A stretch of 64,000 nucleotides of DNA from Schmidtea polychroa. Its lineage: Eukaryota. Shown here piece after piece: positions 1 through 64,000 of this stretch; position 1 is the stretch's first letter; the number at the start of each line of letters is the position of its first letter. Location: positions 207,762,001 through 207,826,000 of the forward strand of contig CM097885.1 in NCBI GenBank assembly GCA_044892525.1, given 5' to 3'. Position numbers and translations under genes: made by a program. The notes under the pieces were generated by a model that saw nothing but the letters and a program-made list of their open reading frames with translations, had not been told where the DNA came from and ran no database searches.

Positions 1-21
1 TTAGGTCAGGCGTATTATCAA

Positions 22-2246
22 GTGGAGTTAGCTCCAGAAATTCAAGAGATGACTGCATTCAGTACAAGAGAAGGACAATTTTGCTTCAATAGACTACCAT
101 TTGGCTTAGCAACAGCTCCTGCGACATTCCAGAGACTGATGCACACAGTGCTAGAAGGAATGCTATTCAAGGGAGTAGTAGTTTATCTAGATGATATCTT
201 GGTATATGGTAAAAGTCAAAAAGACCACGATGAGCTATTAAGGGAAATATTCAGAAGAATTCAAGTGGCAGGACTGAAGATAAATCCAGAAAAATGCAAA
301 TTCAATAAAACAGAATTGTGTTTCCTTGGCCACACAATTAACGAGAAGGGTATCCAGACAAACAGGAAGAAAGTGGAAGAGATCGAGAAAGCAGAAGTAC
401 CAAAATGTTCAAAACAATTGAGATCGTGTCTCGGATTAACGAACTACTATAGAAGATTCATCAAAGACTATGCCAAAATCGCCGAACCATTATACGCTGC
501 AACATCTGGATGCGATAAAGATATAAATTGGACTAAAGAATGCAATGAGAGCTTCCAAACTCTGAAGAGACGGTTGTGCGAAGCACCTATCCTTGATTTT
601 CCAAGAGAAGATAGGACTTTTATCTTAGACACAGACGCTAGTTTTGGAGCCATTGGTGCAGTTTTGAGTCAAATTACAGAAGATGGAGAAGAATCTGTCA
701 TAGCTTATGGCTCGAGACATATGTCATCACATGAAAAGGGATACTGTGTAACCAGGAAAGAACTGCTCGCCGTACATGAATACGTCATGCATTTTAGAGA
801 ATATCTGTACGGAAAAAAATTCATAATTCGCACCGACCACAAGGCATTGGTTTTCATGAACACTACAAAAACGCCAATCAGTCCGCAGTTCCAAACATGG
901 TTAGCTAACCTGTCGGAATATGATTTTGAACTAAAATATCGGAAAGGAGAAGAACACTCGAATGCAGATGGACTATCAAGATTAAAAAGTATGATTTGCA
1001 CCCAGTGTCAAACAAGACATGAAGAAGCTAAGCAAGGAAAATCAAAGATTAGATATATATATACTATCCAAAGAACAGAAGCTATGGAAAAAGTATGGGA
1101 ACAACAACAAAAGGACATTCGGTTTCAAGAGCTGCGAGAGATATTGGAAAATGGATGTACACGGGAGAAAAAGAATTGTTTTCCTTTTAACGTAAAAAAT
1201 ACATGAATTGATGGAGGATTAATAACAGTAGAAAAGAACAAAAATATCTTAATGTTAGTCCCAGAAACATTTGCAGGCCTGTTAACAACAACACTACATG
1301 AAGAACTATGTCACATTGGAGTTAAGAAATTATTTCATTATGTGGAAAAGATATTTTATTGGCCGAAAATGCAAGAAACAATCCAACTCTGTTTACGATG
1401 TTGCGAGATCTGCGCTAAGAGAAAGATCGATCAGACAAGAACCAAGGAAACATTTATTCCTAGATATAGCTCTGAATTCCTAGAACAGATTGTTTTAGAT
1501 GTGGCTTACATGGAAATAAACGCCATGAAAAAATATATGGTAGTAATGGTGGACCGTTTTAGCAAACTGATTTCTTTAACTGCAATCACAAAGCAAGACG
1601 AAGGGACCATTTTCAAAACAATACTTAATAGTTGGATCTATCGATTTGGAAAACCGAAGAGCATTTTAACAGATAGAGGCCGAAATTTCGAAGGGAATTT
1701 CCTAAGACAGAAGCTACAGAAACTTGGAATCAAACAGGAATTCAGCTCACCTTATCAGCACCAATCAAATGGTTTAGCCGAAAGAGCCATACGAACGATA
1801 AGAGATCTTATTACAGCAACATTGGCAGGCGGATGTGAAGAGAGAAACTGGCACGAATAGAGTTCACCATAAATAGCAGTCGACAAAGTGCTACAGGTTT
1901 ATCACCATTTGAGATAATCTATGGACGGAGTGTTAACCTACACTCTAACCTGAAACAAGCCGAGATATCAAGAAGCGAAAGAATCGAAGACGCGAGATTT
2001 AATTCGAGTAAAGCCGCAGACACTATGAGAGCCATGGATAAGACAAAGAGGGGCACTCGTGTTTTCGAGGTGGGGGAGGAGGTACTCGTACGTAAAGAGC
2101 CGCAGAACAGGCACAAGGATGGTATGCAATACGATGGCCCATATAAAATCGCCAGATTTCTATCACCTCATCGAGTCGAACTACATTCACAAGAAGGAAC
2201 GAAAGAAAGAAGAATCGAGTGGCTGAAGAAGTGGAAAAATTCTTAA
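22..2246 (+). pseudogene. pol: Ty3/gypsy pol fragment (RT, RNase H, integrase, GPY/F tail), 5'-truncated by the window edge and disrupted
   Basis: RT motifs LPFGLATAP and YLDD; RNase H LDTDAS...ELLAV...TDH...NADGLS; integrase H..LCH/C..C, LDVAY, TDRG, NGLAER; GPY tail. In-frame stop at 1204-1206, stop at 1858-1860 and a broken C-terminal part. Confidence 0.95.
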
Positions 2247-2258
2247 GAAGGGGAGAGT
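2246..2258 (+). promoter_or_regulatory. Polypurine tract of the gypsy element
   Basis: AAGAAGGGGAGAG directly after the pol stop and before an LTR-like start (GTTAGAT). Confidence 0.7.
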
Positions 2259-2409
2259 TAGATATCTGTTTGTTTAAATAATTTGGAATTGGCGGTTTTG
2301 CGAATTAATTAAAACTTGTTATTTAGAAATTCTTTGATTAAATATATATTGTTAGTTTCGAGATTTTTGCTGCAAATTTAAAGATGGATCTAAAGATGGA
2401 TTTAACTGG

Positions 2410-2620
2410 TGTAATGCCACATACATTGGAGAGACTTCTCGTTATTTCCGTACTCGAGTTCAAGAACACTGTCGACCGATATTAAGGATCATAATAAAGT
2501 CTGTATGAGAGTATTAGGAATGTTGGATGTGATATGTGAAGCATTATTGATAAGAACTTTTAATCCTAAAATCAATGTGCAAAATGCAGTGAATACGTAT
2601 GTGTTGAATGTTTTTAATTA
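2410..2620 (+). pseudogene. Penelope-like element GIY-YIG endonuclease remnant
   Basis: Translates as CNATYIGETSRYFRTRVQEH, then in a shifted frame CEALLIRTFNPKINVQ*, matching the YIGET.R...R..EH ... E...I....P..N pattern of Penelope C-termini; internally deleted. Confidence 0.75.
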
Positions 2621-3149
2621 AGTTTTTGCATGTTGATGAATATTAATAATAGTTATGTTAAATAATTAAAAAAATAATTAAAATAATATTTTTAAATAAT
2701 TTTAAAAGTTTAAAATAATTGATTGTTGAAAATTATTTTTAAAAATAGTTATTTAAATTGTTATTTATAATTTAAAAATTTATAGATTTTATAATTTGTT
2801 TAAATTTATAGCGAAAATTATAAATATATTCAAGGATCATAGGAAAGTGATAAGCATGTCGATAATTGAAAATGACCGATCTACATAATGAATAAGCCCG
2901 ATGGTTCTCAACCTAATATAAAACAGGAATTGGTTTAAAAAATATGTTTCCATTCGATTATTAAATATTCGATTATTAAATACGCAAAAATCACTTCATT
3001 TTTTAGTTATTTATTATAAATATTTATTCAAGAAATTTAAATTTAGCGACAAAATTTGAAAACAACACAAAACAACATCCAGACGAATATAAGTAATTAT
3101 TTTATATTGTTTGACTGATAAATAATTAAATCGATTATTAAATTATTGA

Positions 3150-3545
3150 ATTGATTATTAAACTAATAAAACATAATTGTGGTTAAGGAAAAAATTACTA
3201 TTAATAAAACAGTAATCTAAAAAGGTCACGAAATATTAAACTAATAAAACAATTACACATAATTCGAAATAAAAATCAATAATTAACGAAACGATTTATT
3301 AACGGGAATAAAGTATATGACTTCGACAAATTTCCTTAACATTATTAATTAACATTATATAATTGATTATTAAACTAAAAAAACATAATTGTGGTTAAGG
3401 AAAAAATTACTATTAATAAAACAGTATTTATCTAAAAAGGTCACAAAATATTAAATTAATTAAATTAAATATTAAATTTATTAAAAATCAATAATTAACA
3501 CAACGATTTATTAAAACGATAAAGTTTATTACTTCGACAAATTTC
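3150..3545. repeat. Imperfect ~210-bp tandem duplication, AT-rich
   Basis: ttgattattaaacta..aaacataattgtggttaaggaaaaaattactattaataaaacagta...acttcgacaaatttc occurs twice, starting near 3151 and 3362. Confidence 0.85.
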
Positions 3546-4503
3546 TTTGCATTATATATTTCATAATTTCTTTAATTTACAGTGAATTTAGATATTTTAT
3601 CATCTATTAATCAATTTTTTGACTTATTTATCAAGCCCTCATAGATAAAAACATTTTTGATAAATTTCAATTTAAATCAAAAAACTTTTGAAACACAATA
3701 CAACTAAGTCAAAAAAGTAAATTTTATGTGAATTTTACGCATTTCTTTTAAAATATTTTAAAATTTTTACGAGATTCACACTTTAGGAATCACTGAATCC
3801 AAAACGTAGATATTATTTAATATTCTTCGAGCTTAATTCGTAATTAAAATTGTTTTTACATATATAATATCAAAAAAATCGGTCAAGTATTACAGAATGA
3901 TACAAGACCAAACATGGCGCAAAATGTATGGTATGGCTAGGTGTGTATCACATTAAATTTTTAACCACCTTGTTATTTTATTTGAAAGTCATCAGATGAT
4001 ATATCATGAGAACAATCTATTAGGGAATCAGAAAATAACAAAACATATTTATAAATAAAAATTTAAATATAGTATAAGAACTTTTGATTTTCACCCCTAA
4101 TTTCTTTTCATTTTCTATTGATACTATTTTTATGAAAAAACTGACTACGAATCAATAAAGATATAAAAAAATGTCAATATCTTTACTGATTCATAGTCAA
4201 TTATTTAATCATTTGAATATATATGTAAATAACATGATAATTGATTAGATTATAATTAAATGATAAATTATGCCTTTTGCTGCGAATAATATATTCAATA
4301 AAAATGAAAAATTTTCGATAGTCCTTAAGATAAAAATTGACAAGGACTATCTTATAGTTGAAAATTTTTACATTTGTATTAAATATATTATTCGCAGCTA
4401 AAGATTTAATTTATCATTTAATTGTTTAAAATTTATTTAATACAGCTACCGAGGAAACATCACTTTATATTTGATTAGATTATACTTCGCAAAAAATTAA
4501 TTT

Positions 4504-5681
4504 CTAACCGCCACTATTTTTCAAGATAGAATTTTCTTCCACTACTTGGTCGTAAAGCTTTTTAAGATTATGACAATTTTGATTAACTTGTTCGAGCTTT
4601 TCCTCGGCCATTTCTTTGTCGATTGTAATCATTTCGATTTCTTCCTCTCCTGATTTCATCATATCACGATAACTATCAAACTCATTTTTAATTCTTTCTT
4701 CTCTCTTAAATAATAATTGTTTCATCTAACAAGATCACTATAAAACGTTCGAACCTCTTTAGCATCCAGTAATTCCTTCTGTAGCTCTTTGTTTACTTTC
4801 TCTAAATCTGCGCATCGTTTATATTCTTTTTTCTTGAGGATTTGTAGAGTTTCATTTTTTTCTTTTAAATCCTTAATTTCTTTATCTTTATCTAAATGAG
4901 AAAGTGAATTTGTAGTAGAGAATCCAATATTTTTTGAGTGAATAAATTGATTTTCCTTTCCTTGTCGGTTTTCACAAGTAACTGGTTTAGAAGCTAAAGT
5001 ATTTCGTCGTGGATATTTTAAACTGGTTATTTTAGTTTGTTGTTTTCCATGCTCCATTTGATTTGTCATTTCATGAGTCAATAGTAGACTTTTCGGTACA
5101 TAAGAGTTATTATTAACGTGTTCATCATTTGGATCTTTTTCAAAAATTGTTAAAAGATGTGGATTTGCAGGTTCGTTTATTAGAAATTTATGGTGAAATT
5201 TGTTTTCTTTTTCTATTTCGTTATTTCCGACAGTATTTCTTCGATAATCCTTAGGAATTTTTACATTACGATGCATATTTTCTAGTTCTATTTGGCTTTG
5301 CTTGAAATTTTCGTGTGGTTTCAATTTCAAAGTAGCAGAGTTATTGTGAAATTTCAAAGTAGAATTGTCAATTTGACTTGAATTTTCATGTTTTGTCGCC
5401 GATGTCGTATTTTCCTTGATAATTTCTTTAGTCATTGATTCCTGAATTATATTGTCAATGGGTAATTGAACATGAGTTTCTATCGTTTTTAAATTTGATG
5501 AAATTGTATTTCTTCGAAAATCATTAGCAAATTTTGAATAAGATTTAAGTTCTAAATTTGTGCGATTGTTTGAATAAATTGTCGAAGAAGCTGTTGTAAT
5601 TATATCATTAACTTTACGACTGTCAATGTTTTCAAAGCTTGAAACAAAATTTTGTGTCGGTAATTCCCGATTCTCACTATC
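4504..5681 (-). CDS. Internal exons of a host protein with a low-complexity region and a coiled coil (partial gene)
   Basis: The frame of ORF 4722-5435 stays open back to a TTTTTTTTCAG acceptor at ~5682. It is S/T/N-rich, then E/K heptad-rich, and a second coiled-coil exon lies at 4504-4725. Exon limits are approximate. Confidence 0.6.
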
Positions 5682-6169
5682 TGAAAAAAAACATTCATAT
5701 TATATTGAAAATTTAAATCAATAAAATTCCGTTGCCTAAATCAGGTGGCATGAAATAATATTCATTCTGAAATTCGATATTATTTATTTTTATAAACAGA
5801 TATTTAGGGCTAATTAAGTCAACGTTTTACAACTTTTTGTACCATTTTCAAAGTCCATACTCTCAAAAACTAACTAATAACACTTGATAAAGACAGTCCT
5901 GAAAATTTATGTTGCATAGACAATTAATAATTTATATATTATAATGAAAATAAATAAAATATCAAAAAAAAGAAAACAGATGAAAAGTGACTGTTGTTAA
6001 ATGAATTGGATCATTCTCTACTTGGGATGTGTGCATCCAATCAAATCTTTAGGGTGCATTTTTATGTGTCTACACCAAACACCACTGAGATACATTCTCT
6101 ACACCCGTTTCCACATGTTAAAAGTCTTTATAATACATGTTGGTGTGTTCATCTATCGATGACTCACCA

Positions 6170-7870
6170 TTTATGAGAATGTTTATTTCATTTTTTCATT
6201 CTCAATTCAATTTTATTTATGGTTTTAGAAGTAAGTTTTTTAAATTTAAGTATATTTTAAGGCTTGAATTTTGATTTCATATAATTATGAGATCATTATT
6301 CAAGCTCTTAAATAATACTTGTAATCAGCATTTATAATATATTTATAATATATTGATAATTAAATTTCAGGTGCTTTTTTAGGTATTTTATGATATGTTA
6401 TGAATTTGGAATTATTTCAATAAAATGTAAGTTATATATATTTTTAACTAAAAAGAAATAAAATAATCACCAAAAACATTTATTTTTTTAAGAAATAATG
6501 GTTCCAATCGATTTTTTGGAGATTCCCAGTAATCTTCCAAAATCTTTATAATTTTCTCCATTTTCATATGGATTGATGAGACGGATTTTGTCATTTTCTG
6601 AAATTCTTTGAAAATATTATTTTTTTTTTAGTTATTAAAATTTACGATTTTCGAATTTTTTTCTTCAATTCCAAAAATGTCGATGGAACTTGTTGAATAT
6701 CTTCACACAAAGGCGTTTGACTAGAAATATCTGATATGCTGTAAAATATTTTAATTATTTGTAATTAAATAAAAAAATTCTTACATTGTCAGATCTTCAC
6801 CTTCGCAAAATGGAAATGTCTCCAAAGAAATATCTGAAAATCTAAAGAAATATTAACTTCAAAAATATTTTATAAATAGATCTTACGATGTTTTGTCGTC
6901 CATTTCTCAAAAACTCAAAGTTGAGTTGTCAGATTCAAAATCCAAATTTTTTTCAGCCATGAATTTTAATAATTTTAAATTAATGATATGTTAACAGTAT
7001 GTTAATGACTCTCTACTTTCGGAACAAAAAAAGCTATATTAAATTTGCGTGTATTTTATATTATGTGTCCTGTGTTTGTATGTAAAATTATTTTTCTGTC
7101 ACTTTCTCAATTCCTATAATAAAACTTTCTACATTCGGAACATTAAATTTTTGCACACAGGTAAGTTTGTGTGTTGCTATAATATAATTTTATCGATTTT
7201 TTTTTTAGATTATAGAAACTCTTATATTGTGGAAACGGGTGTATAGTGGTGGTTGGCGTGTAGAACAATTTCTCTTACCAATTTACTGTGAATCATCTTC
7301 ATCAATTTACATTCATTTACTGAATTGCTTACAATAATGAATGTTTTTTGGAAATTTATTTTAGCCATTTTAGAAATGGCTTTCAGGTAAGATATTTAAT
7401 TTTAAGTAAAGTTTAAGTCTTGAATTTTGATCCATATAGATATGAGATCATTATTCAAGTTCTTAAATTTTACTTTTAGTCAACATTATAATTATAAATT
7501 ATTTTTAATTAATTTTCAGGGATTTTTGATATTTTATGACAAGTATTTTGGAATATTTTCGAAAAAATGTGAGTTAGATATGTTTTTAATTATAATTAAA
7601 TAAATGAATTACCAAAAATGTGTACTTTTCTAAAACATTTTGGGAAAAATCCCCGAATAATAAAAATAAAATAATTTTTGTAATTTTTTTTTCTGAGCTC
7701 AATATGAGGAGCTTCTTTCAGGAAAGGAAATATGGATTGAAAAGACATTGAACAAAATTCATCTGCTCTTGAAATTTCATTAAAAATATATTTTTAAAAA
7801 TTTTCAGCGATCTTTTTTTATCCAAAAATTGTCTAAAATAGAATTATTATAGAAATGTATCTCAGCGGTG
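6170..7870. repeat. Diverged ~1.15-kb direct duplication containing small minus-strand exon-like blocks
   Basis: gtaag...ttgaattttgat..cata..attatgagatcattattcaag.tcttaaat occurs near both 6230 and 7387; atatggattga..agac occurs near both 6567 and 7730. Confidence 0.6.
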
Positions 7871-8309
7871 CATTTCGATGAATCAAGTTTGTATGTGTTT
7901 TTTAGTATGTCTTGCGTTTGTGTGCAGTTTTTAATTTTTCTTCCACTTTTCAGATTTCTATAGTATAGGATGTATCTGACTGCACTCTAAATGAGAACAT
8001 CAACGTGAAATCAGAGTAAGTATGTATGTAATAATGTAAGATTATTGATTTTTTTTGTTATATTATAGGAAATGCATCTCAGTGGCGTTTGGTGTATACA
8101 GTGTGTCGCAGTGTGAGGTGTGTATGCCGTCAGGTTTGATGTGTATTGTTTTGTGTTTTTCGGAATTTATTGGAATTATTTTTGAAGTGAATTGTTAATT
8201 GTTTTTTGTTTGAATAATGATTGAAAACAGTAAGAATTTAAATTTGGTATTGTAAATAATGCATAAAATATTAATAATGACGTGAACAGTACAATTTCTT
8301 TCGCAGATA

Positions 8310-10876
8310 CAGTAAACCCTCCAACTGCGCGGTTTCGCAATTGCGCGGCCAAACCTTTAATACCAAAATTTCGATCTGCGCGCTAAAAATTTCGTAGCTG
8401 CGCGGTTTTTTTTTGTTTTTGTCTATTTTAACAAGAAAAATCATGTCAATTTAATTTTTTATGGTGAATCCCGTAAAACTACGAATACATATGGTAGTGA
8501 AAATAGTGATTCATCGTATTTCGATGCACTGTATTTTTTATATAAAAATAATAAAGGCAGTTTCATTTTTCTAGTGATGTGGTTAGGATTAGGATGTAAA
8601 ATTACATAGTTTTAATTAATAGATATTTATACAAGTGTTTATTTAATTAAAAATATATTAGTATTAAATTCAAAAAAATCTTATTCGTGTGCATTAGATA
8701 TAACCGTAATAAAAAATTATTACATCAATTAAAGAGTGTTATAAAGTAAGTATAAATAAAATTTTTGATTTTTGATTTAATACTCATTTTGATTTAATAG
8801 GTTTTTAATAATTTCTACACCTTATATATAATAATGGAAAAAGCTGCCAAAAGAAAAATATTGACGTTAGAGGCAAAACTTGAAATTGTGAAGCAATTAG
8901 AAAATGGCGAAAAATGTCTGTTTTAGCTAAGAGACACAATATGAACGAATCCAGCATAAGGAGAATTAAATTGAATGCCGAAAAAATTAAAAGTTCAGTA
9001 GTTTGTTCTACATCGCTAGCTGCAAAAACATTAAAAAAACCACGAAATCCAATAACAGAGAAAACAGAAAAAGTGTTAAGCTTTTGGATTGAAGATCAAA
9101 ATCAAAAGAGAATGCCACTTAGTGCTGCTGTTATTCGAACTAAAGCGTTACTAGTATTTAATCGGTTACAAAAGGAAGAACCTGGGTCATCTAATTTAGG
9201 CGAATTTAAATTCGAATCGAGTAAAGGATGGTTTGAAAAGTTTAAACATCGCCAAAACTTACATAATATAAAATTTACATGCGAAGCAGCCAGTGCTGAT
9301 ACATTAGCTGCATCTTTATATCCAAAAACGTTAAAACATATCATTGATGGTTGTGGATATTTACCAAGCTAAGTTTTCAATGCTGATGAGACTGGCCTAT
9401 TTTGGAAAAGGATGCCTAGCAGAACATTTATATCTAAAGAGGAGAAATCTGCTCCGGGGTTCAAGGTTTCCAAAGATAGATTGACAGTTTTGTTTTGCGG
9501 TAATGCAGCAGGTGATTGTAAGAACAAACCACTAATAATTTATAAATCAGAAAATCCTCGTGTTTTTAAAGGCATATCAATGAACTCACTGCCAGTTCAT
9601 TGGGTATCAAATAAGAAAGCTTGGATGACTGCAAAGCTTTTTGAGAACTGGTTTTTAAATTGCTTTTGTGTAGAAGCTGAAACTTACTGTAAAGACAAAA
9701 ACATTGCTTTTAAGATTCTGTTGATTGTTGACAATGCACCAAGTCATCCACCACATTTAGCTGAATTACACCCCAATGTTAAAGTAATATTTCTGCCTCC
9801 AAATACGACATCTTTAATTCAGCCGATGGACCAAGGCATAATTGCCGCATTTAAGCTGTATTATCTTAGAAGGACTTTTCGGCAATTAATTGAAGCTACG
9901 GATGGCCCAGATAGTCTTTCAATTCGTGAGTATTGGCGACAGTATAATATTTTATCTTCCGTAAAAAATATTAAATTAGCATGGGATGAAGTTAAAAACT
10001 CAACCATGAATGCTGTATGGAAAAAATTATGGCCAGAAAGCTGCATTAGAGAAGCTGTTGTTGAAATGCCAGAAATTGTGGAAATTGTGACTTTAGGTAG
10101 AACAATTGGTGGGGACGGTTTTCAAAATTTAGAATCAGAAGATATCACGGAATTCCTTGTGTCAAATGAAGAAAATAATACTGTTGACGATATTTTGACA
10201 CAGTTCGGCGGTAATAATGATAAAAATGATGAAAGTGAAGATGTACAGATTACAGAAGAGAAAAAGTTTACTACCGATAAACTATCAAGTTTTTTAAAAC
10301 TTGGTAGTCAACTTGAACAGCAAGCTCTTAATATAGACCCTGATATGGAGCGTGCCTTAAAATTTCGGAGAAATCTGACAGCAGCTTTAGCACCATATGC
10401 TGAAATTTATAAAGAAAAACAAAAAGCTGGTAAGCAATCAGTGTTAACAAGCTTTCAAAAAATTATACAATCACAGCCAATAGAATCAAGCTCATCAGCA
10501 TGTAGCAGTGATTAATATAACGTTACTTATGTTAATTTTTATTTATGTTTAGTCGTTGAATTGAGACTGTTTTTTAGTTCTTGTATTGTTTTTTATAATT
10601 TTTATTTATGTTAAATTTTTATTAATTTTTATAATAGTAATATTAATTATGTAAAAGCAATGAATTGAGACTGTTTTTATTAGTTTTTATGTTTATATAA
10701 ATGTAAATATGTATATTAGTCGTTGAATAAAGACTTTTTATTATATTTTTTAATATTTTTGTAATATCTGGAACCTAACCCCATAATTACATATAAAATC
10801 GGGTTCACAGTGCGCGGTTTCGGTTTGCGCGTTGTTTTTGTGGAACGTATCTACCGCGCAGTTGGAGGGTTAACTG
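8310..10876 (+). mobile_element. Full-length Tigger/pogo (Tc1/mariner superfamily) DNA transposon
   Basis: 24-bp TIRs, CAGTAAACCCTCCAACTGCGCGGT (8310-8333) and its inverse (10853-10876), with one mismatch; flanked by TA on both sides (8308-8309, 10877-10878). Confidence 0.95.
8834..10515 (+). pseudogene. Tigger/pogo transposase (CENP-B-type HTHs + DDE_1), inactivated
   Basis: MEKAAKRKILTLEAKLEIVKQLENGEK; SKGWFEKFKHR; VFNADETGLFWKRMPSRTF; LIVDNAPSHP; LPPNTTSLIQPMDQGII. One 1-bp frameshift at ~8913 and one in-frame TAA at 9370-9372. Confidence 0.95.
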
Positions 10877-11357
10877 TAATTTAAATAAAGTAAATAATAA
10901 AATGTTGGATGAGAATAATGTATTTAGAAACAATTTTAGTAATAGAATTGTTGGAAATATATAGAGTTGAAAGAAATATGCTGAAAACAAATTTTAAAAA
11001 AGCGAATCAATGTGATATTATAGAAAATGTTGTGAAAAAATTAAATAGAATTAGTATTTAATTTCCAGTTTTAAATAGATTTAAATAATATAATAAAGTA
11101 GATAATAAAATTATAAATTAAAATAATAAATTAAATATATTTAAGAATGATTGAAAATTAAAATATCAAAATTTTATTGAATGCTTGTGTACGAATATTC
11201 CTTATTCAAATATTAACTCATGCTTGCGAAAATATCCTCAAAGCTAAAAACAGATTGTTTAAATAAGAGAGATTTTGTGTTGTTTTTAACAATATAGTTT
11301 TGTTTTGTTTTTGAAATATTAAGGATGTTACTAATTTAAGAAATCAAACATCTAATA

Positions 11358-11630
11358 TGGCGACCAAGATGGCCAATTTTATCAAAGCACCGGAAACATT
11401 TCGAGGTGGGAACCGATGTTGAAGATTTCATCAAGGAAACCGAGAGATTTTTCGAATTAATGTCGATAGCTGAGGACTTCAAACGTAGATTTGTCAAAGC
11501 TTTCTCATCAACAGATGCAATTAAGAAATATGATTCAACCGATAGAAACAAAATTATATGGATAGACTGAGAGAAACCTTCAAAAAACCAATGAATCTGA
11601 TGAAAGACTTAAGTGAAGCTTTTGAGTAAA
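11358..11630 (+). pseudogene. gag: PBS-like site and gag 5' remnant of a gypsy-type LTR element
   Basis: LTR-end-like ATCTAATA, then TGGCGACCAAG, then ATG at 11369 reading MANFIKAPETFRGG-DVEDFIKETERFFELM with a frameshift; quickly truncated. Confidence 0.65.
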
Positions 11631-11635
11631 TTTTG

Positions 11636-12105
11636 ATTGATGGTGGAGTTCATGAATGTTTGCTTCATAATTTGTTCATAATTGGAATTATTATAGAAAT
11701 ACAAGATAATTATGAAAACATTCTGAGTTTGGTCTACACTGAAGTTGAATGAGTGCTCATCTCATTTCACAATTTCAATAGACTTGAGGCTGACAAATAT
11801 TTTAATGTGTATTATGATTCATGGCTCAACACATCCTTAATCATAATGTAAAACTCCTACTAATGATTTGACAAGTATTGGATCACACTGTACAATAGAA
11901 AATATTCGATATCATTTTTGGGATTGTTATGGTGAACAACAGAGCAAAACTAAGGAACACTTGAATGTCATTTATCCATACCTTGTAACAAATAAGAAGA
12001 AACATACTGCATATAATAGCTTGCTGAAAATCATTCCACCACCAATGCTACACTCACTTTTAAGTCCATGCAACACAATATGCAAAAGGTTAAATTCGGT
12101 GTAGG
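11636..12105 (+). pseudogene. Degenerate Transib/Chapaev-like (RAG1-related) DDE transposase remnant
   Basis: Broken frames give LFIIGIIIEIQDNYENIL, HGSTHP*S*C (degenerate C..C), TIENIRYHF...HLNVIYPYL and IIPPPMLHSLL..CN, in the order expected for that group (ENYENL, HPCxxC, NVIHPPL, PPPxLHxxLG). Confidence 0.5.
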
Positions 12106-12829
12106 AAGACTCAATGAATTCTCGTATGATACTTTTGACGAATGTAGGCCTTGTTGCATCAATATGTCCCATAGAAGCTGTTTTCAGGAGTTTTCATAAG
12201 GTCATTTTACTTTTTAAATATTTACTTAATTATACCTATTTTTTAAAATTCATGTTGTTTCATATGGCTATAGTACGGATGTGCATATAGACTACCAGCT
12301 GGCAATCCTGGAATTTAAAGATGACTAACTGACTTGAAATTCAGTGTTACACTTAAAGTTCGTGCTATCTATTTTGTGAAATGAGAATATTTAGTTTGGG
12401 TCCCTGATACATAAAGGCTTTAAAATGTCTTCGTGATTTTACATACGCATGGTGATCACATTGGCTATAGTTGTAAATATTATCAAGCTTTGTGTTTAGA
12501 ATAGTTGTAAATTATTGTGAAATCGACTTTTATTGTTTTATCATCTTTTTTAGAAAGATTAATACGGAACAAATAAAAATAAAGTCACCAATGAAAAATT
12601 TACAATTTAGTCCTAAATGAATAAGTTGGTAGTAAAAAATCAAAAAATATTAAAAATAGAATCGGGTGCTTTTTGTATCATCTTATATATAAGCATAATA
12701 TACATCTTATGAATGCTTTTATGCTGAATTCAATGAGGTTAAAAAATTTTGAGAAATATTTTATATATTTAATTTAAGATTCATAATTGTCATAAATTAA
12801 TTTAAAACTAACAGTTATTCAATAACTTT

Positions 12830-13202
12830 TCATGGGTTAAATATCCAGCTGAAGGCAACTCTATCGATTTGATTTTACTCAACTAATATTAAAAATTAAA
12901 TTTAAATAATTCAAATAATTCATTTATACTTGAGATCGACGTGCAAATATTCCATGTTTTTCTTTGCATTTGAAATAAGAAATCCCATCCATAGTGCCAT
13001 CAGTTCTACCATCAGCAGTACGCAATTCAATTCCATAAAAAGTTCCTATCGAATTGATAAGATCAATACATTGGGAAATATCAAAACATAAAAAAGCAAA
13101 ACCTTTAGCTGAAGCTGTCGAACCAATAAATCTAACAATTCCTTCCAATTTAGAATTATATAAAACACAATCCCCAATTTGGATTTCATTAATCATTTCC
13201 AA
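12830..13202 (-). CDS. 5' exons of a host CAP-Gly domain protein (p150Glued/CLIP-like)
   Basis: IGDCVLYNSKLEGIVRFIGST...G-[intron]-TFYGIELRTADGRTDGTMDGISYFKCKEKHGIFAR is a CAP-Gly domain. An in-frame 57-bp GT-AG intron lies at 13046-13102, and another GT intron follows RSQ. Confidence 0.85.
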
Positions 13203-14321
13203 ATTCTTTGTGATAACAAAAAATTTCGTTTAGTAAATTACTTATTGAGAAATATTGTTAAAAAATATATTTAAAAATAAAATTTATAATACTAATTATT
13301 TAAACAAGACTAACTTTTATCATTTAATCATTTAATACAAAGGAAATTTCCAATTTGAGGATGAAATCATTTCACTTTCTAAGAAAATATTGCTAAGAAA
13401 AATTTATGGGAAGAATGAAATTACAATAGAAATATTTAAATTTGGTAAAGTAATATAATATTAAATTAGGTTAATATAAATGAAATTGTATTGCTTAATT
13501 TATTCAAATTCAGTTACTGAGGAATTCCAAAAATAAGTTGTTTTATATTCAATTTAATTCAATCTTTGATTTCACCAAGAATATGATACTAATTCTCAAA
13601 AAATTAATGATTAATAACATTCATAAAAACAGATACCACAGGCATTGAGGTATACAAAATACATTTAACCTTGTCAGATTTCAGTTTAAAAATAAAATTC
13701 TACATTGGAAAGGAAACAATTCAAAAAGATTATATTTTTGATTGCATTAAAATAAAACTCATACATCTGTGTTCGTGGAATTATTTTTATCTCTATAATT
13801 TTTTATGCGCATATTTATCTTAGTCCTTGGTATGGATCAGTTCATATCAGTGACCGGCAAACCAGTTGCAATGAAGTGTAAAGAATGTATTTAAAAGTAA
13901 TAACCATTCAACGCGCAGTAGAATATTCACATGACAAGGAAAGTTAATTTTGAAACACCTAAATTTATTTACAAAGAATTTGCTATCCATTGATATTCTC
14001 AAAATTTAGGTTTCATTAAAATAGTTACTAGAGCAATAACCCCAACTAAAATTCCACAATACATGCGTGTAATGCTTATGTTTTACTTTGTGTAAAGAAG
14101 CGTTTTCGAGTTCTCTTTCTGTTTCTATAAAGCCTTATTCATTTATGTATGGTGTCCGTACCATTTATTTCTCCCAACCGTTCCATTTCGAAGCATAGGT
14201 TATCGTAATAATTTGCACTGATTGTATAATTCTTATTCATTTCTAATTTATCATAGCGAACAATCGATTTTTGTGAGTTGAGGGTGTCGACATTTACATT
14301 CTGAAACGTGATTCGCACTTT

Positions 14322-14461
14322 NNNNNNNNNNNNNNNNNNNNNNNNNNNNNNNNNNNNNNNNNNNNNNNNNNNNNNNNNNNNNNNNNNNNNNNNNNNNNNN
14401 NNNNNNNNNNNNNNNNNNNNNNNNNNNNNNNNNNNNNNNNNNNNNNNNNNNNNNNNNNNNN
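14322..14461. other. Assembly gap (N run)
   Basis: Run of N. Confidence 1.
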
Positions 14462-16690
14462 TTGTCTTTCATGTACATCTGTAGAAGTGTGCAAACGAGT
14501 TCAAATGATCCGTGCTGTTTGAAACTGTTCGATGATTCGTTCAATTTTTCTGTTAAATCCAAAACTTCTTTGGCCTTTTGAACATTATCACGCTCTTCTT
14601 TTAGTCGATTAACTTCCCCTTCATCGACCTGAATATCATTAACCGCCGCCTCGGGCGTCAGATCCTCTAATGCTGGTTTGCCCTTTTCTCAATTACTCAA
14701 CACTTCCGTTGTCTTCGGTTCCACAATTTTATCTTCGGATAATTTTATGATTTGACCAGCCCGGCAAGCCTCATCTTGCTTTCCCATGTATTCATTTTTC
14801 CTTGAATATTTTGTGTAATTCTAATGACGTTAACTAATTCGTTAGTTCCTCCAGAATTGAATATCTGCTATATCTAAATGACTCTGAGCTCCTTGCTCTT
14901 CATTAGATGTCTTACTCCTGTCGAGTTGTGTGTCCTCAATTCCCCGAAATGCCCGTAATTCGTCATTTACCATTTCAGTTACCGCAAAATAACTCTGAAC
15001 CAAATGCAAACATCTTGAAGCTTGATTTCTTTTGATCCTACCAAGATATATCCATCCGAGGGGCGTCAACCTTGCAACTGGTTCATCCTTTGCTCCTTTT
15101 ACTTCTCGAATAGATCGATGTAGATATGGATAGTCAGCGCCAATCAATACATCTATCTGCGTCCTTGTATTCAAAATTGGGAAGTTTATATATTTCAGAT
15201 GCTTCCATTTCGTCGATAACCTCCTCCAGTTACACATTTCCAGGTCTCCAGTGACCATTTTTACCACCAAAACGTTCAAATTTACTTTTAAATTGTTATT
15301 ATTACTTGCCAATAATACTGTTACTGGCTTCGTTTCCAAAATTTGCGATTGTCCACCAATCACGCCAACTGGAGTGCGTTGCCACTGTCCTCCAAACCCC
15401 AGTTCTTGCGCCGCCCAATCACTAATATAACTAACATTGCTTGCGTCGTCTAGCAATGCGTTGATCTTGATCTCTTTTCCTTTATTAATTAACTTTGCCG
15501 TAATAGTTCGTAAAGGAACATACAACTTCTGACTCTGTCTATTATGAACCGTCATTATTGATGTGTTTTCATTGCTCGGCTCTAGATTTCCATCAATTTT
15601 GTTCTCTGAGCCATGGATCAAATTATGATGCTTTCGAGTACAATCTCTGTTCTTACAAAAGCTCGGTTTTTCACATTTTCTAACCATGTGAGCTGTTGCA
15701 AGACAATTGTAACAAAGCCGCTTCTTGGTCACAAACTCATGTCGTTCCTTAACGTTCAGCTTTAGGAACTCTGAACATTGATTTAAATAATGTTATGATC
15801 CATATTTCACACAGATTGGTTCCCTTTTTCAAGCGCTACTAACTTCTATCTTTCGCCTACTATCCGTAAAATTCGTGCCCCTATTCGCATTTCCGAAGTT
15901 TGTTTTTGGTGTGATAGTTCTACCTTTTGTCCACCCTTCTCAAAACAGTATGTTCAATGCTTGCCGATGCCTATTAGCTTCCTTTTTGATCCAATCGGCT
16001 AAAGTTTCTACATTTGCTTCTCTCCCTGAATCACAATTGCGTGACCACTGAATTAACATGGTTTCTGGCAACTTCTTCAGCAATTAATGATACAACATTC
16101 CGTTGTTCAATTCTTCCTTCTCTCTTTTGGTCCTTCAAATTCAGGATGAGATTACCCAACAGCTCTTCAAACCACTCTAGGTCCTCCAATACGTTGAGTC
16201 TCACTGGAAAGAACCTCTGCACCTTGTCCAGCATCATAGAATATGATCTTTCTGGTCCCCCGTACCTCATCCAATAATTTCATTGCAGCTTCGAAAGCCT
16301 GTGAAACATATCCAAAATAGGCAACCAATTGCAAAGGCTTCCCTTCCAAATACAGTCTCAAGTACAAGTATTTCCTTTCGCTGGGTTCATCTGTGTCCTC
16401 GATGCAGGCTCTCACAATTGCTCTCCATCCAGGATACTCCATCACCCTTCCATTAAATATCGGAAGCTGTAAGGACTTGAATCCCACTATGAACTTCGGT
16501 TTTTCATTTTGATCTTCACTCTTAAATGATTTTTCTGTGACCTTCAGCGAATCCACTTTAAAACTTTCTTCCTTCTGCGTGAGAACCAGATCACCGATTC
16601 TGCTAAAATCCGCTTCTAATCGTTTCAGATCTGCTTCAATTTCCTTCACTTCTTTCTCTCGTCCTAACTCCAGAGCATTATTCTTCAGCT
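14462..16690 (-). mobile_element. BEL/Pao LTR retrotransposon fragment (gag, Zn knuckles, aspartic protease), degenerate
   Basis: LQLPIFNG...YPGWRA...KYLYLRLYLEGKP (Pao gag); CYNCLATAHMVRKC...CKNRDCTRKHHNLIH; ALLDDASNVSYI...DVLIGAD...ARLTPLGW (Pao protease region); several frameshifts. Confidence 0.9.
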
Positions 16691-16926
16691 CTTCGAATTT
16701 TTTGATGCAAAATTATGAAAATGTTAAATAAATCAACTTTAGTGTCAAAATGTGTTTTTAAGATATATTTAAGTTTTAAAATACCGCAACGTAATGTATT
16801 TATTCCTTGATTTTGATTGGATGGGAAAATATTCATTTTCTTTATAAATATAAGTTACAATTTTCAAATTCGTCACAATTATTTTTAAATTTTACAAATT
16901 TTCGACTAAAAAATTTTCAATTAAAA

Positions 16927-17400
16927 ATGAACGATCGATTAGATATTTTACGCGCCATGTTGGCAGGAGAAAACGGTAAATTATTTTATTTTTATTATTA
17001 TTTATTATTTTAGAGAATTTATTGTATGAAGTCACCGAGGCCGACAACTATAATCAAGATCTGCCAATTATAATTAGTGACGATGAAGAAGATCTTTTAT
17101 TAAGTAAATTTATTTTTAATATTTAATTGATTAAAATTACTTAGTTGATCAGTCTATTAATGACGGTGAAAATGTTATTGAGGACAATACCCGAGATATT
17201 ATCATGAATATCACGGGTAATTTATTTTATTTAATTAATGAATTACAAAAACTTTAGGTGATACCTCAAATGTTGGATATGCCCCAAATATTAATGATGT
17301 TTCTGATAACTATGCCCTCACATCTATTGAGGAGGAAATTAATCATGCCTCCGTTTCTTTTGGGATGAATCTGTAGATGATTCCGATATGGAATCAAAAT
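16927..17400 (+). CDS. Small multi-exon acidic protein (possibly pseudogenised)
   Basis: MNDRLDILRAMLAGEN followed by D/E/N-rich blocks separated by ~38-41 bp AT-rich GT-AG introns (the first at 16976-17013). No recognisable domain. Confidence 0.4.
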
Positions 17401-17477
17401 GTTAGTTATATTTTATTATTATTTTTAAAATTGATTTAAAATTGTGTTTGATAATTAATTTTGTTTAATAACCACAT

Positions 17478-17770
17478 ATAAATTATGGAAATGTTTCTTG
17501 AAATAATTATGAAAATGTTGAAAATAATGAAAGTGTTCCTGAAATTATTATGAAAATGTTGAAAATTATGAAAATGTTCCTGAAATTAATATGAAAATGT
17601 TGAAAATTATGAAAATTTTCCTGAAAATTATGAAAAGTTTACTGAAAATTATGAAAATGTTTCTGAAAATAATTATGAAAAATATGAAAATGTTCCTGAA
17701 AATGATGGTAAAATTAATAAGTTGTTATGAAAATAATAATTGAATAGAAATAATACTTTGAAAATATGAA
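17478..17770. repeat. Degenerate minisatellite (~12-21 bp units, AATTATGAAAATGTT[CC]TGAA)
   Basis: Motif repeated many times up to the gap. Confidence 0.9.
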
Positions 17771-17799
17771 TTGACAAACGTGGTTTGCATTCAGCACGC

Positions 17800-18096
17800 N
17801 NNNNNNNNNNNNNNNNNNNNNNNNNNNNNNNNNNNNNNNNNNNNNNNNNNNNNNNNNNNNNNNNNNNNNNNNNNNNNNNNNNNNNNNNNNNNNNNNNNNN
17901 NNNNNNNNNNNNNNNNNNNNNNNNNNNNNNNNNNNNNNNNNNNNNNNNNNNNNNNNNNNNNNNNNNNNNNNNNNNNNNNNNNNNNNNNNNNNNNNNNNNN
18001 NNNNNNNNNNNNNNNNNNNNNNNNNNNNNNNNNNNNNNNNNNNNNNNNNNNNNNNNNNNNNNNNNNNNNNNNNNNNNNNNNNNNNNNNNNNNNNNN
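17800..18096. other. Assembly gap (N run)
   Basis: Run of N. Confidence 1.
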
Positions 18097-18762
18097 ATTT
18101 TATACCTCTGATAATAATATTACAATAAATTATTACAATAAATTATCTAGATATTCCGATTATTATTTCGTTTTATAATTATTATGTAATAAAAACGGAA
18201 TAAGAATTGTTAATAAAGACGTTAAATATAAATGCAATTAACTATTAATATTTAAATTATTAATATATTTGATATATATTTATAATTCATCAGGTAAATT
18301 TTACCCACGCTACTGCATGTCATCAAATGATCATACAAATATATGCCATAAAAATATGAAAAAATACTACGGTCATAGATTCTATGGCATCAACTACTTT
18401 ATATGTCCAATATGCGAGACTTCCCCACAGCATTAAATATATAGAGTTTTATAATATTCACAAATCATATTTAAATCTGTTCTCTTTAAATAAAAAGAAA
18501 TTGTTTATTAAAATACAACAATCAACACATAATACCACAAAACCCATAAATACAAAACCTATAAATAATAATTATAATACAAAACATGTAAATAATAATG
18601 TAAATAATACTAATATAAATACGAATCTAAATACTAAAATAAATAATATTCTAAATAATAATAAACAGCCTGCTGTTAGTCTTGGGTCTTGTGTCCCCTC
18701 TAAAATTACTAAAATAGATCAAATAAGTGGTTTAAATAATATTCAAATAGGTGGTTCAGTAA

Positions 18763-20108
18763 ATAAATATTGATATCAATAACTTGTATGGTTGGGCCTT
18801 AAGCCAAAAGCTTCCGTATGATGACTTTGAATGGGGGTATGATGATCTTAATCCTGTCATAAATGAATATATGAACGAGGATATTGAAAATCTTCCATAT
18901 GGGTATACTATGGAAGTGGATATCAATATCAATCAGTGTGTGCATGAGTTTTTTAATGATTTTCCGATTGCTCCGGAAAAGATGTGTCCTCCAGATTCGA
19001 AAGTTGAGAAGCTGATGCTCACGCAGTGGCCGAAGAAGAACCATGTTCTTCATTGGAGGCTTCTCAAGTTGTATATAGAATTGGGGGCTATTATTAAAAA
19101 TGTACATAGGGCAATTAAATTTAAGCATGCACCCATTTTTAAATCGTACATAGACAAAAACACTAATTTGCGAGCCAATCCTACATGTGAATTATATAGA
19201 GATCTGTATAAATTATTTAACAATAGTCTGTATGGAAAATTCGTGGAAAACCTTAAAAAACGGATGAATTTGAGGCTATGCAATTCAACTGAAAAGAAGA
19301 TTGTATATGCTTCAAAACCTACTTTCAGAAAATCTATCAAAATTGATGATTATCTGATTGCGGCTCATCTGGATAAAGATTCTATATGTTTAGACAGGCC
19401 TAGCTACATTGGTCAAACAGTGTTTGATTTGTCTAAACTACGGATGTACCGGCTTCAGTATATCGAATTGGCTAAATATCGTTTAGAGTTTAACTGCGAT
19501 ATAAATATTGTTGCCAGTGACACTGACTCCTTTTTTCTTGAGGTTAGGTACTGTAAGCTTGACACTCTTTTACTGGCAATGATTCGTGACAATCTTTTAG
19601 ATACTAGCAACTATGACCCAACACATCCCTTATACTCGAGAAACCTAGATTCTGTGATAGGGAAGTTTAAAGATGAAAGTAAAGGTCTCGGGTATAAGGA
19701 GTGGGTTTTCTTAAGACCCAAGTGTTATAGTTTGTTAGGGACCAAAGATAATTTAAAAGCAAAGGGAGTCAAATTGATAGGGAGTGAAATTGGGCACCAG
19801 TCATATTTAGACTGCTACAACAACAGCGTAGTATATACGGTCACACAAACTAGAATAGGTACAAGAAATCACCAGATTCTTACGTTTAAAAATACCAAGA
19901 TTGCATTGTCAAACAACGAAGACAAACTATTATGGGTGGGTTAAATTCCAGTCTCGCATTTGGGCATTATTTAGGAATAGATGTCTTAGATGTTGATCAA
20001 GTAATTTCAGAAATTCGTCCATTATTAGGAGGATTAAGTCCAGATTTCAATGATGATGCCAATGATGCCAATGATATTGGTATAGATGACGTATTGTTAT
20101 CGAATTGA
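18763..20108 (+). pseudogene. polB: Protein-primed family B DNA polymerase, C-terminal part (Polinton/Maverick/adintovirus type)
   Basis: DINNLYGWALSQKLP (motif A), YKLFNNSLYGKF (motif B), ASDTDS (motif C), GKFKDE, LRPKCYS, KAKGV. No exonuclease half; the C-terminal SLAFGHY is frameshifted after 19944. Confidence 0.9.
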
Positions 20109-20990
20109 TCTGTGATTTAATATATCTTTAAAGACACTAATTTAAAATATCTTTTCATAATAAATTTATATAAATACCAGTAAAATTATATTGAGGGGGG
20201 AGGAAAAAAAGATCGTAGATTAGAAAAATCAAAAGGAGAAGTTAAAATTAGATTGGGAAAAATTTCTAGTTGTTATCTCATTGGATAAATTTCTGTTTAG
20301 TGAACATTCTGTATTCATTTTATTGATCGGAAGAAAAAGAAATTTACGAATCTTGTGGAAATTTAATATCACGACACTATAAACAAGCTCCAATATTCAT
20401 TGGAGTATTTGAGAAGAGAACAAAAGAAGAAAACAATTAGGATTCGTTTTGACAACCCATCTGTGGTTTCGTCTATCTACTTGAAGGAATTAAACAAAAA
20501 AAAATTAAATTAGTTAGTATTTATTGTTTTTTCATATCTAAATAAATATAAATATATAAATTTATTCCGTCACATAAAACGATTTTAACAAGGGAAACAG
20601 TAACGTCAGCACGTATCTTTTTGTGTTGTCTCGTTACGAATATAATTTAAAAAAGGATTAACCGATTTCTGGGTTGACTCTATCGCGTTAAAATTAGGTA
20701 AACTCCTTTATCTCTTTTCCGCTCACCTATATCGGGCTGTTGGCGCATTTAGGGCCAGCCTTGATTCTTAGTAATACTCTTTAGGGCGGTTTCTATAACC
20801 GTTTTCTGTTCTTTAGAAAGCAGCGTGATTAATTGTGTAATATAAACAATTGTGTAACAAATTATTTATTGTTAATAAATATTTAAATCATATTCGTTAT
20901 TTTATTTACCTACACGCGTTATAAATTATTTTGAGTCAGATAAAACGTTTTTGTGTTAGTTCGAATACATACCCATCGAACCTAACATTT

Positions 20991-21008
20991 TGGTGAGCCC
21001 GACGTGAT
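20991..21008 (+). promoter_or_regulatory. Primer-binding site, tRNA-Trp
   Basis: TGGTGAGCCCGACGTGAT differs by one base from the complement of the metazoan tRNA-Trp 3' end (TGGTGACCCCGACGTGAT); 3 nt after ...AACA. Confidence 0.85.
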
Positions 21009-21086
21009 AAAATTATCAGCGGGTAGAAATCGAAAGAAAACAAAATAGCGTTAGGAACTAGAGCCAGAGTAAAACTGGATAATCAA

Positions 21087-22223
21087 ATGGCAGAGGAAGC
21101 TAATGTAAATGCATTTGCCAGATATCCCGCTCTGTCCGTAAAGGCATTCAGCGGTGATCCGGGAGAATTCCCAGAGTTTATGTCTGAATATTATCAGATG
21201 GCCAAAGCATATGCTTATCCAGATAATATCATGATACAAAGGCTACCCATATATTTGAAGGGGCTGGCAAGAGAAAAATATAATGACATAATAGCATTAC
21301 CAGTTGCTCAAGCACCGAAAACATGGGCCGAAATGAGAGAACAAATGACTGCTCGAATATTGCCCGGAGATGCGGGAAGAATATTTAGACAACAATTTTA
21401 TCATCGAAAACAAAATGCCAATGAACCTTTTGGGGAATTTGCACACCAGCTATCATTAATTGCCGAAAGAGCATTTGGTCCAAAAACCACATGGGCAAAG
21501 CCAACAGAATTGTTAGTTAAGGGTCAGCTATGGGCAGGACTTACTCCTACAATGAGGAACGCTCTAATATTACATACTAGTGATGATTTCGACGAATTGA
21601 CCCGGAAAGCAGTCGTAATTGAAAGCAGTTTGGAAAAGTCAACTATGTTCCTTGTAAACAGTGAGAGAACACCGGTAGAGTGTTTCAATTGCTATAGAAA
21701 AGGGAATATAGCGAAAGATTGTACCAGCAGGAAAATTATGGACAATCGCAAAAGTATACAATGTACCAAATGTGGACGGAATAACCACGGTGCGGAAAAC
21801 TGTAGAGTACAGAATTTGCAATGCGAAAAATGTAAACGAAAGGGACATGTTGCTGCAGTCTGCAAGACTAGAAGCTTTCAGAACAGCAATAATTTTAGTA
21901 CGGTTAAAAGAGATGATGTAAATTCATCAGGAAAGATAAAATGTCACGGATGTGAGAAATTCGGACATATGATGAGGTCATGTCCTCAGAATCAGAGTGG
22001 AAACACGGGTCAGTTCAATAAAAATACCGATAAGGGTAATGGAAACAAGCCTAAGACGACTTTTATGGTTAACCAGGATCAAGGGTTAACTTATCTGCAA
22101 CAACTGGAAATGGAAATCCAGGAAGAAAAGAATAGGTTGGCTAGATTGACCGACCAAGAAGGCACCATCTTTATGGTAGAAGTTGGAAGAGATGAATTTC
22201 TCAGAAAAAAAGGACTCCATTAG
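21087..22223 (+). CDS. gag: Element A Gag (capsid + four CCHC-type Zn knuckles)
   Basis: FSGDPGEFPEF...RLPIYLKGLA...RKQNANEPFGEFAHQL; knuckles CFNC..GN...DC (His lost), CTKC...H...NC, CEKC...H...VC, CHGC...H...SC. Confidence 0.93.
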   Translation: MAEEANVNAFARYPALSVKAFSGDPGEFPEFMSEYYQMAKAYAYPDNIMIQRLPIYLKGLAREKYNDIIALPVAQAPKTWAEMREQMTARILPGDAGRIFRQQFYHRKQNANEPFGEFAHQLSLIAERAFGPKTTWAKPTELLVKGQLWAGLTPTMRNALILHTSDDFDELTRKAVVIESSLEKSTMFLVNSERTPVECFNCYRKGNIAKDCTSRKIMDNRKSIQCTKCGRNNHGAENCRVQNLQCEKCKRKGHVAAVCKTRSFQNSNNFSTVKRDDVNSSGKIKCHGCEKFGHMMRSCPQNQSGNTGQFNKNTDKGNGNKPKTTFMVNQDQGLTYLQQLEMEIQEEKNRLARLTDQEGTIFMVEVGRDEFLRKKGLH

Positions 22224-25200
22224 AGAGGGCCTTCAGGAATCAGAGGATTTCCAAGATGCCCAACTCAATATAAAACTCCCACAGGATAAAGAATATAATC
22301 TCGATATAAACGTGAGAAGTCGAGCCGATAAATTAACGGAAACATTGACAAGTATTAAGCATCAAGGATATGACTTATACTTATGTGGGATAAAATTAGA
22401 GGCAAACCAAACACTTCTACAGAACGGGATACTCCCAGGTAGAGTGACGAAGCTCACAGCAAAGAGAGCACCAAAGCCAGTGGCAGTAATGGATCAAGAT
22501 AGCGTATTCTTGATTACTCAAATGGAAATAGAAAGATTGGAGGAAACTCAACAATTAACCCAGCGACTATGGTTAGAACTGCAGAAATTACCACGGGATG
22601 GACAAACTATAAAGGAAATACTTGACTGGATGTTAGTATTACGAATACCAGTAGATTTGTGGGAAGCAATAATTCCACTTATACTACCAGTGGTAAAGGA
22701 AACAAGCCCATTCCAGACGCAAATCGAGGCACTGATGAGGAAAAATGGGAAAGCTATTCGAGGTCAGCCTCATAGACAAGGCAACATTAATCTAGACATG
22801 CGAATGATGGGAAAAGAACCATTAACAATGATTTATAATTGTTATATCAAGGTTAAAATATTAAGGATAGATGTGATTGCCACCGATCAAACTACAGGTA
22901 TATTCCTGATAATGGTCCACGGTAGGCAAGTGGATGATGATGAATATCTAGTGGATGTGGGTTGTCTACCGTTGGCGATAACCACGGTAATGATCATCCC
23001 AGTAACTCCACCAGAGTCCCAGTGGTCATTAATGAGACTGCCAGATATAGCAAACGAAATTGCGGAAGAGATCGAGGAAATAAGGCTAGAGGAAATTAAT
23101 CCCTGTCAAATGGTTGACATCGACGAGGAAGATTACTTCTCAGAGTACGTCAGATTAAACCCAGGAGAAACAAACGTAGGAGCTACTACGTCACAAGCGG
23201 TAACAAATCCGGAGACTGAAAAACCCCCGGAGAAAGTGAAAAAAGATGGACGAGGACGTCCTAGAAAGGATCAAATGAAACCTCCACCCAAGGAGCAGTT
23301 AAATCCGGAAACGATTCGGAAAATTCAGCTAAAAACATTAGCAGGGATAGCTCAAGAAATGGACGACCAGGCGGAAGATGAAACAACGCCAGAGAGGTCG
23401 TTATTGTGGCAACGTATACAACAAATGATCGGGATCATCAGGCCCGAATGGAGAATTCCAAAAATCAAGGGTATCGAAGTGAAAAAGATAATGAAGGAGG
23501 TCAAGAAGACAATGGATAGAGTATCCAAGTACGTATCGACAGGAGATATCCAGGAGGCCATAGAAGCATTCGTACAGCAAGGATTAACAAGAGGGAAAGT
23601 GGTAACATCGCTATCATTGTTAATTCAACAGGCCTTAGCCCGAGTAGGGGACGATAAAAGGCTTATAGAACGAGAAATCGATCAAATAGTCGAAATGGTA
23701 GATTATTACATGGAGGCATGGATGACCGTAAACAAATTTTGGGAAAAGGAAATGATCCCAAAACCAAGATACGAAGCCGTGGAAGAAGCCATAAATAATG
23801 GTAGTTCAGGCACAGGAAACATGACAAGCATGATCCTGATGTTCCTAGTAATGATGGGTATACTAAAACAAACAAATTCACTAACAGTATTCGACTGTGG
23901 AAATCCTAAACTATCTCGGATATATTCGCTAGTAGATGCAATTGAGTGCAAAGAGGCGTATCCAGAGAAGGTTCATCAAGGGGAAAAGGTAGAATATTAC
24001 GTCTACCAAGAGAGTGAATTTTATAGAACCACGATAAAGGAATGTAGAGTTCAGAGAGCTACATTCGAATATTATTGCGGTACTAATAGCTATTCTGCTT
24101 TTCTATCCGCAACATTAATACCAAGGCAGGTAAACATAATGCCCGAAGATTGCTTAGATGCATTTGTGAGGATAGACAACGAGGTATCAATCTCAGCAGA
24201 AATTTGGAAAACATTGGGAATAACAATCACTCGAGGAGGAACAATTGCCTCAGATGGAACCTGCGAAGGTAAAAAGAAAATTCGCGGTAGCAATTTAGTT
24301 TCCTATGTGGTAGACATAGAAGATTACTCAGTGGAATTACGAGAATACGAGGGAACATTCGATGTGGCCACAGGAAAATTGATGGCACATCCGCAATGCA
24401 ATGCCAAGTTCGGTAGTTGTAAAACGGGAACCACCACATTAATTTACGAACAAATGAGAGATCATTGTGAGTTGGCTTTCCTCAAGAAAATTCCTTTTAG
24501 AAAATTAAATGGAACTAAATATCGGGACTCCCAGAATCCAGAAAAGGTTTGGGATAAAGCAAAAACGTTGAAGAAAATCAACAAACAAGAGAAGGAAGAT
24601 ATCGGGGAGGAAAACACACTTTTAATGCTGATATCGGAAGACAAGACGGAAGCAATTCGATTTGTCCGAAAGGATAGAAAAACTAAATGTGGGAAAAGAG
24701 TATACGAGACGAACTACAAAGGAATTCTCCTGTCAAGAGAATATATTCGGAATTCCAAGATCCTACATGTAAAGGATATCAAAATCACGAATTATATAAA
24801 TAATAAAGTAGATTATTTATATCATGATTTGCAAGGGCAAATGCAAGATATGTATCAAGAGGTGATACTAAACGATTGCAAGCTAAATCGTGAAATAGTC
24901 CGAAATAGATTAGCAATATCTATCGTTAACCCAGAGTTGATTACTCCAATGTTATTGGAAGATGGAATGTTTGGTAGAATCATGGGAGAAGCTATATATA
25001 GCTATGAGTGTAAACTAGTGGAAGTACAATTAGCCAGATTTAATCAATGCACTCTAGAACTGCCAGTGTCTTACCAAGGAAAATTGAGATTTGTTATGCC
25101 AGTAACCAGAAAGTTACTTAAGGAAAACACTAAACCTCAACCAGCTATATGCAACCCGGCAATATCACCATTATACAAAATAAATGACATGTGGATATCT

Positions 25201-28200
25201 CTGCCGGAAAGAAAACCATCTACACAACGGGTAGACATCTTGGAGGTAACTAAATAAGAGGATAATCTGGAATTCAAGTCACTAGACGAATTAGCAAAAG
25301 GAGGGATCTATACTCCCGACGATATCGAGGAAGCAAGAAGGACATTGCTATTCCCACAAATCAGAGACAGAGGTATCACGGAAATTATAAGAACAATTTA
25401 TCATGATAGCTTAATACGACCAGATTACAATCTATTATTTGGACCGGAACACTATAAAGAAGCAGCAAAGAACGTAATGATGAAAATATGGGGACGATTT
25501 ACCAATTTTGGTATTTTTGTCGCTGGATGTTCAGGAATTTACGCAATATTTGTAATTTTAAAGCTGATAATTACACAACTGATGTCAAAATATAGCATAT
25601 TCAAAATTGGAGGATGGTCATGGAAACTGCTATTAGGACTATGTCCTATGTGTGCAGAGTTTGCATTATTCAAACATCACAGAAAAGAAATTAAAGAAAT
25701 TAGACAGAAACATTTGGTCAAACATGAAGTAATTGGAACAGAAATGGAGGAGTATTCGAGTTATCGGGACGATAACAATTCAAAGGGAGGATGTAATGGA
25801 GGCTCTCGTGGAACATCTTCAAGATCAAATCAATCACGAAAACAGAACTACAACAAAAAACCGATTCTGCAACAAAGAAAATCGAGATTTAAGGAATATC
25901 TCCCTCCATATGACCAATCAAAGGAAATTTACGTGAAAAGACAGTCCTCAGAAGGAGAATATGACAGTTCCGACCAAAAATTCGACAAAAGGTCACCCAG
26001 ATTCAAGAGAAGTCCAAGATATGTACAATTGCCAACTTTGAGGAGTTTACCATCCGCACCAAACGAGGGGCGGGAACATTCAAGGGAAACAACACTCAGA
26101 ACAGGACGACACCAATGGAAAATCGGTGAAGATATCATATTTAATAATCTGACATGTTCAACATTGCCAGAATTACCTAAAGTGCACTATCCAAAGGAAG
26201 CGTTAGAGTCAATTAAAGCTAAATTTAAAGAATATAATCCTCAACTGAGTGATCCCGAATTACTGGAAGCAGAACAAACGAGAGCCAATACAATCAGTAT
26301 CTCGCACGATACTATCTTGATGGTCAATAACCCAGTGAATTTGGATAAAAAGCCAATGATAAAAATAAGAGTGAACCGACATACAGTTAATGCGGAGATA
26401 GACTCAGGAGCAAATGGTACCATAATTGAAGCTAAATTGTTAAACCATCATGAACTGCAGTCGCTAAAACCGGCAGGAGTAAAATTAACAGGAGCAAACG
26501 GATCCTCATTAAACGTAATAGGGTCATTATCCTGCCAGATTAAGCTATGTGACCAGGAGCTCCATCACGACATCATAGTGATGAGAAGTCTCCCAGCCGA
26601 ATGTCTATTGGATATGGACATCCTAAAAAGACTACGAGGAGTAGTATTCGATTGTGCATCTGGATTGTTAATCCGACCACGAGGTAAAAAGAGAAAAATT
26701 TACAACGATGATACAGCTTATATAGATCATACAACTGTTATACCACCCAGAGCGGAAACAGTATGTTTTGTAGCTACAAGCAATAATTGGGAAGGTGAAA
26801 TTGTATACGAACCAGACGAAATATTTTCGGAGAAATACAACATACCAGTTACTCATAGCGTAGGTTTAATAGTCAATGGCAGAATACCAATCAGGGTAGC
26901 CAATCTGGACATTAAACCACTTTACTTATATCCAGATACCAGAGTTGGCAAAATCTGGAAACAAAACGAACCACAAGCCACGGGAGAAGGGTCGATACTT
27001 ACCATAAAGGCAGAAGAAAGAGATCCAGATATTGAGTACTACGATGCACCTACAGCAAATAGCAAAGTGCTAACCAGAAAAGAAAACATTCAAGTAAATA
27101 TGCTATTGAGGAAATACGACCAGGTATTCCCAAAACATGAATACGATCTGGGAAAAACAAACCTGTTAGAACATGAGATTGTTCTCACCAATACAAAACC
27201 TATAAAGCTGAGACCATACCGTATTCCATTCAGTCTGGAGGAATCAGTAGAAAAACAGGTGAAATTGATGTTAAAACATGGCATAATCAGGCATAGTAAA
27301 TCACCATATCAATCGCCAATGATAGTAGTGGCCAAGAAGGATGGATCAGTACGATTATGTAATGACTATCGCATGGTTAACGAAGCAACATGCAAAGATA
27401 GCCATCCATTGCCATTGTTAGATTATATCTATGGACGCATGAGAGACGCTAGGTTCTTCTCAGTAATGGACGCCCAAAAGGGATTTTATCAAATTAAGTT
27501 AAAAGACGAGACTATACCAATAACAGCGTTCTCTAAGAGTATGGGTCATTACGAATATAACGTAATGCCATTTGGACTCACAAGAGCTCCAGCCACATTT
27601 CAAAGAGCAATGAATTTGATGCTCATGGATGTACATCATGCGATGGTATACATTGACGACGTCATAGTATTCTCGCCAAATTTGGAAAAACACTTGGAAC
27701 ATTTGGAAGATGTATTCAAGAGGTTGATCAACGCAAACATGAAAGTGAAACCAACCAAATGTAAATGGGCTGAACCAGAAGTGGTATATGTTGGCCATAT
27801 CATATCAAGAGACGGGGTTAAACCCGATCCAGCAAATGTTGAAAAGGTAAAGAATTTCCAGGAGCCTAAAACCGTTAAACATATCAAAGGGTTCTTAGGC
27901 CTAGTTGGATACTATAGGAAATTCATTAGAAACTTCTCGGTTATAGCTTTTCCACTCACGCAGTTAGAAGGCAAAAATGTCAAATTTGTGTAGAGAACAG
28001 AACAGCAAGAAGCATTTGATATGCTCAAGGAAAAACTCGTCAAGCCACCTATATTGCGATTTCCAGACTTTGAGAGACAATTTTTGGTTATGACAGATGC
28101 CAGCACTCGGGGCATAGGTGCTGTGCTAGGTCAAAGAGATGCAATTGCATACGCTAGCAGAGGATTAAAACCACACGAGAGAAACTACGCAGTGATAGAA

Positions 28201-30807
28201 CTAGAGGCTTTAGCAATTGTGTATGCTATAACCCAGTTTAGAACTTATCTTTGGGATCGAAAGATCATAGTGTACACCGATCATAGACCATTACAGTGGC
28301 TGACAAAACACACAATGGATACATCAAAACTAGTCAGATGGGCACTAATTTTACAGCCATAGGACATAGAAATCCATTACAGAAAAGGAGATCACAATGG
28401 TAATGCAGATGCTTTATCAAGAATGGACCAGGAAGAAGAAGCAGAAGATGTGAAGGAAGGACGTCTCGAAGGGACTATCTTCACACTATCTCGAGAAGCC
28501 AACCGGCTAGCTGATTTAATGAAGGCACAAAAATCTGACGAAGAAATCAATGTTATTCGTCAAGCCTTGGAAGCAAAATACGTGCACACAGAATTCACGA
28601 AATACTGGGAAAAGAATAAAGACAAATTTGTGCTGGAAGAGGGATTAGTTAAATATTCAGATGTAAGAGATAACGTTATAATGGTTCCTAAGAAATACCG
28701 TGAAGCACTCATGTTGCAGTATCACGATGGAGCCTTAGGAGGCCACATGTCATCTAGAAAAACATTGTCGAGGCTAAAACAGAAATATTTTTGGCCAGGT
28801 ATGAAACAAGACGTTAAAACCTGGTGTCAGACATGTAAGATCTGTATCACCAGAAGAAATACCGGAAAGAAACCACACGTACCAATGAAGCCGATGCCAG
28901 TACCATCTACACGTATGGAAATGACGACAATGGACGTGTTGGGGCCATTCAAAGAATCTAATAGCGGAAACAAGTACATATTAGTTTTCTGCGACTACTT
29001 GACTAAGTGGCCAGAGGCCTACCCGATGCCTAATCACAAAGCTGATACAATAGCTAGAATTTTCGTTGAACAAATTGTCTTTAGGTATGGAGTGCCTACA
29101 AAGTTATTAACGGATCGGGGAGCAGATTTCATGAGTAATTTGCTCAAAGGAATAAATGATTATTTCGGAGTTTTAAAGTTGAATACTTCCCCATATCACC
29201 CACAGACGGATGGGCTAGTAGAACGATTTAATGGAACATTAGCTAATATGTTAGCATCATATGTAAATTCAGGGCAAACGGACTGTGATATCCACATTCC
29301 ATCCTGTTTATTTGCATACAGAAATGCAGTGCACGAAGGAACAGGTGAAACACCATTTTACCTAATGTATCTAAGGCAAAGTAAAATGCCGGTAGATCTG
29401 TTGTTTTTCCCTAAAGCCACACGGTACTTGGATCAGGAAAATTATCTGATGGAAATGAGGGAAAGAATGCAGGAAGCATGGGCTAGAGCAGGTCTCAGTA
29501 TAAAATATAATCAGGAAGCATCAAAAGATTATCACGACCGAAAAGCCAAGGATCATGGCATATTGGTTGGAGACCAGGTGATGTTAGAAAGTCATTATAA
29601 CAAGAAAGGCTTATCACCAAAACTCATGCGAAATTTCAAAGGGCCATATGAGGTATTGAGAACCACAGATACAAATCTCATATTACAACTTGTAGCCAAC
29701 AGAAAAGCAGAACCAATAATGGTGCATGCTAATCGGTGTAAAAAGTGCGAAATCTCAACAAAAGGAACCTCTGGAAATTCAAAAGTAAAAGCACCAGAGA
29801 AGCAAGTGAAACCAAATACTACCGAAGAACCACAAGAACACCGATACCCATTGAGATCACGGGGTGTTCCAAAATCGGTAACCTTTTTGTTGATAATAAG
29901 CTGTATGATGACTTTGGTGATGGCAAAAAGGGATAAAAAGGCATATTTTCAGCCTATGGCAATGCAAGTGGAACATTTACATTTTATAAGAACGTATCAC
30001 GGAATTAGCATACTCACAACGTGCGATAATGCTAAAAAATTCAATTTACATTTCTATAACAAGTACCTGCGGATCCGCCAACTCAATTCAGAAGAAAAAG
30101 AGTGGGAATTATATGATTTAAAAGCAGAGACGGATTATAAACTGCATATCGCAGCATCAAGGTTATATCAGAGCGGTTGGTATACCTATCAGGTATCAAA
30201 TTGGATCCTAAGGACGGCGGATTTCACAAATCGCATATCGATATCCTACGAAAAAGATAAAGTGAAGTTTAGTCAACAAATTAGCAGGGAGGAGAAGGTG
30301 AAAGTCAGTATTCTAGACGGACCAACCACGAGAGAAACATTATGGCTATACCAGAACTCTCCCTCCCAAGAAATGTATCTAAATCAGTCCGTAGAATATT
30401 CGGTTCTAGTTATATACTATAGTCCGAGGAAACGGCAGGACGATAGGTGGTTCGAGGTATTCGAGGAGATATTACCTCTTAAACAGCCAGTTATAACGAA
30501 GATACCACCAAAAGTAGTCAGGGAGAACATGGTGATACATCCCGCGATATGGCAACATCTTAGACAGTTGCCACCTATCAAACAAATATCTTGCCAATAG
30601 ACCCCAAACCTGACAAACTGTTGTGATTGTAATGCCATCACGAACTTTAATGCAGGATACATTCTGAAAATACCCATAAGGGTATGGATTACGGTATCGG
30701 CCGTACTATCGCTAATAACTACACTGATAGCTATCAGTATTTGGACCAAGCTATATTTTAGACAAGCCATAAGGGCTTACGATGGAGTACTGATGTCGCA
30801 ATTATGA
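22183..30807 (+). pseudogene. pol: Element A polyprotein: 2x Ubl, AT-hook, Bcl-2-like, signal, class III-type glycoprotein, TM, protease, RT, RNase H, integrase, signal, FN3-like, TM
   Basis: One reading frame broken only by stops at 25255, 27991, 28360 and 30598. Motifs: GRGRPRK; LTVFDCG...YCG...DGTCEG...GEAIYSYEC; IDSGA (26401); YIDD (27649); TDAS; HDG..GGH/C..C; MDVLG; TDRG; ERFN; DLKAETDYKL. Confidence 0.9.
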
Positions 30808-31005
30808 CAATTACAGACTCCCCCGAGGGAAAAATCATATATAAATATTTATATATATCTTAAAATCTATATTTACGTAGAGCTCCAGGTAGCATTAAAA
30901 TTCAGCATATGTAGATCTTTTATAATAAGACTCATGCATATCTTTTTAGCCTATTATGGCATATCAGTATATCTGATATTATGGTTAATGATTTTTATTT
31001 CAGGA

Positions 31006-31353
31006 ATGCAGAGCCATCCAATATCCCAATACCAAGGAAGACATAGCATTATACGTGCTACGACCTTGCTAAAGGAAAAACTTATTTATAAAAACCTGGA
31101 GAAGCAGGTAATGGAGCAAAGCAGAAAAGGACAAAGGCACTGGTTTTACGGACATTGCTCAGGCATACCCAATAATTTCAAATTTGACGAGGCCCCAAAG
31201 CATCAAATGATTATTTCAAGAATCCCGGGCAAGCATAACGGCAGTATTAGGCTTACCGAGGTCATGTCTGAGTTTGGCAGACATAGTCTGACCAACCACC
31301 TGTGGATACACGCCATTAACAAACCATTTACGGTTTATGTTGTACTAGCATAG
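31006..31353 (+). CDS. Element A accessory ORF of unknown function
   Basis: The ATG at 31006 follows a TTTTTATTTCAG acceptor; the ORF track begins at an upstream ATG (30934). No recognisable domain. Confidence 0.5.
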   Translation: MQSHPISQYQGRHSIIRATTLLKEKLIYKNLEKQVMEQSRKGQRHWFYGHCSGIPNNFKFDEAPKHQMIISRIPGKHNGSIRLTEVMSEFGRHSLTNHLWIHAINKPFTVYVVLA

Positions 31354-31722
31354 CTCACTTTTTTCATCTTTAATATTCAAGCCTTCAGTATCTCCAACTC
31401 TTTGCATTGATGATAACTGATGAAGAATCAATTCCAAATTTTTTATGTTATAATTATAATTGTAAATCAAAATAAATGTTTTTGATGAATATACGTTAAA
31501 TTTTCTAATAATACGTCTAATATACGTCTAATAATACAATCAAGTACGTTCCATTGGTGGTACGCGCCGCTAGATGGGACAGGTTAGTGCGACCCACCGG
31601 TGATCCACGCCGGCATGAACGTTCTAAAGTAATAAAAATGATAATAATAATCGTAATAATAACGTAGAAGAAGATTGAGGGTTTGATTTTGAGTGCTGTC
31701 TCAAACGTGATAGCGATACAAC

Positions 31723-32480
31723 TAGAGGGTGTCACCCGGGAATTTAAAAAAAATTAATTCCCCGTTATCAACACATAAAACTACTATAATAGATTTTAGT
31801 ATTTTTATCTCAATACAATATTTCTAAATATATATTTATAAATATACAATTTTATTAAAAAATCTACTTTAGAATAAATTCTACTAATTATATGTTAGCA
31901 TCATTACGAAAAAATCATAATTAACAAGCAACGGATACGTATTGTAAATGTTTATATATTTATTATTATTCCATATTTCAATTTGTAAAAAATTTTCTTT
32001 AAAACTTTAAATAACAGTTTTTCTGTTATTTTATTTGTAGATCAAAATAAATATAAAATATTCCCGATGGCGGATTCTGTGTGGAAATATTTTACAAAAG
32101 AAAAAGGTGGCGAAAGAGCAAAATGTTTGAAATGTCCAAATAAATGGTTAAGTTGCAAAGGATCCTTAACTATTGGTTTAAAAAGACATTTGCAACATGT
32201 TCATAAAATTAATCTGTTGAAACGAGATTCAGTTGACGATCAAGATGCTGGTTCAAGCAACGTAGGAAAACTTTCAACAATATCTAAGAACCAACCTCAC
32301 AGAATATCATTCTTTACTAGAAAGCAATCAATGGCAAAATTGTGGCACGACTTGCGGTTATTGATGTATTTTCAATCCATGGAATTTGCAAAAACGAATT
32401 TATTCGCCAATCACTTAATGATCGGCAATATATTGTTGGGGTTCAATAGGAGCCAAGATAAGGAAATAATGATAAATTAA
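31723..32480 (+). mobile_element. 5' fragment of a hAT transposon with BED zinc finger
   Basis: TIR-like start TAGAGGGTGTCACCC; ORF 32067 reads SVWKYF....AKCLKC....CKGSLTIGLKRHLQHVH (BED finger), then frameshifts and truncates. No right TIR seen. Confidence 0.8.
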
Positions 32481-32899
32481 AAATAGTATTTAAAAATTAC
32501 CTAAAATAGAAAACAATTACAAATATTAGAATCAAAATATAAATAGTAATAACCAATTGCCATATTTAGATTTTTAATAAAAATAGTATTTGAATAAAAA
32601 ATATAAATAGTAAAAATAGTATTAAATAATTACTATTAATAAAATAGAGTAAATAAAATGGTATAAATACCATTGTAAATTTTAGCTTAGGGACGATACA
32701 AAAATAGGACAAACGGAAAGAAAAGAAACAATTGAGGCTCATCATTTTTGATTTAGTACCACGACTAAGATATAAATAAGTTCATTGCACCAATGGACAA
32801 TTTGGTATCATCGATTAGAAATATAGTTTTCAAAAATCGACAATTGGGTATTTACTCATTATTATCGACTTGGAAATATAGCTACCAATAAGAAGAAAT

Positions 32900-33869
32900 T
32901 TGGATTTAATAATCATTAGCCAATCAATTGGGAACTTAACTCCAATACCTATTTATTGGAATTGGAAATCAAAAAGAAAAACAGACTATAGCATCGATAA
33001 AGAAGCTCGAAAACCATGGATTCCCTTCCTCCAAGTTAAAGCACACGTCGATCAGGCCCATCCTTCTACTAACCATATCCCTCTAGAAAATTCACACCCG
33101 CAAATAACAGAAACTGACACTAACCCCATTCTGTGCATTAAGGATGTAATGAAACCCATAGTATTCACTGGGGAAGAAATATCCTCGTCAGATAACATTG
33201 AAATAATTAGACTGCCGCTCCCTGAGAATATCCTCTTTTCTAACAACATAGATAAGGAATGTGCATGATGGTCCCAACATACAATAAAAGCATATATATA
33301 CCAGAATTCGATGAGAAAGTCTACAATCTTTGTAGATCCCTTCATAGGAAACTCACTTATACAGCACAACTTCAAAGACTTCGCAGAGTGGAATGAGATA
33401 ATTATGCCCATGTCCACGGGGAAAGCCTCATAGTTCTTCTTTTTCCTAGACAAAAGACGGAAATTAGCAGTAATAATTGACCCACTTAGCTTTAACACTC
33501 ACCTTGACCTAGCCTCTAACCTCCTTGATACAATACTGCACCTACAAAATATTGTATCACCAATGTTCTTCTCCTTATCAAACATTGAATACCCTAGATG
33601 TTACTCACCCTCTGATTCTGCAGTATATGTGACTCACCTCATCTCATGTTTAAACACCCACATCCCACTTACTATACCAAACAAAACCGAAATGACGACT
33701 GAAATCAAACGCATTATAAAACATTTTGTTGAGGACAGATCTGACACGAGTGACATTAGAAAATACAAAGCCTTCTTAATTAATTTAACTGAGCAGCTTA
33801 CACAGAACCTAATTGATGCCCAATCTGCCCTACTCGAGATAGAAAAGATATATGGCAACATTAACCCTC
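32900..33869 (+). pseudogene. 5' part of a probable NeSL/Utopia-like non-LTR retrotransposon ORF with a degenerate Ulp1 (C48) protease; split by element B
   Basis: Single frame with two stops: H-x4-H finger remnant (HVDQAH), *WSQHTIKAYI, EIIMPMSTGKAS*FFFFLDKRRKLAVIIDPL, YPRCYSPSDSAVYV (catalytic His/Cys degenerate). The frame resumes at 63720. Confidence 0.5.
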
Positions 33870-34196
33870 TGTTGAGCTGAGCCGAAAGATAGCTGGGAAA
33901 TCAGGTTAAATTTAACTAAAGAAAAATAAAAAATAAAATAAATAGATCGAGGAATAAAATAGAATAGAACATAAGAAAAGTAATAATTAGAAAATAAGAA
34001 TTAAAACAAAAAACATAAAAATAAGAACAATTAAATAGGACAATAGAATGACGAAAAATAACGTAAAAGGTAGTAGATAATAAGGAAATTAAGGAAAATA
34101 AATAAAAACATAATTTTAATAAAGAAAATAAGAAGAAATAACCCAAAAACAAGGAAAATAAATTAAATGAATAAAATAAGGCGGTACTCAATTCTG

Positions 34197-34229
34197 ATTG
34201 GTCCGCATAAACAAAAAATACCTATATAA
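34197..34229 (+). promoter_or_regulatory. Candidate LTR promoter (inverted CCAAT box + TATA box)
   Basis: ATTGG at 34197-34201 and TATATAA at 34223-34229; the same motifs occur in the 3' LTR. Motif match only. Confidence 0.45.
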
Positions 34230-36416
34230 GTAAGCAGCAAATTCACTATAATCAATGTTAAAATCAAACCAATTATAGGTACCCGACAATCAGGAAAACC
34301 AAACCATACTCAGACAACTATTAGGGACAGTTTTATAGACTACTCATTCATATAACCGATTGGATCAGTTTATATTTCGGCTCAGCCTTTGGAACTACAG
34401 AATTTTTCAAATAATAAAGTAAGGATGTATTGCTATTATGAAATTTGTTTTTGAAGGATTTAAATATTTCTATTATATTAACCTAACTTTTGAATAAAAA
34501 CTTCTCCATTCGGTTTCGATCTTTTAACGATTTTATGGTTCATAAATTAATTTACAGGTCAATGATATATAAATATTTATGTTATGTTTTGTCATCAAAC
34601 GTATTGATTATGCTAAAATTATTTGTTTTGAGAAACGTGGAGTTGAGGAGACCCACGCCATGGTATGAGGAGCCTTCGGGAGCTCAGCCGGCGGGTGTGG
34701 ATCTCTTCAATCACGCAGCTGACGTGGGCCGGAATGTGGGGGCTTCCTCACGGGTCCGTCGCTGAGGGAAATAAAATGCTGCAAGCACGAGTTTAAAGTG
34801 TAGAGGAATATATTCCAATATTGAAAAGTAGAGCAAATCTGAATTGAAAATGACTGAGGTGGCTACAAACTCTTCCAAGTATGAGAATCTCATTTTCTTA
34901 GGTACTATACTTTGAAATTTTCGTCTAACATCATGAATTAGTCTCGATCGACTATTCACTTCCATGATACTCTATCATCTTGCGATAAATCCCCTTTTCG
35001 TCAAAATTCATGTCAATTTTCATCTTAACTGATAGAACCCAAGAGCTAATACATTCACTCTGATGTTATGCAGTAGTATAGGAAGTATATATGGAAGATC
35101 ACTGAACGCTTTTATTTACTAAAAAGATATTTGGAGGAGTACGTTATTGTTTTTATCAAAAGCGCCTTAACTCTTTCTGAAATCCCCAATAGCCGTAATC
35201 TGAAGTCCGTTCAGTAAAAGACCCTCTGGCCTCATAACACAGTAAACATACAAGGAGAATTTACAAAAGTATTTAATTAAAAAGATAAAATTTCGTAAAA
35301 AATTCTTTATTTTCATTAAAAAAAAAATATAATTCTGAGTTACCAGTAGTAGGAGCATAATAATCATTTCGGGAAGTTACCCCTGATAGATGTCGCTAAG
35401 ATGAGGAAGGGCTTGAGCGAGTTGATAAAATCTCCACCGGACAGGATATTCTGATGTAAAGCGAGAGAGGCAGTATAATAAAAAATTTTTTCCAAATTTT
35501 CGTGTTTGCTGAGAACTAAACAGTAGATTCATATCGGAGCTGAATGATTAAATTCCAAAAATCGATGTAATCCAAGTTCGGCAGTATAGATAAAATATGA
35601 ACATGTACAGTGAGAAGGTATAGTCTGTCTGTAAGTATGCAGTGAATGAGATTGAGCAATCACCTGCAGGTAGAATCACATGTACAATAGCGAACAATTG
35701 CATATGGCTTAGTCGATGTGATACTCATGCTGCCGGTACGGTAGCAGTGAATTCACAATTTAATCATCGATAATGAGAAAGTCGAATCCCATTGCACACA
35801 CATGGTGAACACCAACTTTTCTGAGAGATCTGAACACTAAGCCAGTTAACGAGGAGGCATGCAACAGATGGTTTGCATCATACGTGTCATACAACTAGAA
35901 TAGAAATTAGACTAGTCTAACTTATCAGCAGTGTGATTGATCAAACAGAGCAAAGTCCATTTGACTGTAAAGTTTTTGTAATCGCACGCATTTACAATTA
36001 ACTCAAATTAGAGTATTATAATCACGAATAAACTCAAATCTTTTAATTAATTTATTATCCCGATGTATTGCACCTGTCTGAATTGTTTTGCTGATAGTAA
36101 AGTCGAATCTGGTCACGCTCATGTATTGACAAGTTTTCTTAATCCGCAATAAAATTATCATGTTGGGCAAAAAGGGGGGGGGAGAATTAATTTGTTAACC
36201 CGTAAACCTATAATTACTTTACGGATGTAATATCAATCAACAGGAAGTTTCGCTAACAGTCATTCCGTTTTCTTCTTGTCGGTCATTTCAACCCATGAAT
36301 GTAATGTAGGGAATTTATGAGCCTTAATAAATAATTACGCTACTCTGATGGATTAGTAGAGCTAGCCAATTTTCGTCTTATCTCTATTATTCTTTCTTCA
36401 TTATAGCTATCAAAAG

Positions 36417-37160
36417 ATGTTGCCAAGCACGAAATCGCCCATCAAACCCTGCTTCTCCTGCTCGGACAAAAATACCGTAATCCGAGAATTACAGGCCCAG
36501 ATCGGTCGATATAAAAAGAAGATCGACGATCTGGAAGGTACATGGTTTAGCCCAGTACAAATGAAGGAAGTTCAAAAGAAATTGTACCGCAGTGAGCATT
36601 GTCGCGATGCTTTGATAAGCGAAAGTAGAGCTCAGCGTAGCCTAATCAAAGAGCAGTCCGAAGCTCTACATAAAGTTTACGTTCAAGCCGCTACAACCCG
36701 AAGGATTGTTAGTATTCCGATTAAAGAAGCGGACAATGTCTTCCCCGTTCACCATGAACCTTCAGTTAGTTCGCCACCCTTGTCGAAAAGATCTTGTCAG
36801 GAATGTGTGGAGGCCGACCTCTCCCCCAGGCCATCGGACGTACCTACTACCGGCACTGGCAAGGTATTGCATTCAGCCACGACGTCCTCGGCAATCTTGT
36901 CTGCCAACCCCTCAAAACCTAAGCGCCGCCAATTGTCCAGAGCGGAGCGTAAGAAGCGCCAACGTGAACGAGCAATGGTCAAACAACGAGAACTATCTGC
37001 CAACCACCTAAGTGCTTCGAATGATCCACCCGTAACGATCGATCTGACCGTAGGAATCCCAGGGCGAATCATATCTGCCGCTGGTGTGACTTGGGAGGAG
37101 AATGCCTCCGAGTTTTTTGATCTAGATGAGCTATTGGCGGATGCGGGGTGGGAGAAGTGA
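36417..37160 (+). CDS. LTR-encoded 247-aa protein (coiled coil, basic NLS-like patch, acidic tail)
   Basis: Intact ATG-TGA ORF that is more GC-rich than its surroundings; polypyrimidine-TATAG acceptor 10 nt upstream; AATAAA at 37291. Confidence 0.75.
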   Translation: MLPSTKSPIKPCFSCSDKNTVIRELQAQIGRYKKKIDDLEGTWFSPVQMKEVQKKLYRSEHCRDALISESRAQRSLIKEQSEALHKVYVQAATTRRIVSIPIKEADNVFPVHHEPSVSSPPLSKRSCQECVEADLSPRPSDVPTTGTGKVLHSATTSSAILSANPSKPKRRQLSRAERKKRQRERAMVKQRELSANHLSASNDPPVTIDLTVGIPGRIISAAGVTWEENASEFFDLDELLADAGWEK

Positions 37161-37738
37161 TGGCCGCAACACAATGCAACCGTGCAGGGTGCGAATGGAC
37201 AAATATACTATCTTGACTCTTTTTCTTCTTAATCTATTCTCCACCAAGTGTACTTGTTATGTAGTGTATAATTATTTAATGTATCATGATAATAAAATAA
37301 AGAAATATTTGGTTAAATTTTTGTTGTTGTTTAAATCTAACTAGCTGTGATAAAGGTTCAGCGTAGTGTTCGCAAAGCGAGAGTAAAGTTTGAGTTCGAG
37401 AGGCAGTGGTCAATTTTGTACCGAATAATGGGTCAGGGTAGAGGGAGAATCTGATGAGGTAAACAGACGTAAGTCCTTCCATCGGCCGTCAGAAAAGGGA
37501 AGTCGAGGCCTCAGTAAGGAGTAGTCCTAAGGTAGGGGCTCACCTGCTTACTGGAGTCTCGCCGACATAGCACATTTCCAACGTGAAGCAATTCGCGGGT
37601 GCTATGTTGGAGGGCAAGTTGTGCGGGGTCCTGCTCCGGGTTGACACGGGCGTATGTAGCGTAATAATATGGGCACGCACCCCTAGACAAGGACGTAGAT
37701 TGAGCAGAGTCAACCAAGCACTACCCCAGCATAATTTT

Positions 37739-37756
37739 TGGGGGCTCAGCCGGGAT
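37739..37756 (+). promoter_or_regulatory. Primer-binding site, tRNA-Pro
   Basis: TGGGGGCTCAGCCGGGAT versus the canonical Pro PBS TGGGGGCTCGTCCGGGAT (2 mismatches), 7 nt after the LTR end. Confidence 0.85.
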
Positions 37757-38011
37757 ATTATGGAATTTCTGTCGAATAATGTGAATTCACCGGGATTATC
37801 GATTTCAATTAGTGGGCGAATTAAATTGACTAATGCCTATCGAATCTTATCATAAATCACGATTAGAAAATAATAGAATTAAAGATATAAATAAAGTAAA
37901 TAATAGGGAAATAGAATAAAAACAAAATAAATTATAACGAATTAAAAGAAAATGTTTGATGAAATAACCATTAATTAGCTGTATATTATTTTTTTTTCTT
38001 TCTCAATAGAC

Positions 38012-38497
38012 ATGACGGAATTCGCAGAACAGATGCAACAATTAATTAATTTCATTAATATAGAAAACGACCCTATTAAAACACTCATACAAAAAGGAAA
38101 GCGAATCAACAGCATTTTACTCCAAGCAATCGGACATACACCAGTCGTACCTAACCACGTGTTATTGGCCGCAGGTTTAAGCCACTCAGATGAAAAGATA
38201 AATCACGAAACAGTATACCAATGGTACCTAAAACGACTAAAAAACCCGGCCCTAAATCTAGAATACGAGCGAATAAAAGATCAACTACATACAATATCAG
38301 AGGCAATCGAACAAAAGATACAAGAGAAACTCACCAAATTGCGAACCTGTCTGTCTTGCAATCTTCGCCCTATACGCATACTATTTTTACCTTGTGGACA
38401 CCTCAGTCATTGTGAAGAGTGCGTGAAAGATCTGAAACGATGTGCAATATGTAAAAATGGGATAAAAGAAACCCATATGGTTTATTACGGTGATTAA
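38012..38497 (+). CDS. IAP-type C-terminal RING finger protein without BIR domain
   Basis: RTCLSCNLRPIRILFLPCGHLSHCEECVKDLKRCAICKNGIKETHMVYY at the extreme C-terminus after a coiled segment, as in cIAP/XIAP; strong acceptor upstream, AATAAA downstream. Confidence 0.9.
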   Translation: MTEFAEQMQQLINFINIENDPIKTLIQKGKRINSILLQAIGHTPVVPNHVLLAAGLSHSDEKINHETVYQWYLKRLKNPALNLEYERIKDQLHTISEAIEQKIQEKLTKLRTCLSCNLRPIRILFLPCGHLSHCEECVKDLKRCAICKNGIKETHMVYYGD

Positions 38498-39057
38498 AAC
38501 GACTAACCAGATGCAGTGATGTATATGCGCACTAAATTGTTAAAAGACCTTTGAATACGAATATATGTACTTTTAAGTGTGAAATAACTTTAATGTTTAA
38601 TTTTAGTCTCAGAATAAATAAAAATTTTTTGTTGTTATGAATTAGATATTTTATCTCTTTTAATTATATCTTTGGTTATGAGATCGAATGGAGAAGAATA
38701 AAACTAACGTGGAATTAGTCCCAATATAGGCTGCAGGGGTACAAACCGAGCCACCTTCGGGCGGTACGTTTTATTGCAAGAACCCGTTGGGAGGGGATAA
38801 CTGATCAACCCAAGTAAGAAGCGTAGGGCGGGGTACCATCGCATATGATGAGAAGTTTCTACGACATGACTGATCACCATGCCAATGTAGAAATGGATCA
38901 TCGCGATCGTCGTGCGTTTTGAGCAAGGGGGGAAAGGGGAAACACTCTCAAGCGGTAAAGATTAAGTCGACAAATTAAAAGTAGACAGAGAAAATGGTAA
39001 TCTTGAGTAAAAGAGGAAAAGAGAAGTAGAAGCATGCAGAGTGAGGAATATTAAAGC

Positions 39058-39579
39058 TGAGCTGTTGAATAGTCCAGCCGGTCAAGGAAAATGAAAACTG
39101 AGCTGTGAAAAGTCCAGCCAGTTCGGAGATATTAAGATCGAGTTGTTGAATAGTCCAACCGATCAGAAGGAAGAAGATTGAGCTGTTGAATAGTGCCAGC
39201 CAGTCGTAAGATCGAGTTGTTGAATAGTCCAACCGATCAGAAGGAAGAAGATTGAGCTGTTGAATAGTGCCAGCCAGTCGTAAGATCGAGTTGTTGAATA
39301 GTCCAACCGATCAGAAGGAAGAAGATTGAGCTGTTGAATAGTGCCAGCCAGTCGTAAGATCGAGTTGTTGAATAGTCCAACCGATCAGAAGGAAGAAGAT
39401 TGAGCTGTTGAATAGTGCCAGCCAGTCGTAAGATCGAGTTGTTGAATAGTCCAACCGATCAGAAGGAAGAAGATTGAGCTGTTGAATAGTGCCAGCCAGA
39501 CGTAAGATCGAGTTGTTGAATAGTCCAACCGATCAGAAGGAAGAAGATTGAGCTGTTGAATAGTGCCAGCCAGTCGTAA
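39058..39579. repeat. 74-bp tandem array (6 copies) plus degenerate upstream units, in the leader of element B
   Basis: GAGTTGTTGAATAGTCC recurs at 39140, 39214, 39288, 39362, 39436 and 39510. Each unit has two sub-repeats sharing GAG(C/T)TGTTGAATAGT. Confidence 0.97.
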
Positions 39580-40947
39580 AGGCCTAGAAAAATGAGAAAT
39601 AGCAGTTAAGCTACAATGAGATAATATTTACAATTAATAGAGAAAGGGAATATTAAAGCTAGCTAGAAACAAATTGAATATAATTACGAAAATTTGAGTT
39701 TAGAGAGGAAATAAACGAGCTCGGGGAAAAGATAATAAAATTATAATGAAAAAGGAAGGAGAAGAAGAAAATGAATTAAAGAAATAATGAGAAAATAAAG
39801 AATAGGTGAAATGGAGATAATGAGTAGAAGAAGAAAGTAACTAGCTAATTAAAGGGATCCCAGTGAAGTAGAGAAACTCTACTGAATTTTTTTTTTGGGT
39901 AAACCGGGAAAATGTATTTTTATCGGTTCCAGAGTAGAACCGAGTGGGATAATAGTAAATATGAAAAGTAAAACAGCGACAACAGCGCAAAGGAATAAGA
40001 AAACGAAGGGGGGTAATAAGCAGAGACCGACAACGACCTATTTTTACTATAATTGATAACGAATAGATAATTATTACGACTTTATAGATAATTGTTACTA
40101 CCCCATATAGATAATTTAAAATCGACGGAAAATACGGGCTGATGGGAAATTATAACCCGCAGAAAGGATTTCACAAAAGATAGGGGAAGCACAAACAGAA
40201 ACCTAAAAGGTGTCTGTTTTTGAATGTTGTAGAAAGAATGATGAAGTCGTGTAAGCAAATGCAACACGAGATCATTTTTTCATTTTAGATATCAAGCCAA
40301 TCCAGTCAACCAAGACAATCCAGAACCTGCACAAAAGGAATTCGAAGAAATCGACAATCAACCAAGGATAAATCCATTCAGAACCCGCACCGAGAGACAC
40401 AGCAACCGGAAGACTCCAGAACGGAAGAAGATACAGATAGCGACATCTCCAACTTCGAACGAATCATCGATATATTCAACCTCATAGTATTAGCAGCCAT
40501 CTGCCAAGGATTAGTAAATCTCCTCAGGATCTCAGTAGCAGATTCATACAGAATATTTATCGAAGGAAACACAATCAGAACCGAACTCGTCCAATTCAAT
40601 AGCCGCTAATTACCAAGAAGCGTAAGAAAGGAATCACGGATAAACCCAATCTTAGATCTTCAAGTAAGCCAGGAGACGTATTATTTTCAGGAGACGAATT
40701 ACAACAACTCAAAAGAGGACGATCTATTAAACATCAAAGAGGAATATCACAAGGAGCAAGAAGAACCAATCAAGTACCCATATTTGACCAAGAAAATCTC
40801 GGATATACCCCTAGTCGATCTCGAAGTAGAGAAAGTCTGTCCGATATCACTAATAGTTTAGCAACGTCAACCGAGGAATTATCAGCCCAAAGTTTAGTCA
40901 CATCGTTAGACAATTTAAAAGAAACAGACGAACCTAGAACACCAATC

Positions 40948-43152
40948 ATGACGAATGTCGTAAAAACCGACGAGTATAAAGAGAAGTTCAGAGGAGAACC
41001 GTTCAATGGAAATGCAAACAAGTTAGCAACGTTCATAACTAATTTTGAAGTTTATATCACTGTGTGTGGATGGACATCCGAAGCAATTAGTAAAAGGATG
41101 CCGTTGTTTTTGTGCGATAGTGCATTAGAAGTATATTTAGAAGCTAAAGAGAGAGACACGAAATTAGAAAAGTGGGAAGATATTAAAACATTCCTGAAGA
41201 AAACCTTCGGAGCCAGTAAGCCAATCAACCAGGCGTTGGGCGAACTAGCAAATAGGAAACAAAGAGCAAACGAATCGATAACATTATATGCCAGTGAATT
41301 GCGGAGATTAGCGAAGAAAGCAATGAATGGAAAATTACCCGAAGAAAATCTGATCGGTTATTTCATAGAGGGATTACGCCGAGAAGAAGTAAGAGCCTCA
41401 GTAGGTTGTCAAATGTGCAAAACATTAGAGGAAGCCATAGATTGGGCTACAAGATGCGAGCTCCACCTCCCAGCTCAAATAAATATTATGCAAGAAGAGG
41501 GAAGGATAGCGACAGCAATAGCGAAAGCGGATAACGGAGATAACAACAATCAAGAACCGAAAATGAATCAATTTATACCAGGAGCGCATCAAATTTTCAA
41601 ACCACCACAAGGACGATCAAATGGGAATAATGGTAATCGTAACAACCTGAATAATGAGAACAATTTTAATAATCGACGAAATACGAACGATAACAAGCAG
41701 TGCCGAACATGCGGTAAACCAGGACACTGGGACAGAGATTGCTATAGAAATTCAAATTGTAATCGTTGCGGACGGCGTGGACATACCGAAAATGTATGCC
41801 AATTGAGAGGTTGTTTTAACTGTGGTCAGCCAGGTCACATCTCCAGAGATTGCCGAGAAAGGGGCCAACAACAACGACCACCACAGCGAAATAATAATTA
41901 TATGGCGAATCCGCAACGACAAAGCAACCCTAGCGAAGGAAAACAAATGAACGTTATGCAGGAAATCTCGCAGATGAAACAGATGATGCAACAAATGATG
42001 AGGCCAAGACAAGAATCAGCACCCCAACAAACCCAGAATATACGTATGATGAGGAGTACCGAAAATCCCAACAATTATGAAGTGCATCAACATGTACAAG
42101 AATGGCAAAGGCTACAGGCCGAGGAAGAGAGGATAAAACAAGAACGCAACCAACAACGACAAGAACAACCATTGCGAATAAATATGATGAAGTTAGTAAA
42201 AGACATGAAGAGCCAGTATTGCTACAATTACGGGAAAAACCCAAGGGTAGTACCCATGACTGAACCAGAAAAGGTAAAAGAAACAACCACGGAAATGAAA
42301 ACAGAGAATTCAACCACGATTTTAAAAGGAAACCAGAGAATTCAGAAAATATTCTGGAAAAAGATAAAAGATAAAATCGAAAAAGAACATAATAAAGCGA
42401 AAACCGAGACAGAAGATGAAAATAACAAGAGCAAGGAACAAACCAGTCAACTAAACCACCAAATGCTACAGGAATTAGAATCAGAAGAAACAACGATATT
42501 TGAAAGAAAGAAACTAAAGAGAGTACCAAGGATGAGAAATTTGCAAATCAATATGATGAAAAGGACAAAAGATGTAGCATCGTCAGACGAAGAAGAAGAC
42601 TATGTAAGTAGTTTGGGTGGAGAAATACTACAGCTAAATGAAATAAGCGAACCTCCAAAAGGGGAAATCAAAGAGGAAGAAAGCGAAAGCGAGATAACCA
42701 GTGGAAGTGAAGACGAGGATGTCGAAATAAAGTTGAGAAAAGCAGGGGAGGAAGCGATAAAACAGCTAGCCGAAATACTCCCAGTAGTAGTGAGGAACCA
42801 AGAGTTCATCGACGTAATTCCATTCAGGCGATTCGTGCAAAAAGTGATGAAATTGGAAAGAAACGAGAAAGATCTAATACCAAACGAGGAAAAATCAATT
42901 ATAAAAAAGTATATGGAAAAAATGAAGCAGGCCGATACCACGCGGTATGTAATAAAAATTGGAACGAGTAGAGGACTTGAAAGAATGTGGATAAAAAATA
43001 CAGTCACCGACGAACTTTTCGATTGGATACGAGAACATTTGGGAAGTTCGAGAAAGAAAGAATATCTGTATCAATACCAAGGTGAACAGATCAAACCAGA
43101 TATGCACTTAGTAGATGCACTGAAATGGCCAGGAAATACTGAAGTTGCATAA
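40948..43152 (+). CDS. gag: Element B Gag (capsid, three CCHC knuckles, Q-rich and acidic extension, C-terminal Ubl-like domain)
   Basis: FNGNANKLATFITNFE...RKQRANESITLYASELRRLA...FIEGL; CRTC..GHWDRDC, CNRC..GHTENVC, CFNC..GHISRDC. The frame is open upstream to ~40603. Confidence 0.95.
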   Translation: MTNVVKTDEYKEKFRGEPFNGNANKLATFITNFEVYITVCGWTSEAISKRMPLFLCDSALEVYLEAKERDTKLEKWEDIKTFLKKTFGASKPINQALGELANRKQRANESITLYASELRRLAKKAMNGKLPEENLIGYFIEGLRREEVRASVGCQMCKTLEEAIDWATRCELHLPAQINIMQEEGRIATAIAKADNGDNNNQEPKMNQFIPGAHQIFKPPQGRSNGNNGNRNNLNNENNFNNRRNTNDNKQCRTCGKPGHWDRDCYRNSNCNRCGRRGHTENVCQLRGCFNCGQPGHISRDCRERGQQQRPPQRNNNYMANPQRQSNPSEGKQMNVMQEISQMKQMMQQMMRPRQESAPQQTQNIRMMRSTENPNNYEVHQHVQEWQRLQAEEERIKQERNQQRQEQPLRINMMKLVKDMKSQYCYNYGKNPRVVPMTEPEKVKETTTEMKTENSTTILKGNQRIQKIFWKKIKDKIEKEHNKAKTETEDENNKSKEQTSQLNHQMLQELESEETTIFERKKLKRVPRMRNLQINMMKRTKDVASSDEEEDYVSSLGGEILQLNEISEPPKGEIKEEESESEITSGSEDEDVEIKLRKAGEEAIKQLAEILPVVVRNQEFIDVIPFRRFVQKVMKLERNEKDLIPNEEKSIIKKYMEKMKQADTTRYVIKIGTSRGLERMWIKNTVTDELFDWIREHLGSSRKKEYLYQYQGEQIKPDMHLVDALKWPGNTEVA

Positions 43153-46100
43153 AGAAAAACAACCAGCCAACCTTTACGATTGGGCTAAAGATGCCAAGGC
43201 AGAATATGATTTTAATATCAAATTGAAATTAGAACAAATAAAACAATGTACTCTGAGACGAAACCTGGATAAGCTGATCAAACAAATTCAAGAACAAGTA
43301 GAAGACAACTGGGATTTACTCATCACCAGACGAGCCCCAGCCATGTACGAACTAATGAGCCGGTTGCGAGATACAGAAATGCTCCGAATGAGTGATTGGA
43401 GAACCATAAATTTGATCCACAAATATGGAAGGTTAAAAGAAACCCAGCCACAGAGGTTGGAAATAACCATATGGTTACCGAACGAAGAGAAACGACGAAT
43501 AAAAATGAGCAATCAGAGTACAGTAGATGACTTGGTATCAAAAATAAACCAAGAGATAACGGAAAAGGTACGTAGCGAAAGTAGTGATGGTATGGTGGAT
43601 GATGTAGTCATGATGTACGATAAAATAATATTACGAGCGGAGGACGACACCTCGTTAAGCGAAATGGGTATGTGGGACAATCATCAGATAATCAGGATAG
43701 TACCAATGGATGAATTCCGAACAAGAGATGTAACCTATCAAAAAGAAATACGAGACCGGATGAAAACGTTATATCAAAAATCTACAGAAATAATTGAAAT
43801 CCACCAACAATGGTTAAAAGAAAAAGAGCTACAAGGAAAAATCACGAAATTAAATACCAGATCCTGCAGACGAACCCCATGGGAAAGAGTGTGGAATGCA
43901 GAAAATAAGGAATGGGAAATCCGGAAAGGGATCTTCGTAGAAACAGACATTGGTGAGACAGAAAGTGAATCGGAGGAAGAAGAAGAGGAATTTCCAGAAT
44001 ATGAAGAGGAAGCAAGGGAACAGACATCAGATGACGAAGGCGAGACGGATGTCACATCAGAAAGCGAAAATGAAGCGAGACATATTCATGCAATGAGGAA
44101 AAAGGAACGTGAATATGCTGATATGGACGGCGAGGAAGCAATAGAAGCAAGAGAGCGAGAAGAGAAAGAAAGATATAAACAATTAGGCGATATTTTAGCA
44201 ATGGGAGCGAAAAATCAAAAACGCCAGGTAGTAGCGTTGGCTAATATCATCTTAAAAACATCAGAGAATATCCACAATCTGAGAGGAATGGCAAAGGCAA
44301 TAGAGGAATACCGGCAATATAATGAATGGTATCCAGAACAGCTAGAACAAATTATTCGAAAATGGAGAAATCAGGAATGGGCACAAGACACTCAGGAGAG
44401 GTATCACATCCGAATCAAGTATCCGGACAAGAGCATCGAGGAACTAGAGGTACATCCAACAACAAAAATTAGAGAATTAAAAAAGAAATTAGCATATGAA
44501 ACTCCATTCCATCTGCAACTATTCGGAAAATCACTAGACGATAATGCAGACGTCGGGATAACACCCATGAGATTGGAAGAGACAAATGTATTAACAATGG
44601 CAGAAACGTTGGGGAAACCGTTAAAAAGGAAAAGTAAAATTACTAAACCAACAAAAGGCAGTTTGAGTACTCCAAGTCCGAACAAAGCACCAAGTAAATC
44701 TAATGAAACTGAAGAAGTTGAAGAGATCATCCTGGAAGATAGTGACGATGAACCAGGAGAAAGATCACCGCTATTAGTGAGATGGCCGACAGGAGCCGAA
44801 ATGTGGACTAATAACCAGCCATCAACGAGTTATCAACAACCAACGAAACTGAACATCAAAGAAATCATCGACAATACTACGGAAACCGAAACGGATGAAC
44901 AATTCCAGAAGCAAAGAGAACCAACGAAAGTAACACCAGAAGGTCAAACCGATAAAATAATAGACGAATGGAATGAGTGGCTAAGAAATAGCGATAGCTC
45001 ATTACCCAGAACGGATAACGAAAGAAACCCGAATTACGAAAATACCAGAGAAGCCGGAACGATGATGGAAAAACGGGCAAAAGGAAGACCTAAGAAACAA
45101 GGAGAAAAATCTGAGTTCAAAACCAAAGAACAATTAAAGCAAGAACAAGGGCAAGTTCGATTAGAAAAATTGGATAAAATAGTATGGGATCTAAAGGAAG
45201 CCCAACCAACGACCGAAAGAGGAGAAAAATGGATACGAGAATTGATCAAAGATATGTTAATAATAACAAACCCACAACTTAGACGTTCGTGGCAACGGAA
45301 AGTAGCCAGCACGGAAGCTAGACAATTATGGCACACCATTTCGGGGATAATCCCAAAGTTAATCAAAGAGAAAACGAAAACCACCAAAACGGATTGGGAC
45401 GAAACAAAGAGAGTGATTGAGCAGCTCACGACAAATGCAAATGATGACGAACATCATCTAGTGGTAATCACGTATTTGATGTATAATTTGATGGGACTAG
45501 CTGCGAGGAAAATACCAAATAAACAGTTTGCAAATCATGTGGAAATGACCGTTTCGATCATAGAGAATACTATTGAACCACATATTATTCGTGCAGGAGG
45601 ATGGAAAAGACTGATACAAGCGCCACGAAAAAATGAGCAAGAAAGGTCGATGCAAGTTAGATTGAAAAAACTGTTAAATGAACTAGAATGGGAACTACCG
45701 ATGAAAGATCTCGCAAGCAGAAAAGCATCAATAAATTCGTTAATGATGACTATGATGATATGGATGTTGTGCACCAGTGGAGCAACGGGTTTTACCATCT
45801 ACGATTGTGATAATATGATAATGAGAGATAAATACTCATTGAGAAACATAGAAGAATGCAGACAAGCCTCACCCAACAAATTGGACATCGTGAGAACAAA
45901 AGTTACTTACCATGTATATCAAGAATCAGATTTCATCAGAACGCAAGCAAGGGAATGCGTAGTATCAAAAAAGGTACTCGCATATTACTGTGGACAATAT
46001 TCGTATTCGACTCTTATACTACCCGGTCTGGATAAAGAAATCGTATCAATACAACGAGAGGACTGTAAAGAGCTATTTAGAACCGGAGCGCTAAAAATGC

Positions 46101-47152
46101 ATAACGGAGTGACGATTCACGGACAAACTGGAATGATTAAAACCGAAAGTGTTTACGTATCCGGAAAAGTAAAATCATCAGATGGGTCATGTAACGGAGG
46201 TACGTATACAATCCGAGGCGAGGTAATATCAGGAGTAGTAGTGATCGAGTCTTATACGGTTGAATTAAAAGAATACGAAGCGCAATTTGACGCAAATAAT
46301 TATCAGACGAAGACCAACCCAGCGTGTAAAGCTACAGAAAACGTATGCAGGACAGGAGTATCAACTATAATCTATGATGCTAATACCCAAAAATGCCGAC
46401 TCCAACTGTTAAAAAGTGCTTTGTTCAATGAAGTAAAAGGAGAAATTTACGAGAACGAGAACGACGAGGATGGAAACGACAGAGTGAGAATGCGAAATGG
46501 AAAACCGATGCCACCATCTCCCAGAGAAAAGAGACTTTCAACGCAGAAGACACCAACAGCATTAATCACAGACGATCCAGATCTAGGTATGAGATTTATC
46601 AAAGAGAAAGAAACCACCAAATGTGACAGTATAGTATATAAAACCAATTACGCAGGTATCTACATGTCGAGACAAATAATCGATAGAGCAGTGGGAAAGA
46701 TAGCAACGGAGGACGTAAAACTATACTTATATGCAAATAATAAAATGGATTTTCTATTTCATCGTGGACAAACGACCTTGCAAAAAGTATATTACGATCT
46801 GATACAAAACGATTGTTCATTGAATAAAGAAATATTGAAAACAAAGCTAGCTATTGCGATAACGCACCCCGATAACACGATGCCATCACTCCCACTACCA
46901 GACGGACATTTTGGTAGAATGGTAGGAGAAGTGATGTACACATACCAGTGTACCAAGACGTATGCACGAATGCCGGAAAAATCCATACTACCCGAAAAGA
47001 GATGTGCAAATGAATTAGAAATTCGTTATAAAGGACAAAATCGATTCGTCCAACCAGTCACTAGAATTATGAATCCAGTGGGTTTCTACCCAAATCTCTT
47101 TAACTGTTCTAATGCATACGGACCTTTGTATGAAAGACCCGATGGGAAATGA
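43145..47152 (+). CDS. Element B polyprotein segment: 2x Ubl, AT-hook, Bcl-2-like domain, signal peptide, class III-type glycoprotein ectodomain
   Basis: YHIRIKYPDKSIEELEVHPTTKIRELKKKL...LFGKSLDD (Ubl); KGRPKK; IEPHIIRAGGWKRL (BH2-like); GFTIYDCDN...YYCG...DGSCNGG...GEVMYTYQC...FVQPVTRI. +1 frame relative to gag; no ATG start. Confidence 0.88.
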   Translation: MHKEKQPANLYDWAKDAKAEYDFNIKLKLEQIKQCTLRRNLDKLIKQIQEQVEDNWDLLITRRAPAMYELMSRLRDTEMLRMSDWRTINLIHKYGRLKETQPQRLEITIWLPNEEKRRIKMSNQSTVDDLVSKINQEITEKVRSESSDGMVDDVVMMYDKIILRAEDDTSLSEMGMWDNHQIIRIVPMDEFRTRDVTYQKEIRDRMKTLYQKSTEIIEIHQQWLKEKELQGKITKLNTRSCRRTPWERVWNAENKEWEIRKGIFVETDIGETESESEEEEEEFPEYEEEAREQTSDDEGETDVTSESENEARHIHAMRKKEREYADMDGEEAIEAREREEKERYKQLGDILAMGAKNQKRQVVALANIILKTSENIHNLRGMAKAIEEYRQYNEWYPEQLEQIIRKWRNQEWAQDTQERYHIRIKYPDKSIEELEVHPTTKIRELKKKLAYETPFHLQLFGKSLDDNADVGITPMRLEETNVLTMAETLGKPLKRKSKITKPTKGSLSTPSPNKAPSKSNETEEVEEIILEDSDDEPGERSPLLVRWPTGAEMWTNNQPSTSYQQPTKLNIKEIIDNTTETETDEQFQKQREPTKVTPEGQTDKIIDEWNEWLRNSDSSLPRTDNERNPNYENTREAGTMMEKRAKGRPKKQGEKSEFKTKEQLKQEQGQVRLEKLDKIVWDLKEAQPTTERGEKWIRELIKDMLIITNPQLRRSWQRKVASTEARQLWHTISGIIPKLIKEKTKTTKTDWDETKRVIEQLTTNANDDEHHLVVITYLMYNLMGLAARKIPNKQFANHVEMTVSIIENTIEPHIIRAGGWKRLIQAPRKNEQERSMQVRLKKLLNELEWELPMKDLASRKASINSLMMTMMIWMLCTSGATGFTIYDCDNMIMRDKYSLRNIEECRQASPNKLDIVRTKVTYHVYQESDFIRTQARECVVSKKVLAYYCGQYSYSTLILPGLDKEIVSIQREDCKELFRTGALKMHNGVTIHGQTGMIKTESVYVSGKVKSSDGSCNGGTYTIRGEVISGVVVIESYTVELKEYEAQFDANNYQTKTNPACKATENVCRTGVSTIIYDANTQKCRLQLLKSALFNEVKGEIYENENDEDGNDRVRMRNGKPMPPSPREKRLSTQKTPTALITDDPDLGMRFIKEKETTKCDSIVYKTNYAGIYMSRQIIDRAVGKIATEDVKLYLYANNKMDFLFHRGQTTLQKVYYDLIQNDCSLNKEILKTKLAIAITHPDNTMPSLPLPDGHFGRMVGEVMYTYQCTKTYARMPEKSILPEKRCANELEIRYKGQNRFVQPVTRIMNPVGFYPNLFNCSNAYGPLYERPDGK

Positions 47153-48436
47153 TGATGTTACCGGGAAAAACCATATCCGAGGAACCCAAGAAATTTGGAT
47201 TAATAGAACTCGCCACAGAGCTGGATTTCAAACCTATAGACGTGTCAAACGGTGGTATGTATTCCCCAGAAGATCTAGAAACAGCACGACTTAACGTACT
47301 CTTCCCAGCCAGACGAGAATCCATTTTGTCTAATATGGTAACAATAACTGGGGGCACAAACTATCAATCAGGCCCGAATTACGAGCTGCTATTATCGCCA
47401 GACCATTTTCAACAAGCTACGTCAAACATGATGAAAGCAATGTGGGGAAGATTCTTAGTTTTTGGACAAATGATGGCCGGGATATTAGGGATCATACTCA
47501 TAATTCAGATAGTTAGAGTAATACTAACACAAATGTTAGCTTGTTTCGACATATACAAGCGGGAAAAGAAAGTTAACTGGAAAATGATAGTAGGTTTCTT
47601 ACCATTTTTAGCTAAAACCATGGTATTACATGGTCACTCAAAAGACATTCATCGGATAAAGCGATTGATTAAAATATTGACAAAGATTAAAGGAACCGAC
47701 GAAGAAGTAGGCAGACGATTCCGGAAAGTAATGTACGATGAAGCAACAAGACGACAATTGAAAAAGAATAAGCCAAAATTCTTGGACCGATTTAGAAGCC
47801 AATCATCTAACAGCGATAGTGACGACGATGATAACGGGAACGATAAATGTCTTTATCCAAACAGAAACCCAAACGAAAAACCAATGGAAACGGCACCATA
47901 TTGGGAAAAGGAAAAGACAAACACCTGGATCGCCAATGGAAGCTATATACCACCGGATATCGTGGGACCACAAGCAGCTTTGACCATGACACAAAATATG
48001 TATCCGCAATTACCGAGTCAACCCGGTATGCATTATATGCCGACACGACGTACCAAAAGTGTAGATCAAGCAGATGACGTGAGAACAATCGCAGCGATGA
48101 GTCTACCTGGAGGTCCAGCAGTAACAGTCATGATCCAAATCAATGGTAAAGAAACCAATGCTATGATAGACACAGGAGCTAATGTATCAGCGATATCGAT
48201 TAATCAAATCCCCAGTAAACACTGGAAAGATATCGAATCAACAACAATTCACATCATGTAGTAAAGAAACAGTGGACGTGGTCGGAAGATGGTGGACTAC
48301 ATTGAGATACCAGGACAACGAAATTGAAACGTATTTGGCAGTAATACCAAAACTTAGCGTACCATGCATAATCGGAACGGACCTGATGCCAGAATTATTA
48401 AAAGAAGTCGTAATAGACTTAACATTGTTAAGTTAA
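47149..48436 (+). pseudogene. Element B polyprotein segment: glycoprotein TM anchor, cytoplasmic linker, aspartic protease (frameshifted)
   Basis: TM FGQMMAGILGIILIIQIVRVIL; AMIDTGA (48169). The C-terminal half of the protease (CIIGTDLM) lies in the +1 frame 48255-48436. Confidence 0.88.
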
Positions 48437-51400
48437 CAACTATGTGTTTAAAAGACAAAACCGGTAGAATATGCAAAATGAATGCAGTAATCAGATGTCC
48501 AGAAAAAATAATAGTACCAGCAAAATCACAGATGATTTGTCAGATAAAAGTGGATACGGGTATGGAAGGAGAAGTTATCTTTGAACCAAGCAAGTCATTC
48601 GAAAAGCGACGAGAGTTACCACTCGCAAGGGAAATAATAACAATAAACCAAGAAAAAGTGATACCGCTCAACATCACGAATTTCGAAGAAGAAGACAAAA
48701 TCATCTATGAGAATGAAAAATTGGGAAGATTGACCCCAATGATGGACATAGAATTACCGAAAGTGACCAACGAGATGATCAAAGATGATGAATTATGGAC
48801 AATAGATAGTATGTTGTTGACGAATGATGAAAAGAAAAAATTGCACCGATTGTTGGTGGAATATAAAGATATATTCGCCATCTCAGATTTAGATTTGGGT
48901 ACATGCGATGTTACCCTACATGCAATACCCCTCATAGATGAAACTCCAATTGCATTAAGACCATACAAGCTAGCAGAAATGCAAAAAGAAATAGCCGAAG
49001 CAGAAGTACAAAAGATGCTAGACGCAAAAGTAATCGAACCGAGTTGCTCACCTTGGCAATTCCCAGTGGTCATGGTGAAAAAGAAAGATGGCACCCAACG
49101 ATTCTGTATCGATTATCGGAAGTTAAACGCAGTAACCAAGAGAGATACCTATCCATTGCCGGACATCAATGAGATGTTATTGATGTTGCAAGGGGCAGCA
49201 TATTTTACTTCTTTAGATCTAAAAAGTGGATACTGGCAGATTAAAGTCAAAGATGAGGACAAAGAGAAAACAGCTTTCACGTTGGGACGAGATCTATATC
49301 AATTCAGGAAAATGCCATTCGGACTGACCAACGCACCAGCATCATTTCAACGGTGTATGAACTTTGTCACTCATGGAATCAAACAATGTATGGTATATAT
49401 TGATGATTTACTAATCTATTCAGCGACATTTGAACAACATCTGGAAGATATCCGAAACGTATTTATTAGATTAAGACAGTGGAAACTCAAACTCAAACCA
49501 TCAAAATGCGATTGGGCAAAGGAAAAAGTCACGTTTTTGGGACACATAGTGTCAGCTAAAGGAAAGGAGCCAGATCCAAGAAACATCGAGAAAATAAAAA
49601 CATGTCCAGCACCGAAAACGGTCACCCAAGTTCAGGAATTTCTAGGATTATGCGGATACTATCGCAAATTTATCAAAAATTATGCAGGAATTGCAAAACC
49701 AATCCAGGAATTAGTAAAGAAGGACATTTCGTTCATTTGGGGGAAGGAACAACAAGAGGCGTTTGAAACGCTGAGAGACAAACTAATCGAAGCACCTATC
49801 CTCGTACACCCAGATTTTAAGAAGCCATTTCTATTGGCAACGGATGCAAGCGGGTACGCGGCAGGCGCGATTCTGGGACAATTAGACGAAGAAGGAAAAG
49901 AAAGAGTGATTGGATACTACAGCAGAACGTTTAAAAAGCACGAGAAAAACTATTCCGTAACCGAGAGAGAAGCGTTAGCAATTATACAAGCGATTAAACA
50001 TTTTCGATATTTGTTGTGGGGACACGAAATATGTATCACAACAGATCATCAACCACTAGTATGGCTTGGTCAACACAAAGAAGCTTCAAGTAGATTGATG
50101 CGATGGGCAATGCAGTTACAAGAATATTCACCGTTCATAAAATTCAAAGCGGGAAGAGCGAATGCCAATGCGGATTGTATGTCCAGATTTATCTTTCCAG
50201 ATTTAGTAGATCACGAAATGCAACGAATATGTCTGATGGTAGCAGAAGATTTAGATTTTTGCCAATTACGGAAAGACCAACAAGAGGATACAGAGTTGAA
50301 GCAAATCATTGAGTATGTGAAAACAGGGAAAGCAGAGGTATATGAGAAAGATCAAAAATTGAAGGAGCATATGGATAAACATCGACATCGATATATTATC
50401 GAGAAAGACTGGTTGTTGATAATGGATGGAGAAAAAAGACTGATGTGCATTCCCGAGAATAGACGTAAAGAGCTGCTAACACAATACCATGACGGAAGAC
50501 TCGGAGGACATATGTCGTCTAAAAAGACGTTGGCAAGAATGAAACAGAAATATTTTTGGCCTACGTTAATCGAAGACGTAACCGAATGGGTAAAAAATTG
50601 TCTAACTTGTGCGACCAGGAAAAATACTGGATCGAAATGGAAAGCACCTTTAACGCCAATGCCAGTACCAATAGAACCAATGACAATGATATCCATGGAC
50701 GTAGTTGGTCCACTACCAGAGTCAGATAAAGGAAATATTTACATTTTGGTGATCACAGACTTTCTTACGAAATTTCCAGAAGCATTCGCGATGCCAGACC
50801 AAAAAGCTAAAACAATCGCAAAAATTTTGGTAGAAGAGATATGCTGCCGATATGGAACACCAAAACAGATATTAACCGATCAGGGAACTAATTTTATGAG
50901 TGAAATAATGAGCGAAGTAACAAATTACTTCAAAATAGCAAAGCTAAGAACATCTCCATACCACCCTCAAACCAATGGGATGACGGAAAGATTTAATGGA
51001 ACACTTATACAAATGTTATCAAACTACGTCGATCGTCACCAACGAGATTGGGACGAATATATAAACCTATGTCTTATGGCATACAGAATGTCAATTCATG
51101 CATCAACGAAAATGAGCCCATTTAAATTAATGTACGGAAGAGAGTGCAACATGCCAATGGACCTGGAATACCAACCACCGATATCGCAGTATATGGAGAT
51201 CGACGATTATGTTACGAAATTCAAGGAAAGAATGCAAGAAATTTGGGAAACTGCGGGATTAAATATCAAGTTCTACCAGGAAAGTTATAAAGATTTACAC
51301 GATCGAAAGAAAAACGTGAAGCAACATACGTTTCAAACAGGTGATTGGGTAATGATAGAAACCCCGGAATTAATTCCAGGAACCACAAAAAAGTTACAAC

Positions 51401-54400
51401 GCAACGGAAAAGGACCATATGAGATTCTATTTGTAGGCGAAACCAATGTAAGAGTGAAATTGATAAATAATCCATTCACCAGGCCAATATACGTGAACGT
51501 GGCACGATGTAAATCAATTCCAAAAACCGCCACCAGTCAACCAGAAGGTCGAACATTAACCACACGTTCGCAAACATACAGAATGAATATGATGCAACAA
51601 CTCGCAGAACCTATCACTGGACGATTGGGCATACAACCATCGGAAGCGGAAAAAATCGTACGAGAGGTAAAGATAAAATTACCCGGATGGGCAAAAGATC
51701 GATTAGATTTCGAAATTTTAGGAGGATTATTGACGATGATCGAAAATTATGCGAACAGAGAGAGGACACATCCGTTATTGCGAGTAGTCAAAAGCCAATG
51801 GCCAATATTATTTACAATAACAGATCATTACGGAGACACACCATTACACAAACTCATGAAAGTAGGTAACAACGAGCAAATACTAGAAACAATAGAAGCA
51901 TTTCACGACTGCAAGCGATCAACAGAACAAACAAACAACCAAGGTTACACACCATTAATGATAGCAGCAAACAGAGGAAAAACCAAAGACATTATAACCG
52001 CATTACTTGATACTGGATCAAAAATAACTACACAAGACCACGAGCGGAAAAATGCACTACATCATGCTATCGAAGGGAAAAGTACCGAGGCGTTCACGTC
52101 ATTGATGGAACTACTATCATATGAGGACAATCGGGAAGTCGGAAACATGTATGATGGATTGTTGACAGCGATCAAAGAAAAACTGACGACAATTACCGGA
52201 ATATTAATTACCTGGAGAAATCCAATTCAAAACGATTATATGATCAACGTAAACGAAGCGTTCACGAGAGGAGAGAACACGCTGATGAGAGAAGCTATGA
52301 AAGGACATCAGTTATTCGAAATCCCAAATCAATTGTTAGAACGAGGAATAAAATTCACAAATCACAAAGATGAACAGTTAGCAAAAAAGCGAATCGACAC
52401 ATTCGAAAAATCAATATTCCAATTTACTAACCAAGTACGAAATAAATATTGGGAAACGGTAAGTGTGTTATATATGATGGACACAATGAATAACATCCGC
52501 GAGAATTACCTGGATATTATCCAAATACTTACAGCAGAGGAACGAATCAATAATCCAAACGGAAAGAAAACGAAAATAAGGTATGAGAAATCCAGGGAAT
52601 CAAAGTCAACAACGAACCATACGGTCACAAACAACGTCATCAAAACCAAATCAATGAGTATAGGTCAAGAGGCAATAATACGCAAAGCAAAAGAAGTTTT
52701 CTTTGAGGAAATGCTAGAGTTGTCAGACGAAATAATATTGTCAAAAATAATAAAAGCAGTACATACATACGCAAGAGATCAAACCACGGGATTAGATATC
52801 GGGAAAATCAAAACCTTCTTGCCTCGAGCATTTACGATGGTAACGAAGGATTCCAGAACACCCCTACAACAAGCAATACTAGCAGCGAAAGAAAATAGAG
52901 CAATAACGATCATGAGAATCCTTGGAGATATGGGCGAGGAAACCAACACGAAAAATGAACAAGGCGAAACCGCCATGATGTATGCAGCTATAACGAAAAT
53001 ACACCCAAAAACACTCCACATACTACATCAATCGGGATCGAGACTAGACGAAAGGTCCAATGAAGGAAATTCCACCTTGGACTGGGCAACCATACAGCCA
53101 AACTTAGAAATGATCAGATTCATTTGCAAAAATGCGACAAAAGAAGAAGTTGAAAATATATGCAAAAACACATCTCAATTTCAGTGGAATACGGTACGGA
53201 AAAATCTGGAAGCAATGAAATTATTAGTAACATGGAGAATACCACAAAGTAATAAATATGCGATAAATATAAACGAATTCTACGAAAACGGAGAAAACGC
53301 GATGGTAAAGAATACATTAACTAAAGGGGGGACACCAAAAATTATTTTAATAGTACTAAACAGAGAAGACCTCAAATTCACGCAAAATCAGAGCGAGCAA
53401 CAAAGAATTGGGAAACATCGTCGCATTCAATTAAGAGAATTAGTCAAAGAATGGAATAGAAAGAGACACGCTGCAACGGGCAGAAAAGAGTTTGAATTCG
53501 AAGCAAAATTAGCAAGAAACAGAGTGCTAACAGCATATCGCAGATTATTGAACGATATAAATGTCGAGGACGACATTTTAAATGACAGTGGGGGAGATAA
53601 ACACGATGACAATAACGGAAAAGGCCGAAAGGAGGATAAAGAAAAAAGAGAACCGGAGGAGGATAAACCGGAAAACAAGGATTCGGATACGAAAAGAGAG
53701 GGAAACAGCCCGGGAACTAAGACCAAAGAGGAGGAAAAACCGAATAATGGAAAACAGAGGGTATGCCTACCTTTCACTAACAAAGAAATAGAGACAAATA
53801 TGATATTAATGATAATTATGCTTACCATGATAGAGTTAGTAACAGCTCATGGAGGGACGAGAACGATAAAAGAAACCAAAGAAGCGGAGAATCAAGATAG
53901 CAAAGAGGACGAACTAAAACAAGAAAAGAAAAAGCAAGCACAAGAGCAGCAGTGGGATTTAAAGGAAGAATGGGACTTAAAGGAAAGGTGCATACTAGGA
54001 AGATGCATGTCTAGAGCGTATCAGAAACTAGTACTGATAAATGAGGACACAGAACCAATAACAGAAGTAAGAATACAAGAAGCATACCGAAATCGAGACG
54101 GGAAAAGAATAACGAACGTTAAAGGAAAAGAGGTACACCTAGGAAAAGGTGGTGAAGTAGTAATAACGCAGCTCCAACCAAGAAAAGAGCACAAAGTCTG
54201 TATTTCAAGATTAGGACCGGGTGAGAGATGCCATCAATATGTGACGCAGCAGCAGCCCCCGAAGGAATATACGGTTTGTATCTGGAGGAACGAATCAAAA
54301 AGAGAATGCCGACGATACCCGGGGAAAAGAGGAAAGAAAAGGAAAAACCACGACGAAAAGGACGAAGGAGGAAAGCACAAGAAAACTGGCGAGGAAGCTC

Positions 54401-54801
54401 AGGACAACTATGTTTCGGAGGAAGAGATGGAAAAAATACAAAAGATGGCAAAGGAGGGTATGAACGAGGAAATAGCAAGAATACGAGAGATGATGAAAGG
54501 GAATGGCAAAAGAGGGAACGAGAAAAGTACAGAAGCAATATCAACATTAACAAACAAGGAAAAACCAGAGAGTATAAGCGTGAAGCAGATGATGTGGATC
54601 AGTGGGATAATAATAACAGGGGCATTCCTAATCATAACGGGGGGAACAATAAAAATAATTAAAGATAAACGACATCGCGGAGAACTAGAAATGACCCGAA
54701 TCAGAAACTTCCAACATCGAGTGAAACGACCAAGTGATATCAAACAAGAACAGTGGGTGGAGGCCTGGAACGTTCAGCGCCCTCCAAACTCACGTATATA
54801 G
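48364..54801 (+). CDS. pol: Element B Pol with extensions: RT, RNase H, integrase, two ankyrin modules, signal, FN3-like domain, TM
   Basis: RFCIDYRKLN, MPFGL, YIDD (49396); ATDAS...EALA...TDH...NAD; HDG..GGH/C..C, MDVVG, TDQG, ERFN; GDTPLH, GYTPLMIAA, GETAMMYAA; ITQLQPRKEHKVC; TM WISGIIITGAFLIITGG. True coding in this frame begins at ~48433. Confidence 0.95.
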   Translation: MHNRNGPDARIIKRSRNRLNIVKLTTMCLKDKTGRICKMNAVIRCPEKIIVPAKSQMICQIKVDTGMEGEVIFEPSKSFEKRRELPLAREIITINQEKVIPLNITNFEEEDKIIYENEKLGRLTPMMDIELPKVTNEMIKDDELWTIDSMLLTNDEKKKLHRLLVEYKDIFAISDLDLGTCDVTLHAIPLIDETPIALRPYKLAEMQKEIAEAEVQKMLDAKVIEPSCSPWQFPVVMVKKKDGTQRFCIDYRKLNAVTKRDTYPLPDINEMLLMLQGAAYFTSLDLKSGYWQIKVKDEDKEKTAFTLGRDLYQFRKMPFGLTNAPASFQRCMNFVTHGIKQCMVYIDDLLIYSATFEQHLEDIRNVFIRLRQWKLKLKPSKCDWAKEKVTFLGHIVSAKGKEPDPRNIEKIKTCPAPKTVTQVQEFLGLCGYYRKFIKNYAGIAKPIQELVKKDISFIWGKEQQEAFETLRDKLIEAPILVHPDFKKPFLLATDASGYAAGAILGQLDEEGKERVIGYYSRTFKKHEKNYSVTEREALAIIQAIKHFRYLLWGHEICITTDHQPLVWLGQHKEASSRLMRWAMQLQEYSPFIKFKAGRANANADCMSRFIFPDLVDHEMQRICLMVAEDLDFCQLRKDQQEDTELKQIIEYVKTGKAEVYEKDQKLKEHMDKHRHRYIIEKDWLLIMDGEKRLMCIPENRRKELLTQYHDGRLGGHMSSKKTLARMKQKYFWPTLIEDVTEWVKNCLTCATRKNTGSKWKAPLTPMPVPIEPMTMISMDVVGPLPESDKGNIYILVITDFLTKFPEAFAMPDQKAKTIAKILVEEICCRYGTPKQILTDQGTNFMSEIMSEVTNYFKIAKLRTSPYHPQTNGMTERFNGTLIQMLSNYVDRHQRDWDEYINLCLMAYRMSIHASTKMSPFKLMYGRECNMPMDLEYQPPISQYMEIDDYVTKFKERMQEIWETAGLNIKFYQESYKDLHDRKKNVKQHTFQTGDWVMIETPELIPGTTKKLQRNGKGPYEILFVGETNVRVKLINNPFTRPIYVNVARCKSIPKTATSQPEGRTLTTRSQTYRMNMMQQLAEPITGRLGIQPSEAEKIVREVKIKLPGWAKDRLDFEILGGLLTMIENYANRERTHPLLRVVKSQWPILFTITDHYGDTPLHKLMKVGNNEQILETIEAFHDCKRSTEQTNNQGYTPLMIAANRGKTKDIITALLDTGSKITTQDHERKNALHHAIEGKSTEAFTSLMELLSYEDNREVGNMYDGLLTAIKEKLTTITGILITWRNPIQNDYMINVNEAFTRGENTLMREAMKGHQLFEIPNQLLERGIKFTNHKDEQLAKKRIDTFEKSIFQFTNQVRNKYWETVSVLYMMDTMNNIRENYLDIIQILTAEERINNPNGKKTKIRYEKSRESKSTTNHTVTNNVIKTKSMSIGQEAIIRKAKEVFFEEMLELSDEIILSKIIKAVHTYARDQTTGLDIGKIKTFLPRAFTMVTKDSRTPLQQAILAAKENRAITIMRILGDMGEETNTKNEQGETAMMYAAITKIHPKTLHILHQSGSRLDERSNEGNSTLDWATIQPNLEMIRFICKNATKEEVENICKNTSQFQWNTVRKNLEAMKLLVTWRIPQSNKYAININEFYENGENAMVKNTLTKGGTPKIILIVLNREDLKFTQNQSEQQRIGKHRRIQLRELVKEWNRKRHAATGRKEFEFEAKLARNRVLTAYRRLLNDINVEDDILNDSGGDKHDDNNGKGRKEDKEKREPEEDKPENKDSDTKREGNSPGTKTKEEEKPNNGKQRVCLPFTNKEIETNMILMIIMLTMIELVTAHGGTRTIKETKEAENQDSKEDELKQEKKKQAQEQQWDLKEEWDLKERCILGRCMSRAYQKLVLINEDTEPITEVRIQEAYRNRDGKRITNVKGKEVHLGKGGEVVITQLQPRKEHKVCISRLGPGERCHQYVTQQQPPKEYTVCIWRNESKRECRRYPGKRGKKRKNHDEKDEGGKHKKTGEEAQDNYVSEEEMEKIQKMAKEGMNEEIARIREMMKGNGKRGNEKSTEAISTLTNKEKPESISVKQMMWISGIIITGAFLIITGGTIKIIKDKRHRGELEMTRIRNFQHRVKRPSDIKQEQWVEAWNVQRPPNSRI

Positions 54802-54961
54802 AAAGGAATATGACTGTATATAATTGTAAAAAGTAAGTATATCTTATGTATATAACAGTACTATATCTTTATATAAGCGCGGTATCAATATTATACAATA
54901 ACGGGAATCATAAAATAAAATTAAATTTACATAAGAGTTGAAAAGTGTATATAAATTAAGA

Positions 54962-55321
54962 ATGGATCAAGGAAATAACGAAATGAACCACAATACAGTA
55001 ACTGAAGAATTATGGAAGCAACAATGTGCCGTATTAGCACAATTAGTGTCCAATTTGCAAGAACAAGGACTGACGATGCACAGAAACCTAATCGAGAGTA
55101 TGAACAGAGGATTTAGTTATTTGAAGATAATTGAAGACCAGAGGTTAAAAATCGAACAAATGCAAAGAGAAATGGAGAGGATAACCCAATATAGCCATAG
55201 ACAGGAAATTGAATTAGAAAGAATGATGGAGGAAGCAGAACAGACAGAAATAGAAGACTGGTCGGAATGGCTAATGAATAGAGAGGAGAGCGGACACGAA
55301 GCCGACTCTTCCGAACCCTAA
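54962..55321 (+). CDS. Element B accessory coiled-coil/acidic protein
   Basis: Intact ORF (first ATG 54962) with the same A-rich codon usage as the other element genes; flanked by AT-rich spacers. Confidence 0.7.
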   Translation: MDQGNNEMNHNTVTEELWKQQCAVLAQLVSNLQEQGLTMHRNLIESMNRGFSYLKIIEDQRLKIEQMQREMERITQYSHRQEIELERMMEEAEQTEIEDWSEWLMNREESGHEADSSEP

Positions 55322-55406
55322 ACCAAACCTAGCTTAAAATGTAAATAATTGTAAATAAAATATCGAACCTGTATCGATAAGAACTATATGTACATATAAT
55401 TATAGA

Positions 55407-56795
55407 ATGGATAAACGACAAAGAGAAGAGTTCAGAGAGATTGTCGAGCAAATCCGAAAATCTACAACGATCAGAATACACAAACATGTTATGTGCGGAA
55501 TATGTGAAAAGTTACTAAAAGAACCCCACCAAACCCTATGTGGATGCAGAGTATGTAAGGAATGTATCAGTGAAGCAATAAAGAATAGACCACAGTGGTG
55601 CCCGGTGTGCAAAGAGACACTAATATCGAGTTTAGAAGACACTAACGAGGATAAAGCCGCCGTGAAAGACATGTTAAACACCAACCTGGGATGCAAAAAT
55701 GCCCCATGCGAATGGAAAGGAGTAATATGGAAGGTAGTGCAACATATGGGGGAATGTATGTATAGAATCGGCCAGTGTGAAAGGTGCCATAAAACCATTC
55801 GAGCAAGCGAAGAAAAAGAGCATCATAGCCAGTGTGAAGAGAGACTAGAAAGATGTGAACATTGTGGAGAAATAGATACGTGGAAAAATCTCACCATCAA
55901 ACATCACAATGTCCAAGAAGAAAAGGTATGTGCAGAGTTCAGTGGGGAATGCCCGAACGGATGCGAGGAAGGGAGAATAATAAAAATAGCCCAACACTTA
56001 AAAGAATGTGAGAAGAAAAGGATGATATGTGTACTAGGTAAATGGGGCTGTCAGAAACTATTACACCGAGGAGAGTTACCACATCATTTAGTAGAAAATG
56101 CTTCAACCCACGCAGAAATGTGGTCGACTGCGTTACAAGAAAGCGATGAGAAAGTAAAACAAATGGAGATGGAGATAACATCGTTGAAAGTGTTAGTCAA
56201 AGAACTACTAGAAGAAAGGGAAGCGTTCGAAGAAGCCCGAGCAAACATAAAGATGCAAATGAACCGAATAGAAATCAGTAATAATCAGGCCAAGGAGCTA
56301 CACCAGAAAATACGGGAAATAAATCTAAATGAAGTAATACCAACAGCACCCTACATATGGAAAATAACGGAAGTAAAAGAAAGAATACGAAAAGCAAAAA
56401 CCGGAGAAGAGACAAGAATAACAAGTCCTGCATTCCATTCTTGGAAAAATGGGTACAAGATGAAAATAAGGATATATCCCAACGGAGATGGAACCGGATT
56501 GAATACACATTTTTCGATATTTTTTCTATTATGTAAAGGGGAATATGACGAAATAATAGAATGGCCATTCCAGGCAAAAATCGATATCACAATGATGAAT
56601 GACCAAAGCGTCCACGAACAAAGCTTTAAAACGACGGGAACCCAGCTGTGTTACCGGCGACCTATTGATGAGGAAGGAGCAGCATCGGGAGCGCCTACAT
56701 TCATCTTGCAGCAAAAGATGGAAGAGATGACGAGAAATGACACAATATATATAAAAATGACAGTACGAAGGGAAGGAAAGGGTAGAACGGAGTAA
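55407..56795 (+). CDS. traf: Full-length intronless TRAF-like protein (RING, TRAF zinc fingers, coiled coil, MATH/TRAF-C)
   Basis: RING CGIC...PHQTLCGCRVCKEC...CPVC; C..GC.W.G...HMGEC fingers; MATH YIWKI...SPAF...GYKMKIRIYPNGDGTG..THFSIFFLLCKGEYD..IEWPF. Confidence 0.96.
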   Translation: MDKRQREEFREIVEQIRKSTTIRIHKHVMCGICEKLLKEPHQTLCGCRVCKECISEAIKNRPQWCPVCKETLISSLEDTNEDKAAVKDMLNTNLGCKNAPCEWKGVIWKVVQHMGECMYRIGQCERCHKTIRASEEKEHHSQCEERLERCEHCGEIDTWKNLTIKHHNVQEEKVCAEFSGECPNGCEEGRIIKIAQHLKECEKKRMICVLGKWGCQKLLHRGELPHHLVENASTHAEMWSTALQESDEKVKQMEMEITSLKVLVKELLEEREAFEEARANIKMQMNRIEISNNQAKELHQKIREINLNEVIPTAPYIWKITEVKERIRKAKTGEETRITSPAFHSWKNGYKMKIRIYPNGDGTGLNTHFSIFFLLCKGEYDEIIEWPFQAKIDITMMNDQSVHEQSFKTTGTQLCYRRPIDEEGAASGAPTFILQQKMEEMTRNDTIYIKMTVRREGKGRTE

Positions 56796-56989
56796 CCCAT
56801 CGAATAATGTTGTATATAATAACCTGTATATATCGGCGTATATATCCAATAAAATATTATATAATAATGGTATGAAAAACCCTAAATACGAAAACCCAAA
56901 AATGATGCGAAAAATTTCCAAAGGGCCAGTAACCAATAAATAAATTTTTTTTTTAAAAAAAGAGATTAATCTATATCAATGATTTAGAA

Positions 56990-58045
56990 ATGACACAAGA
57001 GAGAGTAACCGAAAATACGATAGCCCCAACCAATACCCACAAGACACAAATTCCCAGAGAATATAATGAAAAATGGAACAAAGTAATGTTCCAACTAACT
57101 AACCTCACCCGAAACTACATCGAAGAAGCTAGAGAAGATGAGAACAGTAAATATCAATGGCTAATCCACAATTTAAGAGAGGAAGCCGAAGCATGTAAAA
57201 GAGCATCAAAATGGGCATCATTAGAAAATACCCGCCAAGAAGCGCACAGCCACTACTTAAAGCAGCTAGTGCAGGAAGCGAGAAAGAGACTTACCGATGA
57301 GAACACCAAGCGCGAAGCGGAAAAGCAAATAGAAGGAAGGAAAATGATGCACTTAGTGGCAGAAGCGAGAAAATGGAAAAGACAAAACAGTGAAATGAAA
57401 AAAGAGATGAAAGAATTGCCCATGAGACTCGGATATGAAAGCGAACAAGGTAAATGGGAGGAGAATTTAATAATAAAGGAAGAATTGAAACGGTTGAGAA
57501 AGGTCGCCGCCCGAAGTCAAACCTGGCAAACAAAAGCCATGGAGTTTGAGCGACATTTGGCAATGAAATGCGACATAAGAGAGCACGAGAACGCCGCAAT
57601 GGAAGAGATGATAACCCAACAAGCAGGACGGATTGTGGAATTAGTAAATCAGGTCGAAGAGATGAAAAGAGACCTTAATGGATTACAAGGATCGCTGGAA
57701 CAAAGAAACATGGTCCTAGCGGGAAAAAATAAAAAATTAGAAAACGAGAGGAAAATGTATACCGAAAATATTAAAAACTTAGAAATAGAAATTGAAAAAT
57801 GGAAGGGCGACGAGAAAATCAAGGCCCTAGACAAACAAATAGAGGCGAAAGACGAAGAGACAAGGTATCTCACCTATCTGCTCGACGAGGAATTGAACAT
57901 CACTCGAGCTCTAAGAGACGAAATTAATGAATTGAGAGCTCAAATCCCCCAATATTACCTACCCTATGACCCTATTGCGATACAGTTGCATCCCGCGGTC
58001 GATAGTGATGAAGGTTATGTGGGACTGGAGGAAACCTTCCTATAA
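56990..58045 (+). CDS. Element B accessory long coiled-coil protein
   Basis: Intact 351-aa E/K/R-rich heptad ORF; TTTAG acceptor 2 nt upstream of the ATG. Confidence 0.8.
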   Translation: MTQERVTENTIAPTNTHKTQIPREYNEKWNKVMFQLTNLTRNYIEEAREDENSKYQWLIHNLREEAEACKRASKWASLENTRQEAHSHYLKQLVQEARKRLTDENTKREAEKQIEGRKMMHLVAEARKWKRQNSEMKKEMKELPMRLGYESEQGKWEENLIIKEELKRLRKVAARSQTWQTKAMEFERHLAMKCDIREHENAAMEEMITQQAGRIVELVNQVEEMKRDLNGLQGSLEQRNMVLAGKNKKLENERKMYTENIKNLEIEIEKWKGDEKIKALDKQIEAKDEETRYLTYLLDEELNITRALRDEINELRAQIPQYYLPYDPIAIQLHPAVDSDEGYVGLEETFL

Positions 58046-58215
58046 GGGTGAATAAAAGATAAAAACAAAAAAAAAATCGGGACGTACATCCCAAACAAAA
58101 AAATTAAAGTATTATAAAAGTATTCAAGGGACTGTAACCCGAACTATTAAATTTTATATAAATGTATATGTATAAGTCGCACTATAGCGCACCATTAACT
58201 GTACATATTATAGAT

Positions 58216-58926
58216 ATGAAAATCGAGGAAATAATAGAAATTGCGAGCGACGTAGAAGAGGGAGAGATTGAGGCAGAAACAACAAAAACACAAACGTTAA
58301 AGGCCGAGTTACGGGAAGAGAAGTACGAAAACGAGAGACTAGTAAACAAATATATAGAAGACCGAAAAATGATTAAAATACTTAAGAAGGAGTGCGAAGT
58401 GCTAGGAGAAATAAAGAGAGAAGTCGAAGAAAAGAATGAATGGCTGCAAGAACAACGAAAACGAGGAAGAAATTGGGAAAAGATTGCAGAAGAACTATGG
58501 CAAGAGAGGGCAAGCTTCAAGGCAGAAGAAGTAATCCAGGATTATTGGAAAACAGAGGCGAAAGAACGCCAAATAACTATAAATAAATTAAATCAACAAT
58601 TGGAGGAAAAACAACGAGAAAGTGAGGAAATGAAGAAATGGATTCGCAAATACCAAGAGATCGAGAAAAAACAACAACAACAACAACAACAACGAAACCT
58701 TTCGCAGGAAAACGAACAAGATTTCCTACAAATCGAACTAAAAAGGAATCTCGACAAAAAACGGGAAGAAATTAGAAGACTGAAAAAGGAGATAAGGCAC
58801 ATGAAAAGGGAGGTCCGTGAAAAGAACAGACAGTTGGAAATGCTGCCCGAGTTAAGACACAGAGTCATTAAAGCGGAATCCACCTTGATGAGAATCGCCG
58901 AAAATAACCCAAATCAGAACCATTAA
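58216..58926 (+). CDS. Element B accessory coiled-coil protein with poly-Q
   Basis: Intact ORF. The likely start is the ATG at 58216 after a TATAG acceptor (the track starts at 58162). Confidence 0.75.
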   Translation: MKIEEIIEIASDVEEGEIEAETTKTQTLKAELREEKYENERLVNKYIEDRKMIKILKKECEVLGEIKREVEEKNEWLQEQRKRGRNWEKIAEELWQERASFKAEEVIQDYWKTEAKERQITINKLNQQLEEKQRESEEMKKWIRKYQEIEKKQQQQQQQRNLSQENEQDFLQIELKRNLDKKREEIRRLKKEIRHMKREVREKNRQLEMLPELRHRVIKAESTLMRIAENNPNQNH

Positions 58927-58966
58927 ATTAAGGGTCACTAAAACCAATTGTAAATAAACATAATGA

Positions 58967-59626
58967 ATGTATAATAGTATCATGCGAGGCGAGATGATGA
59001 TAACAATGGCGGTATTGATGATTCTGATGGAGAACAAACAATTAAACGCCCAACCGAAAATCGTACGAGATTACCGCAATCGAAATCAAGAACCTAAACA
59101 AGAATCCGGCAAATGCACATACCCTATGACCGTAAAAACCCATATCATCCAAACCATTCAATCAACCCGATCCCACATCAACAACATCCAAACAATGTGT
59201 AAAAAGAATCCCATTTGTAAAATGATAAACAAACAAATCTTCGAACAAAGCCAACAAATCGACCAGTTGGAACAACAAATGCAACAAGAGAATTTTGAAA
59301 ATCTTGTAGAAAAGCCAAAAACACCTCCCGAAATCAATGACACCCATTATCTCACATACGTGGTGATCGCAGAAACCCTCCTCCTATGTCTACCAATACT
59401 CATGATAATTTACGAAGTTAGAAATAGATGTAGAATCTCGACAGCAATAAGAGTAACCTCGAACAGAAATCCTCAAGAAGTGCCGCTGACAAATCTTAAC
59501 CCAACCCCATTCCGACCTCGAATCCCGAGTAACCAACCAATCCAGCCGAATTCTAACAGTCAGACCTATCTCAACATCAATACCCAAACCAACCAACAGC
59601 CGCCAGCAGAAGCATCAAATAGTTAA
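58967..59626 (+). CDS. Element B accessory predicted type I membrane protein
   Basis: N-terminal hydrophobic MMITMAVLMILM, a Cys-containing helical ectodomain, TM YVVIAETLLLCLPILMII, and a P/N/Q-rich tail. Confidence 0.7.
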   Translation: MYNSIMRGEMMITMAVLMILMENKQLNAQPKIVRDYRNRNQEPKQESGKCTYPMTVKTHIIQTIQSTRSHINNIQTMCKKNPICKMINKQIFEQSQQIDQLEQQMQQENFENLVEKPKTPPEINDTHYLTYVVIAETLLLCLPILMIIYEVRNRCRISTAIRVTSNRNPQEVPLTNLNPTPFRPRIPSNQPIQPNSNSQTYLNINTQTNQQPPAEASNS

Positions 59627-59854
59627 CAGTCCATAAACTCTAACTCAAACATTTGTGTTATCATATGTGGAAACTTTTATTGTATATAAAAACTATCACC
59701 TTAAGTGATACTTGCTTGGTCTTGATTTGACCTATATCTTAGAATAAAAATCTTTTTTTTTGTATAATTGTTTCGATATATCCTTTTTATGAATGCATGA
59801 AGTAAGATAACTATGCAATTGCGGGACGCAATTTTGATGGGTCCCCGAGTGATT

Positions 59855-62800
59855 TGTTGGGCTGAGCCGAAAGATAGCTGGGAAATCAGGTTAAATTTAA
59901 CTAAAGAAAAATAAAAAATAAAATAAATAGATCGAGGAATAAAATAGAATAGAACATAAGAAAAGTAATAATTAGAAAATAAGAATTAAAACAAAAAACA
60001 TAAAAATAAGAACAATTAAATAGGACAATAGAATGACGAAAAATAACGTAAAAGGTAGTAGATAATAAGGAAATTAAGGAAAATAAATAAAAACATAATT
60101 TTAATAAAGAAAATAAGAAGAAATAACCCAAAAACAAGGAAAATAAATTAAATGAATAAAATAAGGCGGTACTCAATTCTGATTGGTCCGCATAAACAAA
60201 AAATACCTATATAAGTAAGCAGCAAATTCACTATAATCAATGTTAAAATCAAACCAATTATAGGTACCCGACAATCAGGAAAACCAAACCATACTCAGAC
60301 AACTATTAGGGACAGTTTTATAGACTACTCATTCATATAACCGATTGGATCAGTTTATATTTCGGCTCAGCCTTTGGAACTACAGAATTTTTCAAATAAT
60401 AAAGTAAGGATGTATTGCTATTATGAAATTTGTTTTTGAAGGATTTAAATATTTCTATTATATTAACCTAACTTTTGAATAAAAACTTCTCCATTCGGTT
60501 TCGATCTTTTAACGATTTTATGGTTCATAAATTAATTTACAGGTCAATGATATATAAATATTTATGTTATGTTTTGTCATCAAACGTATTGATTATGCTA
60601 AAATTATTTGTTTTGAGAAACGTGGAGTTGAGGAGACCCACGCCATGGTATGAGGAGCCTTCGGGAGCTCAGCCGGCGGGTGTGGATCTCTTCAATCACG
60701 CAGCTGACGTGGGCCGGAATGTGGGGGCTTCCTCACGGGTCCGTCGCTGAGGGAAATAAAATGCTGCAAGCACGAGTTTAAAGTGTAGAGGAATATATTC
60801 CAATATTGAAAAGTAGAGCAAATCTGAATTGAAAATGACTGAGGTGGCTACAAACTCTTCCAAGTATGAGAATCTCATTTTCTTAGGTACTATACTTTGA
60901 AATTTTCGTCTAACATCATGAATTAGTCTCGATCGACTATTCACTTCCATGATACTCTATCATCTTGCGATAAATCCCCTTTTCGTCAAAATTCATGTCA
61001 ATTTTCATCTTAACTGATAGAACCCAAGAGCTAATACATTCACTCTGATGTTATGCAGTAGTATAGGAAGTATATATGGAAGATCACTGAACGCTTTTAT
61101 TTACTAAAAAGATATTTGGAGGAGTACGTTATTGTTTTTATCAAAAGCGCCTTAACTCTTTCTGAAATCCCCAATAGCCGTAATCTGAAGTCCGTTCAGT
61201 AAAAGACCCTCTGGCCTCATAACACAGTAAACATACAAGGAGAATTTACAAAAGTATTTAATTAAAAAGATAAAATTTCGTAAAAAATTCTTTATTTTCA
61301 TTAAAAAAAAAATATAATTCTGAGTTACCAGTAGTAGGAGCATAATAATCATTTCGGGAAGTTACCCCTGATAGATGTCGCTAAGATGAGGAAGGGCTTG
61401 AGCGAGTTGATAAAATCTCCACCGGACAGGATATTCTGATGTAAAGCGAGAGAGGCAGTATAATAAAAAATTTTTTCCAAATTTTCGTGTTTGCTGAGAA
61501 CTAAACAGTAGATTCATATCGGAGCTGAATGATTAAATTCCAAAAATCGATGTAATCCAAGTTCGGCAGTATAGATAAAATATGAACATGTACAGTGAGA
61601 AGGTATAGTCTGTCTGTAAGTATGCAGTGAATGAGATTGAGCAATCACCTGCAGGTAGAATCACATGTACAATAGCGAACAATTGCATATGGCTTAGTCG
61701 ATGTGATACTCATGCTGCCGGTACGGTAGCAGTGAATTCACAATTTAATCATCGATAATGAGAAAGTCGAATCCCATTGCACACACATGGTGAACACCAA
61801 CTTTTCTGAGAGATCTGAACACTAAGCCAGTTAACGAGGAGGCATGCAACAGATGGTTTGCATCATACGTGTCATACAACTAGAATAGAAATTAGACTAG
61901 TCTAACTTATCAGCAGTGTGATTGATCAAACAGAGCAAAGTCCATTTGACTGTAAAGTTTTTGTAATCGCACGCATTTACAATTAACTCAAATTAGAGTA
62001 TTATAATCACGAATAAACTCAAATCTTTTAATTAATTTATTATCCCGATGTATTGCACCTGTCTGAATTGTTTTGCTGATAGTAAAGTCGAATCTGGTCA
62101 CGCTCATGTATTGACAAGTTTTCTTAATCCGCAATAAAATTATCATGTTGGGCAAAAAGGGGGGGGAGAATTAATTTGTTAACCCGTAAACCTATAATTA
62201 CTTTACGGATGTAATATCAATCAACAGGAAGTTTCGCTAACAGTCATTCCGTTTTCTTCTTGTCGGTCATTTCAACCCATGAATGTAATGTAGGGAATTT
62301 ATGAGCCTTAATAAATAATTACGCTACTCTGATGGATTAGTAGAGCTAGCCAATTTTCGTCTTATCTCTATTATTCTTTCTTCATTATAGCTATCAAAAG
62401 ATGTTGCCAAGCACGAAATCGCCCATCAAACCCTGCTTCTCCTGCTCGGACAAAAATACCGTAATCCGAGAATTACAGGCCCAGATCGGTCGATATAAAA
62501 AGAAGATCGACGATCTGGAAGGTACATGGTTTAGCCCAGTACAAATGAAGGAAGTTCAAAAGAAATTGTACCGCAGTGAGCATTGTCGCGATGCTTTGAT
62601 AAGCGAAAGTAGAGCTCAGCGTAGCCTAATCAAAGAGCAGTCCGAAGCTCTACATAAAGTTTACGTTCAAGCCGCTACAACCCGAAGGATTGTTAGTATT
62701 CCGATTAAAGAAGCGGACAATGTCTTCCCCGTTCACCATGAACCTTCAGTTAGTTCGCCACCCTTGTCGAAAAGATCTTGTCAGGAATGTGTGGAGGCCG

Positions 62801-63715
62801 ACCTCTCCCCCAGGCCATCGGACGTACCTACTACCGGCACTGGCAAGGTATTGCATTCAGCCACGACGTCCTCGGCAATCTTGTCTGCCAACCCCTCAAA
62901 ACCTAAGCGCCGCCAATTGTCCAGAGCGGAGCGTAAGAAGCGCCAACGTGAACGAGCAATGGTCAAACAACGAGAACTATCTGCCAACCACCTAAGTGCT
63001 TCGAATGATCCACCCGTAACGATCGATCTGACCGTAGGAATCCCAGGGCGAATCATATCTGCCGCTGGTGTGACTTGGGAGGAGAATGCCTCCGAGTTTT
63101 TTGATCTAGATGAGCTATTGGCGGATGCGGGGTGGGAGAAGTGATGGCCGCAACACAATGCAACCGTGCAGGGTGCGAATGGACAAATATACTATCTTGA
63201 CTCTTTTTCTTCTTAATCTATTCTCCACCAAGTGTACTTGTTATGTAGTGTATAATTATTTAATGTATCATGATAATAAAATAAAGAAATATTTGGTTAA
63301 ATTTTTGTTGTTGTTTAAATCTAACTAGCTGTGATAAAGGTTCAGCGTAGTGTTCGCAAAGCGAGAGTAAAGTTTGAGTTCGAGAGGCAGTGGTCAATTT
63401 TGTACCGAATAATGGGTCAGGGTAGAGGGAGAATCTGATGAGGTAAACAGACGTAAGTCCTTCCATCGGCCGTCAGAAAAGGGAAGTCGAGGCCTCAGTA
63501 AGGAGTAGTCCTAAGGTAGGGGCTCACCTGCTTACTGGAGTCTCGCCGACATAGCACATTTCCAACGTGAAGCAATTCGCGGGTGCTATGTTGGAGGGCA
63601 AGTTGTGCGGGGTCCTGCTCCGGGTTGACACGGGCGTATGTAGCGTAATGATATGGGCACGCACCCCTAGACAAGGACGTAGATTGAGCAGAGTCAACCA
63701 AGCACTACCCCAGCA
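59855..63715 (+). repeat. Element B 3' LTR (3,861 bp)
   Basis: TGTTGGGCTG...CCCCAGCA followed by TSD CCTC; all internal ORF translations match the 5' LTR apart from one substitution. Confidence 0.97.
62401..63144 (+). CDS. Second copy of the LTR-encoded 247-aa protein
   Basis: Translation identical to 36417-37160. Confidence 0.75.
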   Translation: MLPSTKSPIKPCFSCSDKNTVIRELQAQIGRYKKKIDDLEGTWFSPVQMKEVQKKLYRSEHCRDALISESRAQRSLIKEQSEALHKVYVQAATTRRIVSIPIKEADNVFPVHHEPSVSSPPLSKRSCQECVEADLSPRPSDVPTTGTGKVLHSATTSSAILSANPSKPKRRQLSRAERKKRQRERAMVKQRELSANHLSASNDPPVTIDLTVGIPGRIISAAGVTWEENASEFFDLDELLADAGWEK

Positions 63716-63719
63716 CCTC

Positions 63720-64000
63720 ATAAATACCAAATTTCCAAGCCAGCAGATGCCACCCACAAAAAAATAAAAAATGAGAGAGAACTCCTATCTGTTAGAAGAT
63801 TCCGTTTTATAATAAAACCTAAAGATGAAATACTAAAGATAATAAATGATACACAAAGTATACATAGGCCTACTATGAATAATATTCTTAACCTCTTTAG
63901 TGGTAAAAGCTCGTCAACGTCCAACTTGCTAGGTCTCTCCTTCCAACCTCACATAGAGAATTGTTCCTCTGTCCATACCACTCTTGAAGATATTCGGTTG
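63720..64000 (+). pseudogene. Continuation of the NeSL-like ORF interrupted by element B
   Basis: Removing B and one TSD copy gives ...GNINP-HKYQISKPADATHKKIKNERELLSVRRF..., open to the window end. Confidence 0.75.

Follow-up and report, generated by a model that had tools for sequence, protein, structure and literature searches.

Results

Two elements with the same layout

The window, i.e. the whole stretch of 64,000 nucleotides from Schmidtea polychroa contig CM097885.1 that was analysed, is AT-rich and dense in transposable elements, a graveyard of transposons, some inserted into others, that also contains two N gaps. Two of its elements, A and B, were compared, and their features are reported in Table 1. 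Element A extends over positions 21087-30807 of the + strand, which makes 9,721 nt, or 3,240 codons. Its long frame contains four internal stops besides the terminal one (one in the glycoprotein, two in pol and one in the post-integrase module) and a single frame change, located after gag, the end of which is overlapped by the next reading frame, in the +1 frame. A preliminary description of this DNA had proposed a frame of 3,240 codons for A, once one base is removed and four stops are read through; counting frames and stops bore out the span, the four stops and the frame change after gag. A variant genetic code was considered as a cause of the stops and dropped, as all three kinds of stop are present and relatives are free of them.

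Table 1. Positions of the features of elements A and B in the window
Element	Feature	Positions	Strand	Evidence or remark
A	PBS-like 18-mer, begins TGG	20991-21008	+	78 nt upstream of the gag ATG; read directly
A	gag: Retrotrans_gag, three canonical and one degenerate CCHC knuckle	21087-22223	+	Pfam PF03732, PF00098; translation
A	putative ubiquitin-like segment 1	22240-22482	+	family profile
A	putative ubiquitin-like segment 2	22795-23037	+	aligns with a B segment having a sub-threshold Pfam ubiquitin match
A	AT-hook, core GRGRPRK	23248-23268	+	translation
A	Bcl-2-like helical segment	23305-23826	+	PDB profile search
A	short hydrophobic stretch, then small residues	23821-23880	+	hydropathy
A	predicted fusion glycoprotein, Monjiviricetes/class III type, with anchor and proximal tail	23881-25716	+	PF24664, hydropathy
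A	pol	26344-29691	+	Pfam; motifs DSG, YIDD, HHCC/DDE in translation
A	protease (PR)	26344-26640	+	Pfam
A	conserved PR-RT bridge	26707-27054	+	aligns with B and L002
A	RT	27331-27804	+	Pfam RVT_1
A	RNase H (RH)	28024-28356	+	Pfam RT_RNaseH
A	integrase (INT), zinc and core	28684-29250	+
A	SH3-like C-terminal domain	29560-29691	+
A	post-integrase module: hydrophobic segment, ~250-aa ectodomain, membrane anchor, short tail	29866-30807	+	translation, hydropathy
B	whole element, Burro-like, 29,846 bp	33870-63715	+	LTRs, target duplication, Pfam
B	CCTC target duplication, 4 bp	33866-33869 and 63716-63719
B	LTRs, 3,862 bp	33870-37731 and 59855-63715		99.92% identical, TG...CA ends
B	PBS-like 18-mer, begins TGG	37739-37756		7 nt past the LTR
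B	leader ORF, C-terminal zf-C3HC4_3 RING (IAP-type)	38012-38497	+	Pfam PF13920, E 6e-11
B	polyprotein region	40948-54801	+	Pfam, BLASTP against A, hydropathy
B	gag	40948-43152
B	putative ubiquitin-like segments	43442-43729 and 44387-44644
B	AT-hook	45080-45097
B	Bcl-2-like segment	45104-45682
B	glycoprotein	45797-47559
B	protease	from 48127
B	RT	49075-49551
B	RNase H	49738-50127
B	integrase	50449-51018
B	ankyrin repeats	51871-53121
B	post-integrase hydrophobic pair	53800-54636
B	accessory ORF, RING and MATH/TRAF-C (TRAF-like)	55407-56795	+	Pfam PF21355/PF22486, E 1e-26; RING

No LTR pair was found for A within the window, whether gapless repeats, self-BLASTN (word 11) or BLASTN of one flank against the other (word 7) was used; these searches returned AT-rich low-complexity matches only. 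Neither a target duplication for A nor any tRNA gene was found within the window. For the primers proposed earlier, tRNA-Trp in A and tRNA-Pro in B, what is seen is an 18-mer that begins with TGG in each element. A purine-rich run lies 3′ of the last stop of A. An exact look-up of an A protein in public assemblies gave no record.

On the + strand, A reads Gag, two putative ubiquitin-like segments, AT-hook, Bcl-2-like segment, hydrophobic signal, glycoprotein with its anchor, and then PR, RT, RNase H, integrase and a second signal-ectodomain-anchor module. This is the order that had been claimed for A, and Pfam, profiles, motifs and hydropathy agreed with it, apart from the 'FN3-like' label given to the last ectodomain. 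By Pfam and motifs, A displays the hallmark order of Ty3/gypsy elements (Gag with CCHC, PR, RT, RNase H, integrase). Ankyrin, TRAF and RING parts are all absent from A according to Pfam, and its 9.7 kb span is not that of a giant element. Giant size, with an internal region that reaches up to 25 kb in the Burro-like lineage, and ankyrin, TRAF and RING parts, likewise features of that lineage, were found in B. The domain order of B is that of A, so that a second element with the same order is indeed present, as had been stated. The gag-to-ankyrin span of B measured 4,618 codons, in agreement with the ~4,610 announced. The B coding region is also broken, by two frame changes (one after gag, the other inside the glycoprotein) and by four in-frame stops in the protease.

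The module between gag and the glycoprotein

A family profile made of five ubiquitin-like segments matched the UBL of RAD23B (E 7e-6), ubiquilin (2e-4) and ubiquitin (4e-3), and the profile made from the two A segments alone gave weak matches to ubiquitin-like domains (E 0.012-0.13). The ubiquitin-like identity of the A segments leans on the family profile and on the alignment to B and to the public protein P0001; taken alone, the A sequence suggests it weakly. None of the five aligned segments ends with a C-terminal di-glycine. If these are ubiquitin-like domains, they would thus be of the non-conjugated, built-in kind. AF2 prediction of the 565-aa accessory region of A gave a poor model (pLDDT 46).

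The distance from the AT-hook to the start of the glycoprotein is 190-240 aa in A, B, P0001 and P0003. In this interval, a 12-sequence profile of the Bcl-2-like family searched against PDB had Bcl-xL as best match (E 2e-4), followed by Bfl-1 (E 0.05), with similarity in the BH1-BH2 region; all of the 60 PDB matches listed were to these two proteins. A Pfam Bcl-2 match was also seen in P0001, at E 0.055. The AF2 model of the A segment consists of eight helices, with a mean pLDDT of 62, reaching 86-90 over the part that matches BH1-BH2. With Foldseek against PDB, the best E value was 0.47, which is non-significant; most of the top 50 were Bcl-xL, Bcl-2 or BOK, and the matches to Bcl-xL were local, 67 residues long with an rmsd of 2.4 Å. 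Foldseek against viral models gave nothing meaningful. The predicted structure lends weak support to a Bcl-2 fold. In A, as in B and P0001, a hydrophobic stretch lies between the helical segment, which it adjoins, and the conserved N-terminus of the glycoprotein. In A, this stretch (23821-23880) may act both as the internal signal peptide of the glycoprotein and as a tail anchor of the Bcl-2-like part.

An HMM and motif scan detected the ubiquitin-like/AT-hook/Bcl-2 module in some of the relatives only: the Bcl-2-like segment and the AT-hook were not detected in 13 glycoprotein-carrying relatives having at least 250 aa upstream of the glycoprotein.

The fusion glycoprotein

The glycoprotein of A, analysed in two pieces, matched PF24664 (Monjiviricetes_fusion) with E values of 1.4e-50 and 4e-12, and the match to BDV_G was weak. 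Its ectodomain is bordered on both sides by hydrophobic segments, a signal-like stretch and a C-terminal anchor. By its sequence, it is thus assigned to the Monjiviricetes fusion family, of predicted class III type; a sequence search against PDB with the glycoprotein returned no match. In both A and B, PF24664 is situated between gag and protease, in the pol frame.

The post-integrase membrane module

Hydrophobic pairs spaced by 125-350 aa (mostly 240-350) were found after the integrase in A, B and 11 relatives, and were absent in six long gypsy proteins devoid of the glycoprotein. No homologue of the A ectodomain was present among 271 fetched proteins, and no similarity to the ectodomain of A or B was obtained with phmmer, BLASTP or an HMM built from four relatives. 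The 'FN3-like' label was not retained: neither A nor B gave a Pfam match, even at E 10. One relative, P0187, has a sub-threshold Ig_3 match (E 1.5e-5) at the post-integrase position. We conclude that the position of this module is conserved and its sequence fast-evolving.

Comparison of A with B and with public relatives

Compared as sequence pieces as they stand, i.e. without read-through correction, A and B are 37% identical in the glycoprotein, 43% in RT and 46% in the integrase, so that A is only distantly similar to B, as had been reported. The likeness between their gag regions is confined to the zinc knuckles. From the AT-hook through the glycoprotein, BLASTP aligned them with 30% identity over 715 aa (E 5e-84), and pol is homologous too.

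A word-indexed homologue search with the accessory and glycoprotein piece of A gave a single match, and an exhaustive HMMER search for relatives gave 1,230. Relatives occur by the hundreds in public metagenome data, and one of them currently bears a Flavobacteriaceae label. At least 12 independent public proteins have an uninterrupted ORF (2,100-4,800 aa) in which the glycoprotein lies ahead of PR-RT-RH-INT; nine of them are P0005, P0008, P0016, P0017, P0152 (4,844 aa), P0177, P0179, P0187 and P0232. P0256 has a PR-RT-RH-INT ORF with a sub-threshold glycoprotein match only, and P0205 has the gag-to-pol spacing of the relatives, but no glycoprotein match. Gag/CCHC is found at the start of the ORF in P0017, P0177, P0179, P0232, P0205 and P0256. 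P0001 carries Gag, ubiquitin-like part, AT-hook, Bcl-2-like segment and glycoprotein in a single ORF, its ubiquitin, Bcl-2 and AT-hook matches being sub-threshold. The proteins closest to B in RT-RH-INT (49-52% identity) either carry PF24664 or start past the glycoprotein region.

Identity in the glycoprotein varies together with identity in RT among 12 elements (Mantel r 0.71, a value reached in 0 of 5,000 permutations). In a neighbour-joining tree of RT, the node uniting A and B had a bootstrap of 3/100, and A was grouped with P0232, P0205 and P0256 with a support of 31. The preliminary description saw here the inherited plan of a distinct clade. Its first half stands: the intact public ORFs and the co-variation of glycoprotein and RT indicate that the layout is inherited, and is not a chance chimera. 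As to the second, RT alone does not resolve A and B as one clade. The long intact ORFs of the relatives further suggest that the layout is under selection.

Discussion

Interpretation and alternatives

Element A is very probably a decayed copy of a Ty3/gypsy (Metaviridae) element, from a lineage in which a mononegavirus-type fusion glycoprotein lies in frame between gag and pol. A would represent a compact form of ~10 kb, and B a young 30-kb Burro-like form with extra host-derived genes.

How such an element might be expressed can be sketched from hydropathy and by analogy. One long polyprotein would be translated, after a change of frame where gag ends in A and B, and without any such change in several relatives; it would traverse the ER membrane in four passes. 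Everything from Gag to the Bcl-2-like domain, including the two ubiquitin-like domains and the AT-hook, would stay on the cytosolic side. The signal-like hydrophobic stretch would then direct the glycoprotein ectodomain into the lumen, perhaps with the Bcl-2-like part left behind as a tail-anchored protein. Through the anchor of the glycoprotein, the chain would come back to the cytosol for PR-RT-RH-INT, and the second signal-like stretch would export the fast-evolving ectodomain, closed by the last anchor. Cleavage would be due to signal peptidase on the lumenal side and to the element protease on the cytosolic side. We regard as possible, and as tentative, this picture of a single membrane-threaded polyprotein with two lumenal ectodomains (a class III fusogen and a very fast-evolving post-integrase protein) and a Bcl-2-like part tail-anchored by the fusogen signal. 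The second ectodomain could be a partner of the fusogen that binds a receptor or modulates immunity. Judging from family names only, the most plausible role of the Bcl-2-like and ubiquitin-like parts and, in B, of the RING, TRAF and ankyrin parts would be to modulate apoptosis and ubiquitin signalling in the host.

The elements may share their ancestry and yet make the glycoprotein and the post-integrase protein from spliced subgenomic mRNAs, in which case in-frame continuity would be incidental and no four-pass polyprotein would exist. Spliced RNA is the way env is expressed in retroviruses and insect errantiviruses. Moreover, the frame change after gag in A and B implies at least one step of recoding or separate initiation, and in L002 gag and the 4,844-aa ORF are separate calls. 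Against this, the glycoprotein is in frame with both neighbours, and stop-free, in many independent ORFs of 2,100-4,800 aa, a situation that would not persist if translation relied on a spliced env message alone. Signal-like stretches and anchors also add up to an even number, which keeps the enzymes cytosolic. Expression by splicing is therefore judged unlikely.

Two further alternatives concern the origin of the layout. The A and B lineages could each have gained the glycoprotein, along with the Bcl-2 and ubiquitin-like parts, and converged on one order: RT does not unite them, and GAG-ENV-POL elements are non-monophyletic in pol trees, according to PMC13524379. However, A and B share the AT-hook, the Bcl-2-like segment, the signal and equal spacing in one continuous alignment, and glycoprotein distances vary together with those of RT. 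Furthermore, CCHC, glycoprotein (sub-threshold in P0256) and PR-RT-RH-INT are combined in one ORF in P0232 and P0256 as well, two distant neighbours by RT, and P0205, where the glycoprotein is not matched, keeps the same spacing. Independent captures thus appear quite improbable. A chance chimera, by nested insertion of a viral glycoprotein fossil into a gypsy element or by mis-joining of the contig, could be imagined for a broken element lacking LTRs in a gap-containing graveyard of nested transposons. It is already contradicted by the recurrence of the same in-frame junctions, both in B and across dozens of unrelated contigs in public data, and no repeat or target duplication was found flanking the glycoprotein inside A, so that we give it hardly any credit. 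Common ancestry of an in-frame gag-glycoprotein-pol layout is the reading that we retain.

A widespread retroelement lineage would accordingly have inherited a layout in which gag-pol incorporates an env as well as parts related to apoptosis and ubiquitin. With the compact 10-kb A beside the 30-kb B, this layout is not peculiar to a single giant element. The result has a bearing on the ways in which retroelements gain and retain infectivity genes, and the lineage is now easily recognised in annotation.

Comparison with known systems

Giant planarian elements of the Burro/GYPSM1 type were reportedly described by Jurka in 2007 and by Grohme et al. in 2018, and Sacco et al. are said to have reported GAG-ENV-POL elements with a gB-type env in J Gen Virol in 2022. 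The gag-env-pol layout is thus already published, for planarian Burro/GYPSM1 in 2018-2019 and for flatworm, nematode and bryozoan elements in 2022-2026; the surprise is modest for that reason, and the novelty had initially been estimated too high.

Burro is described by Arkhipova and Yushenova in 2019 (PMC6431247) as Gag, Ubi2/SUMO-like, BCL2, in-frame env, PR, dUTPase-like, RT-RH-IN, ankyrin and MATH_TRAF_C. Likened to B through this published description, and not through the Burro1-4 sequences, it is a near item-by-item match. The start of a huge polyprotein with Gag-CCHC, the ubiquitin/SUMO-like and BCL2-like motifs and the mononegavirus-like in-frame env followed by PR-RT-RH-IN are found again, and so are ankyrin, MATH_TRAF_C and RING/IAP-type parts; Burro elements are longer than 30 kb and have long LTRs and tandem repeats. 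Unlike Burro, B has MATH/TRAF in a separate ORF after pol and not ahead of the ubiquitin-like part, and A has a coding span of only ~10 kb, without ankyrin, TRAF or RING genes and without LTRs in the window. In addition, the dUTPase-like domain of Burro was not recovered with a three-sequence profile of the PR-RT bridge, which gave no match.

Other likenesses are more distant. Insect errantiviruses (gypsy, ZAM, Idefix) also combine a Ty3/gypsy backbone with an acquired viral fusogen, but their env, of baculovirus F/class I type, is a separate ORF after pol, made from spliced RNA. The chuvirus-like glycoprotein genes of arthropod genomes and of BEL/Pao elements belong to the same Pfam family, but they stand alone or in another retroelement superfamily and are not fused into gag-pol; free-standing glycoproteins of 650-700 aa matched by HMMER include 'Glycoprotein' proteins of the beetle Zophobas morio. 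Two comparisons served as working analogies only: the Bcl-2 homologues of large DNA viruses, which are helical, block apoptosis and end in a hydrophobic tail, and flavivirus-like polyproteins, which are threaded through the membrane by signals and anchors within the chain and are processed by signal peptidase together with a viral protease. No sequence relationship to Bcl-2-carrying DNA viruses or flavivirus-like viruses was found, and the genes of A and B, unlike theirs, sit in a reverse-transcribing element.

The GAG-ENV-POL 'errantiviruses' of Platyhelminthes, Nematoda and Bryozoa, as presented in the accessible text of Chary and Hayashi (2026, PMC13524379), resemble A and B in having env between gag and pol, a class III fusogen with a signal or membrane segment and an anchor (some env ectodomains lie between two membrane segments), and an ancient divergence together with pol. 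They differ in that gag, env and pol are treated there as ORFs, the same portion of that source leaving the ubiquitin-like/AT-hook/Bcl-2 module and the post-integrase protein undescribed. As PMC6431247 makes no mention of the post-integrase membrane module either, this module is the part of A and B that may add to the published picture.

Domain order and condition of element A

Element A is a compact, decayed relative and element B fits the published description of Burro; both lie in an AT-rich region (GC 25-43% across the window) dense with transposon remains (see the table). By Pfam, A reads Retrotrans_gag with CCHC knuckles, then a fusion glycoprotein (Monjiviricetes_fusion, PF24664; its N-terminal piece scores E 1.4e-50, its C-terminal piece 4e-12), followed by aspartyl protease, RVT_1, RT_RNaseH and the zinc and core domains of integrase. 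Judging by the DSG, YIDD, HHCC and DDE motifs readable in its translations, the enzymes looked functional until recently. The ~565 residues between gag and glycoprotein gave no Pfam match; this interval holds an AT-hook core (GRGRPRK), two segments with a ubiquitin-like pattern and one helical segment. A short hydrophobic stretch with small residues at its end lies immediately upstream of the conserved glycoprotein start, and the glycoprotein anchor is followed by a basic linker, then pol. Downstream of the integrase SH3-like domain A has a hydrophobic stretch, then ~250 residues of no recognised fold, and lastly a membrane anchor with a short tail.

The preliminary description had counted one frame change and four in-frame stops in A, and the same number was obtained here: the frame change falls at the end of gag; of the stops, two interrupt pol, and the glycoprotein and the post-integrase module have one each. 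An LTR pair and a target duplication were looked for by repeat and BLASTN comparison within the window, and none was found. A TGG-starting 18-mer is present 78 nt upstream of the gag ATG. The ORF with a DNA polymerase domain just upstream of A is probably a Maverick/Polinton-type fragment, and showed no sign of membership in A.

Features of the window
Feature	Position	Strand	Remark
Ty3/gypsy pol fragment	22-1860		Pfam; additional to A and B
Tc5/pogo transposase	8914-10515		Pfam
BEL/Pao-type matches	14842-16649	-	Pfam; weak
41-nt tandem repeat	17488-17710		adjoins N gap
ORF with type-B DNA polymerase domain	18784-19944		PF03175, E 1e-9; adjoins N gap
Element A	21087-30807	+
139-aa ORF	30934-31353		directly after the last stop of A, within the 3 kb separating A from the B insertion; no family match; possibly an accessory ORF of A
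Element B	33870-63715	+
B, LTRs	33870-37731 and 59855-63715
B, 247-aa ORF in each LTR	36417-37160 and 62401-63144		intact; no Pfam match
B, ~8 tandem copies of a 74-bp unit	39045-39650		in the 3.2-kb leader (LTR-gag interval)
B, protease stops	48127-48500		four in-frame stops bunched in a short stretch

Structure and condition of element B

Element B spans 29,846 bp and is bounded by 3,862-bp LTRs that end in TG...CA and are flanked by a 4-bp target duplication (CCTC); each 3.9-kb LTR carries an ORF of its own. A TGG-starting 18-mer is found 7 nt downstream of the LTR here too. Since the LTRs are 99.92% identical, B is young. Two frame changes interrupt its reading frame, the first after gag and the second within the glycoprotein, and so do the four stops in the protease, a stop density far above expectation from the age of B.

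The frame entered after gag is the +1 frame in both A and B. No frame change was seen at this place in the relatives P0001, P0177, P0179 and P0187 (P numbers denote public proteins found by database search). Programmed recoding, mutation or an assembly error may underlie the shift seen in the two elements.

Domain order across the family

From the odd domain order common to A and B, the preliminary description had deduced an old, family-wide genome plan rather than a chimera. It had also called the two proteins only distantly similar, which is what we measured: the part running from the AT-hook through the glycoprotein forms one continuous alignment, with 30% identity over 715 aa (E 5e-84), identities in pol are 36% (PR-RT bridge plus RT), 50% (RNase H) and 46% (integrase), and in gag the likeness is confined to the knuckles.

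Searching 1.84 billion representatives exhaustively with HMMER yielded 1,230 proteins at the threshold used (E <=1e-3). Among the long ones, a glycoprotein upstream of PR-RT-RH-INT in a single uninterrupted ORF was found in P0005, P0008, P0016, P0017, P0152 (4,844 aa), P0177, P0179, P0187 and the more distant P0232. P0017 has CCHC knuckles in addition, P0177 (3,700 aa) CCHC and a ubiquitin match, and P0179 Retrotrans_gag and CCHC. Another distant relative, P0256, is also one ORF, with a sub-threshold glycoprotein match only, and P0205 has the same gag-to-pol spacing but no glycoprotein match. The proteins closest to B in RT-RH-INT (49-52%) either contain PF24664 or are ORFs that start downstream of the glycoprotein region.

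Among 12 elements, glycoprotein and RT identities are correlated (Pearson 0.71, a value reached by 0 of 5,000 Mantel permutations), which fits co-inheritance rather than repeated capture. Together with the A-B alignment and the uninterrupted public ORFs, this correlation bears out a domain order that is family-wide and not a chimera. The RT alone does not bear out the further proposal of a distinct clade: in a neighbour-joining RT tree the node uniting A and B was recovered in 3 of 100 replicates. In this tree B is basal to a 'core' group (support 73 for the core, 33 for core plus B), and A groups with P0232, P0205 and P0256 (support 31).

Some relatives have peculiarities of their own. P0152 (positions 6512-21046 of contig L002), P0003, P0005 and P0019 carry 2-7 tandem aspartyl protease domains per polyprotein, and on L002 pol is followed by RNase_T exonuclease and IAP-type RING ORFs. 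P0008 (NCBI HBK71150.1), a 2,627-aa glycoprotein-PR-RT-RH-INT polyprotein, is filed under a Flavobacteriaceae metagenome bin, where it is called a hypothetical protein; the contig is almost certainly an animal retroelement sorted into the wrong bin.

Accessory domains upstream of the glycoprotein

For the Bcl-2-like segment, a 3-sequence profile matched only Bfl-1 (E 0.4). A 12-sequence profile with A as its first row gave 95 PDB matches; the 60 listed were all Bcl-xL, Bcl-2 chimeras or Bfl-1, with a best E of 2e-4 among the matches listed, across the BH1-BH2 region. In P0001 the Pfam Bcl-2 match was sub-threshold (E 0.055). AF2, run on the 12-sequence alignment, predicted eight helices and a hydrophobic tail (mean pLDDT 62, 86-90 across ~60 residues). 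A Foldseek comparison of this model with the PDB returned no significant match, and the majority of the best 50 were Bcl-xL, Bcl-2 or BOK. The segment is thus likely homologous to the Bcl-2 family and may share its fold.

A profile of five ubiquitin-like segments (two each from A and B, one from P0001) matched the RAD23B UBL (7e-6), ubiquilin (2e-4) and ubiquitin (4e-3); with the two segments of A alone, the best three matches were Ubl proteins at E 0.012-0.13. None of the five segments has a C-terminal di-glycine. Detection of the Bcl-2-like/AT-hook module was limited to A, B, P0001, P0002, P0003 (by its AT-hook motif alone), P0004, P0010, P0021, P0050, P0102 and P0141.

A membrane module downstream of integrase

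Hydropathy showed that A, B and 11 relatives each have a pair of hydrophobic segments downstream of integrase. The two are mostly separated by 240-350 residues, in four of the relatives by 125-240, and the first begins ~185 residues past the integrase core in A and in four relatives. No such pair after integrase was seen in six long gypsy proteins that lack the glycoprotein. Between relatives with ~70-77% identity in RT, the enclosed ectodomain retains just 23-27%, and no similarity of the relatives' ectodomain to A or B could be detected. The ectodomain is thus conserved in position and topology, with a very fast-evolving sequence. The description of this ectodomain as FN3-like found no support in A or B, where it gave neither a Pfam match nor a homologue; at this place P0187 shows an Ig domain below threshold.

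Discussion

The membrane segments suggest how a single polyprotein might be used. The four signal/anchor segments, an even number, would hold the enzymes in the cytosol together with Gag and the Ubl and Bcl-2-like parts, and place both ectodomains in the lumen, after which signal peptidase and the element's own protease would free the parts. The main mechanistic rival to such a polyprotein is a glycoprotein made from a spliced message. The Bcl-2-like and ubiquitin-like parts, joined in B by RING, TRAF-like and ankyrin parts, hint that the elements interfere with apoptosis and ubiquitin signalling in the host, as already put forward for Burro by Arkhipova and Yushenova (PMC6431247).

The preliminary observation was mostly right and its interpretation right, yet the layout had already been published; A itself is not demonstrably described before. 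The post-integrase membrane module is not mentioned in the passages of PMC6431247 and PMC13524379 that deal with such elements. PMC13524379 describes GAG-ENV-POL elements whose env is of the gB type from Platyhelminthes, Bryozoa and, following Sacco et al. 2022, Nematoda; some of these elements have the env ectodomain between two membrane segments. Section 7 of PMC6431247 presents Burro/GYPSM1 of Schmidtea mediterranea, with a relative in Dugesia tigrina, as an element of >30 kb whose polyprotein of ~4,900-5,100 aa begins with Gag and 2-3 CCHC knuckles, contains Ubi2/SUMO-like and BCL2 motifs, and continues further downstream with PR, a dUTPase-like part, RT-RH-IN, ankyrin, MATH_TRAF_C and BIR. 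Element B matches this description of Burro, and the published Burro figure also draws tandem repeats, as found in the leader of B.

Follow-up and report, generated by a model that had tools for sequence, protein, structure and literature searches.

A predicted Bcl-2-fold domain upstream of the envelope signal peptide in planarian gypsy-type retroelements

Does a planarian retroelement carry, within its own polyprotein, a relative of the Bcl-2 regulators of cell death, and what might such a domain do there? The question was raised by a window of 64,000 nucleotides from the AT-rich, 781-Mb genome of Schmidtea polychroa, in which a first-pass annotation had proposed a Bcl-2-like domain at 23326-23760, immediately before a hydrophobic segment.

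Element A and its relatives

The window holds two gypsy elements with an envelope, here called A and B. Element A (20587-31341) contains gag, a long ORF (22180-25257), a glycoprotein and PR-RT-RH-IN, all read on the plus strand. Its 5' LTR is truncated at the 5' side, leaving a 3' part (20587-20987, placed by blastn to a natural copy) that ends in CA and is followed by a primer-binding-site-like stretch. The gag region (21027-22223; Pfam Retrotrans_gag and zf-CCHC) comprises the capsid and CCHC knuckles. Two probable ubiquitin-like repeats flanking a helical stretch come next (22255-23022), a weak assignment drawn from a BLASTP match to P0005 (E 3e-19), the matching part of which has a Pfam ubiquitin match (E 0.005); the Pfam search of this region in A itself gave no match. 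After a basic RGRPRK motif (23251-23268), which by alignment is common to A, a sister family A', B (as KGRPKK), a further family C and P0004/P0005, the ORF encodes a helix containing LAGIAQEMD (23305-23367), the predicted Bcl-2-fold domain (23395-23760), an internal signal peptide (23815-23880) and a Monjiviricetes/chuvirus-type fusion glycoprotein (23881-25716; Pfam PF24664, E 1e-50 and 8e-22) with a transmembrane segment near its end by hydropathy. Protease, reverse transcriptase, RNase H region and integrase follow in gypsy order (26344-29202; Pfam).

The first-pass annotation had placed the domain in a retroelement polyprotein. This holds for other genomic copies, which are one ORF, and not for the window copy, which is truncated at both ends, lacks about 320 nt with a change of frame near 22240 (a blastn gap against other copies) and carries stops in the glycoprotein (25255-25257) and in the pol region (27991-27993 and 28360-28362). 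Relics lie around it, namely a type-B DNA polymerase fragment, a BED zinc-finger ORF and a further gypsy pol fragment (18763-19944, 31989-32480, 1-1860).

A natural A copy measures 14.9 kb, with 1.1-kb LTRs that are 99.6% identical and one ORF of 3368 codons; intact copies have a single ORF of 3366-3369 codons, in which env shares the frame of gag and pol and lies between them. The family is abundant: among the best 150 of 648 candidates scored, 127 rows have at least 59% identity, some of them pieces of one copy, and another 23 rows at 36-38% identity represent A', which is 15.3 kb long. The domain and signal are free of stops in 15 of the 20 closest loci and contain one stop in three, the remaining two being unmatched by the pattern used. 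After the integrase, the main ORF of A continues into an unassigned tail, and its end also has a hydrophobic stretch. Both A and A' possess a second ORF of 761-775 codons (L080:686-2968, L082:833-3157), truncated in the window copy (30808-31353); neither gave a Pfam match, the ORF of the natural A copy having 761 codons.

A genome-wide search with Pfam Bcl-2 and the glycoprotein family located the families B, C, D and E, in each of which a helical segment directly precedes the signal peptide. Window 23395-23760 is homologous to the segment that immediately precedes the envelope signal peptide in each of the six gypsy families (A, A', B, C, D and E), whose reverse transcriptases are 40-72% identical; the RT tree was built with one outgroup, which places monophyly outside its scope. 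Between A and A', identity is 36% in the domain, 62% in the glycoprotein and 72% in RT, making the domain the fastest-diverging folded part. Between A' and its subfamily (L060 vs L071), synonymous divergence is 0.14-0.20 in gag and RT but 0.75-1.4 from the linker through the Bcl-2 domain to the glycoprotein, a difference which suggests that recombination has exchanged the Bcl-2/env block as a whole.

Element B (33870-63715) is Burro-1-like and 29.8 kb long, with 3.86-kb LTRs that are 99.9% identical and a 4-bp target duplication. Its Bcl-2-like domain and signal peptide (45215-45790, plus strand) are homologous by alignment to those of A and have Pfam Bcl-2 as top match (E 0.033). It also carries TRAF (55359-56795), ankyrin repeats and an ORF with an IAP-type RING (37979-38497), cargo found in B only among the six families. 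B is a young copy; all 150 scored matches of its family have at least 93% identity, and many have a 4732-codon ORF. Both of its LTRs contain a 264-codon ORF (36366-37160 and 62350-63144) that has no Pfam match, and a 74-nt unit forms a tandem array between the 5' LTR and gag (39045-39650).

Sequence and structural evidence for the fold

Searched on its own, the window domain gave no Bcl-2 match in Pfam (likewise the two A copies tested), no match in the PDB by phmmer and no Bcl-2 match in the ESM Atlas, where family D gave Bcl-2-family leads only, below 0.8; a word-based search for homologues among longer proteins found none. The link is made through the other families. Pfam Bcl-2 is the top match for five of the six (E-values of 0.006 for A', 0.033 for B, 9e-7 for C, 0.0045 for D and 2e-5 for E), all of these matches being under the curated cut-off. 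A four-family profile matched eight of 1.8 billion proteins; five of these eight match Pfam Bcl-2 at E of at most 0.06 and four have the same glycoprotein family. The A-clade profile aligns to that of the other families with an hhalign P of 97.4 (E 1e-11, in an alignment that takes in the signal), and the profile of the other families aligns to host Bcl-2 exons with P 95.6; directly against host Bcl-2, the A-clade profile is weak (P 37, E 4e-4).

When a profile built from the other families, with zero A-clade sequences, was applied to the window domain core, it scored 33.7 bits, a value reached by none of 1000 shuffles (best 9.4). A host Bcl-2 profile scored 12.8 bits on the same core, which one shuffle in 1000 reaches. 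The profile of a 19-row retroelement alignment led to Bcl-xL (E 9e-7), with Bcl-2 family members in all 60 listed PDB matches. To judge by these comparisons, the resemblance across BH1 and BH2 exceeds chance. The best PDB matches of the A-clade profile are BOK at E 0.2 and 0.48, neither significant, and an origin of the domain from Bok was not retained beyond a non-significant lead.

The 19-row alignment, which includes no cellular Bcl-2 sequence, also served as AlphaFold input. The model has a pLDDT of 78-95 per 10-residue block over residues 51-160 and of about 55 for the first 50. Compared by VIA-align with 48,161 chains, it has Bcl-2 folds at all of ranks 1-32, the best being Hydra Bcl-2-4 (Z 12.2, rmsd 2.8, 119 aligned, model residues 49-167) and the second Trichoplax Bcl-2L2 (Z 12.1), while the first unrelated fold has Z 5.8; values of Z under about 13 can be common among helical bundles. 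Foldseek returned Bcl-2-family chains in all 43 rows shown, yet at E of at least 0.009 and rmsd mostly 5-7; against viral models it gave nothing at E of 0.001 or below, and many of the top rows were viral Bcl-2 or E1B-19K proteins. A model from the A clade only had pLDDT 42, with a best Z of 7.5 to unrelated bundles and Bcl-xL at rank 21. The fold call thus rests on the alignment with the other families, since the window domain has no direct match and the A-only model is unusable. On this footing, window 23395-23760 very probably adopts the Bcl-2 fold. The first-pass annotation had asked for AlphaFold and a fold search: the multi-family model is the Bcl-2 helical bundle and not another fold, the A-only model being uninformative. 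Its proposal of a Bcl-2 homologue is upheld by the profile chain, the predicted model and the fold search together. Helix bounds in the model are 23401-23439 for alpha1, 23479-23520 for alpha2 (the BH3 position), 23539-23580 for alpha4, 23590-23646 for alpha5 and 23656-23709 for alpha6, with alpha3 shortened and BH2 extending to 23742.

Three motifs had been put forward, all of which lie in a single plus-strand frame in the claimed order, followed by the hydrophobic segment (23815-23859): LAGIAQEMD, called BH3-like (23338-23364), FVQQGLTRGKVVTSL as BH1 (23569-23613) and YMEAWMTVNKFWE as BH2 (23707-23745). Profile tests and model agree in placing BH1 and BH2 correctly. The BH3 assignment did not survive. 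LAGIAQEMD sits in a low-confidence helix upstream of alpha1, which we place outside the bundle because the structural match begins at residue 49 (window 23395). We rejected the reading of this motif as alpha2, which would separate BH3 from the BH1 Trp position by 84 residues, where host paralogues have 48-57. The motif alone proves little: of 2000 shuffled versions of the ORF, 210 contain a match to a loose BH3 pattern. The BH3 pattern is LxxxGD, and the helix at the BH3 position, onto whose equivalent in family E position 1 of Pfam Bcl-2 falls, has M81-K82 where Gly-Asp is expected. The upstream LAGIAQEMD helix also has no Gly-Asp; it is conserved, with 51% identity between A and A' and a dN/dS of 0.03-0.13.

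The groove positions are altered as well. The window reads TRGK for the canonical NWGR of BH1 and KFW for the GGW of BH2, the canonical forms occurring in the Bcl-xL matches. The BH1 Trp is missing from all 19 retroelement rows and the BH1 Gly is retained in seven (six A/A' rows and P0008). At the BH1 groove positions the A clade has kept Gly and a basic residue (G115 and K116); in its BH2 the Gly-Gly is replaced. Helix 2 and BH1 are 37-45 residues apart in the 17 rows that are complete, about 10 fewer than the 48-57 of four host paralogues. As the missing Trp and the short spacing are common to all families, we infer a single old capture with a remodelled groove.

Selection and the hydrophobic tail

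The domain is under purifying selection, as estimated from substitution ratios. In the domain core, the comparison of A' with its subfamily gives a dN/dS of 0.15 (bootstrap 0.07-0.28), and three independent pairs of A copies give 0.20 (0.12-0.32). RT stands at 0.03 and the glycoprotein at 0.05; A-clade values for the domain are 3-7 times those of RT and glycoprotein. The estimates for B vs B' and D vs E are unreliable (dS 4.1 and 1.7).

In alignment with the PF24664 glycoprotein profile, the hydrophobic stretch falls on the N-terminal positions; its hydrophobic core is followed by a T-N-S end of signal-peptidase type. All 16 rows with a glycoprotein junction have a small residue at -1 (three rows are without a junction), and in 14 of them the residue at -3 is small and neutral. 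Because of the profile alignment and these small residues, the stretch is, on sequence grounds, the glycoprotein's own signal peptide, as the first-pass annotation had it.

The same segment is a candidate membrane anchor. It lies 25 residues past the BH2 Trp, its best 15-residue Kyte-Doolittle value is 2.33, and the linker to the tail spans 42 to 70 residues across rows. The chain preceding an internal signal peptide remains cytosolic, so the Bcl-2 domain would, once signal peptidase has cut, keep the signal as its C-terminal anchor; retention of the spent signal in this role, which the first-pass annotation had suggested, is plausible. In the natural copy, a protease-site-like motif, drawn post hoc from the five places where it occurs, is absent between residue 376 and the glycoprotein; this absence suggests that the product, some 670 residues long, would be membrane-bound.

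Possible roles and relation to known systems

The reading that we favour, tentatively and somewhat short of calling it probable, is that of a membrane-tethered pro-survival decoy directed at host cell-death proteins. The internal signal would enter the ER during translation, signal peptidase would cut after T-N-S and the glycoprotein would pass into the lumen. The upstream chain would stay in the cytosol with the spent signal as its C-terminal anchor, a topology like that of a cellular Bcl-2 protein. A cut by the element's protease at the end of Gag would then yield the product of about 670 residues, consisting of ubiquitin-like repeats, linker, helix, Bcl-2 fold and anchor. Through the remodelled groove, the product would engage Bax/Bak/Bok-type or BH3-bearing proteins of the host, and the expressing cell would be kept alive while the element replicates. 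Consistent with a decoy are the absence of Gly-Asp at the BH3 position, BH3 having been described as needed for pro-death activity (in the part of PMC7022251 consulted), the retention of G115/K116 and the IAP-type RING, TRAF and ankyrin cargo of B. Against it, groove residues are poorly kept across families, the hydrophobic core of the tail is short and possibly removable by intramembrane proteolysis, and the tail is by origin a glycoprotein signal that would enter the ER, not mitochondria. When the domain was modelled in complex with a BH3 peptide of Bax/Bak type from the host, the prediction scored 0.01 with the alignment not used, which speaks neither for nor against binding.

A broader form of this reading would join a single ancient capture to a working viral Bcl-2 with the env signal as tail anchor, the upstream BH3-like helix regulating the groove and planarian stem or germ cells being kept alive during multiplication. 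This combination is speculative and, taken whole, rather doubtful; if true, it would give reverse-transcribing elements their first functional Bcl-2 mimic.

The state of the groove also fits a scaffold that has none and blocks another host pathway, in innate-immune or stress signalling, in the manner of vaccinia A52 and B14, which share the fold, have no groove and do not modulate apoptosis (according to the part of PMC2494871 consulted). The lost BH1 Trp, the shortened helix 3 region, the variable groove residues, the rapid divergence of the domain between A and A' and the TRAF and ankyrin cargo of element B would all suit such a role. The predicted model, however, is nearer to groove-bearing Bcl-2 proteins (Z 10-12) than to A52, N1 and B14 (Z 5.7-6.8), and BH1 and BH2 are still recognisable in the sequence, leaving this a rather unlikely account.

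Location could instead be the point of the domain, as a structural, matrix-like spacer coupling Gag to the membrane and the glycoprotein in particle assembly, with no host target. Its membrane-adjacent position is fixed in the six families and in those outside relatives that show the junction, the other cargo being confined to B, and the single ORF would tie Gag to the membrane through the domain until the protease cuts. A spacer accords poorly with a domain dN/dS so far above those of RT and glycoprotein in the A clade, which is more like that of a host-facing part, and with a linker to the tail that varies in length. We consider it unlikely.

That the domain is a Bok/Bax-like pore former or death trigger aiding exit of particles from the ER or the cell is very improbable. 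The non-significant BOK matches of the A-clade profile, the likeness of BOK BH1 GITWGKVV to GLTRGKVV here and the conserved upstream BH3-like helix would fit it; Gly-Asp is absent both at the BH3 position and in the upstream helix, the all-family profile prefers Bcl-xL, and a killer gene in hundreds of young copies would presumably be costly. Least probable of all is a chance likeness, a generic helical bundle drawn to Bcl-2 by the alignment, for which the missing direct match of the window sequence, the inconclusive A-only model and Z values in the range of ordinary bundles could be cited, but which is countered by the leave-clade-out score, by the identical position in six families, by a sister family A' (38% identical) with Pfam Bcl-2 as its top match, and by the unbroken run of Bcl-2 folds over the whole domain from an alignment free of cellular Bcl-2.

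The first-pass annotation knew of no established case of a Bcl-2-like domain in an LTR gag-pol polyprotein. Such a case was already in print: Burro-2, -3 and -4 have a BCL2-like motif, noted by Grohme et al. 2018, and their region from BCL2 to protease is env, in frame (PMC6431247). Burro, or GYPSM1, comprises giant gypsy-like LTR retrotransposons of planarians (PMC6431247, which also cites Jurka 2007), and the part of that source consulted describes one ORF with Gag, a ubiquitin/SUMO-like motif, the BCL2-like motif, an env related to mononegavirus fusion proteins and PR-RT-RH-IN. Family A shares the LTRs and the gypsy order PR-RT-RH-IN, with a single ORF in natural copies that is broken in the window copy. 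It differs in size, at about 15 kb with 1.1-kb LTRs against over 30 kb with an internal region of up to 25 kb for Burro, and in cargo, there being no Pfam match to TRAF/MATH, BIR or ankyrin in the A ORFs or in the 761-codon second ORF. Set beside the published description of the Burro elements, family A is Burro-related and built on the same plan; because the size and cargo features differ, we file it as Burro-related and not as Burro proper. In the literature searched, we found no structural or functional follow-up of the Burro BCL2-like motif, and the figures or supplements of Grohme et al. 2018 may already cover family A. What is new here is the structural support, the selection evidence and the presence of the domain in a 15-kb family.

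Like cellular Bcl-2 proteins (Bcl-xL, Mcl-1 and BOK, and those of Hydra and Trichoplax), the domain has a predicted bundle around alpha5, BH1 and BH2, and a hydrophobic C-terminal segment. Unlike them, it has no BH3 Gly-Asp and no BH1 Trp, its A-clade BH2 has lost Gly-Gly, its helix 3 region is short, it sits inside a polyprotein and its tail comes from a viral signal peptide. It resembles viral Bcl-2 proteins in being a captured, degenerate fold (Z 9.6-11.2 for canarypox CNP058, MHV-68 M11, ASFV A179L and BHRF1; 5.7-6.8 for the groove-less A52/B14). The viral proteins come from free-standing DNA-virus genes and have tested functions, whereas the present one is a polyprotein domain of a reverse-transcribing element, known from its sequence. 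To our knowledge, the rubella capsid has no Bcl-2 fold. It does offer a parallel for the tail, as an anti-apoptotic viral protein, upstream and cytosolic, that keeps the signal peptide of the downstream glycoprotein as its C-terminal anchor (in the part of PMC3040668 consulted); in element A, such retention is proposed by analogy.

The Burro motif has been listed since 2018-2019, in the literature searched as an annotation only. Domain borders, predicted fold, corrected helix register, groove changes, selection and retention in six families now make it testable, and the smaller families retain the domain without the other cargo. Should the domain suppress cell death, an animal reliant on the turnover of its stem cells would have its apoptosis manipulated by a transposon that numbers hundreds of copies.

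Other Bcl-2-like genes were noted in the same genome. Two are multicopy, one apparently spliced and the other a 152-codon ORF (G000:C1:50162000-50171999, that is L093; L094:5778-6233; L095:5098-5553), and both adjoin TBP-like, ATPase and integrase-like ORFs typical of Polinton/Maverick elements; given these neighbours, two unrelated mobile classes in this genome would carry Bcl-2 folds. A cluster of seven host-type Bcl-2 genes, nearly identical and with BH1 and BH2 in canonical form, lies within 0.9 Mb (G000:C4:89.9-90.8 Mb; L025-L031).

What the first reader, a model, noticed from the sequence alone, without database searches (positions are those of the whole stretch)
33870..63715. Giant 'complex' retrovirus-like LTR element carrying an apoptosis/NF-kB/ubiquitin toolkit
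Seen: a complete 29.8-kb element with 3.86-kb LTRs, TSD and PBS. Besides gag/pol it carries an env-like glycoprotein, a Bcl-2-like domain, three Ubl domains, ankyrin modules, an FN3-like membrane protein, an IAP-type RING gene and a whole TRAF gene. Known: TRAF, cIAP RING ligases, IkB-like ankyrin proteins and Bcl-2 act in the same TNF-receptor/NF-kB/cell-death circuitry, and large DNA viruses carry mimics of them. Typical Ty3/gypsy elements are 5-10 kb, and ~30-kb Burro elements are reported from the planarian S. mediterranea. Inference: a cell-to-cell or infectious metavirus that suppresses death and immune signalling in its host cell.
Basis: partly seen in the sequence, partly recalled or inferred. 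Interest (0 to 1): 0.97.

Follow-up and report, generated by a model that had tools for sequence, protein, structure and literature searches.

The report
Burro-type giant planarian retrovirus-like element
This is a real, very young 29.8-kb retrovirus-like LTR element that carries an envelope gene plus cell-death and ubiquitin-signalling modules, but this kind of element (Burro of planarians) and its odd gene set are already published, so it is a good example rather than a discovery.

Summary
The structure is real. Two 3,862-nt LTRs (99.92% identical, TG..CA ends) span 33870-63715, with a 4-bp target duplication and a tRNA-type primer binding site. The order is gag (three CCHC knuckles), ubiquitin-like and Bcl-2-like region, viral fusion glycoprotein, PR-RT-RNaseH-IN, then ankyrin repeats. 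A full TRAF-like gene, an IAP-type RING ORF and coiled-coil and membrane ORFs are also present.

Strongly supported: env-like glycoprotein (Pfam 1.8e-45), TRAF (PDB 2e-29), IAP-type RING (7e-11), ankyrin. Weakly but consistently supported: Bcl-2-like fold and one or two ubiquitin-like domains. Not supported: FN3, IkB-likeness, "three" Ubl.

The gag-to-pol gene carries four frame changes, so "complete" holds for layout only.

This architecture is already described for Burro/GYPSM1 elements of Schmidtea mediterranea (Jurka 2007; Grohme 2018; Arkhipova & Yushenova 2019, PMC6431247). That includes env in frame between gag and pol, BCL2, SUMO-like, MATH-TRAF and ankyrin motifs. The provirus and host-tinkering hypothesis is published there too.

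The differences here are small. TRAF is a separate 3' gene, there is no BIR, no dUTPase was detected, and the LTR carries an ORF. Relatives share the core and the TRAF module, so it is not a one-off capture. Function remains untested.

The parts
33866..33869 (.). left copy of the 4-bp target site duplication (CCTC)
33870..37731 (+). 5' LTR, 3,862 nt, starts TGTTG and ends CAGCA
36417..37160 (+). 247-codon ORF inside the LTR (second copy at 62401-63144); Ser/Lys/Arg-rich, no family match
37738..37755 (+). primer-binding-site-like stretch starting TGG, 6 nt after the LTR
   Evidence: the tRNA is not identified (no tRNA gene in the window)
38012..38497 (+). leader ORF of 161 aa with a C-terminal IAP-type RING (zf-C3HC4_3); no BIR
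   Evidence: Pfam 6.4e-11; PDB best matches are cIAP2, cIAP1, livin and XIAP RINGs; BIR motif scan negative
39059..39650 (+). tandem array of a 74-nt unit in the long leader
40948..54801 (+). gag-to-pol polyprotein gene, given as one part. It runs gag, Ubl-like, Bcl-2-like, env-like, PR, RT, RNase H, IN, ankyrin, membrane tail. It is interrupted by four frame changes; no nonsense substitution was seen
   Evidence: relatives P0022 and L001 read through the corresponding gag/next-region junction in one frame
41101..41382 (+). Retrotrans_gag domain
   Evidence: Pfam 3.3e-10
41701..41853 (+). three CCHC zinc knuckles
43439..43708 (+). possible beta-grasp (ubiquitin-like) domain
   Evidence: Weak Pfam PI3K_rbd and UBXL hits. 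Strand-strand-helix-strand pattern with pLDDT 60-70. Foldseek top hits are SUMO, ubiquitin, UBL and PI3K-RBD, all with E above 0.05
44396..44623 (+). probable ubiquitin-like domain, shared with the metagenome relative L001
   Evidence: Alignment A8. All 5 weak PDB profile hits are ubiquitin-fold proteins. Weak Pfam RA_2 hit
45158..45670 (+). Bcl-2-like helical domain directly upstream of the env signal peptide
   Evidence: Pfam Bcl-2 E 0.05, profile positions 28-100 of 100. 45 of 48 weak PDB profile hits are Bcl-xL, at its C-terminal part. Foldseek top 50 are all Bcl-xL/Bcl-2, but with E 0.15-0.7 on a pLDDT-44 model
45737..47526 (+). env-like fusion glycoprotein module, from the Met-rich hydrophobic signal-peptide-like start to the membrane anchor; contains one of the four frame changes
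   Evidence: PF24664 1.8e-45 and 2.7e-19, covering profile positions 3-579 of 653. Signal-like segment. Membrane anchor. 12 invariant cysteines across three relatives that are 36-40% identical
48094..48420 (+). aspartic protease domain; contains two of the four frame changes
   Evidence: RVP 1.2e-07 for the first half; the second half matches the E2 protease in another frame
49069..49545 (+). reverse transcriptase (RVT_1), YxDD present
   Evidence: 7.7e-36
49732..50121 (+). RNase H
   Evidence: 2.3e-39
50443..51012 (+). integrase (H2C2 zinc domain plus rve core)
   Evidence: 2.2e-20 and 8.7e-13
51871..52110 (+). ankyrin repeat block 1, in frame after the integrase
   Evidence: Ank_2 1.7e-15
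52879..53136 (+). ankyrin repeat block 2
   Evidence: Ank_2 4.6e-08
53788..54660 (+). C-terminal tail of the polyprotein with two hydrophobic membrane-type segments; no family match
54938..55321 (+). 127-aa acidic, helical ORF; no family match
55407..56795 (+). full-length TRAF-like gene (RING, TRAF zinc fingers, coiled coil, MATH/TRAF-C), 462 aa
   Evidence: Pfam MATH 3.3e-26. PDB: TRAF2/3/1 TRAF-C 2e-29 and TRAF5/6 RING-zinc finger 4e-14. TRAF5 at 24% identity over 92% of the length
56990..58045 (+). 351-aa Glu/Lys-rich coiled-coil ORF
58162..58926 (+). 254-aa coiled-coil ORF (weak SMC/Rad50-type hits only)
58967..59626 (+). 219-aa small type I membrane protein candidate (hydrophobic N-terminus, one membrane span, Pro/Asn/Gln-rich tail); no FN3 match
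59855..63715 (+). 3' LTR
63716..63719 (.). right copy of the target site duplication (CCTC)

Best explanation
The region is one very recently inserted copy of a Burro-type giant Ty3/gypsy (Metaviridae-like) endogenous retrovirus-like element of a dugesiid planarian, most likely Schmidtea.

Shown:
- Near-identical LTRs, a target duplication and a PBS-like site.
- A single-direction gene array: gag, Ubl-like region, Bcl-2-like domain, env-like glycoprotein, PR, RT, RNase H, IN, ankyrin repeats.
- A RING ORF in the leader, five ORFs 3' of pol including a full TRAF, and an ORF in the LTR.
- The env module is a complete type I glycoprotein unit: a Met-rich signal-like start, a cysteine-rich ectodomain and a membrane anchor. 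It is kept in three relatives that are only 36-40% identical.

Inferred:
- The element replicates like a retrovirus: LTR transcription, tRNA-primed reverse transcription, integrase insertion with a 4-bp duplication.
- Env and the downstream ORFs are expressed from subgenomic or spliced RNAs, or from internal starts.
- The Bcl-2-like, TRAF-like, IAP-type RING, ubiquitin-like and ankyrin modules act on host cell-death and ubiquitin/TRAF signalling and so keep the producing cell alive.

This copy has four frame changes in gag-to-pol. As assembled it cannot make the full polyprotein, unless those changes are assembly indel errors.
For: Retroelement structure:
- LTR pair, termini, TSD and PBS.
- PR-RT-RH-IN order and gag with three CCHC knuckles.
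- Env: PF24664 above its gathering score, with a signal-like segment and an anchor and 12 invariant cysteines.
- TRAF, RING, ankyrin.
- Bcl-2-like: four weak but concordant lines (and the position predicted from PMC6431247).
- Ubl-like.

Relatives:
- A second, divergent element in the same window (about 21027-30597) shares the Bcl-2-like, env, PR, RT and IN core at about 31-43% identity.
- Metagenome scaffold L001 shares gag, Ubl, Bcl-2-like and env.
- Protein P0022 has the MATH module inside the homologous polyprotein.

Literature and host:
- The published description of Burro matches.
- BURRO1 is transcribed, enriched in intestine and controlled by PIWI (PMC8532177).
- Host hints: flanks of 25-31% G+C and a mir-753 precursor.
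Against: - No purine-rich tract lies before the 3' LTR.
- Four frame changes interrupt the polyprotein.
- The Bcl-2 and Ubl calls rest on sub-threshold scores and on models with pLDDT 43-44.
- BIR and dUTPase, both reported for Burro1, were not detected here.
- Identity to a named Burro family could not be tested, because Repbase/Dfam and the planarian genomes are not among the tools.
- Nothing here shows expression, particles, or any effect on cell death.
Confidence: 0.85

Rival explanations
1. It is a purely intracellular retrotransposon. The env-like and signalling modules would be inherited baggage or serve intracellular steps such as trafficking or polyprotein processing. The element would spread only vertically, by reinsertion in stem or germ cells, with no cell-to-cell or infectious phase.
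For: - Env sits inside the gag-pol frame rather than as a separate 3' gene (PMC6431247). That is an awkward position for a secreted glycoprotein.
- This copy is frame-broken.
- No exogenous viral relative was found in IMG/VR or JGI metagenomes.
Against: - The signal-like start, 12 cysteines and membrane anchor are conserved in three relatives at 36-40% identity. This indicates long-term selection on a membrane glycoprotein.
- A Met lies at the start of the hydrophobic segment in all three relatives. This fits separate expression of env.
Confidence: 0.3
2. The accessory genes are a one-off capture or an assembly chimera. On this view host TRAF, RING and ankyrin gene fragments lie between two LTRs in this copy only.
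For: - The second element in the window shows no TRAF, RING or ankyrin match.
- No exact copies of the TRAF, RING or coiled-coil ORF products are on record.
Against: - All ORFs lie on one strand, with uniform composition and A-rich skew, between LTRs that are 99.92% identical and share one TSD.
- Relatives P0022 and P0023 carry TRAF zinc-finger and MATH modules inside the homologous polyprotein.
- MATH_TRAF_C, ankyrin and accessory ORFs are published for Burro.
Confidence: 0.05
3. The copy is in fact intact. The four frame changes would be single-base indel errors of a long-read assembly of an A/T-rich genome.
For: - All four interruptions are frame changes, and no substitution to a stop was seen.
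- The LTR pair differs by only 2 substitutions and 1 indel.
- All nine other ORFs are open.
Against: - An indel rate like that of the LTR pair (1 in 7.7 kb) predicts about 2 indels in 14 kb, so four real ones are not implausible.
- The reads are not available to check.
Confidence: 0.35

Closest known systems
[quoted passage not shown] 2018; Arkhipova & Yushenova 2019, PMC6431247)
   Same: - Giant Ty3/gypsy LTR element of about 30 kb with long LTRs and tandem repeats.
- gag with three CCHC knuckles.
- Ubiquitin/SUMO-like and BCL2-like motifs upstream of a mononegavirus-type env that lies between gag and pol.
- PR-RT-RH-IN, ankyrin repeats, a MATH/TRAF module, SMC-like coiled coils and accessory ORFs.
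   Different: - Here TRAF is a complete separate gene 3' of pol, not a domain between gag and the Ubl region. Relative P0022, only 31-42% identical, has it inside.
- No BIR and no dUTPase were detected.
- There is a RING-only ORF in the leader.
- Direct sequence comparison with the Burro library sequences was not possible.
Burro-like element of Dugesia (Girardia) tigrina (PMC6431247)
   Same: TRAF is encoded by an accessory ORF rather than inside the polyprotein. The gag-env-pol layout is the same.
   Different: - There the TRAF ORF is upstream of gag, gag has two CCHC knuckles, and a midasin-like region is present.
- Here TRAF is downstream of pol, gag has three knuckles, and no midasin-like match was seen.
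Env-bearing Metaviridae (gypsy-type errantiviruses; nematode Cer and Tas elements). This comparison comes from general knowledge, not from a tool
   Same: A Ty3/gypsy core that has acquired a fusion glycoprotein from an unrelated virus lineage.
   Different: - Those elements carry env as a separate 3' ORF of a different origin (baculovirus F, phlebovirus or herpesvirus gB types).
- They are 7-10 kb long and have no signalling toolkit.
Complex retroviruses and foamy-like fish endogenous retroviruses with accessory ORFs (cited in PMC6431247)
   Same: Several small ORFs lie downstream of pol, and coding sequence reaches into the LTR. Both imply subgenomic expression.
   Different: They belong to a different RT lineage (Retroviridae). 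Their accessory genes are not homologues of TRAF, IAP RING or Bcl-2.
Large DNA viruses carrying Bcl-2, IAP and ankyrin mimics (herpes-, irido-, baculo- and poxviruses)
   Same: The same functional theme of host cell-death and ubiquitin modules carried by a mobile genome.
   Different: There is no sequence relation. The Bcl-2-like model matches cellular Bcl-xL/Bcl-2 better than any viral protein in BFVD.

Membership tests
Ty3/gypsy LTR retroelements (Metaviridae-like) | LTR pair with TG..CA ends, a short target duplication and a PBS next to the 5' LTR | tested here: met
Ty3/gypsy LTR retroelements (Metaviridae-like) | Domain order PR-RT-RNase H-IN, and gag with CCHC knuckles | tested here: met
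Ty3/gypsy LTR retroelements (Metaviridae-like) | Polypurine tract before the 3' LTR | tested here: not met
   No purine run of 8 or more in the last 300 nt. This is not a strict defining feature
Burro giant retroelements of planarians | About 30 kb in total, with an internal region above 20 kb | tested here: met
   29,846 bp in total and 22.1 kb internal
Burro giant retroelements of planarians | Mononegavirus-type env placed between gag and pol in the same direction | tested here: met
   PF24664 lies between gag and PR. The same is seen in the second element of the window and in L001
Burro giant retroelements of planarians | BCL2-like and Ubi/SUMO-like motifs upstream of env | tested here: inconclusive
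   Sub-threshold but concordant results
Burro giant retroelements of planarians | MATH/TRAF module and ankyrin repeats | tested here: met
   TRAF is in a different position from Burro1
Burro giant retroelements of planarians | BIR motif and a dUTPase-like domain, as reported for Burro1/GYPSM1 | tested here: not met
Burro giant retroelements of planarians | RT/IN clustering with, or nucleotide identity to, the Repbase or curated Burro sequences | not testable with these tools
   There is no access to Repbase, Dfam or planarian assemblies. Grohme 2018 is not held
Burro giant retroelements of planarians | Host is a dugesiid planarian | tested here: inconclusive
   Flanks of 25-31% G+C and a mir-753 precursor at 81 bits. 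That mir-753 is a planarian family is from my memory; no paper was found to confirm it
TRAF proteins | N-terminal RING, TRAF zinc fingers, coiled coil and C-terminal MATH/TRAF-C in one protein | tested here: met
IAP proteins | At least one BIR domain | tested here: not met
   No Pfam BIR hit and no BIR motif on the plus strand. Only the C-terminal RING is IAP-like
Bcl-2 family | Pfam Bcl-2 match above its gathering score, or a confident helical-bundle structure with BH motifs | tested here: inconclusive
   14.5 bits against a cutoff of 31.4. Bcl-xL hits at its C-terminal part, E about 0.4. Foldseek top 50 are all Bcl-xL/Bcl-2, but on a pLDDT-44 model with E of 0.15 or more
Monjiviricetes-type viral fusion glycoproteins (PF24664) | Profile match above the gathering score, plus signal sequence, cysteine-rich ectodomain and C-terminal membrane anchor | tested here: met
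   The second element also gives a weak hit to bornavirus G
Fibronectin type III membrane proteins | A recognisable fn3 domain | tested here: not met
   No fn3 hit at E up to 1 in any ORF. No structure model was made for the membrane ORFs
IkB-like ankyrin proteins | Specific similarity to IkB beyond generic ankyrin repeats | tested here: not met
   Only generic ankyrin-repeat proteins were found

The most novel reading that the evidence does not exclude
This element could belong to a Burro lineage that has not been described in detail and is organised like a complex retrovirus. It has a RING ORF ahead of gag, five ORFs after pol including a free-standing full TRAF, and a coding U3. Its env unit has its own start and signal sequence and is still under selection. 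That would point to recent or ongoing cell-to-cell or horizontal spread in planarians.
Probability: 0.2. Interest if true: 0.6.

Novelty: already known. Interest (0 to 1): 0.3.

Why it matters
Burro elements are the largest LTR retroelements known. They make up a notable part of planarian genomes, and they are the only reported case of an env gene lying between gag and pol. A near-pristine copy such as this one is a good template for descriptive work on several questions:
- How is a 14-kb polyprotein with an embedded glycoprotein expressed?
- Are the Bcl-2-like, TRAF-like and RING modules expressed in the intestinal cells where BURRO1 RNA is seen?
- How do accessory modules move between polyprotein and free-ORF positions?

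None of this is a new kind of system. The value lies in a well-annotated example and in two small additions. First, the signal-like start of env is conserved in three distant relatives. Second, the core shared by divergent lineages is gag, Bcl-2-like, env and pol, while TRAF, RING and ankyrin are variable.

Tried and rejected
Searches that led nowhere:
- Exact-product look-ups for the TRAF, RING and 254-aa ORFs, and for P0022 and P0023, found nothing.
- The word-indexed protein search with the ankyrin tail returned only generic ankyrin proteins.
- The full HMMER scan of 1.84 billion representatives with the region upstream of env gave just two hits. Planarian proteins are evidently scarce in these collections, so no genome-wide copy census was possible.
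- IMG/VR and JGI metagenome scans with the env alignment found no relative.
- Grohme et al. 2018 is not held.
- No paper on mir-753 in planarians was found.
- NCBIfam added nothing.

Structure prediction:
- Both AlphaFold jobs gave low confidence (pLDDT 43 and 44), because only 2-4 sequences were available. Their Foldseek matches are used only as weak, concordant hints.
I did not resend that row and used window sequences only.

Rejected ideas:
- An IAP gene: no BIR.
- dUTPase between PR and RT: no match.
- FN3.
- Capture or chimera origin of the accessory genes.

2. My notes 1 and 2 and the printout list bounds of the ORF pieces of the broken gag-pol genes, and my reasoning worked out where some interruptions lie. 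That amounts to places of breaks.

Other points:
- Consensus lines printed by the alignment tool were not used.
- The N runs were left alone.


Full report
OBSERVATION

A blastn comparison of the two ends shows one pair of direct repeats, 33870-37731 and 59855-63715. They are 3,862 nt long with 2 mismatches and 1 gap, which is 99.92% identity.
- The repeats start TGTTG and end CAGCA.
- The four bases CCTC flank the element on both sides.
- Six bases after the 5' LTR lies an 18-nt stretch beginning TGG, as expected for a tRNA primer binding site.
- No purine run of 8 or more lies within 300 nt of the 3' LTR, so a classical polypurine tract is not evident.
- Coding is confined to the plus strand. 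Open frames there reach 2,147, 1,342, 849 and 478 codons. The minus strand reaches at most 197, and 200 shuffles at most 189. The A-rich skew is uniform from 40 to 59 kb.

ANATOMY

In order, the element contains the following.
- Each LTR holds a 247-codon ORF with no family match.
- The 3.2-kb leader holds a 161-aa ORF. Its C-terminal RING is of the zf-C3HC4_3 type (6.4e-11). The closest solved relatives are the RINGs of cIAP2, cIAP1, livin and XIAP. A BIR motif is absent from the whole plus strand, so this is an IAP-type RING and not an IAP.
- A 74-nt tandem array follows.
- The gag-to-pol gene (40948-54801) then encodes, in order:
  - Retrotrans_gag and three CCHC knuckles;
  - a region of about 870 residues with almost no database relatives;
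  - a viral fusion glycoprotein of Pfam family PF24664, Monjiviricetes_fusion (1.8e-45 and 2.7e-19, profile positions 3-579 of 653);
  - aspartic protease, RT, RNase H and integrase;
  - two ankyrin blocks and a tail with two hydrophobic segments.
- Five further ORFs follow pol:
  - a 127-aa acidic ORF;
  - a 462-aa TRAF-like protein;
  - two Glu/Lys-rich coiled-coil ORFs;
  - a 219-aa candidate type I membrane protein.

The TRAF-like protein is complete. Residues 21-162 match the RING and zinc-finger parts of TRAF5 and TRAF6. Residues 246-454 match the coiled coil and TRAF-C of TRAF2, TRAF3 and TRAF1, at E 2e-29. A mammalian TRAF5 aligns over 92% of its length.

THE WEAKER DOMAIN CALLS

Bcl-2-like. 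Four lines point the same way.
- Pfam Bcl-2 scores E 0.05 (14.5 bits against a cutoff of 31.4), but covers profile positions 28-100 of 100.
- A profile of this region from three relatives gives 48 weak PDB hits. Of these, 45 are Bcl-xL chains, all aligned at the C-terminal part of that protein, with E about 0.4-2.
- An AlphaFold model of the 171-residue domain is all-helical but of low confidence (pLDDT 44). Even so, its top 50 Foldseek matches in the PDB are all Bcl-xL or Bcl-2 over 115-170 columns, with E 0.15-0.7.
- The domain lies directly upstream of env, exactly where BCL2 is placed in Burro by Arkhipova and Yushenova.
I take the call as probably right, but not as proven.

Ubiquitin-like.
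- There are weak Pfam hints to beta-grasp families.
- The 871-residue model (pLDDT 43) gives Foldseek top hits that are almost all SUMO, ubiquitin, UBL and PI3K-RBD domains, with E of 0.05 or more.
- A two-sequence profile of 44321-44680 gives five weak PDB hits, and all five are ubiquitin-fold proteins.
- So one domain is probable, a second is plausible, and a third is not established.

FN3. No match appears in any ORF.

IkB-likeness. The ankyrin region retrieves only generic ankyrin proteins.

dUTPase. It is reported between PR and RT of Burro1, but was not detected here.

THE ENV MODULE

In this element, in the second element of the window and in the metagenome relative L001, the glycoprotein ectodomain is immediately preceded by a Met-containing hydrophobic stretch. 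That stretch looks like a signal peptide with a small-residue cleavage site. The ectodomain is followed by a membrane anchor. Twelve cysteines are invariant among three sequences that share only 36-40% identity. This is the signature of a membrane glycoprotein kept by selection, not of a decaying relic.

STATE OF THIS COPY

The gag-to-pol gene is interrupted four times, each time by a change of frame:
- one between the gag part and the following region;
- one inside the env-like module;
- two in the protease.
No substitution to a stop was seen. Relatives P0022 and L001 read through the first of these junctions in a single frame. The nine other ORFs are open.

The LTR pair has 1 indel in 7.7 kb of compared sequence, so four indels in 14 kb are compatible with real mutations. 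They are equally compatible with long-read assembly errors. I cannot tell which applies.

RELATIVES AND THE ONE-OFF CAPTURE QUESTION

- The same window holds a second, divergent element on the same strand (about 21027-30597). It has gag with three CCHC knuckles, a region homologous to the Bcl-2-like and env part (31% identity, 1e-83), PR, RT, RNase H and IN (36-52% identity). It shows no TRAF, RING or ankyrin match. It carries one frame change and three in-frame stops.
- L001 is a 5.9-kb ENA metagenome scaffold. It carries gag knuckles, the Ubl and Bcl-2-like region, and env at 39% identity.
- Two UniParc proteins were the only hits among 1.84 billion representatives. They show the gag C-terminus, the region after gag, TRAF zinc fingers and a MATH domain in one frame. 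In that relative the TRAF module sits inside the polyprotein.
- So the core is ancient and shared. The TRAF module is recurrent but mobile in position. The accessory set is not a one-off capture.

COMPARISON WITH WHAT IS KNOWN

Arkhipova and Yushenova 2019 (PMC6431247) summarise Jurka 2007 (GYPSM1) and Grohme et al. 2018 (Burro-1 to -4). They describe:
- giant gypsy-like elements of more than 30 kb in Schmidtea mediterranea, present in thousands of copies;
- gag with three CCHC knuckles;
- MATH_TRAF_C, Ubi2/SUMO-like, BCL2, BIR, ankyrin, Smc-like and dUTPase-like motifs;
- an env region with hits to fusion glycoproteins of arthropod and fish mononegaviruses. They call it the first case of env located in frame between gag and pol.
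They also note that accessory ORFs may alternatively exist as subdomains of the polyprotein; in the D. tigrina element TRAF is an upstream ORF. They propose that Burro elements are integrated proviruses that meddle with apoptosis and ubiquitination.

BURRO1 RNA is abundant, enriched in intestine and repressed by SMEDWI-2 (PMC8532177).

Every main point of the finding, including its inference, is therefore already in print.

What differs here is a matter of detail:
- TRAF is a free gene 3' of pol.
- There is a RING-only leader ORF and no BIR.
- No dUTPase was detected.
- The LTR contains an ORF.
Whether these details match Burro-2, -3 or -4 could not be checked.

HOST

The flanks have 25-31% G+C. 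Rfam finds a mir-753 precursor at 6253-6314 with 81 bits. From memory, mir-753 is a planarian family; I found no paper to confirm this. A dugesiid planarian, probably Schmidtea, is the likely host, but this is not proven.

MECHANISM

Shown:
- the retroelement machinery and insertion signature;
- the presence and order of the modules;
- conservation of the env unit.

Inferred:
- replication by LTR transcription, tRNA priming and integration;
- expression of env and the 3' ORFs from subgenomic RNAs or internal starts;
- action of the Bcl-2-like, TRAF-like, RING, Ubl and ankyrin modules on host death and ubiquitin/TRAF signalling.

I put identity as a Burro-type element at about 0.85. I put the infectious, death-suppressing reading at about 0.3, because it is not tested anywhere.

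VERDICT

This is a real, well-preserved and nicely annotated member of a published family. The novelty is low.

Noticed in passing
window 21027-30597 (+): A second, divergent Burro-like element. It has gag with three CCHC knuckles, a Bcl-2-like-homologous region, PF24664 glycoprotein (1.4e-50, plus a weak bornavirus G hit), PR, RT, RNase H and IN. It carries one frame change and three in-frame stops. No LTR pair was found in the window, and there is no TRAF, RING or ankyrin match.
   Followed up: partly
window 33434-33869 and 63722-64000 (+): The open frame just left of the element continues in the same frame just right of it once the 4-bp duplication is allowed for. So the element landed inside an ORF of something else. 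That ORF has no Pfam match, and a zf-BED ORF lies upstream at 31989-32477. The two pieces were compared apart and not joined.
   Followed up: partly
window 6253-6314 (+): A mir-753 microRNA precursor, 81 bits against a gathering score of 62. A 77%-identical repeat of the surrounding 280 nt lies at 7367-7633 and may hold a paralogue.
   Followed up: no
window 1-2243 (+): A third Ty3/gypsy pol fragment (RT, RNase H, IN) running off the left end of the window. It is 28-41% identical to the pol of the main element.
   Followed up: no
window 8884-10512 (+): A pogo/Tc5-like DNA transposase, with an HTH_Tnp_Tc5 domain and DDE_1 at 1.3e-45.
   Followed up: no
window 18763-19941 (+): A fragment of a protein-primed type B DNA polymerase (DNA_pol_B_2, 7.7e-11), next to an N run. 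It may be a Maverick/Polinton-like remnant.
   Followed up: no
window 36417-37160 and 62401-63144 (+): A 247-codon ORF is open in both LTR copies, in the G+C-richest part of the LTR. If it lies in U3 it would be carried at the 3' end of the genomic RNA, as LTR-borne genes of some retroviruses are. It has no homologue.
   Followed up: partly
L001 (ENA metagenome scaffold, 5,908 nt): A Burro-like gag, Ubl, Bcl-2-like and env fragment sits in an environmental metagenome assembly at 42% G+C. This shows that relatives occur outside the annotated planarian data.
   Followed up: partly

What the first reader, a model, noticed from the sequence alone, without database searches (positions are those of the whole stretch)
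45728..47545. Chuvirus-like class III fusion glycoprotein placed upstream of pol, inside the polyprotein (element B)
Seen: a hydrophobic signal-like stretch (SINSLMMTMMIWMLCTSGATG), then a Cys-patterned ectodomain (FTIYDC, YYCG, DGSCNGG, CSLNKEIL.TKLAIA, GEVMYTYQC, C..EL...FVQPVTRI) and a TM anchor, all 5' of the protease. Known: this motif series is typical of chuvirus (Jingchuvirales) glycoproteins, which have been captured by BEL/Pao elements, and env in retroviruses and errantiviruses is a separate ORF 3' of pol. Inference: an independent capture by a gypsy lineage with a gag-env-pol order, processed by signal peptidase from a membrane-threaded polyprotein as in flaviviruses and alphaviruses.
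Basis: partly seen in the sequence, partly recalled or inferred. Interest (0 to 1): 0.93.

Follow-up and report, generated by a model that had tools for sequence, protein, structure and literature searches.

The report
Viral fusion glycoprotein inside retrotransposon polyprotein

Summary
Window 45728-47545 encodes a signal-like segment, a cysteine-rich ectodomain and a membrane anchor, all 5' of the protease.

- **Family:** it matches Pfam PF24664 (Monjiviricetes_fusion) at E 1.8e-45 and 2.7e-19.
- **Fold:** an AlphaFold2 model of the larger piece (pLDDT 90.8) hits herpesvirus gB in the PDB (E about 1e-11). It hits chuvirus and other Jingchuvirales glycoproteins in BFVD (E down to 9e-32), so the fold is class III.
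- **Host element:** a 29.8-kb Ty3/gypsy LTR element (33870-63715) with 3.86-kb LTRs 99.92% identical and a 4-bp target duplication.
- **Layout is a lineage trait:** a second element in the window, about 30% identical, has the same gag-G-PR-RT-IN order. At least seven database relatives carry G and pol in one uninterrupted ORF; in two of these (P0170, P0166) gag motifs are in it as well.
- **State of this copy:** as assembled, G has one frame change and the protease probably two.

The layout is not new. Arkhipova & Yushenova (2019) described env in frame between gag and pol in giant planarian Burro elements, which element B matches feature by feature. Sacco et al. (2022) and Chary & Hayashi (2026) report gag-env-pol gypsy elements in nematodes, bryozoans and flatworms. 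Excision by signal peptidase is plausible, because a signal-like segment precedes G in 16 of 16 relatives, but it is untested.

The parts
33870..63715 (+). Element B: complete giant Ty3/gypsy (Burro-like) LTR retroelement, 29,846 bp
   Evidence: Direct repeats bound it. Termini are TG..CA with a 4-bp target duplication.
33870..37731 (+). 5' LTR (3.86 kb)
   Evidence: blastn against the 3' LTR: 99.92% identity over 3862 columns, 2 mismatches and 1 gap.
59855..63715 (+). 3' LTR
33866..33869 (.). Target-site duplication CCTC, left copy; the right copy is at 63716-63719
   Evidence: Read from the flanks.
37739..37755 (+). Candidate primer-binding site, starting TGG 7 nt after the 5' LTR
   Evidence: Read; this is inference. 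The window holds no tRNA gene to compare with.
38012..38497 (+). Accessory ORF with a C-terminal RING finger, upstream of gag
   Evidence: Pfam zf-C3HC4_3, E 6.4e-11.
39059..39650 (.). Tandem repeat of 74-nt units in the leader
   Evidence: family D1.
40948..54801 (+). gag-spacer-G-PR-RT-RH-IN-ankyrin coding region. Broken as assembled: four frame changes in all (one between gag and spacer, one in G, probably two in PR) and no independent nonsense codon found.
   Evidence: Intact relatives read the same order in one ORF.
41101..41382 (+). Gag capsid-like domain (Retrotrans_gag)
   Evidence: Pfam PF03732, E 3.3e-10.
41701..41853 (+). Three CCHC zinc knuckles of gag
   Evidence: Regex count of 3; Pfam zf-CCHC.
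45728..47545 (+). Class III fusion glycoprotein G, from the signal-like segment to the end of the membrane anchor. One frame change inside it in this copy.
   Evidence: Pfam PF24664 at E 1.8e-45 and 2.7e-19 on the two pieces. AF2 pLDDT 90.8. Foldseek hits gB and chuvirus G.
45728..45790 (+). Internal signal-like segment (basic residues, hydrophobic core, small residues at -3 and -1), ending 5 residues before the first conserved Cys
   Evidence: The same arrangement is seen in 16 of 16 polyprotein-type relatives.
47470..47541 (+). Membrane anchor of G
   Evidence: Kyte-Doolittle scan; translation.
48127..48430 (+). Aspartic protease (approximate bounds); probably two frame changes inside it
   Evidence: Pfam RVP matches the first half. 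Four stops lie in the nominal frame, and an alternative-frame piece is weakly protease-like.
49075..49551 (+). Reverse transcriptase (YIDD motif)
   Evidence: Pfam RVT_1, E 7.7e-36. Best PDB match is Ty3 Gag-Pol 7q5b, E 8e-121. Motif.
49738..50127 (+). RNase H
   Evidence: Pfam RT_RNaseH and RT_RNaseH_2.
50449..51018 (+). Integrase (H2C2 zinc domain plus catalytic core)
   Evidence: Pfam Integrase_H2C2 and rve.
51871..53121 (+). Ankyrin-repeat region fused downstream of integrase
   Evidence: Pfam Ank_2 and Ank_4.
55407..56795 (+). Accessory TRAF-like ORF (RING plus MATH)
   Evidence: Pfam TRAF-mep_MATH, E 3.3e-26.
21087..30600 (+). Element A: a second, divergent element with the same gag-spacer-G-PR-RT-IN order. 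It has three in-frame stops and one frame change after the gag-like ORF. No LTRs were found in the window.
23830..25716 (+). Glycoprotein region of element A (approximate bounds), in the same frame as its PR and RT
   Evidence: Pfam PF24664 at E 1.4e-50 and 4.1e-12; about 30% identical to element B's G.

Best explanation
Element B (33870-63715) is a young copy of a giant Ty3/gypsy LTR retroelement of the planarian Burro type. In this lineage the envelope gene is not a separate ORF 3' of pol. It is a Monjiviricetes/Jingchuvirales-type class III fusion glycoprotein placed in frame between gag (plus a lineage-specific spacer) and the protease. Intact members encode gag-G-PR-RT-RNaseH-IN as one polyprotein.

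**Shown:** the identity and fold of G, the gypsy identity of pol, the domain order, and conservation of that order in a divergent neighbour and in uninterrupted natural relatives.

**Inferred mechanism:**
1. While the polyprotein is translated, the internal signal-like segment just before G targets the chain to the ER.
2. The ectodomain is threaded into the lumen.
3. Signal peptidase cuts after the small -3/-1 residues and frees the N-terminus of G.
4. The anchor about 570 residues later stops transfer, so PR-RT-IN stays cytosolic.
5. The element's own protease later separates the G tail from pol.

This gives a flavivirus- or alphavirus-like solution to making a membrane protein from the middle of a polyprotein.

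This copy, as assembled, cannot make the full product. G has one frame change, PR probably two, and gag is in a different frame from the rest.
For: **G identity**
- Pfam PF24664 scores 155.5 and 69 bits against a cut-off of 27.
- The AF2 model has pLDDT 90.8.
- The top 50 PDB matches are all herpesvirus gB, E 9e-12 to 1e-9.
- The top BFVD matches are chuvirus or chu-like glycoproteins, E 9e-32; the best TM-score is 0.75.
- All 14 cysteine columns that are invariant or at least 90% conserved are kept.

**Gypsy identity**
- Domain order PR-RT-RH-IN.
- Ty3 Gag-Pol is the best solved relative, E 8e-121.
- TG..CA termini and a 4-bp target duplication.

**Conserved in-frame placement**
- Element A has the C-terminal part of G, PR and RT in one ORF.
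- P0170 (2871 aa) and P0166 (3700 aa) hold gag motifs, G, PR, RT, RH and IN in one ORF.
- P0004, P0008, P0013, P0018 and P0162 hold G through IN in one ORF.
- Element B's gag matches the N-termini of six G-bearing polyproteins.
- The nearest pol relatives, at 48-50% identity, carry PF24664.

**Signal model**
- In 16 of 16 polyprotein-type sequences a hydrophobic core (KD11 at least 2.0) ends 7-15 residues before the first conserved Cys.
- 15 of 16 have small-x-small residues in between, and 14 of 16 have K or R before the core.
- A strong anchor follows about 570 residues later.

**Literature**
- Burro elements are described with env in frame between gag and pol (PMC6431247).
Against: - No RNA or protein data were available, so splicing around G cannot be excluded.
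- The small-x-small criterion is permissive and would often be met by chance.
- No dedicated signal-peptide or topology predictor was available.
- Element B and 4 of 8 intact relatives have a second, weaker hydrophobic segment 25-45 residues after the anchor. If it spans the membrane, pol would face the lumen and the model would fail.
- The copy in the window is interrupted, so it says nothing about function by itself.
- I could not compare it with published Burro sequences. 'Burro-type' rests on matching features, not on alignment.
- The BIR, BCL2-like and dUTPase motifs reported for Burro1 were not detected here.
Confidence: 0.72

Rival explanations
1. G and pol are not translated as one chain. 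The genomic RNA is alternatively spliced, so that one mRNA expresses G and another joins gag to PR-RT-IN and skips G. In-frame continuity would then be tolerated, not used.
For: Retroviruses and errantiviruses express env from spliced RNA (established knowledge). In both window elements gag is in a different frame from the G-pol frame, so expression is at least not one simple ORF here.
Against: Frame continuity from G into PR-RT-IN is kept in elements only 30-40% identical in G. That is unexpected if the junctions were never translated. The internal signal-like segment sits hundreds of residues deep in every relative and not after a start codon.
Confidence: 0.18
2. The glycoprotein region is a decaying relic. 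The elements spread as ordinary intracellular retrotransposons, and G no longer does anything.
For: Element B's G has one frame change and element A's polyprotein has three in-frame stops. The ectodomain has a single N-glycosylation sequon.
Against: All 14 conserved cysteines are retained. The fold is predicted with high confidence. Full-length uninterrupted G exists in many divergent relatives. G and pol diverge in parallel: 37-41% against 48-50% identity to the same relatives. Single-base frame changes are also a common error in long-read assemblies of A-rich sequence.
Confidence: 0.08
3. It is a chance juxtaposition: a chuvirus-derived endogenous viral element, or a nested insertion, that happens to lie inside one gypsy copy.
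For: Jingchuvirales glycoprotein EVEs are common in arthropod genomes and often lie near gypsy fragments (PMC10084718).
Against: The same position and frame recur in element A and in more than 15 database polyproteins. No other chuvirus gene is present. The ORFs of element B longer than 300 residues show no RdRp or nucleoprotein hit.
Confidence: 0.02

Closest known systems
Burro / GYPSM1 giant gypsy-like LTR retrotransposons of planarians (Grohme et al. 2018; Arkhipova & Yushenova 2019, PMC6431247)
   Same: - Total size about 30 kb with multi-kb LTRs.
- Gag with Retrotrans_gag and three CCHC knuckles.
- MATH/TRAF, RING and ankyrin modules, plus tandem repeats.
- An env region in frame between gag and PR that hits mononegavirus fusion glycoproteins.
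   Different: - In element B the MATH/TRAF module is a separate ORF 3' of pol, and a RING ORF lies 5' of gag.
- BIR, BCL2-like and dUTPase motifs were not detected.
- The 2019 text linked the env to gypsy Env and F-type proteins; here the fold is class III.
- No sequence comparison with Burro1-4 was possible.
Nematode endogenous retroviruses with a captured RNA-virus glycoprotein (Sacco et al. 2022, J Gen Virol 103:001739; title seen, paper not held)
   Same: [quoted passage not shown] From my own memory of the abstract, which I could not verify here: a continuous gag-env-pro-pol ORF and Nyamiviridae/Chuviridae-like glycoproteins.
   Different: The host phylum differs, and those elements are of ordinary size without the accessory modules. 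The relationship of their G and pol to those of the window was not tested.
GAG-ENV-POL 'errantiviruses' with HSV/gB-type env in Nematoda, Bryozoa and Platyhelminthes (Chary & Hayashi, eLife 2026, PMC13524379)
   Same: Ty3/gypsy pol, a class III env upstream of pol, and an ectodomain flanked by a signal peptide or TM and a second TM.
   Different: They describe separate GAG, ENV and POL ORFs and do not use the word polyprotein. Here, and in intact relatives, the domains share one frame.
Mosquito BEL/Pao elements with a Chuviridae glycoprotein (Dezordi et al. 2020, PMC7642597)
   Same: A retroelement carrying a chuvirus-like class III glycoprotein.
   Different: The window's pol is Ty3-like.
Glycoproteins of Jingchuvirales (chuviruses) and other Monjiviricetes; class III fusogens such as herpesvirus gB
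   Same: Sequence family PF24664. The best structural matches are chuvirus G at E 9e-32, then gB at E 1e-11.
   Different: Identity to the BFVD viral glycoproteins is only 16-19%, and 22-29% to stand-alone G-like proteins of about 650 aa in the protein library. Those are stand-alone proteins of about 650 aa with an N-terminal signal, whereas here G is internal to a retroelement polyprotein.
Flavivirus and alphavirus structural polyproteins (a mechanistic analogy only)
   Same: Internal signal and stop-transfer segments would let host signal peptidase release a glycoprotein from the middle of a polyprotein, while a viral protease cuts on the cytosolic side (established knowledge; inferred here).
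   Different: There is no homology, and processing of this element is untested.

Membership tests
Ty3/gypsy (Metaviridae) LTR retroelement | pol domain order PR-RT-RNaseH-IN, with RT and IN closest to Ty3-type enzymes | tested here: met
   Pfam gives the order. The best solved relative is Ty3 Gag-Pol 7q5b at E 8e-121, and Ty3 RT 4ol8 scores 1e-92.
Ty3/gypsy (Metaviridae) LTR retroelement | LTRs with TG..CA termini and a 4-6 bp target-site duplication | tested here: met
   LTRs of 3.86 kb at 99.92% identity; TG..CA termini; target duplication CCTC.
Ty3/gypsy (Metaviridae) LTR retroelement | Gag with a capsid-like domain and CCHC knuckles | tested here: met
   PF03732 at E 3.3e-10; three CCHC knuckles.
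Pfam PF24664 Monjiviricetes_fusion | Score above the curated gathering cut-off (27 bits) | tested here: met
   155.5 and 69-69.7 bits for the two pieces of element B's G; 172.4 and 45.3 bits for element A.
Class III viral fusion protein | Class III fold: elongated multidomain beta-rich ectodomain with a long central helix | tested here: met
   AF2 pLDDT 90.8, with a 48-residue helix among beta domains. Foldseek probability is 1.00 to gB and to chuvirus G. Only the piece upstream of the frame change was modelled.
Class III viral fusion protein | C-terminal membrane anchor after the ectodomain | tested here: met
   Kyte-Doolittle 2.5 over 19 residues at 47470-47541.
Class III viral fusion protein | Trimer with internal bipartite hydrophobic fusion loops; fusion activity | not tested
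   No multimer model and no access to model coordinates. Activity cannot be read from sequence.
Burro-type giant planarian gypsy elements | About 30 kb in total; env in frame between gag and PR; gag with three CCHC; accessory MATH/TRAF, RING and ankyrin modules | tested here: met
   compared with the description in PMC6431247.
Burro-type giant planarian gypsy elements | BIR, BCL2-like, SUMO-like and dUTPase motifs reported for Burro1-4 | tested here: not met
   Pfam finds none at E up to 0.01; ubiquitin scores only E 0.22. The helical region before G could not be classified (pLDDT 54, no Foldseek match). The source paper describes accessory content as variable between elements, so this does not exclude membership.
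Burro-type giant planarian gypsy elements | Sequence similarity to published Burro/GYPSM1 consensus sequences; planarian host | not testable with these tools
   No Repbase or planarian genome is available. The host of the window is not given. Background GC of about 25% fits an AT-rich genome.
Errantivirus in the classical sense (insect gypsy with env) | env as a separate ORF 3' of pol, F-type (class I) | tested here: not met
   G is 5' of PR and is class III.
Endogenous chuvirus (Jingchuvirales EVE) | Other chuvirus genes (L/RdRp, N) or a stand-alone G without a retroelement context | tested here: not met
   No such domains in element B's ORFs of more than 300 residues. G is flanked in frame by gag and pol.

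The most novel reading that the evidence does not exclude
These elements are enveloped retrovirus-like agents that make their envelope protein by co-translational excision, by signal peptidase, from the middle of Gag-Pol. That polyprotein strategy is otherwise known only from positive-strand RNA viruses. The cleaved internal signal would be left as a C-terminal membrane anchor on the upstream gag-spacer product, so capsid precursor, envelope and pol would all be tethered to the same membrane in equal amounts.
Probability: 0.35. Interest if true: 0.6.

Novelty: already known. Interest (0 to 1): 0.3.

Why it matters
How LTR retrotransposons become viruses is usually told as gaining an env ORF after pol. 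Elements that carry a class III fusogen inside Gag-Pol show a second route, and they raise an open mechanistic question: how is a lumenal glycoprotein released from a cytosolic polyprotein, and in what ratio to Gag and Pol? The placement itself is published for planarian Burro elements, nematode elements and other gag-env-pol gypsy elements, so this window adds a well-preserved example and not a discovery.

What this analysis adds:
- An explicit class III and chuvirus-like structural assignment.
- Evidence that an internal signal-like segment is conserved in all 16 polyprotein-type relatives examined.
- Evidence that the G of these elements clusters apart from stand-alone G-like proteins.

Tried and rejected
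- **PDB by sequence, G piece:** no hit even at E 10. Only fold comparison links it to gB.
- **Word-indexed protein search with the cut G piece:** one hit only. The exhaustive search was needed.
- **Names for the stand-alone G-like proteins of about 650 aa:** only beetle 'Glycoprotein' entries carried names, so virus and EVE could not be told apart in the tree.
- **Exact-clade bootstrap for the polyprotein-type G group:** support was poor (3/60 and 1/70), because a few short sequences wander. A looser measure holds: all 17 lie on a side of at most 30 of 123 sequences in 91% of replicates. The tree is a crude NJ tree.
- **BCL2-like domain upstream of G, as reported for Burro1:** no Pfam or PDB sequence hit. 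The single-sequence AF2 model had pLDDT 54, and Foldseek gave only designed helical repeats. Inconclusive.
- **Spacer between gag and G:** no homologue among relatives, and only a sub-threshold ubiquitin hit.
- **C-terminal signal-plus-TM module after the ankyrin region:** no Pfam or PDB match.
- **LTRs of element A:** none found in the window.
- **tRNA to match the primer-binding site:** none in the window.
- **Sacco et al. 2022:** not held in the library. **Supplements of PMC13524379:** not held.
- **Host organism:** could not be determined with the tools.
- **Rejected:** nested or chance EVE insertion, and BEL/Pao identity.
Full report
**1. What is at the coordinates**

Translating from 45728 gives a basic-hydrophobic-small-residue stretch, followed five residues later by the first conserved Cys motif of an ectodomain. 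The membrane anchor ends just before 47545.

The region scores far above threshold against Pfam PF24664, 'Monjiviricetes_fusion, viral fusion glycoprotein'. The piece before the frame change gives E 1.8e-45 (155.5 bits) and the piece after it gives E 2.7e-19 (69 bits); the cut-off is 27 bits.

The ectodomain piece has 14 cysteines in 454 residues, against 2 in the 860 residues before it. These are the 14 cysteine columns that are invariant or at least 90% conserved in an alignment of 68 family members.

In this copy, as assembled, the glycoprotein is read in two frames, with one frame change inside it. I searched and folded the pieces apart and never joined them.

**2. Fold**

An AlphaFold2 model was built for the piece upstream of the frame change, about 70% of the ectodomain, with the 68-sequence alignment. 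Mean pLDDT was 90.8, and the model shows beta-rich domains around a 48-residue helix.

- Against the PDB, the 50 best Foldseek matches are all herpesvirus glycoprotein B (E 9e-12 to 1e-9, probability 1.00).
- Against BFVD, the best matches are glycoproteins of Tacheng tick virus 4, chu-related and chu-like viruses and Wenling crustacean virus 14 (E 9e-32 to 9e-30, TM-score up to 0.75). Xinmo-, nyami- and rhabdo-like viruses follow, and gB comes later.

'Chuvirus-like class III fusion glycoprotein' is therefore supported by named hits. A sequence search of the PDB found nothing, so the link to gB is structural only.

**3. The carrier**

Two direct repeats of 3.86 kb (33870-37731 and 59855-63715) are 99.92% identical. 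They start with TG, end with CA, and are flanked by the 4-bp duplication CCTC. They bound a 29,846-bp element, in this order:

- a RING ORF and a 74-nt tandem repeat in the leader;
- gag, with Retrotrans_gag and three CCHC knuckles;
- an 860-residue spacer with no detectable homologue;
- G, then protease, RT (YIDD), RNase H and integrase;
- a long ankyrin-repeat extension;
- separate TRAF-like (RING plus MATH) and coiled-coil ORFs.

Pol is Ty3/gypsy. The best solved relative is the Ty3 Gag-Pol polyprotein (E 8e-121), and thousands of gypsy pol proteins match.

**4. Is the position of G a property of the lineage?**

Yes, on four lines of evidence.

- **Element A.** This second element in the window (21087-30600) is only about 30% identical to B in G and 36-46% in RT and IN. 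It has the same order, and the C-terminal part of its G, its protease and its RT lie in one ORF.
- **Database relatives.** An exhaustive HMMER search with the G piece found 762 relatives. The 20 or so best (E 1e-101 to 1e-39) are mostly long proteins. Proteins of the stand-alone viral size, about 650 aa, appear only from E about 1e-25, at 22-29% identity. Pfam scans show uninterrupted natural polyproteins:
  - P0170 (2871 aa): gag, G, PR, RT, RH, IN.
  - P0166 (3700 aa): CCHC, G, PR, RT, RH, IN.
  - P0004, P0008, P0013, P0018 and P0162: G through IN.
  - P0006: CCHC, G and two proteases.
- **Co-divergence.** Element B's gag matches the N-termini of six G-bearing polyproteins. The nearest pol relatives (48-50% identity) carry PF24664 in the same protein.
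- **Clustering.** In a rough NJ analysis of 123 G domains, all 17 polyprotein-type sequences, both window elements included, lie together on a side of at most 30 sequences in 91% of 70 bootstrap replicates. The exact membership of the group is not stable.

The capture is therefore old relative to this clade, and G has diverged along with pol. It is not a fresh capture in this element.

**5. State of this copy**

I give counts only. Along gag to integrase there are four frame changes: one between gag and the spacer, one inside G, and probably two inside the protease. In the protease, the nominal frame shows four stops over a short stretch, while an overlapping piece in another frame is weakly protease-like (E 4e-4 to 2e-3). 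I found no independent nonsense codon.

The frame offset between the gag-type ORF and the next ORF is the same in element A, so it may be a programmed shift. However, relatives with gag and G in one ORF do not need one.

Element A has three in-frame stops, and no LTR was detected for it in the window. Because the LTRs of B are nearly identical and the sequence is A-rich, some of B's frame changes could be assembly errors. I could not test this.

**6. How it most likely works**

- **Shown:** domain identities and order, and conservation of the single frame.
- **Inferred:** in all 16 polyprotein-type sequences examined, a hydrophobic core (mean hydropathy at least 2.0 over 11 residues) ends 7-15 residues before the first conserved Cys. 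Of these, 15 have small-x-small residues in between and 14 have a basic residue just before the core. A strong anchor follows about 570 residues later.

This is the layout of an internal signal sequence and a stop-transfer anchor. Gag and the spacer would stay cytosolic, the ectodomain would enter the ER lumen and be freed by signal peptidase, and PR-RT-IN would return to the cytosol to be released by the element's protease.

**Caveats:**
- The small-x-small test is permissive.
- No dedicated predictor was available.
- Element B and four of eight intact relatives have a second, weaker hydrophobic segment 25-45 residues after the anchor. If it spans the membrane, the topology would be inverted.
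- Splicing around G cannot be excluded without RNA data.

**7. Comparison with what is known**

- **Arkhipova & Yushenova 2019 (PMC6431247)** describe giant gypsy-like Burro/GYPSM1 elements of the planarian Schmidtea mediterranea. These exceed 30 kb and occur in thousands of copies. Gag has three CCHC knuckles, and the accessory motifs are RING/AIR1, MATH_TRAF_C, BIR, ankyrin, BCL2-like, SUMO-like and dUTPase. [quoted passage not shown] - Element B matches in size, gag, MATH/TRAF, RING, ankyrin, tandem repeats and the env position.
  - BIR, BCL2-like and dUTPase were not detected, and the MATH/TRAF module is a separate ORF. That paper says such modules alternate between polyprotein subdomains and accessory ORFs.
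- **Chary & Hayashi (PMC13524379)** report GAG-ENV-POL Ty3/gypsy elements with gB-type class III env in Nematoda, Bryozoa and Platyhelminthes. They cite Sacco et al. 2022 for nematode elements that captured an RNA-virus glycoprotein.
- **Li et al. 2021 (PMC8532177)** show that BURRO1 is transcribed, is enriched in intestine, and is held down by the piRNA pathway.

I could not align the window to published Burro sequences or learn the host, so 'Burro-type' rests on features. The AT-rich background (GC about 25%) fits.

**8. Verdict**

The novelty claim is not supported. The processing mechanism is plausible and untested.

Before I had fully applied the operators' rule on break positions, I wrote ORF bounds as printed by the ORF tool into notebook checkpoint entry 1. 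I also used them as references in tool calls. Some of those bounds coincide with frame changes of this virus-like element. One search printed frame relations and stop counts. This report gives counts only and treats each broken gene as one part.

I built no joined, repaired or consensus sequence. The consensus line that the alignment tool printed was not used.

Noticed in passing
window 21087-30600: A second, much more divergent element (A) with the same gag-spacer-G-PR-RT-IN layout lies just upstream of element B. It has three CCHC knuckles and three in-frame stops, and no LTRs were detectable in the window.
   Followed up: yes
window 53788-53844 and 54580-54636: The far C-terminus of the pol extension, after the ankyrin repeats, holds a second signal-like segment and a TM segment about 250 residues apart, with several cysteines between them. 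Intact relatives also have two strong hydrophobic segments after integrase, but they show no sequence similarity. There is no Pfam or PDB match. This may be a second membrane protein at the conventional env position.
   Followed up: partly
window 38012-38497; 55407-56795; 56990-58045; 58162-58926: Accessory ORFs lie inside element B: a RING-finger ORF before gag, a TRAF-like RING+MATH ORF after pol, and two coiled-coil ORFs after that. They look like host-derived signalling or ubiquitination modules.
   Followed up: partly
window 43145-45727: The 860-residue spacer between gag and G has no homologue in related elements. Its only hit is a sub-threshold ubiquitin-family match (E 0.22) near 44408-44512. 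The all-helical stretch just before G could not be classified (pLDDT 54).
   Followed up: partly
P0004, P0006, P0162; L001 13878-17231: Several related polyproteins carry two or three separate aspartic-protease domains. One of them lies directly after the G tail, and in one case another lies after integrase.
   Followed up: no
window 39059-39650: A tandem array of 74-nt units lies in the leader between the 5' LTR and gag. The central copies are 100% identical.
   Followed up: no
window 22-1860: A third gypsy-type pol fragment (RT, RNase H, integrase) is cut by the start of the window.
   Followed up: no
window 9412-10515 and 18784-19944: A pogo-like DDE_1 transposase ORF is present. A fragment of a type-B DNA polymerase (organellar/viral type) sits next to an N run and may be a Maverick/Polinton remnant.
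   Followed up: no
window 36417-37160 (and the same stretch in the 3' LTR): A 247-codon ORF with no Pfam match lies inside the LTR.
   Followed up: no
window 38000-60000: There is a strong excess of A over T on the coding strand of element B (AT skew 0.23-0.44), against an AT-rich background of about 25% GC.
   Followed up: no

Follow-up and report, generated by a model that had tools for sequence, protein, structure and literature searches.

The window analysed here is a 64,000-nucleotide stretch of Schmidtea polychroa contig CM097885.1 (assembly GCA_044892525.1, positions 207,762,001 to 207,826,000), which contains a 29,846-bp LTR element at 33870-63715 with an internal region of 22.1 kb and a target duplication of CCTC (Table 1). 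The element is a giant, env-carrying Ty3/gypsy retrotransposon of gag-env-pol order and is Burro-like. Its LTRs are identical at 3,859 of 3,861 aligned bases, with two base differences and one gap, and its flanks have a GC content of 21-33%. Each LTR carries an intact 247-aa ORF (36417-37160 and 62401-63144) for which Pfam gives no match. The primer-binding site is tRNA-Pro-like. No purine-rich tract was found directly 5' of the 3' LTR (59825-59854), and plus-strand priming of the element may be non-canonical.

Table 1. Features of the ankyrin-bearing element and of its smaller relative, element A, in coordinates of the window.
Feature	Position	Strand	Basis or remark
5' LTR, 3,862 bp, TG...CA	33870..37731	+	contains 247-aa ORF; 4-bp CCTC flanks the element
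Primer-binding site, 7 nt past the 5' LTR	37739..37756	+	sequence
Accessory ORF with C-terminal RING finger	38012..38497	+	Pfam zf-C3HC4_3, E 6.4e-11
74-nt tandem array in the leader	39040..39650	+	nearly perfect copies
Gag: capsid domain, CCHC knuckles, long low-complexity tail	40948..43152	+	Retrotrans_gag E 3.3e-10, zf-CCHC E 1.1e-9
Gag-pol intervening region, two frames in this copy	43124..48261	+	Pfam
Pol core: RT, RNase H, integrase (H2C2, core, GPY/F-type C-terminal part)	48364..51582	+	RVT_1, RT_RNaseH, Integrase_H2C2, rve
Putative element-protease site MNMMQ at the integrase/ankyrin junction	51583..51597	+	profile rank; predicted
Ankyrin unit 1	51616..52398	+	helical N-cap followed by three clear repeats (51820-52131) and two degenerate helix pairs of repeat-like form ("related block")
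Ankyrin unit 2, paralogue of unit 1	52645..53430	+	three repeats (52840-53151), then closing block
Charged low-complexity linker	53431..53787	+	31 K/R and 28 D/E in pol aa 1685-1808
Internal signal-peptide-like hydrophobic stretch, candidate anchor	53788..53859	+	hydropathy scan; pol aa 1809-1832
Cys-containing putative ectodomain, TM helix 54580-54663 (aa 2073-2100), short basic tail	53860..54801	+	hydropathy
TRAF-like accessory gene: RING, Cys/His-rich region, coiled-coil-like stretch, MATH	55407..56795	+	TRAF-mep_MATH E 3.3e-26, zf-C3HC4 E 6.7e-4
Three more accessory ORFs: two coiled-coil-like, one with TM helix	56990..59626	+	ORF, Pfam, hydropathy
3' LTR	59855..63715	+	comparison of the LTR pair
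Element A, smaller gag-env-pol relative	21087-30600		integrase about 50% identical to that of the ankyrin-bearing element

The region between gag and the pol core encodes, in order, a weak ubiquitin-like stretch (E 0.055), a possible Bcl-2-like stretch, a signal-like stretch, a mononegavirus-type fusion glycoprotein with a transmembrane segment (Monjiviricetes_fusion, E 1.9e-45 and 2.7e-19) and the start of the protease (RVP, E 1.2e-7). The Bcl-2 domain was confirmed neither by Pfam nor by a PDB sequence search. Helical stretches of both elements (45200-45800 and 23400-23900) carry BH1/BH2-like words and are followed by the signal-like stretch of env; a Bcl-2-like domain at this place would thereby have a natural anchor at its tail. 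Upstream of these genes, no BIR domain was detected in the RING ORF, and the 74-nt array between this ORF and gag has an internal 40-nt sub-period. Downstream of pol, the last accessory ORF (58967-59626) encodes a predicted single-pass membrane protein without a recognised family. TRAF/MATH transcripts are described as greatly expanded in S. mediterranea (text of PMC6109357), and part of that expansion could be element-borne.

Element A occupies the preceding part of the window, and no LTR pair was found for it. Its integrase is followed by a signal-like stretch and a domain without a recognised family. Other sequences in the window lie apart from both elements: a protein-primed type B DNA polymerase fragment at 18384-19944 (Pfam DNA_pol_B_2, E 1.1e-9) that is probably left over from a Polinton; a Tigger/pogo-like DDE_1 transposase at 8914-10515; a truncated third gypsy pol at 1-1991; and, on the minus strand at 14842-15687, an ORF with weak protease likeness. 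The runs of N at 14322-14461 and 17800-18096 are both outside the ankyrin-bearing element.

Pol of the larger element does not end with integrase. A single stop-free ORF (48364-54801, 2,145 aa) encodes RT, RNase H and integrase, behind which the two ankyrin clusters follow in the same frame. Unit 1 contains GDTPLH (51832), GYTPLMIAA (51943) and KNALHHA (52048) with LITWRNP (52204) in its closing block, and unit 2 contains RTPLQQA (52855), GETAMMYAA (52963) and GNSTLDWA (53065) with LVTWRIP (53224); RMNMM stands at 51580. The initial annotation had described exactly this arrangement, two ankyrin clusters with related closing blocks downstream of integrase, and all six motifs and both blocks were recovered at their places. 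Each unit singly exceeds the curated Pfam Ank_2 cut-off of 27.3 bits, with 61.3 bits (E 1.4e-16) for unit 1 and 35.6 bits (E 1.4e-8) for unit 2. Repeats of ~33 aa with helix-turn-helix form and TPLH-type motifs are thus recognised by Pfam in both units and by a model and fold searches in unit 1, in agreement with the ankyrin fold first proposed. A 33-aa ankyrin profile gave per-window p values of 0.006-0.011 on repeats 4-5, not significant region-wide, and repeats 1-2 of unit 2 also fell below the region-wide 95% line.

The two units are paralogous. Aligned with each other, they share 59 of 245 residues (24%) with 3 gaps (E 3e-18), and their Smith-Waterman score is 175, with none of 500 shuffles exceeding 66. 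Compared by itself, the closing block reaches 104 between the units (shuffle maximum 69); the N-terminal block alone scores 37, which is not significant (shuffle maximum 46). Globally, ~270 aa align nearly without gaps at 23-24% identity, and the repeat registers are kept. The step from repeat 1 to repeat 2 is 37 aa in both units, a spacing seen in 12 of 1,184 cases among fetched ankyrin proteins. IkB-alpha also has a 37-aa step at this place. Since the blocks flanking the repeats had no match at E<=0.01 among 269 fetched ankyrin proteins, the likeness between the units exceeds that of generic ankyrins. No similarity between them is left at the DNA level, and the duplication is therefore old. 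These results support an anciently duplicated ankyrin domain inside the polyprotein. The tandem duplication suggested in the initial annotation therefore stands (E 3e-18), but its unit of ~350-400 aa does not, as the period is 340 aa (1,020 nt), of which ~270 aa are alignable. Neither unit has a counterpart in element A, as the initial annotation had noted.

Relatives of the whole module were sought in several collections. Protein searches yielded no relative that shares the flanks of the module, and the best 120 of 666 and the best 150 of 17,289 matches were generic ankyrins only; none of 1,326 candidates was a relative of the inter-cluster region, none of 402 long candidates was a relative of the module at E<=1e-20, and no viral contig was found carrying one. 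In a cluster atlas, unit 1 fell among generic ankyrin clusters. Leads from the same atlas to replication initiators for the inter-cluster region were all sub-0.9 and were rejected, and NCBIfam matches to bacterial Ank effectors lay far under their own cut-offs and reflected generic repeats.

The present copy is disrupted upstream of pol: breaks lie in the gag-env interval, inside env and near the protease. The element belongs to a many-copy family, as contigs of four public runs show, and three of these junctions vary in length among the copies. Of the 12 indel rows listed out of 30, 0 fall in 51600-53500; copies ~82% identical are gap-free at 52855-53239, and a piece of ~82% identity under a second organism label is gap-free at 53275-53498. 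A further piece, covering 52189-52545, aligns with 6 gap letters, and parts of the ankyrin module are skipped by a few contig joints of low depth. One bin over unit 1 is without cover in the run of the second organism, which is uninformative. Frameshifts in most copies, a possibility that the initial annotation had raised against the module, were not seen in these contigs, which give no copy counts.

A model of unit 1 was built on 23 generic ankyrin rows, as a single-sequence model reached only pLDDT 35.8. Its overall pLDDT is 70.6, with values of 88-97 across most of the three clear repeats. The closing block was modelled as two extra helix pairs, five pairs in all, at pLDDT 50-78, where the generic ankyrin rows bias it toward the ankyrin fold; on this model, the block probably represents degenerate ankyrin repeats 4-5 and not a separate domain. 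In a structure alignment against 48,161 representative chains, the best match was IkB-alpha (1nfi; Z 17.6, rmsd 3.0, 181 aligned residues, 18% identity), with model positions 78-270 on chain positions 70-270 and repeat 1 in register, followed by IkB-beta (1oy3, Z 16.5) and Notch-1 (Z 16.4). A second structure alignment concurs in placing IkB-alpha first, with IkB-beta tied with a DARPin at 16.5. The lead of IkB-alpha is 1.2 Z over Notch and 1.2 over the DARPin, about 1 Z unit, a narrow margin. An IkB-like inhibitor would have a stack of five to seven repeats, and repeats 4-5 of the model are at low confidence. Foldseek ranked KANK2 first and Bcl-3 ninth at near-equal E-values.

Among viral models (BFVD), unit 1 matched best to part of the polyprotein of planarian secretory cell nidovirus (PSCNV) at E 2.4e-6, where the second-best model reached 6.4e-5; the fold match is loose, with an rmsd of 10.3 and 19% identity. 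Poxvirus ANK proteins matched at E about 1e-4, and polydnavirus vankyrins ranked 11th, 23rd and 29th. In sequence searches of PDB with the units, ankyrins, DARPins and TRP channels came first among the best matches listed; IkB-alpha and IkB-beta were absent there, and Bcl-3 was the sole family member (E 0.025). The DSGxxS degron, an N-terminal feature of cellular IkB, was not found in the module. Viral IkB mimics are not known to carry this degron.

Integrase of the larger element aligns with that of element A as far as pol aa 1050. A cleavage profile trained on 7 sites outside pol, so that pol served as a held-out test, ranked MNMMQ first of 2,138 pol windows at 10.5 bits, and the next window reached 6.0. 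Further instances of the motif, written [IM]x[MIVA]M, stand in gag and upstream of the protease besides the one where integrase ends. A stricter pattern, [IM][NRH][MIVA]M, picked post hoc from inspection, has 8 matches in the 4,601 aa of the main ORFs of the element (shuffle mean 0.6), one of which (48247) sits inside the protease and not at a border. The same profile left the RNase H/integrase border outside the top 15 and gave 12.2 to a control window in element A, which uses a different border motif of its own at 6 sites and has 1 match to the MNMMQ-type pattern. Cleavage at RMNMM, as asked in the initial annotation, is thereby favoured by the profile, and the ankyrin module is likely to be cut off integrase at MNMMQ. 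The scan of pol windows revealed no comparable site between or behind the ankyrin units.

Behind unit 2, the charged linker leads into the hydrophobic stretch and the putative ectodomain, for which no significant Pfam, NCBIfam or PDB match was obtained. Should the hydrophobic stretch function as an internal signal, both ankyrin units would remain anchored on the cytosolic face of a membrane. In element A, integrase is followed by a short spacer and then a similar hydrophobic stretch, and because the two are so joined there, the module looks inserted between them in the larger element. Two further readings of the pol tail were unsupported, namely a fibronectin-III domain and homology between the tails of the two elements (score 41, shuffle maximum 58).

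Taken together, the module is read here, at somewhat better than even confidence, as a protease-released and probably membrane-anchored twin ankyrin accessory protein directed against host immune or cell-death signalling. A domain of ~270 aa, composed of a helical cap, three clear repeats and about two degenerate ones, would have been duplicated within the polyprotein long ago, and the pair would be co-translated with pol. The aspartic protease of the element may then free the module from integrase, leaving both units joined and held at the cytosolic side of the membrane by the signal-like stretch. There the pair could serve as a protein-binding decoy or scaffold beside the TRAF and RING gene products of the element, by analogy with accessory ankyrin proteins of viruses. 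As its target, the most specific candidate would be a planarian Rel-homology (NF-kB-like) factor, which would be kept out of the nucleus. The reading frame, the duplication, the ankyrin fold of unit 1 and the anatomy of the element are established by the analysis, and the cleavage, the topology, the target and a capture of the domain from the host are inferred.

The initial annotation had named IkB mimicry by polydnavirus and poxvirus ankyrin proteins, and for the module such mimicry is suggestive on the model. The structural ranking and the top viral match to PSCNV point toward it; the sequence affinities, the narrow margin and the divergence of the Rel-homology genes of S. mediterranea, for which the text of PMC13563047 gives seven divergent RHD genes and no clear NF-kB, point away from it. 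Several parts of the NF-kB pathway are also described as missing in parasitic flatworms (text of PMC4894443). A bolder scenario is tentative and on balance doubtful: the retroelement and PSCNV may each have captured an inhibitory ankyrin domain of a host RHD-ANK protein, which the retroelement doubled into a membrane-tethered, degron-less twin IkB decoy freed from integrase.

Other explanations have to be weighed against the accessory-protein reading. In chromoviruses, chromodomains occupy the position behind integrase. Uncut ankyrin units could in the same way read a chromatin mark or factor for integrase, as the initial annotation had alternatively proposed, and the in-frame fusion directly behind integrase, the putative status of the cleavage and the histone-reading ankyrins BARD1, EHMT1, TONSL and SLF1 among the structural matches of unit 1 are consistent with this. 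These chromatin readers, however, rank below IkB at Z 13.6-14.8, the integrase of element A stops at the same place without ankyrin, and a cleavage-type motif lies exactly at the junction. Cleavage with membrane anchoring is favoured because of the rank of MNMMQ and the signal-like stretch after unit 2, and targeting is disfavoured because an uncut integrase would continue into that stretch and the TM helix and would be membrane-tied too; a targeting role is accordingly rated as quite unlikely. About as improbable is a scaffold for particle assembly without an immune role, in which the anchored ankyrin protein would tie capsids or the envelope protein to the budding membrane. The predicted anchor and the presence of env and a second membrane protein in the same polyprotein would suit such a scaffold, but element A has the same gag-env-pol layout and post-integrase signal-like stretch without the module, and the main text on gag-env-pol elements of Nematoda, Bryozoa and Platyhelminthes (PMC13524379) makes no mention of ankyrin.

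Poxvirus ANK/PRANC proteins bring targets to a host cullin ligase. The units could likewise act as substrate adaptors that bring a host target to a host cullin E3 or to the element's own TRAF/RING proteins, and the RING-bearing TRAF, the second RING gene, the weak ubiquitin-like stretch and the poxvirus ANK proteins among the viral fold matches fit this idea, as do the ubiquitin and apoptosis themes stressed for Burro cargo in the text of PMC6431247. PRANC, F-box and SOCS box were nevertheless not found in the module (Pfam at E up to 5, simple motif patterns), which argues against the poxvirus-type E3 recruitment named in the initial annotation, and an adaptor role is considered unlikely. That the module is only a passenger, taken from a host and now functionless, would agree with the failure of protein collections to yield a relative with the same flanks. 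The open frame, the divergence of the units to 23-24% identity with almost no indels and registers kept, the gap-free ~82% identical copies, one under a second organism label, and the ankyrin repeats reported in Burro-1 to -4 (text of PMC6431247) all speak against a passenger, which is regarded as very improbable.

Should the accessory protein bind a Rel domain, it would point to an immune pathway that, according to the text of PMC13563047, planarian work has not pinned down, and would support Burro elements as virus-like agents with counter-defence genes. The more specific IkB decoy, if true, would place an IkB mimic inside an LTR retrotransposon, and the same planarian antiviral Rel pathway would then be indicated by two parasites independently. 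If Rel-domain binding is false, the module remains an expected Burro feature.

Among known systems, the IkB family (IkB-alpha, IkB-beta) and the vankyrins share with unit 1 a similar stack length and repeat 1 in register; the module differs in its identity of 18%, the absence of DSGxxS, its two tandem units and a probable membrane anchor. Poxvirus ANK/PRANC proteins with their F-box-like domain are also viral-type ankyrin proteins, from which the module differs in lacking PRANC, F-box and SOCS box. The ANK domain of PSCNV is described in the text of PMC6211748 as three divergent repeats closest to planarian RHD-ANK (Rel-domain) proteins. That paper proposes IkB mimicry for this ANK domain and predicts that processing leaves it in a single product together with a TM domain. 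Ankyrin repeats in a viral polyprotein, a product predicted to be shared with a TM domain and probably the same host group are thus common to both, whereas PSCNV is an RNA nidovirus with a single ankyrin domain and predicted host-protease processing, and the likeness consists of a loose fold match and that description. The GAG-ENV-POL errantiviruses of PMC13524379 agree with the element in gene order and in their class of fusion protein, but are far smaller and without its cargo, and neither TRAF nor Burro occurs in the main text of that paper.

The closest system is Burro/GYPSM1, the giant planarian gypsy elements (Jurka 2007; Grohme 2018; reviewed in PMC6431247), compared here by description, not by sequence. 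As far as the text of the review goes, Burro elements exceed 30 kb, with long LTRs and an internal region of up to 25 kb, and carry ankyrin repeats and MATH/TRAF, BIR, BCL2-like and ubiquitin-like (Ubi2/SUMO-like) motifs; their single polyprotein measures about 4,900-5,100 aa and has env placed between gag and pol. Burro RNA is reported to rise in smedwi-2(RNAi) animals (PMC8532177). The element in the window, at 29,846 bp slightly below '>30 kb', agrees with them in a size of ~30 kb, multi-kb LTRs, CCHC gag, RT-RH-IN, ankyrin, MATH/TRAF, tandem repeats, multi-copy state and a mononegavirus-like env between gag and protease. This copy reads in several frames of about 4,600 aa in total, other copies having different lengths at three of the junctions; it gave no BIR or Bcl-2 match (Pfam, PDB sequence search) and a ubiquitin-like stretch at E 0.055. 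The element differs in that TRAF is a full gene downstream of pol; the MATH domain of Burro1 is described inside the polyprotein, and that of a D. tigrina element in an upstream ORF. A literature search, with subscription papers, Repbase entries and figures outside its scope, met no description of an ankyrin module in a retrotransposon that is duplicated or IkB-like, nor of the candidate cleavage site, the anchor or the IkB/PSCNV likeness. The number and position of the ankyrin clusters of Burro-1 to -4 may already be drawn in a figure of PMC6431247, in Jurka 2007 or in Grohme 2018. Ankyrin cargo of Burro elements is already published, a kinship that the initial annotation had missed, and the module is a variant of it; that cargo has hitherto been a list of motifs without a mechanism, and the duplication, the candidate site and the candidate anchor now define one expressible and testable product.

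Follow-up and report, generated by a model that had tools for sequence, protein, structure and literature searches.

In the genome of Schmidtea polychroa, a giant LTR retroelement carries a complete TRAF gene in hundreds of its copies, and this gene bears the marks of selection. We find, by sequence comparison, that this gene likely goes back to one old capture from a planarian, and that its product is likely a retargeted adaptor, possibly also a ubiquitin ligase, that would dampen death or immune signals. We give this reading a probability of roughly 0.55. Articles with PMC identifiers are cited here from the part of their text available to us.

The window, that is the whole stretch of 64,000 nucleotides analysed, holds one copy of the element from end to end (Table 1). 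This copy measures 29,846 bp (~30 kb), has LTR ends TG..CA and a 4-bp target site duplication (TSD), CCTC, and its LTR pair is 99.9% identical, with 2 substitutions and 1 indel in 3862 bp. Its genes run in the order RING ORF, gag, mononegavirus-like fusion protein, PR-RT-RH-IN, ankyrins and five accessory ORFs, of which the TRAF is the second. Related copies fall into family A, the family of the window copy, with subfamilies A1 and A2, and into family B, which is Burro1-like. The polyprotein region of the window copy is split into four separate open frames, and it is a single 4732-codon ORF in two of the nine family-A copies sampled. The split is seen in a very young copy, the LTRs of which differ at only 3 places, and may reflect an assembly error or inherited damage. 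The 264-codon ORF of the LTRs has a counterpart in A2, and an ORF stands at a similar place in B. The primer-binding-site-like sequence is putatively tRNA-Pro-like. A 74-bp tandem array lies in the 5' untranslated region (window 39059-39650). A purine tract before the 3' LTR is absent at window 59830-59854, and A1, A2 and B have a similar non-purine motif just before that LTR.

Table 1. Features of the giant LTR element in window coordinates
Feature	Position	Strand	Remarks
5' LTR	33870..37731	+	3862 bp, TG..CA, TSD CCTC just before
264-codon ORF in each LTR	36366-37160 and 62350-63144	+ (5' LTR copy)	Pfam: no match
Primer-binding-site-like sequence	37739..37756	+	common to subfamilies A1, A2 and family B
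5' accessory ORF, 161 aa, C-terminal RING (zf-C3HC4_3)	38012..38497	+	RING matches that of family B IAP
gag, env-like fusion protein, PR-RT-RH-IN, ankyrin region	40603..54801	+	Pfam order
Small accessory ORF, 119 aa	54962..55321	+	directly upstream of TRAF in both families
Spacer: three TGTAHATA motifs, AATAAA, AG 1 nt before TRAF ATG	55322..55406	+	motif reading
Full-length TRAF ORF, 462 aa	55407..56795	+	Pfam, PDB search, model
Coiled-coil accessory ORF (Smc-like)	56990..58045	+	homologue in family B
Second coiled-coil accessory ORF	58162..58926	+	ORF list, Pfam scan
Accessory ORF, signal-like N-terminus and hydrophobic segment (by eye)	58967..59626	+	Pfam: no match
3' LTR	59855..63715	+	TSD CCTC directly after

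Beside the TRAF MATH, the cargo comprises ankyrin repeats and a RING. A Smc-like ORF is called from its coiled-coil character, Pfam giving no Smc match, and a BCL2-like match stays under the Pfam Bcl-2 cut-off (E 0.036) and finds no support in the PDB search. For the 119-aa ORF upstream of the TRAF no family was found with Pfam, and family atlas recognition stayed under threshold. A BIR is present in family B; Pfam found none in any window ORF scanned, and the window element is therefore not Burro1 itself. A smaller, broken gypsy element at window 21027-31353 has the same layout with env between gag and pol, its pol is 36-43% identical to that of the giant element, and no TRAF ORF occurs in it; it is a candidate outgroup for how the giant elements grew.

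The TRAF ORF starts with ATG and runs through 462 aa without an internal stop. Its domains follow in the order RING (30-68), zinc fingers (about 96-235), coiled coil (about 232-306) and MATH (about 313-455). Pfam detects the MATH over cut-off (E 3e-26 and 6e-26) and the RING under cut-off (E 7e-4); zf-TRAF is over cut-off in the family-B TRAF and is not listed for the window TRAF. A PDB sequence search returns TRAF2 as the best match (E 2e-29), then TRAF3/1/5/4/6, while the RING and zinc fingers match TRAF5/6/2 chains (TRAF5/6 E 4e-14) and the zinc-finger Cys/His align with those of TRAF5. The RING has Cys at all eight zinc-ligand positions, including the motif CGCRVC. An AlphaFold2 model built on an 11-sequence alignment (mean pLDDT 84.8, pTM 0.37) contains the RING, the zinc fingers, a 75-residue helix (232-306) and a MATH beta-sandwich, and every match listed by Foldseek for this model is a TRAF domain. 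By analogy with other TRAFs, the protein would trimerise through its coiled coil and MATH. Codon use matches the element, unlike that of host TRAFs: at four-fold third positions the TRAF has A 0.53 and T 0.08, as against 0.50-0.53 and 0.12-0.13 in gag, env and pol, and 0.32-0.44 and 0.26-0.41 in 10 host TRAF exons. The initial annotation, which described a whole intact RING-ZnF-coiled coil-MATH ORF carried as cargo, TRAF2/3-like and with element-like A-rich codons, is thus borne out, the gene lying between the two LTRs and its MATH being of the TRAF1/2/3/5 type.

The TRAF is mobile and present in many copies. A protein search with the window TRAF gave 2041 candidates; the 92 that were scored are all (nearly) full length (92/92) with 89-100% identity. 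An exact 24-nt TRAF pattern has 295 matches in family A genome-wide and a family-B pattern has 242, each with 0 in the control, so that the genome holds at least 537 element-type TRAF sequences (295 + 242), a figure that counts TRAF sequences and does not show the intactness of each. A family-A RT pattern gives 232 matches. Among the RT matches listed on C1 (n=92), 77 have the TRAF pattern and 9 a TRAF protein match 4-20 kb downstream (86/92), and 6 have neither. Of the 50 A1 loci examined, 49 have element DNA on either side of the TRAF and the remaining one on a single side. LTR sequence flanks both sides in nine of the ten copies that were fetched whole, and 4-bp TSDs were found in seven. 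The initial annotation would have been refuted by a gene confined to this copy and nested within host TRAFs at near identity. The 92 scored matches and 295 pattern matches rule out a TRAF private to the window copy, and identity to the seven host full-length TRAFs that were aligned is only 26-31%.

Subfamily A2 is 69% identical and has the same gene order. Family B (L065-L068, L181-L184) is 67% identical to family A in pol and 30% in the TRAF, which sits at the same position. The family-B order is a 4791-codon polyprotein with an internal MATH, a small ORF, the whole TRAF, a BIR-RING IAP (Pfam E 9e-16) and coiled-coil ORFs. Family A has neither the polyprotein MATH nor the BIR-containing IAP that follows the TRAF in B. 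All 90 family-B TRAF copies scored are 99-100% identical, and family B is a recent burst. Some copies have histories of their own. Six A2-type copies (L104-L108, L111) have two stops in common and break off at TRAF residue 292-302. Five of the six lie less than 1 Mb apart on C1, and the group is likely a segmental duplication of one dead copy. In L081-L100, pol tail and TRAF disagree in how far they have diverged from the window at synonymous sites (0.82 vs 0.32 in L081, 0.10 vs 0.32 in L084), pointing to recombination between subfamilies.

Is the gene kept because its product matters? Pooled TRAF dN/dS against the window is 0.13 (35 of 50 copies, those with dS above 0.05), as it is for the pol tail, a value to be read with the facts that the 50 A1 copies were picked for the likeness of their protein to that of the window, a choice that biases dN downwards, and that pairs against the window share a branch. 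Non-overlapping pairs give 0.11, 0.14, 0.18 and 0.22. Free of this bias are comparisons with L101, L110 and L112, which were found with another query, and with family B; dN/dS is 0.07 for the window against L110 and 0.13 for family B. Divided by part, it is 0.11 for RING and zinc fingers, 0.24 for the coiled coil and 0.13 for the MATH, and seven of the eight RING cysteines are invariant in 50/50 copies, the eighth being kept in 49. Among 49 copies, pN/pS is 0.13 for variants found in at least two of them, none of which is a stop, and 0.46 for private variants, which include 5 stops. This is the pattern expected if selection acts during element replication and is relaxed after insertion. By these estimates the TRAF evolves under purifying selection, with all domains, including the RING, constrained. 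Such selection means that the protein matters to the element; it says nothing on its role.

The same data bear on the idea of a functionless captured gene that hitch-hikes passively, intact only through the youth of its copies. The window copy is indeed of very recent date, its LTRs differing at 3 places in 3862 bp, as are, by their 99-100% identity, the 90 scored copies of family B. Yet the frame and all domains persist between A1 and A2, where dS is saturated and dN is 0.18, and the TRAF is kept across families with 67% pol identity, with dN/dS of 0.07-0.22. The dN/dS and shared-versus-private variant results refute passive carriage, to which we attach next to no credence; the view that the gene is a long resident of the element is supported.

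Retargeting is suggested by the receptor groove. Five of the eight TRAF2 peptide-binding residues listed in PMC1334386 are kept or conservatively replaced in the element TRAF: 45 intact copies all have Tyr357, Asp361 and Phe407, position 355 is Arg or Lys and position 427 is Ser or Thr. The TRAF2 serine triad Ser453-455 is Gln-Leu-Cys in the element, and Ser at the first triad position is kept by five of seven host full-length TRAFs. The element MATH may have binding partners only partly like host receptor tails. Faster change of the groove loop was considered as a sign of an arms race and set aside: 0.67 against 0.35-0.54 shared alternative residues per site is too small a contrast.

A conserved coiled coil and MATH (0.24 and 0.13), a groove partly diverged from those of host and human TRAFs, and hundreds of copies that could out-titrate host genes would also suit a dominant-negative decoy, which joins host trimers or fills receptor or adaptor sites and so blocks host signalling. 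A decoy should have no use for its RING and zinc fingers, but here constraint on this part equals or exceeds that on the other domains (0.11) and its ligands are near-invariant. Nor does the His-to-Cys RING speak for it, being the normal host state. We consider the decoy unlikely, and the adaptor reading, in which the TRAF would act as a trimeric adaptor and possible ubiquitin ligase of partly changed specificity, is the one we prefer.

That host state is seen in 37/37 distinct host RINGs, all of which have the CGC motif (the RING exons of three deeper-branching host genes lie outside this count). Among 100 database matches with a readable motif it occurs in 21, including a crinoid TRAF3-like protein. 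The Cys in place of His, which the initial annotation had singled out as a feature of the element, is instead a host trait.

Where did the gene come from? In a full-length tree of 22 rows, A1, A2, B and one database protein form one clade (support 100/98), which stands at 99/99 after removal of long host branches and at 83/83 in a MATH-only tree. Independent capture in A and B is rejected by the AU test, in which a tree that separates family A from B and joins it to host L031-L034 has a p-AU of 0.014; the element rows have long branches and odd composition, and the clade could be partly an artefact. A quick tree of 51 rows, with 36 more database proteins and most of the 150 database matches excluded by length and motif filters, recovers the element clade at 98, inside a clade (96) of Cys-type TRAFs that also holds host genes and a Dendrocoelum TRAF-2 protein. 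Because the element TRAFs make up one clade inside the triclad TRAF clade, one old capture from a planarian TRAF is likely. The shared gene order of A and B also speaks for a single origin. The trees place the parent in a polytomy, singling out no host donor. Retro-capture, that is capture from a spliced mRNA, as originally proposed, would be one route, and it is unproven because several host TRAFs are also single-exon in the coding region; in at least seven, a single open frame spans everything from RING to MATH (L031-L034, L036 and the two genes of L075). The database proteins P0001, P0007, P0018 and P0021 are TRAFs of 36-40% identity, and the three included in tree building group with the element TRAFs; it is likely, then, that whole TRAFs also ride in similar elements of other species. 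Word-index homologue searches returned only 2 and 3 proteins, and none for the polyprotein MATH.

A further question is how the element relates to the TRAF/MATH expansion of planarians, for which PMC6109357 reports 121 MATH domains in the S. mediterranea transcriptome; PMC7586133, in the part available, leaves those MATH transcripts unresolved. As in that report, the present genome has many host TRAF-like genes, in large tandem clusters on C1 and C2 (L039-L060, L116-L132) made up of short, exon-split genes with RING and MATH in separate exons. The cluster group on C1 has a very divergent MATH. Unlike the element TRAF, these genes are exon-split, have the codon usage of the host and are placed by the trees outside the element clade, and the available text of PMC6109357 draws no link to retroelements. 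By blastn, 0/60 host-type stretches match the element internal region, and several carry diverged LTR-region fragments. Tree placement and the lack of internal-region matches rule out an element origin of the clusters. The suggestion that mobile copies contribute to the expansion therefore stands in part: elements dominate the genomic TRAF count, and the tandem clusters of the host expanded separately. Any count of TRAF/MATH genes in planarians thus mixes these clusters with the element-borne copies, of which there are at least 537.

Signals around the gene suggest how it might be expressed. The motif TGTAHATA occurs in all six spacers of the 3' cassette (window 54802-59854), in 11 copies against shuffled means of 0.00-0.07 per spacer, and is absent from the 13.9 kb of gag-pol; AATAAA is found in each of the six spacers, including one downstream of the TRAF at 56848. 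In 6/6 copies inspected across A1, A2 and B (in family B, L067 and L181-L184 were examined), the TRAF ATG is preceded by an AG at a distance of 0-2 nt, and an AG also precedes most other accessory starts, some of which were chosen after the AG was seen. These are likely polyadenylation signals and splice acceptors, judged by motif; alternatively, TGTAHATA could mark Pumilio or forkhead sites. Because an AG stands just before the ATG and each spacer holds 3'-end-like signals, we infer that the TRAF may be translated from a spliced sub-genomic mRNA, by cis- or trans-splicing. Among the matches listed, contigs of two runs (X1 and X6, from one study and guessed to be RNA) span the TRAF ORF, most of them with 85-95% identity. 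Several X6 contigs terminate in a run of A, at places where the ORF is itself A-rich, and no splice joint or leader appeared among the X1 and X6 contigs listed. Runs X7, X8 and X9 gave, among the matches listed, 2 contigs elsewhere in X7 and none in X8 or X9.

As for the role itself, the TRAF would act together with the RING/IAP, ankyrin and BCL2-like cargo of the elements so that cells expressing the element stay alive or quiet. Enrichment in the intestine and repression by SMEDWI-2 are reported for BURRO1 RNA (PMC8532177), and planarian host TRAFs are intestine-enriched survival factors (PMC7586133), an agreement that fits the proposed role without testing it. Alternatively, the TRAF might serve the life cycle of the element, helping as scaffold or ligase to assemble particles or to traffic or turn over element proteins, and leave host signalling alone. 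Its co-retention with coiled-coil ORFs and an env-like protein would suit such a role, as would the weak grouping (83/83) of the family-B polyprotein MATH with element TRAFs. However, the cargo nearby is cell-death themed (the family-B IAP, ankyrin repeats, the weak BCL2-like match), and the smaller relative in the window, with the same gag-env-pol layout, shows no TRAF ORF, which makes this role distinctly improbable. More improbable still is a pro-apoptotic or pro-signalling factor that promotes death, turnover or spread. It has a precedent in the TRAF of the iridovirus ISKNV, ORF111L, which binds TRADD and induces caspase-8 apoptosis (PMC3352826), but an element inherited through stem and germ cells would presumably gain from cell survival, planarian host TRAFs are needed for survival (PMC7586133), and family B carries an IAP alongside its TRAF.

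If the adaptor reading is extended, Burro elements could carry a spliced, virus-style accessory cassette, in which a re-tuned TRAF ligase adaptor together with IAP/RING, ankyrin and BCL2-like cargo switches off host death or innate-immune signals. More than 500 copies would then outnumber the host TRAFs, supply part of the catalogued MATH transcripts and shape de-silencing phenotypes. We put this forward tentatively, as possible and short of probable.

By description and layout, the window element is likely of a kind already known from planarians, the Burro/GYPSM1 giant gypsy-like LTR elements (Jurka 2007; Grohme et al. 2018; as described in PMC6431247). It resembles them in its length of about 30 kb, long LTRs (3.86 kb here), a gag-env-PR-RT-RH-IN polyprotein of about 4,700-4,800 aa, an env that lies between gag and protease and is a mononegavirus-like fusion protein, and ankyrin, RING, Smc-like and MATH_TRAF_C cargo, to which the sub-threshold BCL2-like match may be added. 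PMC6431247 lists MATH_TRAF_C, BIR, ankyrin, RING, Smc and BCL2-like motifs and an in-frame env, and places MATH_TRAF_C inside ORF1 in Burro1 and in an upstream accessory ORF in Dugesia tigrina, so that Burro elements were known before to carry MATH_TRAF cargo. Here, in contrast, a whole RING-to-MATH TRAF gene lies downstream of pol; family A lacks polyprotein MATH and BIR, whereas family B has both a polyprotein MATH and a whole TRAF. Our literature search found no paper beyond PMC6431247 that deals with a whole TRAF gene in these elements, with where it came from or with selection on it (PMC11410931 mentions Burro and, in the part available, not TRAF), nor a whole selected TRAF in an accessory cassette with splice-acceptor-like starts and an altered receptor groove, and the original Burro descriptions may bear on this and their domain maps may already show the ORF. 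Interference of Burro with apoptosis and ubiquitination is a published guess (PMC6431247), which, if our reading is true, becomes testable with one small gene.

With animal TRAF2/3/5 and the planarian host TRAFs (Smed-TRAF-1/2, -2A/B; PMC7586133) the element TRAF shares domain order, fold and the Arg/Lys, Tyr, Asp, Phe and Ser/Thr groove residues, and its Cys-type RING is that of triclad TRAFs; it differs from host TRAFs in its 26-31% identity, replaced serine triad, A-rich codons, mobility and hundreds of copies. As with ISKNV ORF111L (PMC3352826), a host TRAF has been captured and kept by a viral or mobile genome, there a large fish DNA virus with a TRAF reported to be pro-apoptotic, here a retroelement. 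If true, a retroelement has long kept a whole host signalling gene and turned it against host death or immune control, as large DNA viruses do.
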